DNA of 64,000 bases from Geosiphon pyriformis uo1 (taxonomy: Eukaryota > Fungi > Glomeromycota), in the NCBI GenBank assembly GCA_016748015.1, contig JAAOMT010000760.1, forward strand, positions 820,216 to 884,215, read 5' to 3'. This document shows, in pieces, positions 1-64,000 of the stretch. The position numbers and the translations under genes were made by a program. The notes beneath the pieces are model-generated. The model ran no database searches, had not been told where the DNA came from, and was given only the letters and a program-made list of their open reading frames with translations. Within the stretch, counting starts at the first letter, position 1; every line of letters begins with the position of its first letter.

Positions 1-2683
1 ACTATGATTTATAGCTTTTTATATAAATAATAATTAATATTTCAGTAATAACAATATTATATAGTTGATCAAAATCAAATCAAATTTTAGACTTAAGATA
101 AAGAATTGATTTTAAATATATTTTGTTATTTTGAGATTAAAAATACAAAGCTTATTTATTGAGTTGAAATAAATACTAAAAGTAAACTTTGTAATTTGAG
201 TATTTTATTTTTATTTTTTAATATGCCGAATATATTCTTCCATTATTAAACGAGCTAATTAAATGTCGCTAACTAAAATATATAATGGTTGTTTTTGATT
301 TTAATTCACACTGATTGGACGGTTTACGTCTGAATCAAAATGGAACCTAGAATTTCACGAAAAAAGGTTTTTCTGAGACACTTAAAACTCAATTAGATTT
401 AATTTTCCAGTTAAAAAGGACCTATCGAAATCATTGATCATAAAAATGATAAATCGAGATTAGGATCATCAGGCCAAAAATTTCACGACTTTACCTTTCT
501 TTAACAAGTGATCTAAAATAAATGATTCACTCCCATTAGCATTCATTCACATACGAATTTTTCATATGAGGCTTTCGGGTTTCAAGTTAAAGGTGAATAA
601 ACATGAATTAATTTTAAATATTTAATTTTTATATCCTTTAATACTTTTTTAACAAATAGTTTTTTCAGCAAATTTTTGTGAAGAATATAAATTTTATTTA
701 ATTGAAATTGCTATTATTGCACTAATATTAATAGGTCCTCTATATTTTATAAAAAAGTAAAATATCCCAAGGTATTTGTTTTTTTTTTGGCAGATAATTA
801 TAATTTTAAGTTTTAAATGAATTGAATACTTAATAACTTTCATTTATTTAAAGTGATAGTTTTGCATTTGTTTTTGTAATATTAATTCTAGTCGATATCT
901 AGGTAATATTTTATTCACTATTTCAGTTGCCTTTAATTCAAAAAGATTTATTTTTCTAAAATGCAAAAATATAATGTTACTAATAATTAAAATAAATAAA
1001 AGAAAATAATTTAATGTTTAATAGAAATTTGTTTTTAAAGAGTTACTATTTTAAAAGTGAGATTATATTTTGCTTGAAAACTTTTTACTCTTTTCGAGTC
1101 TCTTAAAGCTTCTATCTTTGACAGTTATTAAAAGTATTTTTTATATCATCGCACATTAAAAAACCAAAAGTTTCTAAATTTAATTAGCGGGAAACACAAA
1201 TACGCAATTAAAAGTTATATTTCTAAAACTATTCAGCTAAAGAACGTTTTATGACTTAAGTCTGTGGTAAATATCAAAACTTCAAAGATCACTTTTTGTT
1301 AAACCAGCTTATAATTACTGATGCTTATAATAAAAAAATTTATTCTTTTAACTTTATTGTGGGGTTTAAAATAGTAGGCTATAAAATATTTTGCCAGTGA
1401 AAATTTTTAACATAAGTAGCACAACCTTCAGAAAATGCATAATGAAATTGAACCTATTTTTTTTAATTTGAATAACTTCATACTCATTGACAAAAAAAGG
1501 CCACTGGACTACTTTTGAAGTTATTGGCATATAAAAAATATAAAAAGTTTCAAAATAGGGTCCATGATTTAACACACCATAAAATCTATATGTGCCAACA
1601 AATTCGCTAAGTTAAATATTTCTAGCTTTGCCATCTCTGTTTTGAGGTTTTTTATCAATCCATAAATGAGTATTTACACATACATTGAGTGGACAAAAGT
1701 CACTAAACACTTTTTTTGTTTCTTTATTAAATATGTTTTATACATAATAATTAATAATAATTTGGTCCTCCCTTCTTCTTTATACATTTTTCAACATGTT
1801 TAAACATACTAAAAATCAAATTTTTATAAATTTCTGAGGAAATTTTGCTCCATTTATCTTGTAATGTCATGAATAATTCCAAAATATTTGTGAGTTGCAG
1901 ATTTCATTTTTTGAGTTGTTTTTGTAAATAGTTTTTTACATATTCTATAAAATTGAAATTGGGCAATTGTGCTGGCCATTTGGGGAGTAATTTGATGTTT
2001 TTTCTATTATTCATGTCTTTATATCTTGGGCAGTATGGATTGAAGCATTGTTTTTTTGAAAAAAATAAGATCGATGTTAAAATTTGTATTCAATCTATGA
2101 TAACATATTTTTTTCTAAAAGCTCAATATGACCAAACCGATTTCTACCTTCAACTACTTTGAATGAATATTGAATAGTATTGATTGTTTATATTGAGAAA
2201 GTGTATTTTGAATAGTAGATTTGAGATAACTAAGTTTTTCTGATATTTTATGATAGAATATTTTTTTGAAAAATAATAATTTTTATATACTCAAAATTAT
2301 TCAATTCTTTTTTTTGAATTTTAGATGTTTTAGAATTTATTAAATTCCTGCAAATTTTCGTCCAGATCTTGGAAATAAAAGGTAAACAATTAAAATTATA
2401 TCTTTATTTAGATTAATAACTATTTATCTATAAACAAATTTTTGTGTTTATTTTTATCATTTATGTTACTTTAAATAATAAAAATATAACTTTTGTCCAT
2501 TCAATATAACTAATTAATCAATATATTGATGAAAATCAAAATCAAATCAAAAATTTCAAACCACTTAGCAAATACTTTGTATAAGCTTTTTAAAGATTTT
2601 TTTGGATATTTTTTAATAGTTAAATAAACTTAATTTTAAAAGTTAATACTTTTAAATTAAATAAATCATAGATTTTTATATAT

Positions 2684-5600
2684 ATTAATTATTTAAGCTA
2701 ATTAAAGCAATACTATATATTAATTTTAATTACAATATTACTTATACCAAAGATCTTAACAATACCAAAAAATTGCATTATATTATTAAATGAAACAATA
2801 ATATTACTTATAAAATAATAAAATAAATAAATAAATAGTTAATTTATAGCATTAATTAACAATTATAAATTAAAAAAAATTTTAAAAATATCAAAAAAAA
2901 TTTTAAAAATTCCAAAAATGTCAGAAATATTAATAATAACTCAAAAAAAGTAGAAAAATAGTTAAAAATACCAGAAATATTATATTACAAGATTTATATA
3001 TATATAATATTATTATTAAAAACAAAAAAATATCTAATTTATATTAAATTTATAATTATTTTATTATCTATAACACAATTTGTTTATTAATTATTTTATT
3101 AAAATTATTTAATTTTAATATTTTACTTATAAAAAGCAAGCAAATACTAATAATATATATTTAAAAACTTTAATATATTAAAATAATAATTTTTAATTAT
3201 AATTATTAGCAAAATATTAAACTTTTTTTTTACTTTATTTTTATTTTATTTTTTTTGTTTTGTTATTTATTTTATATTAAATTAATTGAAAAAAAGTGTT
3301 AAAATTATAATATTATAAATAACTTGGTAAAAAATAAATAAATAAATAAATAATAATTTATTATTAACTAATAACTTAATAAAAAGATAAAAACATTAAA
3401 ATAAACTAAATTATTATGCTAAAAAAATAAAACACCAAGTATTACCAACTTTTATCAATTAAATTTTTATTTATAGTATAAAAAATACAATTAAAAAAAT
3501 CTTTAAATTTATAAAATTTATAAAATTTTATTATTAAATAGTACTAATTTATAAGTTATTAAAGTATATATTTATTTATAATATTATATATTAAGCAATT
3601 ATAATATAAAAAAATATTTTAATCAATTATTTAATATATATATTATCACAAAAAATTAATATTACTGCCAAAAAAAATTAAAAAAAGATAAAATTGTTAG
3701 ATAACAAACAATATTATTATAATTTAAATATAAAATATATTATAAAAAAAATAAAAATACTAACAATTTATTAAAATAAAACAAATTTAAAAAACTTAAC
3801 AAAAATTTTAAAACTTTAAAATAAACAATTAAACATATTAATAACTATATTATTATTTAAATATTTAATAGGTTAAAAAAAAATATTTTAAAATAAAAAA
3901 ATTGAATTCAAAATCAAATTAAATATTATCTTATATATTAAAATATATTATTAAAAAACAAAAAAACCCAAAAAATTTATTAAAACTAATAATAGAACAA
4001 AAAAAACAATTTTGTTCAATATAAACTTTAATCTAATAATAAAATATTTTTATTAAAAAATAATAATTAAGTAAATCAAAAAACTGTATTATTAATTAAT
4101 ATTATATTATAAATATTATTTAATATATACAAAATTGTAATATTTACCAAAAAAAATTAGACTTAATAAATTACTAAAACCAATTAAAACTAAACAATTA
4201 TTTGATTAAATTATTAATAATAATTATTAACAATTAATATATATTAGTTATTATAAACTATTTATTAAATAACCAAAAATTAAAACAATTTAAAAAGCAA
4301 ATATAGAATTAATAGTTAAATTTGTTTATTAAAACTTAATATGTTAACATAAATATTTAAAAAAATTGTTATTCATTAAAAAACTTATTTTGTAAACAAT
4401 ATATTGACTAAAATAAGTTAAAAATTTGAAGTAAAAAAACTATTATTATTATTATTATTATATTATTTATAAATAAATAACTAAAATAAATAATTAATAA
4501 AATATTGTATAAAATACTAGCCAAAATTAATCAAAAAAATCAAAAAAAATAGAATTTATTTATACTATCTGTAAAATTTACTTATTGAACAATAAAACAA
4601 GATATTATAAAAATAATACTATTTAAATTAATATATAATAAAACAACAATATTATTAGTAAATAACAATAATTATATATTTAAATAAACTAATAACAGAA
4701 ACAAAATTTTTAAAAATATTATTAAAACAAATTATATAACTTAATAAAAATATTAAAAAAAACAAAAANNNNNNNNNNNNNNNNNNNNATTAATTATTTA
4801 AGCTAATTAAAGCAATACTATATATTAATTTTAATTACAATATTACTTATACCAAAGATCTTAACAATACCAAAAAATTGCATTATATTATTAAATGAAA
4901 CAATAATATTACTTATAAAATAATAAAATAAATAAATAAATAGTTAATTTATAGCATTAATTAACAATTATAAATTAAAAAAAATTTTAAAAATATCAAA
5001 AAAAATTTTAAAAATTCCAAAAATGTCAGAAATATTAATAATAACTCAAAAAAAGTAGAAAAATAGTTAAAAATACCAGAAATATTATATTACAAGATTT
5101 ATATATATATAATATTATTATTAAAAACAAAAAAATATCTAATTTATATTAAATTTATAATTATTTTATTATCTATAACACAATTTGTTTATTAATTATT
5201 TTATTAAAATTATTTAATTTTAATATTTTACTTATAAAAAGCAAGCAAATACTAATAATATATATTTAAAAACTTTAATATATTAAAATAATAATTTTTA
5301 ATTATAATTATTAGCAAAATATTAAACTTTTTTTTTACTTTATTTTTATTTTATTTTTTTTGTTTTGTTATTTATTTTATATTAAATTAATTGAAAAAAA
5401 GTGTTAAAATTATAATATTATAAATAACTTGGTAAAAAATAAATAAATAAATAAATAATAATTTATTATTAACTAATAACTTAATAAAAAGATAAAAACA
5501 TTAAAATAAACTAAATTATTATGCTAAAAAAATAAAACACCAAGTATTACCAACTTTTATCAATTAAATTTTTATTTATAGTATAAAAAATACAATTAAA

Positions 5601-6873
5601 AAAATCTTTAAATTTATAAAATTTATAAAATTTTATTATTAAATAGTACTAATTTATAAGTTATTAAAGTATATATTTATTTATAATATTATATATTAAG
5701 CAATTATAATATAAAAAAATATTTTAATCAATTATTTAATATATATATTATCACAAAAAATTAATATTACTGCCAAAAAAAATTAAAAAAAGATAAAATT
5801 GTTAGATAACAAACAATATTATTATAATTTAAATATAAAATATATTATAAAAAAAATAAAAATACTAACAATTTATTAAAATAAAACAAATTTAAAAAAC
5901 TTAACAAAAATTTTAAAACTTTAAAATAAACAATTAAACATATTAATAACTATATTATTATTTAAATATTTAATAGGTTAAAAAAAAATATTTTAAAATA
6001 AAAAAATTGAATTCAAAATCAAATTAAATATTATCTTATATATTAAAATATATTATTAAAAAACAAAAAAACCCAAAAAATTTATTAAAACTAATAATAG
6101 AACAAAAAAAACAATTTTGTTCAATATAAACTTTAATCTAATAATAAAATATTTTTATTAAAAAATAATAATTAAGTAAATCAAAAAACTGTATTATTAA
6201 TTAATATTATATTATAAATATTATTTAATATATACAAAATTGTAATATTTACCAAAAAAAATTAGACTTAATAAATTACTAAAACCAATTAAAACTAAAC
6301 AATTATTTGATTAAATTATTAATAATAATTATTAACAATTAATATATATTAGTTATTATAAACTATTTATTAAATAACCAAAAATTAAAACAATTTAAAA
6401 AGCAAATATAGAATTAATAGTTAAATTTGTTTATTAAAACTTAATATGTTAACATAAATATTTAAAAAAATTGTTATTCATTAAAAAACTTATTTTGTAA
6501 ACAATATATTGACTAAAATAAGTTAAAAATTTGAAGTAAAAAAACTATTATTATTATTATTATTATATTATTTATAAATAAATAACTAAAATAAATAATT
6601 AATAAAATATTGTATAAAATACTAGCCAAAATTAATCAAAAAAATCAAAAAAAATAGAATTTATTTATACTATCTGTAAAATTTACTTATTGAACAATAA
6701 AACAAGATATTATAAAAATAATACTATTTAAATTAATATATAATAAAACAACAATATTATTAGTAAATAACAATAATTATATATTTAAATAAACTAATAA
6801 CAGAAACAAAATTTTTAAAAATATTATTAAAACAAATTATATAACTTAATAAAAATATTAAAAAAAACAAAAA
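2684..6873. repeat. Apparently exact ~2.1 kb tandem duplication (2684-4768 and 4789-6873) split by a 20-N gap; likely assembly artefact over an extremely AT-rich relic
   Basis: Sequence after the N run restarts at the sequence seen at 2684 and looks identical up to the gap edge, whereas true repeats in this window are clearly diverged. Confidence 0.85.
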
Positions 6874-7043
6874 CAGCTAATAACATTAAAGTTTTACAAA
6901 AAAAACAAAAAAAAACAGAATAATTAGCTATTAAATAAACCAGTTATATACAAAATTAAAAACAAAGTACTATTATATTATATTAAGACAAAAAAACAGT
7001 AAAATAGAAAATTTGATATTAATAGAATGATCTATTTCAAATA

Positions 7044-7390
7044 GAGCAGACTGCAACAAAACCAGACAAAGTAAATATTTTATTATGTAACATAAATAAA
7101 AAACTAATATTGCTAAAGTTAACTAATTTGACTAATAGTATTTTGATTATTACAACAATAACATGTATATAAATTTATGTAGCAAACTTCCATTACTATC
7201 TAAAATTATGTAAAATTAATATAAAATTATATTAATATAAAAAATATAAATATGAAATTAATTAATATTAAATCTATTATGGAACCAAGAAATTACAATA
7301 CTATTTAAAACATTTTAAAGAAAGCTCAAGGAGAAAAAATTGCTTCATATAGTTTTAAAATAAATAACACCAAAATTCTTGAGGAATATC
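7044..7390 (+). repeat. Left TIR of Sola2-like element
   Basis: Aligns with the reverse complement of ~12983-13331, mostly with transition mismatches. Confidence 0.85.
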
Positions 7391-8499
7391 TAAATAATAA
7401 TAAAGAAAAAATCATTATAAAATATATCAAAAGAAAAGAGTTTTTAAATAGTAAAAGATATTTTCAATTAAGAATCAAAAAAAAAGAAACTTGGCAAAAT
7501 AAATTGACAAACAAACAACTTTTTTTTTTAATTTTTTTGCAAATTTAAACAAATAATATTAGTAGTATTAATATCAAACTTATGCTTACCAATCATAATA
7601 AAAGATATTAACTATTGTCATTTTTTTTTGATTTGTATATTTGGTATTTTTGTATTTTTTTGCTGCTTTAACAAAGTTTTAATTTTTTAAATTATTGATA
7701 TTAGTGGTAACATGATAAATATTATTAGCTTGCAAATTTTAAGAACATTTATAATTAGATATAACATAATATTTATCTTTGAAATGTTTTCTAGTTAAAT
7801 TAATTATATAAACATGATCATTAATATACAAATCAAAATCAGGATGATTATTTCTAATTCATTCTTAATAATAAAGTTTATTTTCATTGCTGATTTTTTC
7901 AACAAAAATTATGTCTAGCTTTGTTTGAAGAAAATTAGCTCAAGCATTAAAAAATTTTTTTCTTTTTGACTTAATTAAAAAAGATTTTTCACTTCCTTTG
8001 CTTTTGTTTAAAGTAAAACTGACCACTACTAATTCACAAATTAAGTTTTTTTTTAAGAACTTGAAGATTTTTTCAGTTATGGAAAAAAAAGTGCAAAATC
8101 TTACATATTAATAAAGAGATATTTAGAATTATTCTTGTCAGAATTTTTTTTTTAATCTGTGAAACTTTTCAATTGCTTTCTTTTCATTTTTATTATCACT
8201 ATCATAATGCATAAATTTGTACCTCTTATAAAAAAAGCTGCTTAAATTCTCTTATTCTCAAAATCTTTTAAAAAATTCTTTAAAGAAGTCTTTGACTCTA
8301 ATACTTTCTTGTAAATATTTATAGATAGAGATTGTTTTATAACTTAATATATATTTATCTTAATCACAAATGGCTTTGATCAGATGATTTTTTTGTTGAC
8401 TGATTTGCTTAATTAAGCAGTAAAAACAATTAATGTAATTTTGATTAGACATTATTTAATTTTTAACATTCATTCAATAGTTTTAACCAAGTGATATTT

Positions 8500-10300
8500 T
8501 TAAACACATCTTTAACAAAAGACTAAATATAATTATAAAAGTATTTTTGCCTTTTGTACATCATAGAAGGAGGCACAAACATAAGCATGGAAAATAACAT
8601 GGTCTTGATTTTTTTTATACTCTTTGAAGCTTTGAATTTGTTAATTTTTAAAAGTCTGAATTCTTGAAAAGAACTATTAGTGAATTCTTGAAATTTGATC
8701 ACACCATAGTTGGCCCTAATAAACAAAAAATGCTGAAACTTTTGTAAACCAGATAGTTTTTTAAAATAAGCTTCCAAACCACTTATGATGTCAAAATATT
8801 AAAAGCTTTTTTTAGTTTCATAATATTAAGTTTTATTTAACTCAGTAATACTTGATCTTTTTATTATATCTATAACATAATCTATACAATCTACACTTGT
8901 TTTTCAATACAGTTTTTTAATCAATTCAAAACTACTATTATACTTAAATTTAGTATGTCTAGGTACCACAAAATTTAATTTGATACTTTCATAATAACTG
9001 CAAATTATTAAATATAGATAAAATTAAATAGTAATATTATTTTTATTCTGTCCTTCTATATTATTACAAGTGATTTTCAAATACTTTTTATTTTTATTCA
9101 ATTTCTTTATTCTATCAAATACCATGCTGACCATATCATTAAAATTTTTGCCAATTATTTTATCTTCATTGAAAACATAATTAATCTGTTCATATACTGC
9201 ATTATTTTAAATATTAAATAAATGTACTTTACATGGACTAAGATAATAAATTTTACTTACCTGTTAATTAGAATAGAACATGTAAACGTTTTGTGCCCAA
9301 TCATAACTATAATGAGCAGTAGTATCAATACTACAATATTCAGCTTTACCTTTTATTATAAAATGCTTATTTACTAATTTTTTTTGCTCTTCTGCTAATT
9401 TTGTATTTTTGTTGTAATAATTTCTCTCTAATTTAGCTTTAATTAGATGTTTTTTGGATTTTTTCAATAAATCTTTTGCTTTTTTTTTTTTGTAAGCATT
9501 ATACTACAAGTCATTCTAAAAATGTTGGCACATGTCACATAAATCTGTTCTTGGTCTTATAATTTGAATATAAAGTGTTAATTAATGTCATAATTTGTGA
9601 AATACATTATACTTTAACAATTTCAATATGTTATTATTTTCAAGACCTGCAATAAAATCACAATAAACCAATTTATAACTTGTTTTGGCTGGCAATAATG
9701 TAAGTGATTGAGTAATATAATTGACATTTCTATTAGAACTTGGTAATTTATAAATTTTAGTATAATTTTCAAAAAAAATTTTTATGATAGTAATAATAGT
9801 TATATCTATAATTATTTTGGTTTTTCATCATAACACCATAAATGAACAGTATTATGCCATTTGTTGCTAGATGGTTTTTGACATTTCGAAATAAATGTAA
9901 TTAATTTCTAACATATTGAGATACTTTTGCTAACAAAGAGGTATATTGTAATCTCAATAATAAAATATTTGTTTATTAGTATGTGTTTTCTTTCTAAAAT
10001 GTTGGCTGATGGTTATTTCTCTACCATTTAGTGCTTTCAATTGGCTATTGAAAATATATCTTGTTCAAATCTAGAGAAAGCTTGAAATGCCTTATACAAT
10101 TCAGTAAACTTTTCTTTTAGAATTTTTTTAAGCAACCACAATTGCAATCTATCTCCAAAAAACACATTGTTTTTTCATATTCAATAGAGTTATTGTAATT
10201 ATTATTATTATTTATATACAGATAATCCTATATATAAATTTTATCACTTTTATAACTGTAATCTGCATATGTGTTTAAACAAAGGCATTAATTTCAAGTT
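8500..10300 (-). pseudogene. Sola-type DDD transposase, decayed
   Basis: Minus-strand translation gives RPRTDLCDMCQHF, HYSYDWAQNV, ITCNNIEGQNKNN (decayed DNCxGQNKN), VPRHTKFKYNSSFELIK (decayed PGHTKFxCDxxFGLIK) and LSGLQKFQHFLF, in the expected order, with many stops. Boundaries approximate. Confidence 0.8.
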
Positions 10301-10799
10301 GATCTGAAATTTTAAAATATTTTACTATTATTATAATTTCTGTTAATTGTTAAGTCTAAAATAAATCATGTTTAATTAAAACTTACATTTACTACTCTGG
10401 AATTCTTAAGTTAATGGTCAAAGTGAAATACTAATAACGAGTTCCAAAAAAAACTCTGTTATTTAACTTAAAAAAATGGCAAAATAAAATAAAATAAAAT
10501 ACATTAAATTACAAATGTTATAACAGTATAATTCTATTTATTATCTTATTTAAAATACACAAAAATTACAATAAAATTCAATAAAATGACTATTTTTATT
10601 CTAGCAATAATCAACTCAAATTCTATGATCACATTAATCTTACTGAAAATAATCAAATATAGGCTTATTTTTCTTTTTTTTTATTACTACATTACTAGTA
10701 TTTCAACCAATATAAAAACATGATAATTTTTAATTGCATATTCAGTTACATAAAACAGTTTTTGTAGTTACATTCTCTATACAATTATCAGATTCCTGA

Positions 10800-12420
10800 G
10801 AACTAACAGGACAACTGTAGAGATATAATTGTATATTTATCTAGTAAATAAGATAATTTCATTTGTTTTTTTTCAAAAAACTTCCACTTTTTTTTTGTGT
10901 CTGCTTAACTTGCTATTTCAAAATCTATCAAATAGATGTCTTTACTGTTATCAATTAAAATATTTTTCTCTTAAATGTCATTTTGGAGAATAACATGCTT
11001 GTGGATAGCTTCTAATGCCTTAAGAACTCTTAAACTTTACTGTTTTGTTATTTTGTGTTTATCTAATAGAATACTAACAATGATCAATCTAATAATAAAG
11101 CACATTCCTCCTCCATAATATCTATAACAAACCAATTTCAGAATATATTGTCTCTGAATATTAGCAAGACTTTTATAGATCTCTATTTTTTTTGCATTTT
11201 TTTTAGTACATATAATGATGCTTTTGCCAAGTTGACAGTCTTTAAAGCAATTGTTTTATCACGAAATTTGCATAAAAGTATTTTACTACTTTGGTCTTAA
11301 TCTAGTATATCCATAAACCTAAAGTCTGTAAAAGCAAAATTATGTAGCTTGTCTAAAACATTGGATAATTGTTGATATGTGAATGTACTGGTAGTCAATT
11401 GTTAATTTGCTAATTGGGTAGAAGATAGATTAAGGGATTCAGGATTATTTTTTGTTTGTTAAGTTAAATAAGCATATATCTTAAGCACTGGTAGAGATTT
11501 TGATTGTAGTAGAAGAGTTTCTAAGATCCAAAGTATTGTGTACTCTTAGCATAAAAATCAGTAATTATTATAGGCGGTTACAATATTATATTTATGTTCA
11601 TTTGCTTCTATATAATTGTAAATTTGTTAAACCACTATTCTTGCCTTGTTATTATCCTGATAAAACTCAGAAAGTGTTCTTCTATCAATATCTTCTAACA
11701 CATGCTTTCTTTTAACTTCAATTACTAAGATTAATAATTCTTTAAGATAATAATTAATGTTTAATATACCAGAAACATGGGTTTAAAGCCTTGAAAAATT
11801 ATAACTTTCTAATAACATAAGCCTATTTAACACTATACAAATGTTAGAATTTAAGACATCATAAACATTTTCTTTATTAATTATTATTCTATTTTTGCTA
11901 AATTGCAGTCTTTTGAATCTCAGTTGTTGATTGAAGTGAAATTGGTTTACTTCCTCAAAAAAATTATTCCAAAGCAGTATACTTGTCAGTAGGTTACTAT
12001 TGATTTTTATGTTGGTCTTTAATGTAACACATTTTGTAGAATATGTTATGAGTAATATAAATAACAGTGTTTATTCCAAGCTGATTTTAACTAGAAAAAT
12101 AACTCCAGTTAGTAATAAATTCACAGTATAAAAAACCACATTACTATGTCTATTTTATCCTATATACATACTACTTTATGTTTTCAATGCTCAGATCACA
12201 AAGTTATTACCTTTCAAATTGAATTTAAGTTGGAGTATTTACATTTCCACATCTTGTATCTTGTTGTTAGTAAGTCTTTCTGCCTCTCCAATCTTTTCAA
12301 CTCTTTCTTTTTTATGACACTAAGTTTGGTTTTAACACTTAGCATTTTTAACCTCTCCAGTTTTGTGTTCACGTTTTTATACTCCTTCTTAGCATTATAG
12401 TATGTTTGTTAAATGATACT
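10800..12420 (-). pseudogene. Coiled-coil + PD-(D/E)xK-like + protein kinase gene, decayed; cargo inside the Sola2 element
   Basis: Minus strand reads IALKTVNLAK, KIEIYKSLANIQRQYILKLVCY, LEAIHKHVILQNDI*EKNILID...IYLIDFEIA (decayed HNDIxxxN and DFG kinase motifs), preceded by QIYNYIEANEHKYNIVTAYNNY*FL (nuclease-like segment) and a K/E-rich coil. Boundaries approximate. Confidence 0.7.
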
Positions 12421-12982
12421 TATGTTGAATAATTGTAAAGTTTGTTTTAATAAACTGCATAATGTGATGTTAAATATACTAATGCTAATTAATAGCTTAA
12501 TTAATAACATATATATTAATAATAAAAATGTAATCAATAATAATCAATACACAAAAATTGCATTAACATTATGAGATAAATGAATAGTTTACAATAAAAT
12601 CAGAACCAATTTGCTTATATTTAGAGTAAACTTAAAACAGTTGATTTGCTGATCAAATATAATAATTTATTCTGGTGTTTCTTATTTATTCCTTTAATAT
12701 TTACTCATTATTTCTAATATAATATATTAAATTGTGTCAGATTTATAGTATTTGTGATACAGTGAACTAAAATTATTGCTATTCTTACTCAATTACATAA
12801 AAAATTGTGGAAATTTGTTCTGATTATCGATAATTATTAACAATAATAAAGAAACAAATATTTGCTTTATGTTTCTAGTTTTTGTTTTTTTTTGGTTTAT
12901 TATAAGTTGAGTTTAAAGTTTATTTATTAGTTATGATTTTTTTTTCTTCTTGGTAAATTTCATAAGTAATTTTTTCTTGATT

Positions 12983-13331
12983 GAAATATTTCTAGAGAGT
13001 TTGAGTATTATTAATTTTAAAAACATATGAAGAAATTTTTTCTTTTTGAGCTTTTTTTAAAATGCTTTGAATAGTGCTGTAATTTTTTGGTTCTATAGTG
13101 GATTTAATATAAATTCGTTTTATATTTATATTTTTTATATTAAAATAATTCTATATTAATTTTATATAATTTTAGATAATAATAAAAGTTTACTACATAA
13201 ATTTGTGTATAAATTATTGTTGTAATAATCAAAATACTATTAGTCAAATTAATTAACTTTAATCACATCAGTTTTTTATTTATGTCATATAATAGAATGT
13301 TTATTTTGTTTGGTTTTGTTGCAGTTTGCCC
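12983..13331 (-). repeat. Right TIR of Sola2-like element
   Basis: Reverse complement aligns with 7044-7390. Confidence 0.85.
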
Positions 13332-13941
13332 TATATAAAAGCACAACTTCATGTATTACCACTACATATTAAGTGATATTAATAATAGAATTTTATTTTT
13401 AACTTGTCTAAAATTGAATGTGAGTTATAATTTGGTAATCTCTTTAATATAAGCTAAAAATAAATTTAATTTCCGATTTTTATTCAAATTAGTATTATTT
13501 TCTCTTATATAATTTAATTGTGCAAACAATTTTTTAGGATTAACATCAATCAAAAAATATTCTAAATTAGCAGATTTTTAATAATAGACTAATAATCAAA
13601 GAATAGCCCAAATATGCAAAACTTTTCTATAATATCTTTTTAAAATCTAAAAAAAGTGAGATAATTTGTAATTATTTATTAAATAGCTAATTAAAAATAA
13701 TAATAAATTTTATTTAAGGAAATTTTTTTTTTCTATTTTTTTTAAATAGAAAATCAGCTTTTTTAAAAACTTTTTTTGGAAATTATGATTCAAATTTTAA
13801 ATTCAAATGAAAAAACATTTTTTTTTTTTAATTTATCCAAAAAAAAGTGAACAAGCCAAAAATTGAATTAAACCAAAATAAAAACTTGTATAGATTTTTT
13901 ATTATCTGCATGAAATCAAAAATATATATATATAAATACAT

Positions 13942-14709
13942 TGTTACTTATAGAAATATAGGAAATATATATTAGCATAGTTATTAACCAATCAGAAGTA
14001 GACGTAATAAAATGTAGAATTCCAGGATTCCTCTTAAAGGAATTGCAGAATTTCAGGAATTTCAGAATTCCTGTTGTGAAGAATTGAGGAATTGAGGAAT
14101 CTTAATTATGTATATATAACAGTAGCATTAGAAGCTAAAAAGACAGACCTCTCTGTTTAGATTTCATCTAGACAACTTTTCAAACCACAAATAAATAACT
14201 GTTTGTTATCTCAAACCTGCTGCCACTATCAACACTTTATGTTGATAGTAATTGATACTTAACCACACTGGAACAATAGCTCTTGATCATGACTATTGAT
14301 AGAATACTAACTTGCAAATCACTTTGGCTTATTTATAATTTTCTTTTATTTATTTATTTATTTTATTTTGATTTTATTGTTGTGCACTAATTGGTTGAAT
14401 AAAGCACTAGATTACTAATGTCAAGGATTGCCTGGTAAAACACTCCTATGAAAGAATAGGACACGTACAAAAGATACAGGATACTTACCAGAAAACTGCT
14501 GGCTATTACACCAAGAGAAAAATTGACAGAATTGTGATTTTGAGAAGCTACAAATAAAACAACTATTGAATCTCTGTTCATTATACAAAGAACTCAAACT
14601 GAAACCTTCAGATACAAAACCTTCAGAGCACTATCAACTACAACTAGATTTGAGCACCAAGTTACAGGTTTGTTATTTAATCCAACACCAAAAATAGTCA
14701 TCTGTAACA
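13942..14709 (+). mobile_element. Solo LTR, Gypsy family A subfamily (768 bp)
   Basis: TGTTAC...GTAACA termini, homologous to the LTRs at 14941 and 24490, no PBS or PPT adjacent, flanks ACAT/AAAT (degenerate 4-bp TSD), shorter U3 repeat array. Confidence 0.9.
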
Positions 14710-14940
14710 AAATATAATATTGTGTGTAATAATTTTATCTTTACACAAATTTTTGGTTAAAAAATAAAGTGCTATTTTATAATTTTTAATGATTATACTT
14801 AATGTAAAGTTCACTTAATTTAAACATTTAAATAAATAAACTAAAAAATTGTGAACATGAAAAGTTTAAATTTAACAACTATTCAATTATTTGATTAAAT
14901 GCATATAATATCTCATAAATCTGTCTGCCATAATATATGT

Positions 14941-15808
14941 TGTTACTCATAGAAATATAGGAAATATATTAGCATAATTATTAGCCAATCAGAAGTAAGC
15001 ATAGAAAAGGTGGAATTCCAGGATTTCTTTCAGGAATTGCAGGATTCCAAGAATTTCAGAATTCCTAACAAGAAATTGCAGGATTCCAGAATTGCAGGAT
15101 TCCTTTCAAAGGAATCGCAGAATTCCAGGAATTCCAGGATTCCTGTCGTAAAGAATCGAGGAATTGAGGAATCTCAATTATGTATATATAGCAGTAGTAT
15201 TAGAAACAGAAAAGACAGAATCAATACCATAGAATTTTTAGCCTAAAAACACAATCATCAGATAAATAATTATTCCATATCTCAACTCACTTTCCACTAT
15301 TAACACTTCATGTTGATAGTAATTGATACTTAACCACACTAAAACAATAGCTCTTGATCACGGCTATTGATGGAATACTAATCTGCAAATTGCCTTGGCC
15401 TATTTTTTTTTTTTCTTTATTTTTCTTTTATTTATTTTTCTTTATGTTATTTTGATTTGTTGTTGTATACTAATTGATTAAAAGGATTAAGCGCTGAGTT
15501 ATTGACATCAAGGATAGCCTGGTAAAAGACCCAGAAATAAGGGTAGAATTTTATATATTATCGGATAGCTTACCAGAAGGGCATGACTGCCAAACTAAAT
15601 CCAGCCACCACACTAAGAAAGAAATTGGAAAAACTCTTGGGAAAATACATCTACTATCAACACTATTGAATCTCTGTCTATTATACAAAGGACTCCATCA
15701 AAACCTTCAGATACAACATCTTCAGATCACTATCAACTGCTATTAACTTCGAGCACCAAGTTACAGGTTTGTTATTTAATTCAACAGCAGAAATAATCAT
15801 CTGTAACA
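14941..15808 (+). repeat. 5' LTR of copy 1
   Basis: TGTTAC...GTAACA; CCAAT at 14985, GGA(A)TTCC/GC array ~15012-15170, TATATATA at 15183. Confidence 0.97.
15012..15190 (+). promoter_or_regulatory. U3 tandem motif array plus TATA box (putative LTR enhancer/promoter)
   Basis: About three ~39-bp units of GGAATTGCAGGATTCCAGGAATTCCAGGATTCC between the CCAAT and TATA boxes. Confidence 0.6.
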
Positions 15809-15810
15809 TT

Positions 15811-15827
15811 TGGTGCTCCCTGTGAAG
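15811..15827 (+). other. Primer binding site of copy 1
   Basis: TGGTGCTCCCTGTGAAG, 2 nt after the LTR end; complementary to a tRNA ending GAGCACCA. Confidence 0.85.
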
Positions 15828-15870
15828 TATAATTCTACAGAGAACTAGCACTGACAATACCAAACCAAAA

Positions 15871-18800
15871 GTGGCAGAATCAGAAAATATAGGAGCAAAC
15901 TATTTAGGATTTGCAAAATCCTTATTTCAACACTATTGTCAATACTTGGGATTAAACCACAATCATATATCTACCAAATCAGCCTTCAATTTCTACGTCA
16001 ACAAAAAAATTTTTTCTTTATTAGGAACACCAGTGAATACTGAATCAGCAAGGGAAACTTTCTATAAGGAATTAATTCAAAACACCAACCTACCAACAAA
16101 CCATAATTTTGCATCCATCATCACTAAGATCAACAAAGAAATTGAACATCACACTCAACAAAAATATCCAATTACATATGCTAGTAAAGGCAAGGGAAAA
16201 TTACAAACACCAACAGTAATACCCAGAAAAATACAGCCATCTGCTTGGAAAAAAAACAGAGTTGAATCCCCAAGCAACCTATCCTACCACTATACACCTA
16301 GAAGTGCCATCAACATATTATCAACAGACACATTGACATCAACTGTGACATTAGCATTTGGACGATTCTCATTCCAAAGTAGACAAAGGAAAACAGAATT
16401 GTTAGGACCATACAGCGAGTACTTTGAGAGATTTAATTCGCAATCATCAACCCCATTAGAACTTTGATCACCACCGCCTCCACCAGATTTCGGAATCTCT
16501 GACCCGTGGGAAGCAGTGGAATCAGAAAAAGAGAAAGAAGAATCAGAGGATTAAGAATTCACTTACCAGCACCCGATCACTAAAAACCTGAAAGTTGAAA
16601 CCCCGAACCTTCAAACTCAGCAACAGTTGAAAAATCCAGAAATCGAAACTCCGAATATTCAAATGCCACCAAATCAAAGAAATCAAGGACCCAAATTAAT
16701 TAATCAGCAAAACATATCTCCAGTAATTGTCATCAATCAACCACCAATTAATCCCATAGCCGAACCCATACAGCAGCCACTTTAGCTACTACTCCAACAA
16801 CCAGGACAACAACAACTGCTTCAACAGCCACCACAACCACCTAACTTAGATCCAATGGCCTACGCACCAATCGCAAAACTCAACAACTTTACTGGCGAAG
16901 AGGATAACACTCAAATATGGCTGAATGATGTAGAAAAAGCCATTGCAGCCAACAGATGGAATGACACTTGAGCAATGCAAGCCATTCCCTACTTTCTCAA
17001 AGATACTGCCGATTTATGGTATCAGAGCCTGGTTAATAAACCACAAGATTTCAATGCCTTTAAAGCAGAATTTCTAAGATACTTTAGCAATAATAACAGC
17101 ATCAATCGCCTAGTTAATGCATTCACCATCATAAAACAAGAAGAAACTGAAGCAGTTACCACTTATCTGGGATGCTTCCATCAAAACCTACGCCAAATTC
17201 AAGCAATTAACACCAATTATTTCACAGCACCACAGATACTCAATCAGTTTATCCATGTCTTGCACAGCAGCATCTTGCAACATGTATGGCTATTGCATCC
17301 AAGTACTCTTTAAGATGCAGTTACATGCGCCAGAGATTTTGAATCTGCCGAGTCAAAGGCTAACCACGCCCAAGCTGTTAATCTAGTAATGAACAGATCA
17401 TCTGAATTGGATTCCAAATTAGAGAAGTTCAGTAAATCAATTAATAAGAGATTGGAAGGATACTTAGCTAACAATCATGCCATTTATCAGCCTCTACAAT
17501 GACGCAATAATCAAGGAAACTCTAATCGAGCCCAAAATCAACCACGCCCATCTTCATCAACCAATCAACAGTGGCAACAGAAAATGCGTATCTGCCACTA
17601 TTGTGGTAAACAAGAACATATCCAAATTGACTGTTGCCAGCATCTAAATAATCAACAATCGGGAAATCAATATCGAAACTCTGATTGCCGGTTCCAAACT
17701 CTGAATCATTATCCAAATCAGAGTCAAGACCAATATCGAAATAATTACCTGTCCATGATGCAGCAACCAATCTATCAACCGCCAGTATATCAACCTCCAA
17801 TTCATCAGCCGCAGCCATAAGTAATATATCAACCGCAGCCACAAATTATCTATCAACCCCAACCAATTCAAACACCAACCCAGAACCAAGCTCAAATAAC
17901 ATCAGGCAGCCCTCAATCCAGAGTTACTCAAAACTAGAGATCAGCAATGGTTGTTCACCAACTGATCTCCAGTTTACTAAACTCACCATCAGGATCATGC
18001 ACCTGGAATTTGGATACCAGTCATATCCAAAACCCAAATTCTCAACATTATTTAAGTCTCCTAGTTACCCCAGAAAATGCCACTTTTAACAACACAGAAT
18101 CCAATCAGCATGTATCTACCAACACTATTCCACCGGCAACCATCTCTAGTGACGAATCCCTAGCAGCCATCTTTCCTTTCGAACTCAAAAAAAACACAAC
18201 AATACCATTATTCAGTAGAGCTGCTCTCGAAGAGAAACCCATAACAGCAATGTACATGGATGCCAGAGTTGATAATCACCCCATCAAACTCATCCTAGAT
18301 AGTGGATCAACTGGCAGCATAATTACTAGACAACTCATGGATTAATTAGGTCACCGAGTTGATCAAGCTGCCAGCACCAGAATCATCACAGCCGATGGAG
18401 CGACCAAAACTCCAATCGGTGAAATCGACGATTTCTCTTTTGAAATTAATGGCATCATGACTCCTATTAAAGTTCTAGTAATGGAAGCCACTCAATACCA
18501 AGCTCTCGTTGGTAATGACTGGCTATCCAAAGCCAACGCAACATTAGACTAGAACACTCAGGAACTCCAGCTAATGTATCAGGGCCAACACATATGTGTT
18601 CCGGCCACATGTGGCCACTTCAAAATTCCTCCAAGAGAAAAACTATTGATCAAGCTGGAGGAGGAGAAAAAAAAGCCTACCTGGGAAGCCTACCAAGTAT
18701 TGTGGGCTGACGAAGAGCACAATGAGCTGCCGCCAATACTCTTCTGGGATGACAACAACAAAGAAAAAGAGAAACAAAAAGAAGAACTTACCTGGGAAAC

Positions 18801-21800
18801 CAATGACCTGACATGGACCAACAATGACGAGAGCAAACTGACTTCAAGTTGGGAATGGGAAGAAGACAAAGAAAATAAAAGGAAGGAAAAAGAAAAAGAA
18901 ACTACTCAAACCACCACCACTTATAACACTTACACTACACCACAATAATTTACCTATCGTCAATCCAAGCTTATATGCATCGATTGTGGCAAGAAATTGT
19001 TGTCAATGGGCGCATGCTGTGGAGACGATGAGGAATATTCAATGGCAACTAGGTTCTATTGCTGCCCATGCGTCCTTGAATGCTTTGGAAAACCAAAACA
19101 AGTAGGGAAATGGGACAATCAGTCATGCTTAGCTTGTGGAGAAACTTTCTTGGATGAAGAAATGTGGCATAACATTCCTGGACATGGAGGAACGTGCGAC
19201 ATATCATGTCAATACACGATTCTAATAAGTGACTGGGTAAGGAAAGGAACCCCAATAAAAGCAGCCTGGAGAAGAGCCGTACAGTGACTGGACAGTTGTC
19301 CACATGATGATGACAAAATTTGGTGAATGGCACTTGCAAAAATCAAAGAGGCGACACCAGAAGAGATAAAAATGATCAAAGACAACCCCCTTAAACCTTT
19401 AGAGCTTGACTGGGATGCAGAACCCATCATAAACCTTCTGGATCCGGAACAATTCCATGAACACTATCAAGAATTAGCACCCACAAGAGAAGAACAAAAA
19501 CAACAGTTAGAGCAGTTGAACGCTCGACTATGTCAACACTGCCTAATTCCTTGTGACTTCCAGTATTGTGATAAGTGTGACCTCATTTACAATCCACTAC
19601 CACACATGATCTACATGATCCCAGAAAAGGAAGAACCAATCAGCAGCTGCACATCAGAATCAGAATTGCCAATCAATCGCGATTCAAACTCCAACAATAA
19701 TGATGACAACAACAGTTCAAGCTCCATTCAAAATGGCAATGACAATGACAATGATTTCAACTCAGATACAAACTCCAATTTAAATTATGTACAATACATT
19801 GCACTACCAGATCTTTCCAAGAAACAAGAGTTGAAATGGTATAGTGACAATGGAGAAGGTATTATGCCAGAATGTATGCATGATACTGATGCAGAGTTTG
19901 ATTTGAGATATCCAGAAAAAAATGCCATCAAATTGGAACCACATTCATGCACCTGCATTGATCTGAAAATAGCACTAGAAATTCTGGCAACAATCATGGT
20001 TCAATTAGCATCTAGGAGTAGTTTAGTGAAAAGAGGGATTAATATAAGAAGAGGAATAATTGATGCGGGATATGTAGGAAATATCATCACTATGCTACAA
20101 AATGACTCAGAAAAAGCCTATGTAATAGAGCCCAATAAAAAAATAGCACAGACAATATTCCTGCTTCTGGTTAGAATAGCTCAGTTAGTATCAATGGGAA
20201 AAAGGGAGGAATTAGAAATAACGGCGAGAGAAATACAAGGATTCGGATCCACAGGTAGAATAAATATACCAGTTAACATGGCAGAGGAAAAAATTGTTGG
20301 CCAAGGAGAAATTATCTCAACTGGTCAAGCTATTTCTATTCCACTATATAGCCAGTACATGTTAGCAATAGAAAGGAAGGAAAAAGAGCAAGAACAGATG
20401 TTTGAAGCGGAAGCAACCCTTTGTAAATTGGGAGAGATTGGGTTGATCAATCTCTACATACCAGCCAAAAGCTATAGCAGCATAAAAATTCCCATCTACA
20501 ACAACACTGGCAATGTTATCAACATACCAAAAGGAACCACCATCGGATATTTAACCACAGAAATAGAAAACCAACTGCCAAACCCCATTCCAAACTTTCC
20601 ACAACTTTGTAGATATGTTGACATCACCTCACAAACAATCTATGAATGAGACGAATGTTATTTGCTCCAACCAGAACAATTAGAACAAATGAACATGGGA
20701 AACTTAGATCCACTCCAATATATACAGCTCAAGATGTTACTCAACAATTTCAATGACATCTTTGCCAGCGAAAATAAGTTTGGCTGAACTGACATCATCC
20801 AGCATCAGATCAAGACTGGAGATGCAATGCCAATCAAACAAAGAGCATACAGAGTGCCGCCAGCCAGCCACAAAATTATTCGTCAAGAGATAAACAGAAT
20901 GCTTGACAACGGGCTAATTCAACTATCAATGAGTCTATGGTTGTCACCAGTGGTACTTGTCTGTAAGAAAAATGGAAAAATCTGGTTTTGTGTAGATTAC
21001 AGAAAACTCAATGGTGTAATTCGTGAAGACAGTTATCCAACTCCACAAATACAGGAATTATTCAATGCTTTTGGTGGGAACAAATGGTTCTCCACATTAG
21101 ATTTGGATAGTGGTTACTGGCAAGTAGCCATGAATTCAACTGACAAAAAGAAGACGGCATTTACTACTAGAGAAGGGAATTTTGAATTTGAAGTAATGCC
21201 ATTCGGCTTAACCAATGCCCCAGTGACTTTCCAATGGCTAATGGAAATTGTTTATACAGGCTTATTGTGGAAATCAGTAGTTATATACTTGGATGACACC
21301 AATGTATTCTCGAAGACGTTTGATAATCATTTCATCATCTTCAACAGTGTTCGAAAAACTAAGAAGAGCAGGACTAAAGCTAAATATGACAAAGTGCTTC
21401 TTTGGCAAGACAGAACTCAAATTTTTGGGACACATAATCAGCAAAAACGGCATCAAAACGGATCCAGAGAAAATAGAGATAGTAAAGAACTTTCCAGTAC
21501 CAACCAATATAACAGAACTGAAATCATTCTTGGGATTTGCCAGCTACTATTGTCGTTTTATCAAGAACTTTTCCAAGATAGCACAGCCACTCAATCAACT
21601 ACAAAACAAAAATGCAAAATATGAATGGACAGAAAGTTAACAAGAAGCTTTTGATATTCTGAGAAAAAAGCTCATCCAAGCTTCAGTGCTGATCTATCCA
21701 GATTACAGCAAACCATTCATCATCACTACTGATGCATTCGGCCAAGCATTGGGAGCAGTATTATCTCAGAGAGAACCGGATGGCAGAGAACATCCAGTAG

Positions 21801-22087
21801 CATATGCCAGCAGAGGTTTAACACCAGCCAAAAAGAACTATGGAACACTGGAACAAGAATACTTAGTAATATACTGAGCTGTCATAAAATAGAAAGAATA
21901 CTTGAGCCAGAAGTTTGAAGTATACACAAATCACAAGGGATTGACATCACTCCAAAAACAAAAATTTAGAGATGGAAGACAGTCAAGATGGAAAATGGCA
22001 CTTGCACCATACAATTATACTATATATTACAAAAAGAGAAAAGACAACAGAAATGCTGATGGTTTATCACAAATAAGACAAATCTAA
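15871..22087 (+). pseudogene. gag-pol: ORF1 of copy 1: N-terminal domain, Gag, zinc knuckle, aspartic protease, Cys-rich domain, dUTPase, pseudo-dUTPase, RT, RNase H
   Basis: ORF fragments starting at 15871, 16975, 17584, 17947, 18574, 18997, 19327 and 20827 share one frame. Motifs CHYCGKQEHIQIDC, LILDSGS, DAEFDL/SRSS/IDAGYVG/GFGSTG, MPFGLTNAP, YLDD, TDAFGQALGAVL, ADGLSQ. In-frame stops and a frameshift near 21335. Confidence 0.93.
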
Positions 22088-22150
22088 GAACATTTCAACC
22101 CAAAAATATAATAAAACCAGAACAATACCAATGGAAAAATACAACAAAAG

Positions 22151-23802
22151 ATGAACATACAAAAATATCAACAATTACAACATTATCTAAATACTCAACA
22201 GTTCAAGGAGAATTTATCTCATACGGAACGAAGGAGTATCAAACAACAATCAAAATATTTTATCACTCACCAAAATATACTTTATCAGAAAAATAGAAGA
22301 GATCCAGATCAACCAACCAGAGTAATTACGGAGCCAGAAAAAGAGACAATATTATTCAACATGCACTCAAATCCAACAGCAGGACATTTTCACAAAAAAG
22401 CAACCATGGAAAGAACTAAAAAAAGATATTATTGGCCATCAATGTACCCAGACATCATTCAATATGTTCAAAATTGTGATGCTTGTCAGTGAAGAGGAGG
22501 AACAAGACCCAGTAAACCATTAAGACTAATCAAAGTGAGACAACCATTTGACCGTATGGGAATTGATTTAGTCGGACCATTAACAATTACCAGCAAAGGA
22601 AACAGATACATAGCAGTAGCTGTAAACTATCTCACTAAATGGCCAGAGGCAAAAGCAATTCAAAGAGCGGATGCAGAATCTGTTGCCAAATTTGTTCATC
22701 AGGAGTTGATTTGTTGACATAGATGTCCAAAAGAATTATTATCAGACCAAGGAACTCATTTTGTGAACAGAACATTAACTGAATTGAGCCAAAGATTCGG
22801 AATCAAAAGACCATTATCATCACCATACCATCCACAAACCAATGAATTAGTAGAAAGATTCAACAGAACATTGTGTAAAGCAATAGCCAAGCTCAGCCAA
22901 GAAAACCAAAACAATTGGAATTTGTTTATACCATCAGTACTATTTGCTTATCGGACAATGAAACAAGATACTACACAAGCAACACCATTTGAATTAGTAT
23001 ACGGGAGAATAGCAACGTTACTAATAAAGAGAGAGAAATTAACACATATCCAGCTGAACCAATAACAGAGGAAAATTTTCAAGAAACATTGCTAAGAAGA
23101 ACATATGACTTAATAGAAACATTGGAAAACAAACGAAGAAAAGCAGCTGATAATATTCAAAAGTCACAAGAAACACAGAAAAAAAGACACAATAGTCAAC
23201 TACCAGACAAACCAGTTGAATTCAAGATCGGAGACAAAGTATTACTACATCATACCAAAGTGAAAAAACAATGGAGTGGAAAATTTGACCCCAAATGGGA
23301 TGGACCATTTCACATAAAAGAAATTCTAGAAAATGAAGCTTACAAATTAAGATTGGATAACAAAATTTTAACCAAAGCAGCACATGGAGATTGACTGAAA
23401 CCATATCACAACANNNNNNNNNNNNNNNNNNNNCAAGAAACACAGAAAAAAAGACACAATAGTCAACTACCAGACAAACCAGTTGAATTCAAGATCGGAG
23501 ACAAAGTATTACTACATCATACCAAAGTGAAAAAACAATGGAGTGGAAAATTTGACCCCAAATGGGATGGACCATTTCACATAAAAGAAATTCTAGAAAA
23601 TGAAGCTTACAAATTAAGATTGGATAACAAAATTTTAACCAAAGCAGCACATGGAGATTGACTGAAACCATATCACAACATTACACTACCATCTACCAGT
23701 AATATTCCACAATTAGGAGTACAGAGAATACTAGTCCAACCAGATAAGATTCCACGAGATTTGGAACCAATCATTATTATCAACAACAACACATTAAATT
23801 GA
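22151..23802 (+). pseudogene. ORF2 of copy 1: integrase (HHCC, DDE core, GPF motif), no chromodomain
   Basis: HSNPTAGH...CDAC, GIDLVGPL, SDQGTHF, HPQTNELVERFN, WDGPFHI. Includes a gap and a duplicated 247-bp segment. Confidence 0.9.
23167..23680. repeat. 247-bp exact duplication flanking a 20-N gap (assembly artefact)
   Basis: 23167-23413 is repeated at 23434-23680 directly after the N run; copy 2 lacks this duplication. Confidence 0.9.
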
Positions 23803-23826
23803 TCTATTAAAAGAATATATAAAGAC

Positions 23827-24475
23827 ATGGTAGACATGACAGGAAATATCAGAAAAATGGAAATTACAGACAACATTTACTCACTAGCACAACAACTCTT
23901 TCAATTAATCCAACACCAGAAAATGGAGATAACAAACTATTTGATATCAAGATACTAAAAAGACATTGCAACCCAGAACACAGAAGAAAACTGAAAATAC
24001 AGTGGACAAAATCATTGTGAAAGTAAAATTAGCAATAAAAGAATCGACAAAAGAGTCACTATATCAAGAGTTGACTAAAGAAACTTGGAATTAGTAGATA
24101 CAACAATTCCCACGAAACTATTGTTATTTTTACTTGGGACAACATGTAAATATTCAGAATCTATATACAGATAAAACAAAACAATTATTCGACAAAAAAA
24201 TACTACAACAATTAGAACATTTTGTGGAAAAGAACAACTTATCCACACAAGCCCAAGCTATATACCGAATACACACAGCATTTCAAGATAAACCAGAAAT
24301 ATTACTCAACAGAGCAATGGATATGGTTACCAGTAATCAATTGGGGAAAATCACCAATGCTCAATTTGAAAAATTACAGACCCAAATAACACAAGTAATT
24401 CTCAAAAACGAAATCTAGGAAATACTTCAAGAAGGGGAATTACATGAATTAGATTTTGACAGAGCTCAATATTAA
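23827..24475 (+). pseudogene. ORF3 of copy 1: unknown ~215-aa helical protein in the env-like position
   Basis: MVDMTGNIRKMEITDNIYSLAQQLFQLI...YCYFYLGQH...AQAIYRIHTAF...LGKITNAQFEKL...DFDRAQY*. Collinear with the copy 2 ORF; one frameshift; stop overlaps the PPT. Confidence 0.75.
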
Positions 24476-24486
24476 AAAGGAGGGAA
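24474..24486 (+). other. Polypurine tract of copy 1
   Basis: AAAAAGGAGGGAA, 3 nt before the 3' LTR. Confidence 0.9.
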
Positions 24487-24489
24487 TAA

Positions 24490-25357
24490 TGTTACTCATA
24501 GAAATATAGGAAATATATTAGCATAATTATTAGCCAATCAGAAGTAAGTATAAGAAAGATGGAATTCCAGGATTCCTCTCAGGAATTGCAGGATTCCAGG
24601 AATTTTAGGATTCCCAACAAAGAATTGCAGAATTCCAGAATTCCAGAATTCCTTTCAAAGGAATCGCAGGATTTCAGAAATTCTAGGATTCCTGTCGTAA
24701 AGAATCAAGAAATTGAGGAATCTCAATTATGTATATATAGCAGTAGTGTTAGAAACAGAAAAGACAGAATTGATACTACAAAATCTTTAGCCTAGAAACA
24801 CAATCATCAAATAAATAATTATTCCATATCTCAATCCACTTTCCATTATCAACACTTCATGTTGATAGTAATTGATACTTAATTACGCTGGAACAATAGC
24901 TCTTGATCACGGCTATTGACGGGATACTAATCTGCAAATTGTCTTGGCCAATTTCTTTTTTTTTTTTATTTTTTTTTTATTTCTTTTTCTTTATGTTATT
25001 TTGATTTGTTGTTGTATACTAATTAATTAAAAAGATTAAGCGCTGAGTTATTGACGTCAAGGATAGCCTAGTAAAAGACCCAGAAATAAGGGTAGAATTT
25101 TATATATTATCGAATAGCTTACCAGAAGGGCACAACTACTAGACTAAATCCGGCCACCATGCTGAGAAAAAAATTGGGAAAACTCTTGGGAAAATACATC
25201 TACTATCAACACTATTGAATTTCTGTCCATTATACAAAGGATTCCATCAAAACCTTCAGATACAACACCTTCAGATCACTATCAACTGCTATTAGCTTCA
25301 AGCACCAAGTTACGGGTTTGTTATTTAATTCAACAACAGAAATAATCATCTGTAACA
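24490..25357 (+). repeat. 3' LTR of copy 1
   Basis: 868 bp, homologous to 14941-15808, followed by TSD ATGT. Confidence 0.97.
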
Positions 25358-25779
25358 ATGTGCATACAAATATGCATTTTATTAAGTATATATACTTAAC
25401 TTTGATACATAGTACATAAATTATAACACTACATAAAAGCTAGTTTTTCCAGAAATCCATATAATATTTTCAAGTTAATACCATTTCAGAATTTTTTAGA
25501 CTCTAATTAAAGTCTTTTTTTGGTTTTTATGATTGTTTTTGATCTTTTAAAAATAAAAAAAATAAATTTTTATTTAAAATACAGATGAAATCTGAAAAAG
25601 TTAAGAGAATGTGTTTTAAAAAATCATAATATTGAGATTTTTTTTTTGTAATGATTTTCAGCTATTTTATCTTTTTATTTCAATTTTATTTTTCTTTATT
25701 AAATGTTATGAATATCATAAACATGAATTTTAAAATTTTTTTGTTATTTTAACAGAGATTGATAAACAGATCTTAATTA

Positions 25780-26083
25780 TTTAATTAGTTAGTTAATTAA
25801 TTAGTTAGTTAATTAATTAGTTAGTTAGTTAATTAGTTAGTTAGTAAGTTAATTAATTAGTTAGTTAATTAGTTAGTAAGTTAGTTAGTTAGTTAGTTAT
25901 TTAGTTATTTAGTTAATTAATTAGTTAATTAGTTAGTTAATTATTTAATTATTTAATTAATTAGTTAATTAGTTAGTTAATTAGTTAATTAATTAATTAG
26001 TTATTTAATCATTTAATTAATTGATTAGTTAATTAGTTAGTTAATTATTTAATCATTTAATTAATTAGTTAATTAGTTAGTTG
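25780..26083. repeat. Degenerate (TTAG/TTAA)n tetranucleotide microsatellite
   Basis: Direct reading. Confidence 0.9.
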
Positions 26084-26810
26084 ATAAGACAAAGTTCACT
26101 TTGTATTATATTAAAAAAATTCTATAATTTTTATAATAATAAGTTCCAAAATTATTAAAATAATAAAATTTAAAGAATAAAAAAATTTTAAAACTTAATT
26201 TTAAGTTGAAAAAAATTGAAATTAATAATGTTCGAATAAAATAATTTCTTTTTGTATTCTATAAAGAATCAAAAATTTTTTAAAATTAAATTATTTTTAG
26301 TTTTTATTAATATATAATTCGAGATTATTTTTTCCAATCAAGAAAAAAGAAGGGGAGAAAGAGTAAAAGTGAAAGGGAGATAAGAGAGGATTCAAAAATT
26401 TAATAAATAAAAATAAATAAAAATAAAAAAAATAAATTTTTAATGTCCTATTACTAATATGTAGTAATTTTCATTTTTAGACTATTTTTAAATATAGTAA
26501 TATTTTGTAGATTACAAAAAAAAAATTAAAATTTTCTTGTGTTACATAGAAAATCTTATTTATATACATTTTACTTTGTAAGCCAGTTTTTGACTTTTAT
26601 TTTTAAAAAAAAATTCTTATCAAAATAGTCAAAAAATAATATAGTAAAATAGAATTTAAAATGAAAAATTTTCAAGATTGAAAATGATAATAATAATAAT
26701 AATAATAATAAATAAAAACCTTTTTTTTGAAAAGTAAATTAAAAATTAAAAATTGGAATTGGAATCAAAGATTAAATTTTTTTGCACTAAAAATTTTTTT
26801 TTGTTATCAT

Positions 26811-27666
26811 TGTTACAGATGATTATTTGGGGTCTCAATTCAAATAACAAACCCATAACTTGGTGTTTAGTAACTAATCTGATGGATGATAATAGTAATA
26901 TTAGTATGTAGTATTTGTCTAAAAGTTTTTTAATTGAGTCTTTTGTATAATAGACAGAGATTTAATCTTGCCTTTCCAGTAGCTTCCTGGAATTGCAATT
27001 CCATCAAATTTTTTTTTCAGCATGATGGCCAGTAATCTGGCAGAGATGCTCTTCTAGTAAGTTAGCCGTTAATATATATATAATTCTTATACTCTTCCTT
27101 TGGAGTCTTTTATCAGGCTATTTTTGATGTTAATAACACAGTGCTTAATCTTCAATCAATTAGCAACTCCAGAAAAAATAACTAAATAAAACAAAAAATA
27201 AATAAATGAAAATAAGGAAACAATTAAAAGCAATTGCAAGTTAGTGTTCTGTTAATAGCCATGATCAAGAGCTATTGTTCTAGTATGGTTAAATATTAAT
27301 TGCTATTAACATGTAGTATTGATAATAGAAAGTAGATTAAGATAACAAATAGTTATTTATTAATGTGAAGGTTGTTTTAGAACAAATCTAAACTGGAAGG
27401 TCTGTCTTTTCTACTTCTAATGCTACCACTATATATATATAATTGAGATTCCTCAATTCCTCAATTTTTCACATCAGGAATCCTGCAATTTCTTTTAAGA
27501 AGAATCTTGGAATTTTGGAATCCTATAATTCTTTGTATGAGAATCTTAAAATTCTTGGAATCTTGCAATTTCTCTTGAAAAGAATCCTGGAATTTCACAT
27601 TTACTACAGCTACTTCTGATTGGCTAATTTATATCTTAATATATTTCTTATATTTTATGAATTATA
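26811..27666 (-). repeat. 3' LTR of copy 2
   Basis: Homologous to 36055-36807; inner end decayed (ATTATA for GTAACA); PPT at 27670-27682. Confidence 0.9.
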
Positions 27667-27680
27667 TTATTCCCTCCTTT

Positions 27681-28349
27681 TTAATATTCAGTTCCATCAA
27701 GATTTCCCAAATCTTCTAGCTCTAATTTTCCATTTTTAAGTAGTTTTTGGACTTCTTTTCCAAGAATTATTTGTGTTATCTTGTTTTGTAATTTTTTAAA
27801 TTGGGCATTGATTATTTTTTCTATTTGGTTAACAGTAATAGTGTCCATTTCAGTGTTGAGCAAAATTTCTGGTCGATCTTAGAATCCAGTATATAGCTGA
27901 TAAATGGCTTTTGCTTGTGTAGTTAAATTGTTTTTCCCCATAAATTGTTCCAGTTATTATAGTATTGTTGTATTGAATAATTGTTTGGTCTTATTCGTGT
28001 ATAGATTCTGAATGTTCATGTGTTGTTCCAAGTAAAAGTAACAAAAGTTTCTTGGAAATTGTTGTATCCACCAGTCCCAGGTTTCCATAGTCTACTCTTA
28101 ATATTGGGTAATTTTGGGTTGTATTTCTATCGTCAATTTTACTTTTGCCATTATTTTGTCAACAGTGTTTTCTGTTTTTCTCTATACTTTATCTTATGGT
28201 CTTTTTCTGGTGTTTGTGTATCTGATAGTTTGTTGATTAATTGTGATTTCCATTTTTTGTTGTTGGATTAATTGAAAGAATTGTTGTGCTAGTAAGTGAA
28301 TGTTGTCAGTAATTTCCATTTTTCTAATGTCTTCCATTACATCTACCAT
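27681..28349 (-). pseudogene. ORF3 of copy 2 (222 codons with internal stops)
   Basis: MVDVMEDIRKMEITDNIHLLAQQFFQLI...ETWDWWIQQFPRNFCYFYL...NLDGTEY*; the ATG at 28349 is in frame with the 27681-27863 ORF. Confidence 0.75.
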
Positions 28350-28373
28350 GTTTTTATATACTCTTTTTATTGT

Positions 28374-29752
28374 TTAATTGTATGTGTTTGGTCCAATAAT
28401 TATGATTGGTTCTAAATCTCGTGGAATCTTATCTGATTGGACTAGTATTCTCTGTACTCCTAATTGTGAAATATTACTGGTGGATGGTGACACTATATGG
28501 TGATATAGTTTTAGTTGATCACTATGTGCTGCTTTGGCTAAGATTTTGTTGTTCTATCTTAATTTATAAGCTCCATTTCCAAGAATTTTTTCTATGTGAA
28601 ATGGTCTGTCTTTTTTGGGGTTAAATTTTCCACTTCATTGTTTTTGCACTTTGGTACAATGTAGAAGTACTTTGTCTTCAATCTTGAATTCAGCTGGTTT
28701 ATCTGATAGTTAGTTATCATGTCTTTCTTTTTGTTTTTTCTGTGACTTTTGGATGTTATCAGCTGCTTTTTGCCATTTGTTTTTTAGTGTTTCTATTAAG
28801 TTATATGTTTTTCTCAATAATGTTTTCTGAAAATTGTCTTCAATTATTGGTTTTGTTAGATAAGTGTTGACTTCTATCTCAATTGGTAATATTGCTGTTA
28901 TTATATACCAATTCAAATAGTTGCTTATATGGTATCTTGCTTCATTGTCCGATAAGCAAATAGTACTGATAATATAAACAAATCTCATTTGTTTTGGTTT
29001 TCTTAACTAATCTTGGTGATTGTTTCACACAATGTTCTGTTAAATTTTTCAACTAACTAATTTGTTTGTGGATAGTATGGCAATGATAATGGTCTTTTGA
29101 TTCCAAATCTTTGACTTAATTCTGCTAATGTTCTATTTACAAAGTGAGTTTTTTGATCAGATAATAATTCTTTTAGATATCTGTGTCGACATATTAAATC
29201 TTGATAAACAAATTTGGCAACAGATTCTGCATCTGCTCTTTAAATGGCTTTTGCTTCTGGCCATTTTGTGAGATAGTTCATAGCTACTGCAATATATCTG
29301 TTGCTTTTACTGGTAATTGTCAATAGTCCGACTAAGTCAATTCCAATGTAATTAAATGGTTGTTTTACTTTGATTGGTCTTAATGGTTTACTGGGTTTTG
29401 TTTCACCTCTTTTCTAACAAGCATCACAATTTTGAATATATTAGATAATATCTGAATACATTGATGACCAATAATATTTTTTTCTGGTTTTTTCTATGGT
29501 TGCTTCTTTATGAAAATGTCTTGCTGTTAGATCTGAACGCATGTTGAATAATATTGTCTCTTTCTCTGGTTCTGTAACTACTCTGGTTGGTTGATTTGGC
29601 TTTCTTCTGTTTTTTTAGTAAAGTACATTTTGATGGTTAATAAAATATTTTGATTGTTGTTTTATGTTTTTTTGTTCCTTTTGAGATAATTTCTTTTTGA
29701 ACAATTGGGTATTTATATAATGTTGTAATTGTTAGTATTCTTGGATATTCAT
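28374..29752 (-). pseudogene. ORF2 of copy 2: integrase
   Basis: Starts MNIQEY, collinear with the copy 1 integrase (GIDLVGL, YLTKWPEA); decayed. Confidence 0.88.
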
Positions 29753-29781
29753 CTTTTGTTATATTTTTGGGTTGAAATGTT

Positions 29782-32700
29782 TTAGATTTGTCTTATTCAT
29801 GACAATCCATCAGCATTTCTATTGTTTTTTCTTTTTTTATAATGTACTGTATAATTGAATAGTAAAAGTTCTATTTTCAATTTGACATGGCAATTATCTC
29901 CGAATTTTAGTTTCTGGATTGAAGTCAATCCCTTGTGGTCAGTATACATATCAAACTTTTGACTCAAGTATTTTTTCCACTTAATGACAGCCTAATAGAT
30001 AGCTAAGTGTTCTTTTCAGCTGGACTTAAGCTTCTACTGGCATAAACTACTGAATGCTCTCTTTCATTCAGTCCTCTCTGCAATAGTATTGCTCCCAATG
30101 CTTGACCTGATACATCAGTAGTGATAATGAATGGCTTGCTATAATCCAAATAGATCAGTACTGAAACTTGAATAAGCTTTCTTCTAAGTATATCAAAAGC
30201 TTCTTGCTGGGTTTTTGTTCATTTATATTTGGTGTTTTTTGTTTGGAGCTGATGTAGTGGTTGAGCTATTTTGGAAAAGTCTTTGATAAAATGGTAGTAG
30301 TATTCAGCAAATCCCAAGAATGCTCTCAATTCTGTGAAATTATTTGGTACTGGAAAGTTCTTGACAATTTCATTCTTGTCTGAATCTGTTTTAATTCTGT
30401 CTTTGCTCATCACATGTTCCAAAAACTTGAGTTCCATTTTTCCAAAGAAACATTTAGTTGCATTTAGCTTTAATCCGGCTCTTCTTAGTCTTTCAAACAC
30501 TTGTTGGAGATAATGCAAATGATCATCAAATGTTTTTGAGAACACATTAGTATTATCCAAATATACAACTACTGATTTCCATAATAATCCAGTATAGACA
30601 ATTTCTATGAGCCATTGGAATGTTGCTGGAGCATTTATCAAGCCAAATGGCATGATTTCAAATTCAAATTCTCTTCTCTTGTTGTGAATGCAGTCTTTTC
30701 TTTATCAGCTGAATCCATGGCTACTTGCCAGTAACTACTATCTAAATCTGATATTGAGAACCATTTATTTCCACCGAAAGCATCAAATAACTTCTGAATC
30801 CATGAAGTTGAATAACTGTCTCCTTGAGTAACACTGTTGAGTTTTTGATAATCCACACAAAAGCAGATTTTCTCATTTTTTTTTCCAGACTAGTACCACT
30901 GGTAATAACTATAGACTCATTGATGGCTGAATTAGCCTATTGTCAAGCATTTAATTGATTTCTTGATAAATGATCTCATGGCTAGCTGGTGGTACTCGAT
31001 ATGCTCTTTGTTTAATTAGCATTGCATTTTCAGTCTTAATCTGATACTGGATAATGTTGGTGTGGCCAAATTCATTTTCACTAGCAAAGATATTATTGAA
31101 ATTGCTGAGTAACATCTTTAGTTGCATCTGTTGGAGTGGGTCTAGATTCCTCATGTTTATTTGTTCCAATTGTTCTGGTTGGAGCAGATAACATTCACTT
31201 CATCCATAGATGGTTTGTGATGTAATGTTTACATATTCGCAAAGTTGTGGAAAATTTGGAATGTGATTTGGTGGTTGATCCTCAACTTTGGTGGTTAAAT
31301 ATCCAATAATGATTCCCTTTGGTATTTCAATGACACTTCTTGTTGTGTTGTAGATGAGAATTTTGATGTTTTTTGGGCTTTTGACTGATATGTAGAGATT
31401 AGTAAGTCCAATTTCTCCTGATTCGCAAATAGTGGCTTCCACTTCAAACAACTGAGCTTGATTCTTTACTTTTCTTTTTATGACTAACATATACTGGTCA
31501 TATGATAGAATGAAATTTGATTGACAGGTTGAGATAATTTCTCCTTTGTCAATAACTTTTTTTTTTGCCATATTAACTAGTATATCTATTCTACCTGTTG
31601 ATCTAAATTCCTGTATTCCTCTAGCTGTGATTCCTAATTTTTTCTTATTTCCCACTAACACTAGCTGAGCTATTTTTACCAGAGATAGAAAGATTGCCTG
31701 TGCTATCTTTTTATTTAGATTTATGATATATGCTTTTTCTGAGTCATTTTGTAACATAGCAATGATATTTTCTACATATCCTATGTCAATTAATCCTCCT
31801 CTGATGTTGATCCCCTTTTTCACTAAACTACTCCTGGATGCTAGTTGAATCATTGTTGTTGCTAGAATTTCCAGTGCTATTTTCAGATTAATGCAAGTGC
31901 ACAAATGTGGTTCCAATTAAATGGGATCTTTCCCCAGATATCTCAGATCAAACCCTGCATCAGTATCATGTGTATGTTCAGACTTAATACTTTCATTATT
32001 ATTACTGAACCATTTCAGTTTCTGCTTCTTGGTAAGATTAGAGAGTGTAATATATGTTTCAGGGTTTGAATTGGAGTCTGAATTGTTGTTATTTTTATTG
32101 CCATATTGAGCAAAGCTGGAACCATTGTTTTTATTATTGTCATTGTCAAAGTTTAAATTGGGATTGAAAGTTGATCCCAATTCTAATGCACAGCTGTTGA
32201 TTGGTTTGTCTTCCTCTGGAATTGTGTAGATCATGCATAGTGGTGGATTGTAGATGAGGTCACACTTATTATAATACTAAAAGTCATATAGAATCAAACA
32301 ATAGTCATATAATCAGGTGTTTATTTCTTTCAAGCATTGTTCTTGCTCTTCTTTGGTAGATGCCAAATTCTGGTAGTGTTCATGAAACTCCTCTGGGCCT
32401 GTTTCTATATCAAGAAAAGCATTTGGGTTTGGGATAAGAATGATGTCAACTGGTTCTGGTGAGTAGTTTTTGATCTTTAAAATTTTGCTGGGCATGGCTT
32501 CTTCAATTTTGGCATTAGCCATATGTCAGATCTTGTCCTTGTCATGTGGATACCTGTCCAAGTAATTGATTGCTTGGTGCCAGGCTGCAGTAATAGGTGT
32601 TCCATAACTCACCCAGTTACTGATGAGAATTGTGTATTGGCATGAAGCATCACACATTTCTTTTTACCCAGGAATGTTGTTTCACATTCCTTCATTAAGC

Positions 32701-35700
32701 AACTGTTTGCCACAAGCAAGACATGATTTGTTGTCTTACTTTCTTTGACGTTTTGGGTACTCATATTATTCTCTATGGCACAGCTTATAGTAATAATGTG
32801 TACATATCCAGTAGTCTTTGTCTAATGCCACTCAAGCTCTTATAAAAGAAAGTTTCTTCTCACAGTCTTTGCATTTGAGAGATATATATGGTGGCTTCTT
32901 TATTGGTTCTCATGAGTATTTTCTTTCCCAGCCATTAGTTATTTCTTCTGTGACAGTGGTTTCTTTGGTTAGATCTTCTTCTTTCTTTTTTCCTTTCTTT
33001 TTATTAGTTTCTTCCCATTCCCAAGTTGGTAGTTTGTTTGGGTCATTGTTAGTTTCTTAGTCTTGGTCGGTGTTTCAGATAAGTTTTTTTTTTTTTTCTC
33101 TTTTTCATTATTGTCCCAAGAGAATATTGGTGGTAACTCATTGTGGTTTTCTTCAGTCCATGATACTTGATAGGCTTCCCAAGTAGGTTTCTTCTCTTCT
33201 TTCTCAAACTCGATAAGTAGTGTTGTCAAATTGGTGGTCTTGAAATGGCCACACATGGCTGGTATGCATGTGTGTTGGCCGTTCTGACTAATTTGAAGCT
33301 CCTGTGTATTCCAATCAAGTAATGCATTGGTTTTGAATAGCCAATTATTACCAACAAGTGCTTAGTATTAGGTGGCTTCCATGATCAGTACTTTGATTAG
33401 GACAATAATACCATTGACTTTAATAGGGAAGTTGTCAATTTCATTAATAGAAGTTTTGGTTGCTCCATTAGCAGTTATGATCCTGGTGCTGGCAGTGCAA
33501 TCAACTCCACAACTTAATTGGTCCATGAGTTATCTTGTAATGATGCTGCCAGTTAATCCACTGTTTAGAATCAGTTTGATGGAGTGGCTATTAACTTTGG
33601 CATCAATATACATGGCAGTAATAGGTTTTTCTTCTAGAGCAGCTTCACTAAATAACAGCATGGTCGATAGTTCTTCAAGTTCAAATGAGAAGATGGCATC
33701 TAGTGATTTGTTCTCAGTAATAGTAGCTGGTGGAATATTGCTAGTAAGTGTTAGTTGTTAGTTGGTTTCCAAGTTATTGGGTTGGGCGTCTTCTGAGGAG
33801 ACCAAAAGACTTAAATAGTGTTGGGAATTCGGGTTTTGGGAGTTCCCAGTGCCTGAATTCTGTTGTTGAGATCTTAATGACTGGCTTGAAGAACTGGAAA
33901 TTGGTTAATAGACTACCATTGACAATTTCCAGCTTTGTTATATCAGTTTTGGTCTTTAGATTCTGTTTTGAAGTAAGTTTTGTAGTGGTGCTTGAATTTG
34001 TTGGGGCTGATAAATTACTTGAGACTGTGGCTAATAAATGGGTTGGGACTGTGGTTAATAAATGACAGGTGTTGTTGGTTGATAAATTGGTGATTAATAG
34101 ATTGACAGTTGTGTCATAGGTAGGTAATTTAGTTGATACAGTTCTGGTGATTGATTACTAAAGTATTTCTGAATTTGTAATCAGTGATTGGAGTTTCAAT
34201 ACTGATGATCTGATCTTTGTTTATTTAGCTGTTTATGACATTCAAACTGTAAATGTCTTTGTTTACCACAACAGTAGCAAACACGCATCTCCTGCTGCCA
34301 CTATTGATTGGTCGAGAATGTTGAATGTGACTGATTCTAAAACCAATTTGCATTTCCAGAATTATTGCATCATTGTGGTGGTTGATAAATTGCATAATTG
34401 TCAACTAAGTATCCCTCTAATTTCTAATTGATGGAATCACTAAATTGTTTCAATTTGAAATCCAATTCAAATAATTCATTCATTATTAGATTAATGGCTT
34501 GAGCATGATTAGCTTTGAGTTCAGTGGCTTCAAAATCTCTGGCATTTGTAACTGCAGCTTGAAGATCTGCTGGATGCATTGGGCATATGTGTTAAAGGAT
34601 ATTACTGCAGAGGCCTCTAATAAATTGGTTTAGAATTTGTGGTGCTGTGAAATAATCAGCCTGTATGGCCTGGCACAGATTTCTGTGAAAGCATCTTAAG
34701 TAAGTAGTGACTGCTTCATTTTCTCCTTGCTTGATGGTAGTAAAAGTGTTTGCCAATTGGTTGATGCTATTATTATTACTGAAATATTGTAGAAATACAA
34801 GCTTGAATGTATTAAAATCCTAGGGTTTGTTGGTTAAGCTTTGATATTATGAGTTGGTAGTGTCCTGAAGAAAATAAAAAATGGCTTAGAAAACTCTTGC
34901 GTCATTCCATCTGTTGGTTATGATGGCTTTTTCAACATCATTGAGCCATATTTGAGCATCATCTTTTTCACTGGTGAACTTCTCCAGTTTTGTTATTAGA
35001 GCATAGGCCATTAAATCTAAGTTCAGTTGTTGTTGTTGTTGTTGTGATGGTAGGAGTAGTAATTGAATTTGGAATTGTAGTGGTGGTGGCTGTTGTTATA
35101 GAACAACTGGTAGTAGATTAATGACAATAATTGAAGATAAGTTTTGCTAAATAATTGCTTTGGGGTTTCGATCATTCTGATTTTGCTAAGTTTGAAAATT
35201 TGGAGTTCTGATTTCCAGATTTTCTAAATTTGAATCTTGTTGAGTTTAAAAGTTTGGAATTTTGATATTTGGGTTTTCTGGAATTGGTTTTTGATAAGTA
35301 AATTCTTGATCTTTGGCTTCTTTTTCTTCCTTCTTCTCTGATTCTGTTATCTTCTAGGGACTTGCATTTCTGAAATTTGGTTAAGGTAATAGTGATCAAA
35401 ATCCTGATGGCATTGGCAATTGCAATTTAAATCTTTCAAAATAATTGCTGTAGGTTCTTAGTAATTCTGCTTTCTTTTGTTTACTTTGAAATAGAAGTCA
35501 TCCAAATGTGGATGTCACATGTGATGTTGATGCACCTGTTGATGAGATGTTGATAGCGCTTCCTAGTGTGTAATGATATGATAGATTGGTTGGTGATTCA
35601 ACTCTGGTTTTCTTCCAAGTAGATAGTTGTATTTGTTTTGGTGTTATTGCTGGTGTTTGCAATTTTTTTTTGCCTTTGTCTGCATAAGTGATGGAGAATT

Positions 35701-35992
35701 GTTGTTGTGTGTATCTTTCAATGGTTTGATTGATTTTCCTGATGATTGGTGCAAAACTGTAGTTTTTTGATAAGCTAATATGTTGAAATAATTCTATATA
35801 AAAATTTTCTCTTGCAGATTCAATGTTAATAATTCCTTTTAAGCAGTCTGTAATTTTATTGTTAATGTAGAAGTTAAAGATAGATTCTGCTGGGAAGTGG
35901 TTATTGTTTAGTCCTAATTGTTGGCTGTACTATTAGAACAAGGATTTAATAAATCCTAAATGATTTGCTCCTATGTTTTCTAATTCTGCCAC
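29782..35992 (-). pseudogene. gag-pol: ORF1 of copy 2: Gag, PR, Cys-rich, dUTPase, pseudo-dUTPase, RT, RH
   Basis: DAGFDLRY, LASRSSL, GGLIDIGY, MPFGLINAP, YLDN; starts AAA-GTG-GCA at 35992 and ends IRQI* at 29782. Confidence 0.9.
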
Positions 35993-36035
35993 TTTTGGAT
36001 GGTTGTTGTTGGTGTTGGTTCTCTGTAAAATTATA

Positions 36036-36052
36036 CCTCACAAAGAGCACCA
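36036..36052 (-). other. Primer binding site of copy 2
   Basis: TGGTGCTCTTTGTGAGG on the minus strand, 2 nt from the LTR. Confidence 0.85.
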
Positions 36053-36054
36053 AA

Positions 36055-36807
36055 TGTTACAGATGATTATTTGGAATCTCAATTCAAATAACAAACCTGT
36101 AACTTGGTGCTTAATAACTAATCTGATGGATGATAATGGTAATATTGGTACATGGTATTTATCTGAAGGTTTTTTGATTGAGTTCTTTGTATAATAGACA
36201 AAGATTCAATCTTGTCTTTTCAGTAGCTTCCTGGAATTGCAATTCCATTGAATTTCTTTCTCAGCATAGTGGCCGGTAATCTGGCAGAGATGCCCTTCTG
36301 GTAAGCTAGCTGTTAATATATATATAATTCTTATACCCTTCCTTTGAGATCTTTTACCAGGCTATCTTTGATGTCAATAACTCAATACTTAATCTTCAAT
36401 CAATTAGTAACTCTAGAAGAAATAACTAAATAAAACAAAAGGAAAATAAAAGAAAATAAGAAAACAATTAAAAGCAATTGCAAGTTAATGTCTCATTAAT
36501 AACCATAATCAAGAGCTATTGTTCCAGTGTAGTTAAGTATTAATTGCTATCAACATGTAATGTTGATAGTGGAGAGTGGATTAAAATAACAAATAGTTAT
36601 TTATTAATGTGAAGGTTGTTTTAGAATAAATCTAAACTGGAAAGTCTGTCTTTTCTACTTTTAATGCTACTGCTATATATACATAATTGAGATTTCTTGA
36701 TTCCTTAATTTTTCACACCAGGAATCCTGGAATTCTTGAAATCCTGCAATTTCTTTTGAGAGGAATCCTGGAATTCTGGAATCCTGTGATTCTTTGTATG
36801 AGTAACA
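36055..36807 (-). repeat. 5' LTR of copy 2 with an internal U3 deletion
   Basis: 753 bp versus 856 bp for its partner; lacks the CCAAT-containing segment. Confidence 0.9.
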
Positions 36808-37329
36808 CCATGAAAAAAAAGATGGCTGAAAAGATGATTTTTTTATGAATGATTAAAAAAGTAAAAGTTAATATATAAAGAAATCTATTTTAAGTTTTCA
36901 AAAAGAGCTAAACAAAAAAAGTTTTTTTTTAAATTTGGTCTAGAAAATTATTAAGTTTTTTTTTTAAGTAGCTGAATTACATTTATTAGATTTAAGATAA
37001 AANNNNNNNNNNNNNNNNNNNNAAAAAAAAAAAAAAAAAAAACACACACAAAATTTGGACAGATGACAAATGACAAATTATATTTTAAGTTATCAAGTAA
37101 AATTTTTTTTTATATATTTATTTTTTCTGTGAAATCATAGAATATTCTCCAAAATTTTTTACAGGATTTTAAAAGATTGGTCATCATCATTGCAAAGAAA
37201 TTATTTATAATAGAAAAATATAATTCATTATTAAAAATTTGAAATTATGTTAAAAATTTATGCCAAATTTTATTAAAAACTTTTTTTTTGTATTAAAAAA
37301 AATTTATTTCTAAAAACCCAAGACTTTTT

Positions 37330-37553
<224 letters not shown>

Positions 37554-37899
37554 CTTTCATTCTTTCATTTTTTCTAAATTTTATCATAATAAGACTATTA
37601 AACTTATGCATAAATATTATTAATCCTTAAAAAACTTAAAAATAAAAATCATGTAAAACGTTTACAAACTTTTTTTTTCTCATTGGTCAATTATTAAAAG
37701 TTTTTGATTTTGTGAACTTAAAAATTCTTTTATTTGTAAAACAAAAAAAAAAAGACTAATTATTGTAATATTTCTGAAAAAAATTTCTATGATGCAATAT
37801 TCTTTTAAAGTTAATTTATGTGATCAATTTTAGAATTAACTTTAGCTTTTTATTTGAGAAATTAATTAATATTTTCTTTTTAAATATTAAAAGAATTTT

Positions 37900-38570
37900 T
37901 TTTTGATAATTTATTTTACATCAAATGATAATATTTTCTCATATTTAATAAAAGCAGTTTATAGAAAACTGTCAGTTATAGTTAGGAAAAAACTTTATAA
38001 TAAAAATTACTCAGGTGTTTTATGTTTGGTATATGATAATATTAAGCTGTCTAATCATAGTTTTACATATTCAAAGAATATTTCTGTACATTCTGACATC
38101 TTGTGTGGTCACATAAAATTGTAAAAGTCTTTGGTAATAATCTGTTCTCCATTGTTTTTACCAATATTATATACTCTTTTTCTGGATATTTTTAATATTG
38201 AATTGTATATAATCTTATACAAAAGTTTTATTTTCAAAAATTAGATTAATAAAGCTATGACAACTTTTAATAATAATAAAAAAACTATATTAATGATAGT
38301 TAATTTTATTTATTATTTAGCCAAAAAACATTATAGCAAGTTATAATTGTTTAGATTAAAGTTTAGAGTAAATATGAAAAAAAAATAGCTTAGTTGATAA
38401 TAAAGAGATTTTGTTTAATGTCTTTTGTGATTAGTCTGGTTTTTTGTTGGCTAAAATAATTTACTTGCTTAGTGTTATTGAATTTTTTACAATTAGTTTT
38501 GGTCTATATAAAATGTGTTTGTTTTTTAGGTATAAACAATAATACAGAGATTTATATAAGTATATAATAT
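37900..38570 (+). mobile_element. 3'-terminal remnant of a LINE (ORF2 C-terminal zinc-finger region), heavily AT-mutated
   Basis: YLIKAVYRKLSVIVRKKLYNKNYSGVLCLVYDNIKLSNHSFTY resembles a decayed LPV..R......CxxC...ExxxH.F.C C-terminal motif of LINE ORF2. Boundaries approximate. Confidence 0.5.
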
Positions 38571-41500
38571 TATTTTAATTGGTTCAAATAGCTGGTTATA
38601 TATAATAAATACATAAATCACATTTAGTTAAATTTAATTGGTTTGTTTTTGTATATTAAATAATAATTAGACTATACTTATTAAAAATAAAATAAAATAA
38701 TAATAATAAATAACACTGATATTAAGATTTTATTAGTATATTTAGACAAAAAACTTATTTGCAAGATTTATTAAAAGTAAATAAAAATTATTAAACAAAT
38801 ATCAATACAAATTAATTAAAAACAAAAAACAAAAAGAAAAAAAAATATTTAAATAATAATAATAATAATTTTAAAAAATTATTATATAATAAATTAAGTC
38901 AAATTAAATTATTTAACTATATATTATATTGGTTTTAAACAAGTAATAAAAGATTAGTATTAATAACTTATAGAAATATAGAAAAATATCAATATTAGAA
39001 ATATAATAATTTAATATTTTATAATTTTATACTTTATTTTTATAAATTAAATTCATAATAAAAATCTTTAAAAATACTAAAATTAAAAACTAAAAAAAAT
39101 GTTAAATTTTTGAATATTATCTAATTTTTAAAGATAATTTTTAAAACAAATTTGATAAAATATTAAAATAGAATAATAATAGTTATTTTATAAGTTATAA
39201 AACAATAATAAACTTAATACACTAAAAAATTAAGTTTAGAGTTATTATTTTTATATTAAAAACTTTTTAGTAGTATTAAAAAAACATATTTTTTAAATAG
39301 GTTAAGTAACAAAACTAAATTGTTAATAGTATGATTAAATATTTTTTGCCAAAAATCTATAATTAATAGTTATAACAAAGTCGAAATTGTAAATACAACA
39401 AAAATAATTCTGGAATTTTTGCAGAAAATCATTAAAGAAAAATAAAAGCTTTTTTCTTTTTTATAATAGACTTTATATCAGTTCCAATCATATTTGTAAT
39501 AATATAAAATACTATAATATCTAAATTTTTATAAAACAACTTTAATATATTATTAATTTCTTTAAGTTTTCTTAAAATTTTTGTTTTATAATATAAGTAA
39601 AACTCACTTTTATAGAACTTAATAACAACTTTTTTATAATTTATAATACTTATTCTGAAAATAATAGTATTTAATTTAAAACTTAAAATTATATTTACTT
39701 TTATGTTAATAAAAAATTTAATAAAAAATGCTTTATTGACTATTTTAAGATCTAATTATAAAATTCTATACAAAAACTTATTAATTTAGAGAACTAAATA
39801 GGGAAATAAACTTCTGAATTAAGTATTATACAGAATACATAAGATTTAAAAATATATTTTTTTAAATCATTGTTTTTAAAGTCTTGTAATAATATATTAT
39901 CTTAAAAAAAATTATATTTTTGTAAAATGTTTTGAAAATACATTCTAAAATCTGCAGCATGTTTTTATTTCAGTAAATATTTTTAATTTAACTACTATTT
40001 ATATCTTTTATATTAAGATTATAGAATATATAAAAAAGTCTATAATTCTTAGCATTAATAATAATTAATATGTAGTCTTAATTTTAATAATAATTATTAT
40101 AAAAAAAATATGTAGAATATTTATAATACTGTTAATATATATTTAAAATAAAAGTATTTTGTCAGTTATGCTTATTTTTAAATACTTAAAATTTTATGAA
40201 ATCCATAGTTTTGTTTTTAATATTGCAGTTATTTAACTATTTTAGAAATATAAGATAATAATTTACATAAACTTTGTTTTTTATATTATTATATTAATTG
40301 TCTTAATTAATAACTAAATCCCAAATTTTTAACACTTTTTTATAATATTTTTGCACCTATAGTTACATCAATACAACTTCATTACTTTAATTATCACTAA
40401 AATTGCTTAATTTTTTTAAAATTTGGTTGAATATTCTCTTTTTTTCTTTTAACAGTCCTTTTAAAAATAAGTAGTCTGATTTATACTTTATTAATTTGTT
40501 CTTGATTTGTTTGGCAATCTGGAATCCTAATTAGTAATTATTAAGATTAATAAATTTAACATAAAATATTAAAAAAAATAAGCAGATTATTTGAACAATA
40601 CTTGTATATATAAAAAAAACAATAATTATATAACTGATAGTAGAAAATAAGTTGAAAAATTAAAACAAATATTATTAATAAAAAATAAGTAATAAACAAT
40701 ATTATAAAAAGACATTATTTAAAGCCATACTAAAAAAAAAATGTGAAGTATAAAAAAGTAATTTTTACAACTTTTTTATTTTATATTATTTTTCAATGCT
40801 TGAGTTACAAAGTTATTATCTGTCATATTTATTTGAATTAACATATTTTGTAATTTTTACACTTGTATTTTCTATTTATTTTTTTTATTTAAATTATTTG
40901 CTTCTTTTTTTAGCTCTTTTTTTTCATCAATATTTGGTCACTTTTTTCCTTTCAATTTTTTCTCTAATTCACTTAACCTATCTTTTTTTAATCTTTTATA
41001 AACTTTTCAAGTTTTTTTATATATTTTCTATATTTATTTATAATCACTTCTAATTAATATTCGATATTTTCAACAGTAGCTATAGTGTTTTGTATATTTG
41101 TTATAATTTGGAAAAATAAATATGTTTGGTTCATATTAATAACATTTTAAATTTTACTAATATAATTGTTATTTATAAATATTGTATTATAGAATATTCC
41201 TTAATGTATTTATTAAAGTATATTTGTTAGTTAAATCTAAGTTATTATTGTTTTATATTTTAACATTATTTAAAAATTGTTTAATTATTATAAAATATAA
41301 ACTTGAATATATTAAAAATAAAATATTGTCAAATAATTTTAAATCTTAAATATTTAATTGATAATATTATTTTAACATTAGTTTTAAATCAATTATTATA
41401 TATTTAAAGATTTAATTTAAATTATATGTTATATTTCTATTGTATTTAATTATGTAACTTATATATATAATTATGTTCCATAATTTTTAAGTCATAAAAT

Positions 41501-44500
41501 TGAAAACCACATTTTGAAATATTACGAATTAGAATTATGAATTGGCTCAGTATTATGTGCATACTTTCCCAACACAAAATATTTTCTTTGTAAATATCTA
41601 GAATTTAAGCAAATATCAAAATCATGGAACCAAATTAAAATTTCAGCTGAAGTATTTTTTTTAGATGGTAGAAATTCTGAGGAAATTTTGGTTTACAAAA
41701 ATTTCTCTTTCTAAAAGATTTTCGAGGCAGATAGTTTATTTCTGAATTAAGTTTAATTTTTTTTAAAGAAATGCTAAAGTTCTAAGCAATTTTACTCATA
41801 CTAGACTTTACTTTGGAGTGAAAATAGGGTACTTTGAGTAATAATGATAGCAAAAACTTTCTCAAATACAGTTCTAGTTTGAATTCATCAAATATTTTGG
41901 GAATTCTAAAATGTCATTTGTAAATAATTAACTTTAAAGTAGATTTTTCTCTATTAATTTCATATTTTAGCTTTTGGTCTTGTTCTCACATGTTGAATTC
42001 AATTGATCAATTCTATATATACATTTAGAACATTCTCCTTAGAAAACAAAAATGTACTAACAACTTTTTTTTGAAATTGGTAAATTGTAACATGTTGAAT
42101 TATTAAAAAAATTCACTTAATAATATTTATAGGTCCGAATTTAATAAATTCCACTGATTTTTTATACAAATTTCCGGAACTAAAAGTATGCTTCAATAAA
42201 AACAATGCAAAGAGCATTTAATGAAAAAGTTTTATAATAAATTGTTATTAGTTTTTACCCAAATTTTTTAATCTGACCAAAACTTTATAATTCTTATTAA
42301 TTTTTACTATTCAGAACCAGAAATTAACGATCAATTAAATCAATGAAAAATAATATGTGATTATTTGCAACTAATTTTATCAAAATCATATTTTTTTGCT
42401 TTTGAAATAAAGCCAGTTAAAAATTTTAAAACTTCAAAAATGCCATCTTTATTATAAATATTATTGTAAAAAATCTAAATATTTTTATATAAATAAAAAA
42501 ATTTTTCATTAATAATTCATATAAAAAATAATTTGTGTACATAAAATATTAAATTAATTTAATTTTGAAAAAAGTTTGATAAAACTTTTTTGTAATCAAA
42601 TAAATCGTGCATCTGCACTGATATTACATCTATTTTGTTTATCTAAAATAAAGTTTTAGATTTATGAGTTTTTATTTGGTAAGTTTGTTTTGAATAAATA
42701 AATGAAATGAAAAATTAAATGCTGTACAATACAACTCAAATATTCTACATAAAAATTCTTTTTAAATTATTGTGAAAACCATTAGCTATAATTTATTCAC
42801 AATTACGGAAACACTTACAGGTATAAAATAATATTTTCTACATAAATAATCATTAAATATTATTATAAATGTTTTTTTTTGCAATTAAATTAGAAAAATT
42901 TGAAGAGATATGAAAAATTAAAAGCATGAACAAACTGGTGTTATAAAACTTAGTTTAAATGGTTTATAGATGGCCAAAATATAAATTAAATTAATTCAAT
43001 TAAAGTATTTTTTTAATAAATCTGTGTGACATTTGTCTTTTCTAACATTAAACTCTTGTTAATATAATTTGTTTCACATCTTTATTGTGTCTATTGTAAA
43101 TACATCCTTGAATAATATGAAATATGAAAGACATTATAAATTTTTTAAAGCTATAAAGCCATTGACTACTGTTGGTATACCAGACAATTTAATATAATTT
43201 GGAATTTACAGAAATTATATGGATTAATTATAAATAAGTAGCTCAAAGTCAAGAACTATTATGTTTAATAAATAATTTTCCATTTTATAACACCAATTGT
43301 TTTATGACCAATTAGTCAAAATTAATAAGATTTCAAATTAATTTTTTAATTTTTATTGTTAAAACGATTATATTAATTAGAAAATTTTTTATAAAATCTA
43401 TGATTTAAGTCTGAATATGAAAAAATTTTTAATATTTTTGCAAAAATTTTATTTACTGTTTGTATTTTTTATGCAAACGATTTTTGTTAATTTATTAAAT
43501 AAGAAAATCATCAATTAATTAATTCTTAGCTATAAAGTATAAAAAATTTAGATATTAAGTTAGGATTCTAATTTTATTGCGATTTGAAAACTACAATGAA
43601 CTTTTAAAATTAAGAATTTTAAAAAAACTTATTACACAAGTACTCAGAAAAAACTAAAACCACACATTGACATTCAATAAATATGTTTATATTTGCTTTA
43701 AAAACAAAATTAGATTGTAATTATCAAAGTTTTTATTTGAATAATAATTTAAGTTGTTAAATTTTATACCAAAATTTATACATTATATGTTATATAGATA
43801 CAATATTACTTTTATTAAAATGTTGCAAATAAGATATTAAACCAAGAAATTTATTATCATATGATCAATAAAATTTAAAAGAAGCCAAATCTATTAACTA
43901 ATTTTCAAAAATAACTATTGCTGAATTGTTTTTTTGGATTCAGAAATACTTTTGTAAATGAATTAATAGAATTATTAACAAGACATAATAAAATTCAAAT
44001 AATTTTCATGTATTCAAGAAAGCAATTGCAAAATAATAAAATGGCAAATAGATTTTATAATCTATTATATAGTTGGTATTCATGTCTCTTTTTCCTAATT
44101 AATGTGTGAAATATTTGTGTTTTTGATTGTATTTGGCAATTTTTTGGCAGTATATATTATGTAACTTTTATATGAGGTCTTAAGTCTAAAAGTTAAAATA
44201 TAATAATATAATAATATAATTCTATGTTATATTGCTTAACTAATCTCTTGAATTTTAATTTTAATTAAATAGCTTTTTTTTTCTTTCGAAATTAAAATAG
44301 ATTTAAATAATTTTTATCCATTTATTGTACATGTATATTTAAATGACTAAAAAAATGATTTTCAATAGTTTATTTATTTTTAACAAAGTTTCTTGCTAGT
44401 ATTGAGTTTTATTTAAGATAAGTAGATGATTAAAACCTTTTTTGGCATAGAATGGAAGACGATTTGAGAATACATATAAACCTAAAATTATTAATAATTA

Positions 44501-47500
44501 CATAAAAAAAGACTACTTAGTCTGGAAAAAGTTGAAAATTTTTTTTTGCAAAGATTTTGTCAAATAAAGCTTTCTTCTTTCAAAATTTGGATGAACTTCA
44601 AATAAAAAAAAAATGATTTAATTAACCTTTTAAAATTCTCAAAAAAGGCTATTATTATTCTGTTTGAGATCAATTAATCACTTTAATTTCTCATTTTAAT
44701 GCATGAATGTTGAATAATAATAATATTAATTTATATAATTTTCAGATTTAATTTATGATGCAAATTAGCCTGTTTTAATCTTTTTAAACTCAGTGTGTAT
44801 TTGTTTGATAGATATCAAAATAAGAAGCAAATAAATTTTGAAAGAGAATTTTTTGTGCTTTTATCAAGCTTAAAAAAAGTTTAATAATATCTGGCATTAG
44901 TTTTAATATCAAATTGCCAAGATCCCGAAGTAAATGAAAATAAAAGCTACAATTTAAAAGAAAAGAAATAATAAGAAAATTTATAAATTTTTTTAATTAA
45001 AAGTAATAACAACTTATTTTATAGCAATTAAAATTAAAAAATTGGAGAATAAAATAGATTTTATTATAAACTTAGTCAATTATATTAATAATTTGATAAA
45101 GTGTATAATTAATAAATTAAATAATTTGGTTTTAAAAATATTTCTTAAGACAATGCCTTCTTTTTGATTTAAAAAAGTTTCAAATCTGTTTTTTTTTACT
45201 AAAATTGATTAATAATAATTCAAAAAATAAAAGATTAACAATTATTAAAATTACAATAAAAAAATATAATACAATCCAAATATTAATTTAATTAGGTAAA
45301 AAAAAAACTTGGCAACTAAGAAACACTAATGGAAATTAATATTTAATACATGTAATCTGATAACAAAAGACTTTATTATGTTTTAAAATTCTTACTTAAT
45401 TTAATGTTTGATAATTTTAAAGCTTAAGTATTAATAATTAAAACATGATTTTTTATAATACTTTGTAGTATGAAAAATATTTTTTATATTTGAATTATAT
45501 TAAATTTTTTCAAATAAAGTATTTTTCTTTTAAAAAAACACTATTTCGAAATTAAGAATCCAAAGAAAATACCTTATTTTAATTTAACATAAAATAAATA
45601 AATTTTTAAAATCCAATAATTACATAAAGACTTTATGTAATACTTTTATTATTATATAAAAATTTGATATGGCAATGCTTAAAATAAAATTTTTTACATT
45701 TTATAATCAAAGCTTTTTATTGTTACTATAAATTATTTTTCAAATCTTATTTAACATGTGTTTCATATAATAATTAAATTGTTTATTTCTAATTATGAAA
45801 TCCTAAAGAGCTATTAATGTGTTCAAATACTTTTTCAAGTATTCAAATAAAGCAAAAGTGATAAAAAGTAAAAACTTTTGAAAATTATATACATTATATT
45901 TATATTAATAATTTTTTTCAAATAAAAAAAAGAAATTTAATTTATTTGCTCTTATACTAAAGTCTATAAATATGGATTTATCTGAAATTTTACTTGACTT
46001 TTTGGTTTATTAAATGATGAAAATATTTTCAAAATTGTGCTGTAAATTTTTTAAATGATAAATAAAATAGTTTAAAAACAAACTTTTATTTTAGATATGA
46101 GTAAGATACAATATTACAAAATATTTTTTAAATTAACTATTATTTAATTAAAAATTATAGTCAAATCACAAAAACAATTATAGTATTTAAAATTATTACT
46201 GCTTAAACATTTAGATTTTTTATCTTTTTAAAAACTCAATTAAAAAACAATATTTATTAATTCTAGACTTTAGGGTTCCCAAAACCACATAATATTTGTC
46301 AAAATTTTGTTTCAAATTCAAGTTTATAACTAATTAATAGAGCTTTTGAAATCTGAATCTTTAACAAATTATTAATATTTACATAATATACATATCATTA
46401 TAATTATATCTTATCAAATTTCAATTTTATTTATTTATTACCATTATAATAAACTTTTAAAACCAATAACCATATTAATAAATTTGAACTAAATATCAAA
46501 GTTTAGAATTTTTTTATGTTTAAATTTTTTAATTATTAATCTTATTTGATAGATTAATAATTAAATATAAGGTTTTTGTTTAACATAGTTCGATAAAAAA
46601 CAATAAATTCAATTTAAGTTACTATCAAATCTATTGAATATATTTATCTCTTCTTGACAATACAATGCTATATTTATATTGATTTTCAAATTGTTAGTCT
46701 GAAAAAAGTTAAAATTGTTTAAAATAGATATAAAAATTAATAGAAATATTTATTTTTTTCATTAATATAAACAATTTACACAGCAATAGTTTACCAAAAA
46801 AGATGCCAAACAAGTTTGTTATTATATAAATTATGAAGATATTGAAATATTTTATTATAAGACTTTCATAAATTATATATATATATATATAAACTTTATT
46901 AATCAATTGTGTTTTATTTTTTCAGTATTTTAACAGATCTGTGAATAAAATAATAAATATATAGAATATTAAATTCCAAAAAATTCAGCAATCTTAAATC
47001 TTGATGTATTAAACTCAGTATTAAAATTTTGATATTTTCTATTCAGCTTAATTCTATTGATTTTAAGCAGTTTTTTCTTGTTTATTGTTCAAACTACTAA
47101 ATTATATATATTTCAATTTATTTTGAAACATACTAAAATTAAAACTTTTTTAAGGTTAAATAAAATTATGCCAATAAAAAGTTTTTTAAGAGTGTTAAAT
47201 TAAAATAAAAGCTTTTTTCTTAGGTATTTATTAATATTTCATTTGGCACTAGCCTTTTTAAAATTAAAAAAAAAATTAAAATTTTAATTAAACTAATAAA
47301 TGTCTTAATTATTTTAATAAAAATTTCCAAGAACAGTTAATTATTTAAATTATTAAGACATAAATTATAAAAACTCTTTACTTAAAAACTATATATTTTT
47401 GACTTTTTTTAAAAAAACAAAAAAAATCACATTAAAATATATTATCAAAATTAAATATACTGAAATAATAAACTCAATTTATGTAAAATAATTTTTTAGT

Positions 47501-48058
47501 CTTAATTATAAAAAAAAAAACATTAATTTAGAAATCTATATAAATTTTTTGTAAGTATATGTTGATAATGCTCTAACAAAAATAAACCTTTTTAAAATAC
47601 ATGTACTTTGAAATTTTTCACATAAATAAATTTAGAAATAATATTGAAAAATAATATTTGCTTAATAAAATAGTAAAATTATATCAGCTTATGCTAAAAT
47701 TAACTAATTTCAATTAATTTATTAGTTTAAAATAAATTTTTAATCTGTATAATTAATATAAATTTTAAAAAAAATTTACTATTTAAAATTGGCATGTTAT
47801 TAAAATATAGCCAAAATTTTTTATTAAACAGTTTTTATAATCTAATCAAAAAAAAATTTCGTAATTAATAAAATAAGAAATTTAAACATCTATTATAAAA
47901 GAGTATTAACATTTAAAAGATTAAATAAAAAAACTCTTTTTTGTCAATCCCCTAACCATGACAAGAGCGAATTTTACCAAAGTCTTAATTAGCTCTTTTC
48001 TCTTTTACCCTCTGTTTTCTTTCTAATTATTCCTTCCGATTTTCTTTCTTTTGTTGCG

Positions 48059-50009
48059 ATGGAACCAGTAAACTCCTCTGCTGGTGGTTCTAGTTTTGTT
48101 TCAACTGGGTTGGAGACCCAGTCTAATAATAAAAAGAAAGCACATGTTAAGAGCATATATTCTTGTGGTTCTTTGTATAATAAATCTAAAATTCCTAAAA
48201 ATACTGATGGTGTGGTCAATTCATTGCCTGGTCCTATTCCTGGCAACATTTTACAAGCTGGTGATTTAAATTGAAAGGTGTCTTGGGACAGAAAGTGAGG
48301 ATGCTAATATTAGTGAGGTATCTAACTTGGAAAACATGGGTAATATGGTGGCAGAAGAAATGAGTTACGTAGATTCCAACAATTCCAAAGCTAACAATAT
48401 GGTGGATAATATGACTCCAAGAAAGACATGAACAAGAACATATGTTCTGGGACAACTGCCAAAGAAGCTTTCTTTCAATGTTATGAGTAACGTCAATAAC
48501 GTTTTAGAACTCCCATCTCCCAAGTTTCAAGGTTCCAATCAACTGCCAAGTGCCAAGTCATGTGTTCTGGAAAAAAAAAGCTTCGAGCCAGTAAAATCAT
48601 TTGTATTAGATATTGAGCTTTTGGCTGTTCCAGAGAAAAATGTTAGTGAGAAATTAATTTCAATTAAAAAAATTTTTTATCAAATAAATGGTTTTGAAGG
48701 AGCTTCTACTCCCTCAAAATTCCCAGAGATTATTAGATCCTCCTTTACTTCTGAGTTGAGTCTTAATAAGGCTAAGAAATTGGCAATTTGTGGAAAGATT
48801 TTAGTAAATAATGATGTTAAAAAGTTGGGTGTTTGTTCAAATTGGGAAATAATTGTCAAGGAAATTCCAGTAGATCTTTCCAAATTAGCAGTTGAGTCAG
48901 TTTTTGCTAAGTTTGGTAAGATTGTGTCAATCAAGATGTAATTAATTGGTTTGTGGCAGAAAGCTTTGGTTGAGTTTGAATCACCAGAGGTGGCTAGTTT
49001 GGTTGCTTCTAAATAGTCTGTTTTCATGGAAAAAGATTCTGTGCAGATGGCATTGGCTGTTGAAGATAAACAATCTTGGGTGTTCAGAAATCAGCATAGG
49101 GCCTTGCTCTATACTTTGCCAGTTGGCACTACTGCTCATGATTTGTTTAGTTTACTTGATTCATATGGTAAAAAAACCTGTTTTATTGGTTGCAATCCTA
49201 GTTCTTATGTCCATAACAGATGTGCTATGGTTTGTTTTACTGATGAGAAATCAAAGTTGGCTGTGATTGATTCTAATCCAGTTTTTAAGGGTGTGAATTT
49301 GCAATGGGCTGGTCTTTTTCTGGCTTGTTGCACCAAATGTAAACAAATTGGTCACATCTTTAATGCATGTTCATCTGGTGAGATTTCTGGAGTTTGTGGA
49401 AAGCGAGTGGTAACTGACCAGAATCAGGTTTGTCTGGCTGGTATTTATAAGAAGAAACAAGCTTCTATTGTCTGTCCAGTTTCTTTTGGTGGTAGAACTT
49501 GGGCTCAGGTAGCTGGTGGTTTCTTTTCTTGTGTAACTCCTTCAGTTCCTTTTGGTGTTGGTCTGTTTTTTGTTGCTAAGACCTCTCTATTTACTTCTGA
49601 TTTGTCTGGCAATCATAACGTGTATGGTTGTTTGGCTTCTTTGGAACACTTTTTAGAACTTTTGGCTGACCAGGTTTCTGGTATTTTGGAGAGATTGGGT
49701 TCCATAAAATTGGTGTTTTTGGCGATTACATTTGATGCTTCTCCCCCAGCAGTTCCAGTGTGTGTGGTTTTAGGTATAGATTTGAATATGGTATTGGATT
49801 GTACTTCATTGATTTCCAATCCCTTTCCTTCTGTCATCAGTGATACAGCTCCCATCATAAGTCCAAGTAGTTCTAAAGTTTTGACTACCAAGATCGGTGA
49901 TTTAGAATCTAAGATGGTGGCTTTGGAAGTTTTGGTTGAATCTGTTTTAGAAAAATTAGATTGTTTATGCTCAGATTTGGGTTCATTGGCTGCCTCTATT
50001 TCTAAATGA
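48059..50009 (+). pseudogene. LINE ORF1 (two RRM-like domains, CX2CX4HX4C knuckle, coiled coil)
   Basis: IIVKEIPVDLSKLAVESVFAKFGKIVSI, RALLYTLPVGTTAHDL, CTKCKQIGHIFNAC; contains stops and a frameshift. Confidence 0.8.
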
Positions 50010-50559
50010 GTGTTTTGGTTTGGAAAATTGCCATGTGCAATATAAGAGGCATGAACAATTCTGTGAAACAAGATGATATTATTCATTGGCATAAGGAGAC
50101 AAACAATTTAATTTTTATTGTTACTAAGACCAAGTTAAAGGGTAAAATTTGCCCATAGATCATGAATAAGTTTGATGATGTTCAGGTGTTCACTTTTGAT
50201 TTGGATTCTGGTCATGTGAGCTCTGGCATTGTAATTGTCATGAACATTTCTTTGGTAAGACATGTGTGCAAAGTTTCTGAGGTGCTTGGTCAGCTCCTGT
50301 CTATTAAGCTGCTTTTCAAGAATAAACTTTCTGTGACTATTTTGGGGCTATATGCTGGTGCTTCTTCAATGATTTGGTTTTCTCAGGCTGGTAAAGTCAA
50401 CTTTCTTATTGCTAAGGCTGTTAATGAATCTTCTTTATTGTTTTGGATGGTAATTTCAATGAGGACAGTTTGCGTAAGGGTGCAAGTTTTAAAAAATGTC
50501 TAAACTTGGGGCTGATCAACTCTTTGTCAGGTAGCCCAGTAGTAAAAAGTCTTACATGG
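50006..50559 (+). pseudogene. LINE ORF2 N-terminal AP endonuclease (truncated)
   Basis: MSVLVWKIAMCNIRGMN, VTKTKL (ETKL), TILGLYA, LDGNFN (GDFN); its ATG overlaps the ORF1 stop (ATGA). Confidence 0.85.
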
Positions 50560-51539
50560 TATTACCAGAAAGTTTTGGTCTCTTTTTTTGAATGTTTGTT
50601 AATGTTGCTTTGCTGTTAATTCATGTTTTCAGGAAGTAGTTGGATCTCCAGTAACTGAATTTATCTTCAAATTATCTTCTATAATTTGAACTTGCTGGGC
50701 TTATGAGTAGAATGGCCAATTCTGTGCCAATTACTTTGTATAGTTACATTGTAGTAAACATCAACTCTTTCCCAGGAATTGCTTGTCTAAAAGTTCACTA
50801 AAATATGTAGTTACTTTGCTGTGAAAGTCAACTTTTCTACAGGAATCTTGTCTGTAGGCTACTCTAATGATTGTAATAAGAAAAGAAAAGAAAAATAAAA
50901 GAAATGTAAAAGAAATAGAATTTTGTCAAGGGAAACGTTTTCAATCCAGGCCTGGAATCACTAACAGTTTATTGAAATTGGTAGCTAATCAATTTCAAAA
51001 CGTTAGTTGAGTTTTGAGAATTTTCCAAATGCAATAATTAAAGAGTTTTTGGTTTTTCAAATTATTTTATTTTTATTCTTTTTGTGTATGTAAGAGTGGT
51101 TCTAAGTAATAAATCTAAAGTAAGATATATTTTCTCAAAGAGAGAAGCTCTTCTTTTATACAACTTGTCATAATACTATTTTATGAACTTGAATTTTGCT
51201 ATTTTCTACAATTTCACTGAACTAAAGATATATTTCAGCGAATTACAAGTTATTTCTGTGAACTATTAAATATTTTGGTAAGCTATTAATTATTTCGGCA
51301 AATTTTTACAAATTTTGGCGAACTTTTGAATGTTACATAGTTCGGGGTATTGCATGATTGATCATTGCAATTAGGTTACATTTGTGTTGTGTACAAATTG
51401 GGTTATTAATTAAATGACAATTTCAAACATTTTGCTAATGTAATAAGTGATAATTTGAAATGATAATATATGCTAATTAATAATAGGAATTATAAGATAA
51501 TTTTATGCTAAATAATATTTCTAATTTTGTCTAGTAACA
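50560..51539 (-). repeat. 3' LTR of family B
   Basis: 980 bp, homologous to 59455-60433. Confidence 0.95.
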
Positions 51540-51550
51540 TAACCTCCTCC

Positions 51551-52227
51551 TCAAGACTGAGCTCCATCGAAGTCCAAGTACTGTCTGTCATTTACAAATA
51601 ATAATCCAAAATTATTGAAGAAATTTGGTTTGAAAATTGTTGAAATTTCAGTTCTGTGAGCTTTCCAATGTGTTGAATCTTTAAAGATTGAAAAATTGGG
51701 TTTTGTAGTACGTTTTTACAGGTGTGGAATAGGTCATAAAGTCTAAGAGCAGCTCTGAGCCTGTAGCGACTGTTTGTTGATCCAGCTGTTGTCTTGAATT
51801 TGTTGTGGAGTTGTTTCTGAATAGCTTTTTTTGTAAGATTTGTTGTTGTAAGTTCCAATTTCCATTTGTAGAGTGTTTTTTCAATGTGAAAATATCTATA
51901 AATTGGAGGATATTCAGTGTTTTCTTCATTGAGATACAGTTAAAGTCTTTGTTGAATTGTAGCATTTAGTGAAATACTAATCAGAGTGAGCATTAGGTTT
52001 TCTTTTAAAGCAAGCTTTAAAAGTTCTGGCAGGTAAATTCCAGTATAACTTTTTGTGTTCTTCTTATATGAGTGATATTTTTGTGAATTTGGGGCTAAAT
52101 TTATAACTACTTCTGTTTAGATATAATTAATGTGGTTTCCAGTAACAGTAATAGATAATTCAGGTATTGTTTTTAAAGCTAATATTAGTTTTTGGAATAA
52201 TTGTTGAATGTTTTGAGGAATAGTCAT
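51551..52227 (-). pseudogene. ORF3 of family B (~220 aa, unknown)
   Basis: MTIPQNIQQLFQKLI...YRYFHIEK...AALRLYDLF...IGKLTELKFQQF, then after a frameshift YLDFDGAQS* ending at the PPT. Confidence 0.72.
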
Positions 52228-52343
52228 TATAAGCAATTTGAAATAAAAGAAAATTATTTTTGGTGTATGGGTTTTTATGTTATTTTTGTTTTGTTTTTGT
52301 GAAATTGTTTCTAAATTATAAGAGAATAACTTGTAAAATTAAA

Positions 52344-53728
52344 TTAAGTGTTTAGGTTGGAAGGTTGTTCAATGACAACTATTGGTTCTAAGTTTTGGAG
52401 AATATCTTCGGAATTGACTAAAGAAGAATGTGTACCAATTTGTAAAATTAATGGTTCAGGATTGTTTCTGGAATAATAGTGTTTCAAACTATCTCCATGT
52501 GCAACTTTTGCTAGGATTTTGTCATCAAGTTTTAGCTTGTATAATCTGTTGCCTAGGACTTCATGGATAAAGAATGGTCCATCCCATTTATTTTCAAATT
52601 TTTCACTCCATTGTTTTTCAGCTTTAGTTCTGTGTAAGAAAACTTTGTTTCCGATTTTAAATTCATTGGTGACTGGAAGGAATTTGTCATCATGCCATTC
52701 TTTTTGTTGAGCTTGGGAGTGTTCAATATGGGTGACTGTTATTCGTCATTTTCCTTCCAATGTGCTAAGCAGAGTATAGACTCTTTGCTGAAGCATTTCT
52801 TGGAAATTGTTTTCATTGATTGGTTGTGCTGGATATGTTTCCACTGTGAAACTAATTGGTAATATTGCTGTTCTTCTGTAAGTTAAATCAAATGGTGTGT
52901 GTTTTGTAGTATCTTGTTTTAGTGTTCTGTATGTTAGCAACACTGATGGAATAAAGATATTCCACTTTTGCTCAAAATTGGTTGAGACTTTGGCTAATGA
53001 CTCACACAATGTTCTGTTAAAACGTTCCACAAATCCATTTGTTTGTAGATGGTAGAGCAAAGACAGAGGTCTTTTGACATTAAATTGTTCACAAATTTTT
53101 TGTATCAGGTTGTTCACAAAGTCTGTCACCTGATCGGATAAAAGTTCAATTGGACATTCATGTCTACAAATAATGTCTTCGTAGATAAAATTTGTTACTG
53201 ATTTAGCATCTGCTCGTTGAATGGCTCTGGCTTTGGGCCATTTAGTAAGATAGTCTACAGCTATTGCGATATAATGGTTTTCTTGAGTGGTGATAGATAG
53301 TAATCCAACTAAATCAATACCAACTCAGTCAAAGAGTTGTCCAACTTTAATTGGATTTAATGGTTCAGTAGGGCGTGTTCCTTTTCTTCTTTGACAACTA
53401 TCATAAGATTCAACATATTCGTGAATGTCTTTTCTCATTTGAGGCCAAAAGTAGTATTCTAGTGTTCTTTGGGTGGTGCTATTTTTTCCGAAGTGTGCTG
53501 ATAAAAAATCTGAGTGCATGTTGTATAATATGGTCTCTTTTTTCTGTTCTTGTATTAATCTGAATGGTTTGTCTGGGTTTTTGAAATTTCGATGATAAAT
53601 AATGTTGTTGTGTAGAAAATATTGTTTGGCTTGTTGTTGTAGTCAATGTTTTTCATCTGGAGACCAATCTGTTGGATTGTTAATGTTTCCAAATATTGTT
53701 TGAGATTGTTGTAGTTTTCTGAATTCAT
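52344..53728 (-). pseudogene. ORF2 of family B: integrase
   Basis: MNSENYNNLKQYL, HSDFLSAH...YDSC, GIDLVG, SDQ, QTNGFVERFN, WDGPFFI. Confidence 0.9.
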
Positions 53729-53779
53729 TGTTTGTTGGCTCTTTTGGTTGGTTAAGTTGAGTGTTGTTTTTTGTGTTTT

Positions 53780-56700
53780 CTAATCTTGTCTCATTCTGGA
53801 GAGACAGTCAACATTGGTGTAAAGTTTTCCTGGTTTGTGATGTACTATGTATCGATAGTTTGCTAGAAATCCTGTCTATTGGGTTTGTTTTGCATTCAGC
53901 TGAGTATTTTTGTTTTAAAGCCATTTAAGTCCAATATTATCAGTGATAATATCGAATTCTTTGGGTCTGAGATAAAAGTTAAAGTGATGTAGGGCCCAGA
54001 TTACTGCTGCGGTTTCTAATTCTGTTGCAGGATAGTTCTTTTTGGCTGGCTTTAATGTTCTACTAACATAAGCAATTACTCGCTCATTTCCATTGTTATC
54101 TAACTGTGATAGGATGGCACCAAAGACAGTATAAGAAGCGTCAGTTGCTAACCGGAATCGGTTGCTGAAATCTGAGTAGGCGAGAATTGGAGCTATTGGG
54201 AGTTTTTCTTTAAGTATTTCGAAGGCATTTTGATTTTATTCTGTCCATTTGTATTCGACTTTTTTAGTAGTAAGCTGTTTGAGAGATTTTGCAATTTCTG
54301 AAAATCCTTTGATGAATTTTCAGTAATAGGATGCTAATCCAATAAATTCTCTTAATTCTGTGGCATTTCGTGGAGTCTTGAAGTTCTTGACAGTACTGAT
54401 TTTTCTGGGGTTTGATTTAATTTCATCTTTGCTAACAATGTGACCGAGAAAAGCTAAACTTGTTTTTCCAAAGTAGTATTTTTCAATGTTCAGTTTCAAT
54501 CTTGCTTTCCATAATTGTTGAAAAACTTCTCACAGGTAAATTAAATGTAACTCGAAAGATGGTGAATAAACATCAGTGTTATTAAGATAAACTACTACTG
54601 ATTTCCAAAGGAGGCCTTTGTAAACAACATCTATGAGTCTTTGAAATATTGCTGGTGCATTGCATAATCTAAAAGGCATTACATTGAACTCGTAATTTTC
54701 TCCTTGAGTGGTGAATGCTGTTTTGGGGTGGTCTTTGGGATGCATAGCAACTTACCAGTATCCACTCTCTAAATCTAATGTTAAAAAGTATTTGGACTTT
54801 CCAAGGGCATCCAACATGTTATCAATTCAGGAAAGAGAGTAGGCATCTCTAATGGTGACACTGTTGAGTTGTCGATAATCAACACAAAATCGTATCTTTC
54901 CATTTTTTTTTTAACTAGGACCACAGGTGAGGCCCATGGGCTTATTGATGGTTGAATAAGCCCATTGTTAAGCATCCATTGTACTTCTTCTCAGATAAAT
55001 TGGTGACTTTTTAGAGCAACTTGGTAGGCTTGTTGTCGCCTTGGTTTGGCATCTCCTGTATAGATTTGGTGTTAAACCAAATCAGTTCTTCCTAAGTTAT
55101 TGTTGTTTTCAGCAAAGATGTTGGCAAACTTTGCAATTAGCTCTGTGAGCTAGTTTTGTTGTTGTGGTTCAAGTTGTTCTATGTTGATTTGAAATACTTT
55201 TTCCATGACAACATGGTAGTTTTTAGAGCTAGGGTTTGGATTGATTTTTGGTAGTGAATGTTCAATGATTTCTGGAAAATTGAGAACTGTCTGGAGTAGT
55301 TTTTGTTGAAAGATGTTACTGTAAATGACTCCAATTTCTAAGTTATTTAATAGAACTATGAGGTAATTGTTGGGATTGTAAAAAGTAACTTGGACTTTCT
55401 TTGTTCTTTCTGGAATATAAATGTTTGGAACCAAAATGTTATGTTTCAAGCAGACTTGTTCATTGGACTCAAAAATTTGTTGTGTGGTTGTTGGCTTTGG
55501 ACAGATGTAGATTTCCAGATGTTTTTCAAAGGGTGAGATGGTAATTGGTTGTGGAAGTCTGAGAATCTGGTGGAATTCGTTTTGTGTGTTAAGAGCTATA
55601 TTAACTGAAACTGTGAATCATCCAGTTGAACTAAAACTTTGGGTTCCTCTATCACTTTTTCCTAATTGTTTTCTTTGACTAACTAGTTGCAAACCCAAAA
55701 TGTTGATTAGGGATAGGTAAATAGCTTGGGCAATTTTTTTAGCATGGTTGATCTTGAATGGTTTGTCAGTTTCATTTTGGAGCATTACTGTAATGTCTTC
55801 CGTATATCCAACATCGATTATTCCTCCTCTAACATTGATTTTTTTGCTTGCCAGAGAGGACCGGGAGACAATTTGAACCATTGCTCCTGGTGGGATTTCG
55901 AGTGCAATTTTTAGGTTGATTTTTGTGAGAGATTTGGGTTTGAGAACAAGAGGATTCTTGTTTAGATATCTTAGGTCATATCCAGCATCAATTTTATGTG
56001 CTTTTTCAGGTTTTATTCCTTGTCCATTGTTGTTAAAGTATTTGAGTTGTAAGGCAGGCTGACTTTTGATAAAATAGATGGGTGTTGTTTTAATTTCTTC
56101 TGTTGCTTCAGGTTCTCCAAATTCAATTTTGTTTTCATCATTTTCACTGGGCAGGGGAATGCTAAGAGCATAGCATTCAGGGCACCATTGTTCATTACAA
56201 GACATTATGCATTCTTCACACAATTTAACGTTCATTTGCTCTAGCCATTAAACTTGAGCTTTTTTGGTCAGGTAAGTGTGACTGGCAATTTGGTAATATA
56301 TTTCTACTTCATCTTCATAGTTGTATCCAGCAATTTCAAAGGTGTATGCAATGTATTCTGATTCTTTCATTTGACAAACATTTTTTTGAGTGGCTCCATT
56401 GATTAGAGCCATTGCTAGATCAAAAATCATTTCAGCATCATGAGGGTAATGATACAGTTTGTTGAGGGCGCTGTTGTAGACAGTGTCAAAAAAAGTTCCT
56501 CTTTTGACTTTTTCTGAAATTGATAAAGCATATTGGCAGGTTTAATTGCAGACTCTTCCTCTCATTGCTACATCAATCCAATTGCATTCTTCTGGTAGCA
56601 TATCTTCACAAGTCAAACAAGAGGTGTTGTCCCATTTTTTACTTCTTTTTATTAGATGACCCTATCGTTTTCTGTGGCACGTCTTGCAATAATAACAAGT

Positions 56701-59409
56701 ATGATTTTCATATTCTTCTTCAGGTGAAATGCAGGCTCTCATTGATGAGAGTTTCTTGTGGCAATCTTTGCATTTGAGTGGAATGTAAGAGTGTTGTTTC
56801 CGTGGCTCTGGTTTTGAATAGGGGACATTCCATCCAAGAGTTATTGGTTCTTTTGTTTCACAAGGATTGTTTGTTGAAAAATACTGTTGTTTAGTTTCAT
56901 CAGCCCAATTGAAGATTGATCCAAGTGCCATGAAAGTTTTGATTGTTGGTTTTTTTTCTTCTGGTTCGAATTCAAAAGCCGGGGCCTTTTCGGAGCATTT
57001 ATTGAATGTACCACAAGTGACAGATACTCGGGCATGTTGTTCTTGGTAGAAAATTTGTAGTTCTTGGGTTTCCCAGTCTAATTTTGCATTGGCTTTTTGG
57101 AGCCAATCATTTCCGACAAGGGTTTGATATTGGAGAACATCCATTACAAGAACTTTGATTGGAATGGTGATTCCATTAAGAGTGAATAAAAAATTGTCGA
57201 TTTCTTCTACTGGAGTCTTTTTCATGTCATTAGCAGTGACAATAATTGTCTGAGCTGGTCAGTTAACGTTTCTCTTTAGCTGCTGCATCAATTGATATGT
57301 GATGATACTTCTAGTGAATCCACTGTCTAAGATCAAACGAATTGGCTTTTTTTCTACTTCAGCTTCTGTGTACATTATAGTGATGGCTTTTTGCTCATTA
57401 GCCGCTGCATTGCTAAGCAAGAACGGTGATTCATTTGCTTCAAAATTGAAGGGAAATATATCTGAAAGATTGGCGTTTTCAGCAATTCTGGCTGGTAGGA
57501 TTGTGGTAGGAATATACAAAGGGTTTTGTTGTTGTGCTGTAGCTCTACCTTCTGAGGGTGCAGTATGGTGAAAATCCTGTTTTTCTGGCATTGTTAAATA
57601 ACTGGGTTGAGTGTGGTAGTGGTTGAGTTTTGGTTGAGTGGAATTTCGGGGAACTAATTAGTTGTTCAAACTGATTTTATTGTTGTTTACATGGTATCAG
57701 TTTTGTGGTGTAAATTGATTTTGTGTAATCAGTCTTTGAGCAGGTACTTGATAATGTTGTGTAGGTGGTTGTTGGTATTGCTGTTGGATTGGCTGTGGGG
57801 TGGACTGATAATAGTTACTTTGGTATTGGGGTTTTGGTGGATAGTAAGCTGGTGGTGATAGTTGATAATAAGATTGCTGTGGTGGAGAGTAATGTTGATT
57901 ACTCCTATTTTGTTGGTCTCATTGTAGCTTTCTGCAATCTCTTTTCCAGTGGCCAGAGATTCTACAGTAATGGCAATTCTGAGGCTGGTTATTGGAAAGT
58001 GGTGCAAAGTTATTTTGATTTCGTCTTTGGGGTGGTTAATATCTTTGGGGTTGTTGTTGTTGTTGGTTGGTAAAATAGTTTTCGACCTTTTTTGTAAGTT
58101 GGTCAATTTTTTCCTCAGCTGCTGAGCTGGTTTCTCCAATTGCCAAATTTACAAGTTTTGTACAATTGGCTTCTTCCATAGCCATTTCATATCTTTTTGC
58201 ATGTTGGATGGCAGAGTTCAAATCTTTTGGGGCATGTGGGCGAATCTTTTTAATTAGTTTATCTTTTAGACCAGCAATAAATTGATCCAAGATTTGAGCA
58301 TCAGAATAATAATTGTTTGTTTCGAGTTGGCGAATTTGTCTGAGAAGTTTGTTGAATTTCCTAATATAAGTCATAACAGATTTGGAGGGTTCTTATTTGA
58401 TATTGCGAAAACGATTTCGAAGGGTGATAGAGGTATTATTGTTGGTGAACTGTTCAAAGAAGGCTGCTTTGAAAGTGTCTCAATCATTGAATTGAGCAGC
58501 CAAGTTTTTAAACCATTCTCCTGCTGTTCTTTTGAGAAAGTAGGAAATTGTTCTTAACATTCTGGTAGCATTCCATCTATTTACATCTCCAGCTTTAGTA
58601 ACTTAATTGAGCCATTCTTGGGGACTGGTCTCAATATTTTCTCCATTGAATTTGGGAATTTTTGCAATATAAGCTGTCATTTCATCTTCTTCACTTTCAC
58701 TGTGGATTGATTCTTCTTTTTCTTCGGATAATTCAGAATTGTTTTCGTCATGAATGGCTGTCTTAGAATGTTCACTTCGATTTTCTATTAAAAAGTCAAG
58801 AAGATTAGTGCTAGTTTGAAGGTGTTTTGTTGTTGAATAAGGCTTTTGGGTGACCAAAAATTTTCTATTCTTGAAAACCGAATAAGTAGTGAGCTTGGTA
58901 TTTGTGGTTGAGCAAATGAAATTAGAAATGGTGTAATAGAAAGTGGTAATTTGACACTGGTTCCTTGTTCAGGTGTTTGCAAGTGTTTGGCAATTGTTTT
59001 TGGTAGTATTGGAGTATTTAAAGTAGTTCTTGAGTATTGCTTTGATTTTTGTTTGTCTTTGTTGCTTGTTTCTGTTTCTGATTCAAAGTCAATAGAGTAT
59101 TGAGACTGTACTGGGTATTTTTCTTTACAATATTCAATAATGTTAAAATTAAGTTCTTAAAAATAGGTAGCAAGAATGTCACTGTTAAGGTCTTCAGTTC
59201 CCAACTGTGAATAATATACTAAATTGTTGTAAAGATTGCTTCTAACTTCTGAGATGTTGTAATTTCCAAAAAGATAATTGTTAATGCGGTTTTCAATGTA
59301 TTGATTTCCCGATAACTTCAATTCCATCTAGAATGTTGAATCTTTGCTTGCAGTGGGTGTAAATCGATTAGTAATACTCTAGAGTTGTTGCATCTGGTAT
59401 GGTTGCCAC
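53780..59409 (-). pseudogene. gag-pol: ORF1 of family B: Gag, knuckle, PR, Cys-rich, dUTPase, pseudo-dUTPase, RT, RH
   Basis: MTAYIAKIPKFNGE, ILDQFIAGL, CHYCRISGHWKRDC, LILDSG, DAGYDL/SRSSLA/GGIIDVGY, MPFRLCNAP, YLNN, ATDAS, VDCLSRMRQD*. Confidence 0.92.
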
Positions 59410-59438
59410 TTTGAATTTGTTGTTGCTGTGTTATTTTT

Positions 59439-59452
59439 ATGGAAGAGCACCA
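59439..59452 (-). other. Primer binding site of family B
   Basis: TGGTGCTCTTCCAT, 2 nt from the LTR; same TGGTGCTC core as family A. Confidence 0.8.
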
Positions 59453-59454
59453 AA

Positions 59455-60433
59455 TGTTATCAGAGGTTTTTGGTCTCTTTTTTTAAATGTTGTTGATGCC
59501 TGTTTGTTGTGAATTCACGTTTTCTGGATGTGGTTGAACTTTCAATAACTGAATTTATCTTCAAATTATCTTCTATAATTTGAACTTGCTGGGCTTATAA
59601 GTAGAATGGCCAATTCCATGCCAGTTATTTTGTATAGTTACATTGTAGTAAACATCAACTCTTTCCCAGGAATTGCTCGTCTAAAAGCTTACTAAAATGT
59701 GTAGTTACTTTGCTGTGAAAGTCAACTCTTCTACAGGAATCTCGTCTGTAGGCTACCTTACTGATTGTAATAAGAAAAAAAAAGAAAAATAAAAGAAATG
59801 TAAAAGAAATAGAATTTTGTCAAGGGAGATGTTTTCAATCCAGGCCTGGAGTCACTAATAGTTTATTGAAATTCGTAGCTAATCAATTTCAAAACGTTAG
59901 TTGAGTTTTGAGAATTTTCCAAGTGCAATAATTAAAGAGTTTTTGGTTTTTCGAATTATTTTATTTTTATTCTTTTTGTGTATATAGGAGTGGTTCTAAG
60001 TAATAAATCTAAAGTAAGATACATTTTCTCAAAGAGAGAAGCTCTTCTTTTATACAACTTGTCATAACACTATTCTATAAACTTGAACTTTGCTATTTTC
60101 TACAATTTCGCTGAACTAAAGATACATTTTGGCAAACTACAAGTTATTTCTGCGAACTTTTAGATATTTTGGTGAGCTATCAATTATTTTGGCAAATTTC
60201 TACAAATTTTGGCAAACTTTTGAATGTTATATAGTTCGGAGTATTACATAATTGATTATTGCAATTAGGTTATATTTGTGTTGTATACAAATTGGGTTAT
60301 TAATTAAATGATAATTTTGAACATTTTGCTAATCTAATAAGTGATAATTTGAAATGATAATATATGCTAATTAATGATAGGAATTATAAGATAATTTCAT
60401 GCTAAATAATATCTCTAATTTTGTCTAGTAACA
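59455..60433 (-). repeat. 5' LTR of family B
   Basis: 979 bp, TG...CA termini; TATAAAAG on the minus strand near 60047-60054. Confidence 0.95.
60105..60220 (-). promoter_or_regulatory. Phased U3 motif array of family B (6 copies, consensus ATTTCGGCGAACT, 20-bp period)
   Basis: Units at 60105, 60126, 60146, 60166, 60186, 60206; consensus rebuilt by comparing both LTRs. Confidence 0.65.
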
Positions 60434-62460
60434 CCAGTCTATAAAGTAGTGTCAATGTACAGAAATTTAACCCAAATTATGCTATGTTGAAAATTGCATT
60501 CAGAAGTACATTGATGAAACCTTGAGAGGACTATGTCAATGTCTTTTTTCACCATCTGAAACAGTGCATAATGAACTGAATGTCGCAGCAGTTTTATGCT
60601 TCTTACACATCACTAGTACAGGCCAGCAGGACAGAAAAGTTCAGACTATTGTGAGAATTGGCAGTCGAAAAAAATGTTTTAGTCATTTATATTTGTTTAT
60701 GTGATCCTGAATTGAAGAACTATCCAAATTGTTCGGACATTGCCACTGAATTCACTGGAAAGGCATATTTAGAAGCTTATTATTTTGTCTTTCTAGTGGC
60801 TTTGTTTTGCAAGTGTTCAGAGTTCATGAACATGCAACTTCAACTTCATGAAAAAATACTGAAGAAGACATGTGGCTGCATATTTGATATTTTTATCAAT
60901 AACATTTGTAATGATATATTCAACTTGTAAAAAAGTCTTTAAGACAATATGAAAAGTGAGATGAAATTGAGGCTCAGCGATACCAGAGGATCTCAGATTA
61001 AGAACATTTGAAAAGAGGTAGCAGTTCAATATAAAAAACTTATAGTTACATTGAAGAAGCTAAACAAACATTTATTAAAAATGTTGTTGGCTTTTGATAA
61101 AGCCAGAGTGCTCACCAAAAATGATAATTTCTGTAATTTGTGGAGGGCACTACAGGCTGTTCTGGGCTCGGGTGGTGGTTTTATGGCACTTTTTACAAAC
61201 ACTCTATCAAAAGTTTCAAATTTCTTTTCTGCAAATTGTCATGATTTGTTCACCAAAATCAGCTCTGAAGGACAAAGGCTGTATAAACCATTTTATTTAC
61301 TTAATGTGTTGAACTGCCACATGTAAAAACCAGCAGTTGTTACAGTTTCAATGGCAATGAATCAAATTCGCTACATGGGCTGTCTTTATTGAGCAGATAT
61401 TGCTGACCAAGTCATTGTAGAATTTGCCACAGAGAAAATTCTTTGCAACAGTAAGAAAGCCAGAAACATATATGAAATAAAGCAAATTGTGGTTATCGAA
61501 AAAGTAACAGAAGCATTAGCAATTTTTGGACTATGGCTTTATTTGGAAATCTCAAGCCTTTCACAACAAGCATCTGAGTTAGTCAGTAACTATATAAGAA
61601 TCTTGTGCCATGTTGATGAGACACGGGAATCTCTTGTCACTGCATGTCCAAGTGAACTAATGTTAACTGAGGCTACAAGCCATATAATGAACTGATCTGG
61701 AATTCTCATGCAAGTTTTGGGCCAATTAGTTAGCTCAATTAGGAATTACATTGTTGTTAATACAGGTAATCAGAGTGAATTTGTCAGTAGAATCCTGTGT
61801 CTTTTGGCAATTGACAAAGCAATTCAGTCAAAACCCAAAGTCTGGAACATATATTTACAAACCATCACCATACAAAAATTTTTTGACGCACTTGTTGGTC
61901 AGGACTCTTGGAAAAAGCTTAGTTCAATTTTTACTATTCAAGCCAACAGTATAACACTTCGTGATAGCAAGATCAGGTTTAATTATTTCGCATACGTTGA
62001 GTTCACGCCTACAAGGCTAGATCTTATCAAATTTTTCTTTCATGGTACAGCAGTTTTTTGTAAGCAAAATCAAAAAGAGGATATTATCATTCCAGTTGCC
62101 ATGGTTTGAGATGATAAAACTCCAATCACAGAGGAGAACATGACATTTATTGGTATCCAAGTCAGGAATCGTAAAGCTGATGGTTCAACTGGTAACAAAG
62201 AGCAGCAAGAAGGAAGCAAACAATCATTTAAATGACAAAAGATGGATAATATATTCAAACAAACAGCTCATTATATTGGCATTGATGACTGCAAACTTTT
62301 CTTTCTACCTTACCTTGGGATTTAAATAAGTCTTGGAGTGATATCTGAAGATATTGAATACAATAACACTTTAGACATTGGAGTAAAAACATGAACAAAA
62401 GCCAAGAACAGAATAGAACATTTGAGCATTTATAGACTCTCAAAAAATGTGTATGCATGT
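60434..62460 (+). pseudogene. P-loop NTPase + PD-(D/E)xK nuclease protein (Crinkler-type module), 5'-truncated and decayed
   Basis: FYASYTSLVQASRTEKFRLL (decayed Walker A SGTGKS), LLAFDKAR (Walker B FDEAR), ACPSELMLTEA, QSEFVSRILCLLAID, DIIIPV...FIGIQVRN. End approximate. Confidence 0.7.
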
Positions 62461-63495
62461 TTCAATGGTGCAGATAGTAACATAATAAAATTACTGTTGC
62501 ACAAGTTGTTAATATCTTATGTTGACCCTGTTGAAAAAAAAAATGGCATTCTTTGGGATAGACATAATGCAAGTAATGAGTGAGTCCAACAGTACAAAGA
62601 AATTGTGAAGAATATGGAGTCTTTATGGTATAATGAAGGTATGTCAATGTATTGTTTGTTTTTTTGTCAGATTTACTAATCTTCTCTTATGCTAAAAAGG
62701 TGAGAAAAAAAAATACAAAAGGGCATAAACAGTACAATAAGAATGGAACAATAGTTGTTATTGGTCTGATCTAATTTCTTACTGCCAAAAAACTATTATT
62801 GGATTGTGCAATAATAAAATCAATAAAGCTCATTTAATTTGTCCAAATATGATGTGAAAAAATTACAAGATAATAAAAATTAATATATAAGATTACCTAT
62901 ATATGAATAATAATAATTACAACCATTTTACCAAATATGAAAAAGCAATTTATTTTTTGCAATTGTGGTTATTCAAAAAAAATCCCAAGAAAAAAAATTT
63001 GTTGAATTGCATAAGATATTTCAAGTTCACTTTAAATTTAAACAAAATATATTTTTAATCACTCAGCTAAAAACAATGAATAATAAAAAAATAACTACTA
63101 GTTAATATTTTAAAAATTAATCATATTTATTTAAAAAATGTAAAAATTATTTAGTAACAAATATAATACTATGTATTTATAATAACATAAAACAAATGTT
63201 ATAATAAAAAACAAATAATTATTGCTATTGCTGTAAAAAATTTTCTTAAAAATTATACTAAAATTTATGGATTATCAAGTTTAATAAAAATATAAACTGA
63301 TTATTTAATTGTTTATTTTTTTTTATTAAGATTTAATAAGTATGGCCCAATTATTATTTAGTAAGTCAGAATAAACTAAGTGTTTCAGTGTTAAACATGA
63401 TTTATGTACTTTCTACATATAACCAGCTACTTAAGCCAGTTCAGACTATATAATGCTAACAACTTACAAAAAAACTTGTTCAAGATAAACATCTT

Positions 63496-64000
63496 TTAAA
63501 TTACATTAAACAAAGTGAGACTACTAGGAACCAATCTAACAAGCCACTTAGCTGTTTTTATGGCACTAGACTTAATCTTAAGAGATTCAAATTTCCAGAA
63601 TTCCATTAACTTACCAAACACTTTATTATTTATTTCAACTAGAACTTTAAGATTACCAAACAAATTCATATTTTCCATGTTATATTCAGTTTTTAAGGCA
63701 ATAATCTCTTTTTTTAACTTATTAACAGACTTGCTAAAAGCACCTAAATGTACTATAAGCTTATTAAATTTGTTCTCAAACTTGTTGTTTGACATAAAAT
63801 CACTCTTAATAAATTGTTCAAAAACCATTACCAATTTACCAACAGGTTTAACAATAAACTCAACTAATACAGAAAGCTTAGTCAAATCAGATTTCAGAGA
63901 AGACAACTAAGATAACACCAAAAAATTACCAGTAACAACTAAAAAAGATACAAAAGGTAACAGAGATAGAAACTCAGAAAAGCTCAAAAGAGCAAAAGTC
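63496..64000 (-). mobile_element. Probable ORF1 C-terminal coiled-coil fragment of another LINE, running off the window edge
   Basis: Heptad-rich ORF (KLSVLVEFIV..., LKKEIIALK) with composition like the end of the 48059-50009 ORF1; possible decayed APE start downstream. Confidence 0.35.

Follow-up and report, generated by a model that had tools for sequence, protein, structure and literature searches.

The DNA analysed here, a window of 64,000 nucleotides from Geosiphon, contains Gypsy retrotransposon copies in which Gag, protease (PR), RT and RNase H are fused in one ORF1 frame, and integrase (IN) and a third protein (ORF3) occupy separate ORFs. Of 68 protein matches, 67 pointed to Geosiphon pyriformis as the host. 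Overall, we read the copies as dead members of a Ty3/Gypsy group from fungi of the arbuscular-mycorrhizal type, with IN and the third protein as separate genes, an ORF1 that would be translated with leaky scanning, and an IN likely produced by reinitiation; for this reading taken whole, belief and doubt are evenly matched.

Results

Three copies from two families

The three-ORF Gypsy copies of the preliminary description were confirmed in part. Copy A (14941..25357, plus strand) was complete from LTR to LTR with the TSD ATGT/ATGT, copy B (26811..36807, minus strand) was full-length and more decayed than A, and copy C (50560..60433, minus strand) was full-length with no matching TSD. DNA comparison upheld the claimed two families with dissimilar LTRs. 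A and B formed family 1 (70-77% internal nucleotide identity, 72-74% in the LTRs), and copy C (family 2) matched them at the DNA level only in RT/IN (64-68%), its LTR matching theirs nowhere. The 5' LTR of copy A (14941..15808) differed from its 3' LTR (24490-25357; 24476..25357 with the PPT) at 71 positions in 868 nt, 68 of them transitions. The 3' LTRs of B and C lay at 27666-26811 and 51539-50560 on the minus strand, and a solo LTR of family 1 at 13942..14710 on the plus strand (flanks ACAT/AAAT). The TSD was apparently 4 bp: exact in A, with one mismatch each in B and the solo LTR, and without a match in C. LTR ends (TG...CA), PBS, PPT and TSD were those of Ty3/Gypsy elements, the 3' LTR of copy C ending in TA. 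Further copies were sampled via annotated proteins and contig pieces.

The PBS core said to be common to all copies was TGGTGCTC, found 2 nt behind every 5' LTR (A, 15811-15818, plus; B, 36052, and C, 59452, minus). It had five matches in the window versus 0.45 expected, two of the five being the U5 complement. A U5-PBS hairpin in copy A (15751..15819, plus) would hide the PBS; its z value was -5.2 in A and B and not significant in C. The claim of shared U3 palindrome arrays stood for the arrays, present in both families, and failed for the palindrome. The near-palindromic GGAATTCC-type unit occurred only in the A/B family, with eight 19-nt units in A (15011-15177, plus) and a TATA-like run near 15184 in the same LTR; copy C had a different direct repeat at 20-nt spacing.

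Domains of ORF1

Pfam matches followed the claimed order in all three copies: gag, aspartic protease, dUTPase, RT, RNase H, IN zinc finger and IN core. ORF1 of copy A (15871..22087, plus), interrupted by early stops and, near 21345, by a frameshift, comprised the N-domain, Gag, CCHC, PR, a multi-CxxC region, dUTPase, a beta-rich domain, RT and RNase H. The CCHC knuckle and multi-CxxC region, both claimed earlier, were seen in the translations, the latter with no Pfam family above cut-off. Five conserved motifs, which we take to define a trimeric dUTPase, were read by eye in 14 displayed rows of a 52-row alignment, and the dUTPase Pfam match was above cut-off in all three copies. The pseudo-dUTPase proposed behind it found no backing (hhalign probability 0.4%, no Pfam match), and the fold model of this post-dUTPase domain (pLDDT 35) was uninformative as to a dUTPase-like fold.

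The dUTPase was missing from the ORF1 pieces of nine relatives scanned, and a Geosiphon dUTPase profile found none in 173 ORFs of related loci. We propose a later capture within the Geosiphon branch; a dUTPase between PR and RT has already been reported in fungal Gypsy elements (PMC2864245). Geosiphon profiles of the N-domain, CxxC, dUTPase and post-dUTPase regions gave nothing convincing among relatives, and the Cys-rich extension behind RNase H in relatives, tested in one, had no Pfam family.

The start of ORF1

The GTG said to open ORF1 was present as a shared codon in A (15871..15873, plus), B (35992, minus) and C (59409, minus), within AAAGTGGCA, which occurred in all three copies in frame with the N-domain. 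In A it stands in an AAA-GTG-G context as a putative weak first start; a fixed in-frame stop (15823-15825) lies 16 codons before it. Among 1,954 contig pieces, no alternative letter reached 3% at positions 15866-15880 and the upstream stop varied solely to other stops; Val stood at the GTG position in 10/10 annotated copies. Sequence context, instead of selection, may be the cause of this low variation. The N-domain was homologous between families from the GTG on (28, 23 and 16 bits, where shuffles gave 8 or fewer). The frame of copy C is broken by a frameshift about 110 nt past the GTG; annotated copies from its family confirmed the GTG frame, and an ATG start for the copy C N-domain was rejected as an artefact of that frameshift.

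Relatives had an AUG 23-111 nt behind the PBS, with none earlier, and it was weak: -3 was T (U) in all 17 distinct true-PBS contexts, two spurious PBS rows left out. In the 17 relatives, 470-840 nt separated the first and second in-frame AUGs, and this stretch held one AUG in any frame versus 65.2 expected from synonymous shuffles. The second AUG, at Gag, was mostly strong (-3 purine in 15/17, +4 G in 14/17). A weak first AUG, an AUG-poor stretch and a strong second AUG together argue for leaky scanning and two Gag-Pol isoforms, and the Geosiphon GTG is probably the local form of this clade-wide weak first start. Between the GTG and the Gag AUG (A, 16855, plus; B, 35011, and C, 58680, minus), the window copies held 2, 6 and 3 AUGs versus 11.4, 10.4 and 8.1 expected in A, B and C respectively, with normal density downstream; the depletion in B was marginal (10 of 200 shuffles equally low). 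Counting against leaky scanning, the Gag AUG has a -3 pyrimidine in A and B. GUG initiation of Gag was not found described in a literature search.

A stand-alone integrase

In A, B and C, RNase H was followed by a stop and, after gaps of 63, 29 and 51 nt respectively, by an ATG opening IN; the stop behind IN was at an aligned place. In copy A, a G-poor spacer (22088..22150, plus) led to ORF2 (22151..23802, plus; ATG with -3 A), which had a frameshift near 23050 and included, at 23414-23433, an assembly gap accompanied by a 247-bp duplicate. On the minus strand, the RNase H stop, IN ATG and IN stop were at 29784, 29752 and 28376 in B and at 53782, 53728 and 52346 in C. The separate integrase ORF between stops was thus found as described, and it recurred in relatives. 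The soil-metagenome loci had been retrieved by patterns taken from split elements and show some redundancy. RNase H and IN were split in 42 of the 44 that hold both the RNase H end and the IN start, the two fused loci being distant IMG/VR contigs. The IN frame relative to RNase H was 0, +1 and +2 in 13, 11 and 18 split loci, and gaps were at or below 0 in 9, 1-160 nt in 27 (usually 60-115 nt) and above 160 nt in 6. ATG was the aligned first IN codon in all 66 loci whose alignment reached the N-terminus, with a -3 purine in 61/61, the three window copies counted in. A single gag-pol-IN ORF lacking a conserved ORF3 was also looked for: the relatives were split, and ORF3 was conserved. Some contigs read IN-ORF3-LTR-ORF1; they are probably assemblies collapsed at the LTR, and circles or tandem arrays were set aside in favour of this explanation.

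Of 83 related loci, 43 had a covarying hairpin of about 40 nt that ended 0-30 nt short of the IN AUG; in one large, well-supported subclade its position was fixed. Two-sided changes were seen in 8 of its 11 pairs, and 98% of cells were paired. A three-way junction was replaced by this bulged hairpin, which RNAalifold preferred and which had more two-sided changes. With no family match in Rfam, it is a candidate new RNA element. The best score in the window was 12.8 bits versus 48-77 for clear matches, and 40/83 loci, some of them cut short, were without it. Since the hairpin is missing from the window and from these 40 loci, it cannot be a general mechanism.

A conserved third ORF

ORF3 came before or overlapped the PPT, as previously described. 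It spanned 23827..24475 (plus) in A, ending directly before the PPT, with its first ATG at 23827, a stronger one at 23857, a TATA-like word at 23816 and a frameshift near 23960. In B it lay at 28349-27681 (minus), and in C it ran from 52227 (minus) across the PPT and on into the 3' LTR, intact copies encoding 239 aa. Family 2 had many intact ORF3s of 239/235 aa, and the two families shared 23% identity (E 2e-6). ORF3 was found in 19 of the 34 relatives with room for it, and by the rule used in none of the other 15; a soil-only profile did not place the decayed ORF3 of copy B above shuffles. The family comprised 527 protein clusters at E<=0.001, without a Pfam family, and included Rhizophagus irregularis, Glomus cerebriforme, Gigaspora margarita and Cetraspora pellucida; one R. 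irregularis gene model joins ORF3 to a piece of IN.

An env-like ORF3 was rejected because it has no membrane span: of 147 family members only 3 had a 19-residue hydropathy above 1.6, the value for P0072 being 1.04, and no env family matched. Searches of Pfam and PDB gave no env, esterase or exonuclease match. The sole leads, both weak, were to the helical domain DUF1016_N (atlas, 0.85; Pfam, E 0.12 in 1/20). The atlas search at 0.9 returned no match for ORF3 or the N-domain, an ORF3 model (pLDDT 47) had no Foldseek match at E<=0.001 in viral and PDB libraries, and the ORF3 profile had one chance-level match among PDB sequences. Of 17 relatives, 9 (versus 2.95 expected) had a TATA-like word no more than 150 nt from the ORF3 ATG; it was near this ATG in A and B and missing in C and 8/17 relatives. 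Such a word can stem from Leu-Tyr-Lys codons.

Classification and spread

The order PR-RT-RH-IN was that of Ty3/Gypsy elements. RT-RH of relative L019, which shares 40-49% identity with pieces of the window copies, had Ty3 RT as its best solved-structure match (E 7e-90); RTs of caulimoviruses and retroviruses came lower in this ranking, which is one by similarity and not a tree. IN usually, though not as a strictly defining feature, lies within the Pol ORF of Ty3/Gypsy elements (PMC3248453); here it does not. No chromodomain, the mark of chromoviruses, was seen at the IN C-terminus; the one hint, a weak SH3_Tf2-1 match, stayed below cut-off. Trees of RT-RH and of IN (the latter built with FastTree), made up of unnamed loci, left the base open and had just one to three outgroups, L085 serving solely in that role, and a single origin of the split layout was therefore not established. 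Viral-contig scans gave no locus for two single queries and one and three distant loci for alignments. Matches in archaeal and bacterial MAGs probably reflect binning contamination.

These comparisons support the view that the three-ORF Gypsy elements are a lineage of their own, unusual in its translation and reaching far beyond Geosiphon. The earlier proposal, partly supported as a whole, gains from the same layout in soil relatives and from ORF3 elsewhere in Glomeromycota; its 'retrovirus-like accessory functions' did not hold as a lineage trait, the relatives being without dUTPase and ORF3 not env-like. The expression plan (separate IN and ORF3, weak first start) was not found described for Ty3/Gypsy elements in our literature searches.

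Discussion

The weak first codon (GUG in Geosiphon, AUG with -3 U in relatives) would yield a long form with the N-domain, and the remaining ribosomes would scan the AUG-poor stretch and start at the AUG before capsid; these two steps together we consider likely. Very probably, IN would be a protein of its own, made from its own strong-context AUG and not by readthrough or frameshift, and its entry into the particle would have to rely on binding to Gag, RT or the RNA. The chances seem evenly balanced that ribosomes get to its AUG by termination-reinitiation, crossing a short unstructured spacer, and that the hairpin, in one large subclade, would hold the ribosome or recruit IN. Precedents for reinitiation treated in PMC5972666 are LINE-1 (63-nt spacer), SART1 and victoriviruses; the viral stop-restart discussed there tolerates up to 29 nt, and most gaps (27/42 are 1-160 nt) exceed this, which argues against reinitiation. 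ORF3 might, more tentatively, be a soluble helical nucleic-acid-binding regulator (Tas/Rev/CERV-like) with an internal TATA promoter at the IN end. The fullest version, four proteins without a frameshift (two Gag-RT isoforms, a hairpin-aided trans-packaged IN and a trans-acting regulator with an internal promoter), is a doubtful proposal.

IN could instead be translated from a separate subgenomic RNA that arises by splicing or at an internal promoter, with the hairpin as a promoter, processing or packaging signal. Every IN AUG has a scanning-type strong context, gap length and frame vary freely, and TATA-like words hint at internal promoters in the group; foamy Pol is made from spliced RNA and packaged via an RNA signal (PMC7828637), and bdelloid ORF3s come from spliced messages (PMC5408684). 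However, the window spacers are rich in A and C, contain 3-9 T and lack a pyrimidine tract, inspection by eye of the 110 nt leading up to the IN AUG showed no conserved AG acceptor, and stop and start overlap or abut in 9/42 junctions, consistent with coupling; we judge this source of IN rather unlikely. Internal ribosome entry or shunting at the A-rich spacer or hairpin would make IN independent of ORF1 translation. It could draw on the fixed position of the covarying hairpin in its subclade and on the unstructured A/C-rich spacers elsewhere, and a weak ORF1 start would leave pure reinitiation scarce. Yet the hairpin has no Rfam match and is missing from the window, and its size is much below that of an IRES (to our knowledge, described IRES elements are far larger than about 40 nt), making internal entry a slim prospect.

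As to ORF1, translation may not begin at GUG: an AUG in the LTR could be spliced onto the N-domain, or the internal Gag AUG alone be used. Copy A has an acceptor-like CAG at 15838-15840, four ATGs in its leader and further near-cognate codons in frame directly upstream, and gene models splice past the upstream stop. Set against these, the first AUG of relatives is at the equivalent place, the N-domain is conserved as protein from the GTG onward, and the modelled intron takes out just 8 codons, so that another start appears improbable. That the stops reflect decay (C-to-T on Gln codons) or readthrough of a normal Gag-Pol-IN polyprotein would fit the 15 such stops in about 1,800 codons of copy A and the common frame of RNase H and IN in A and C. 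But largely intact soil relatives are split in all three frames, so the layout is not decay, and the IN ATG and its context are invariant; decay or readthrough is refuted as a general explanation and is exceedingly unlikely here.

The elements resemble yeast Ty3 in their TG...CA LTRs, tRNA-type PBS, PPT and PR-RT-RH-IN order, and differ in the separate AUG-started IN, the single frame from Gag to RNase H, two putative ORF1 starts, a conserved ORF3 and no chromodomain. They have a dUTPase between PR and RT in common with PosPlaTy3-5, Phanerochaete elements and Tuber Tmt1 (PMC2864245) and with bdelloid Juno, Vesta and TelKA, which also have an ORF3 (PMC5408684). The pertinent sections of these two papers describe no stand-alone IN, and the bdelloid ORF3s treated in the second are env, esterase or exonuclease, with no such match here. 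As in foamy viruses, an enzyme is apart from Gag and would be packaged unfused, with a putative internal promoter; in those viruses all of Pol is set apart and made by splicing, whereas these elements separate IN alone and have no env (PMC7828637). LINE-1/SART1 ORF2 and victorivirus and hypovirus stop-restart, as covered in PMC5972666, likewise place an enzyme ORF downstream of a stop, at a short distance or overlapping it; those are non-LTR elements or RNA viruses, whereas here the upstream ORF has 1,600-2,100 codons and spacers vary widely. CERV of Cer1, a Gypsy-element accessory protein reported to control genomic RNA (PMC10309623), offers ORF3 a functional analogy only.

LTR elements are given as 41.2% of the Geosiphon genome (PMC11952901). 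ORF3 and N-domain copies are annotated in Geosiphon as hypothetical host genes, and this would inflate orphan-gene counts in mycorrhizal fungi.

In MLV, a weak upstream in-frame CUG start passed by leaky scanning yields glycoGag, an N-terminally extended membrane form of Gag. Here too a weak upstream in-frame start would extend Gag, but the codon is GUG or a weak AUG, and what is extended is a Gag-to-RNase H fusion; the AUG-poor stretch offers a clean, mutable signature of two Gag isoforms. Retroelement integrase is normally particle-bound through the fusion of Pol to Gag. A large natural group with unfused IN makes IN dosing and packaging testable, and the split lets fungal initiation at a second long ORF be tested. 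If the four-protein reading is true, complex-retrovirus-style control would have arisen independently in an env-less fungal retrotransposon, and these elements would be an undescribed, very abundant Gypsy group of the Glomeromycota.

Copies of two families and their surroundings

Self-comparison of the window delimited three elements, each roughly 10 kb long and enclosed by LTRs: copy A (14941-25357, plus strand), copy B (36807-26811, minus strand) and copy C (60433-50560, minus strand), and a solo LTR (13942-14710). A and B belong to a single family (family 1), and C (family 2) resembled them at the DNA level only in reverse transcriptase (RT) and integrase (IN). With stops translated as X, Pfam domains for gag, protease, dUTPase, RT, RNase H and integrase were recovered from all three. 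All three copies are dead: LTR pairs differed by 8% in A and C and by 14% in B, almost exclusively through transitions, and ORF1 of A (Gag to RNase H) contained 15 premature stops. One DNA comparison matched 87,594 contig pieces to copy A, a figure that is not a copy count and that fits a very large family. The host was Geosiphon pyriformis in 67 of 68 matches to the dUTPase region, and PMC11952901 gives LTR elements as covering 41.2% of this genome.

A relic of about 10% GC at 3631-7014, with a 66% match to the B integrase region in the self-comparison, is a fourth, extremely decayed copy. The assembly gaps at 23414-23433 and 4769-4788 are scaffolding artefacts, since exactly duplicated sequence flanks each of them, 247 bp at the first and 2,085 bp at the second. 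Decayed ORFs at 47900-50560, with a weak RRM match and an endonuclease-like start (by eye), end at the 3' LTR of C without continuation on its far side; given these cut ORFs and that no target-site duplication was found around it, C may have arisen by recombination or may have been wrongly joined in the assembly. At 7035-13340, 400-bp inverted repeats (83%) enclose minus-strand remnants of kinase and DUF7869 sequence; this may be an ancient DNA transposon that carried cargo. A decayed ORF at 60900-62300 had no family in the Pfam scan.

Integrase is encoded by a separate ORF

In A, B and C, a stop after RNase H was followed by an IN ATG at 63, 29 and 51 nt respectively. Since decay stops were frequent in the window copies, relatives were fetched with an IN alignment, comprising the best 80 of 161 confirmed metagenome matches (44-58% identity), two loci from MAGs and three from viral contigs. 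Among these loci, which were partly redundant and chosen by patterns taken from split elements, 44 contained the end of RNase H together with the beginning of IN, and in 42 of these the two were split, so the relatives do not share a single gag-pol-IN ORF. The stand-alone integrase of the preliminary description held in all three copies. The two fused loci were distant contigs of the viral collection. The frame of IN relative to RNase H was distributed 13/11/18 across the split loci, and this freedom ruled out a common readthrough or frameshift. Of the gaps from the RNase H stop to IN, 9 were 0 or less, 27 measured 1-160 nt and 6 exceeded that range; the last group probably consists of broken copies. 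ATG was the aligned first IN codon in 66/66 loci whose alignment extended there, with a purine at -3 in 61/61. The relatives are genuine LTR elements: they end in TGTT...AACA and have a polypurine tract (PPT) and a primer binding site (PBS), and the window's TGGTGCTC PBS core recurred in one of them. The split integrase is therefore real and not a product of decay. One split-integrase relative (L073:74-2968) carried a NUDIX domain before protease; PMC12210691 connects subfamily K of NUDIX with domains of retrotransposons.

A probable GTG start of ORF1 and an AUG-poor stretch behind it

AAA-GTG-G opened the N-domain, which precedes Gag, in 3/3 window copies. No alternative letter reached 3% at 15866-15880 among the 1,954 contig pieces covering it, variants of the in-frame stop 16 codons before GTG were other stops only, Val occupied the GTG position in 10/10 annotated copies, and N-domain homology between the families began at this codon. 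The GTG reported previously at the head of the N-domain was borne out, and an ancestral ATG is unlikely because local decay changes G to A.

ORF1 of the relatives began at the equivalent position with AUG, with T at -3 in 17/17 distinct contexts (counted after exclusion of two spurious PBS matches). The second in-frame AUG lay 471-843 nt further, at or slightly upstream of the capsid domain; its -3 position was a purine in 15 of the 17 and its +4 position G in 14. Between the two, the 17 relatives held 1 AUG in any frame versus 65.2 expected. From GTG to the Gag AUG, counts were 2 versus 11.4 expected in A (0/200 shuffles as low), 6 versus 10.4 in B (10/200) and 3 versus 8.1 in C (5/200), and density downstream was ordinary. 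The window depletion is the relatives' pattern, blurred by decay. An N-domain with a His/CxxC zinc-binding-like motif occurred in L006, L014, L017, L021, L046, L061, L065, L070, L075 and L082, and another N-domain in seven other relatives; neither type matched that of Geosiphon.

ORF3 is a conserved gene

Many intact family 2 copies of ORF3 were found, of 239 or 235 aa and running through the PPT into the 3' LTR; the best 120 of 157 matches were all from Geosiphon. The two families' ORF3s aligned at 23% identity (E 2e-6), and an ORF followed IN in 19 of 34 relatives with enough room. A relatives-only profile scored three Geosiphon ORF3s at 19-21 bits versus at most 5.6 for shuffles and missed the decayed ORF3 of B, and a joint profile collected 527 protein clusters at E<=0.001. 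Species names stood on 8 of 20 clusters looked up: Geosiphon (3), Cetraspora pellucida (2), Rhizophagus irregularis, Glomus cerebriforme and Gigaspora margarita. A Rhizophagus irregularis gene model fused an IN piece with ORF3. ORF3 is a real conserved gene, as first proposed. It had no match in Pfam, PDB sequences or fold comparison, and a search for a membrane span found none. In 9 of 17 relatives a TATA-like word stood no more than 150 nt before ORF3, versus 2.95 expected (reached by 0/500 shuffles), an excess that codon use could partly explain; it was present in A and B and absent from C.

One or two ORF3-like domains each lay inside longer Gigaspora and Cetraspora gene models (P0327, P0454, P0363), possibly through host capture or other carriers. 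The DNA directly before the PPT (51540-51570, 24450-24489, 27670-27700) was similar across families in differing ORF3 frames, which suggests a cis-element.

RNA structures

In one subclade (99% local support), a motif of about 40 nt lay 0-30 nt upstream of the IN AUG. In a bulged-hairpin fold, 98% of its cells were paired and 8/11 pairs had changed on both sides, exceeding all shuffles and slid controls, which were lenient as the structure was derived from the tested sequences themselves. An invariant U-G pair favoured the sense RNA strand. Searched with a model built on 26 loci, 43 of 83 loci showed the motif, each once; the model found none in the window, where the RNase H-IN spacers are A/C-rich and G-poor, and Rfam gave no match in 12 loci scanned. 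An acidic, Cys/His-rich extension of 190-400 aa followed RNase H at the ORF1 end of L006, L025, L061 and other loci; the one extension scanned had no Pfam family. Hairpin and extension were both present in 17 loci, both absent in 17, and discordant in 4 and 4.

Family 1 U5 (15751-15819; 36105-36045, minus strand) carries the complement of the PBS and LTR end. A long U5-PBS hairpin burying the PBS was predicted in A and B (z -5.2) and was not significant in C; it may gate priming against translation.

Expression of the three ORFs

Judged from sequence, the AUG-poor stretch has the signature of leaky scanning, by which ORF1 would quite probably yield two isoforms; MLV glycoGag is an analogue of this two-start arrangement. 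The same AUG pattern puts IN out of reach by scanning alone. We infer that integrase is very probably made as a free protein; foamy viruses offer a model of how it could be packaged, as their unfused enzyme enters the particle via RNA signals (PMC7828637). Its AUG may be reached by termination-reinitiation, a route with roughly even prospects; LINE-1, SART1 and fungal RNA viruses offer precedents (PMC5972666), though the majority of the RNase H-IN gaps here exceed the viral ones. Translation of IN from a subgenomic RNA seems rather unlikely, and internal entry of ribosomes improbable. ORF3 might, tentatively, act as a nucleic-acid-binding regulator transcribed from an internal promoter.

Placement of the elements

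Other parts of the preliminary description fared differently. The pseudo-dUTPase placed after dUTPase found no support in profile comparison, Pfam or a fold model, and dUTPase was not a lineage trait, being absent from the relatives' ORFs that were searched and already known between protease and RT in fungi (PMC2864245). U3 repeat arrays did occur in both families, though not as one common palindrome: only family 1 has near-palindromic units, and C has a different, 20-nt-spaced direct repeat. The two Geosiphon families formed one group in each of two trees (local support 99% and 97%). With an open base and no named reference elements, these trees do not establish that the layout arose only once or assign the elements to a clade. 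Full-text literature searches, together with the available portions of PMC2864245, PMC3248453, PMC2774666, PMC11952901, PMC8647823, PMC9963178, PMC12210691, PMC10508981, PMC5911963, PMC5408684, PMC10309623 and bioRxiv 10.64898/2026.05.21.726589, turned up neither a Gypsy element described as encoding integrase in a separate ORF nor a GUG-started Gag; repeat libraries (PMC11952901, PMC2864245), Repbase, GyDB and the Geosiphon genome paper may hold such elements. Together, the elements belong to Ty3/Gypsy as a variant with a separate integrase ORF.
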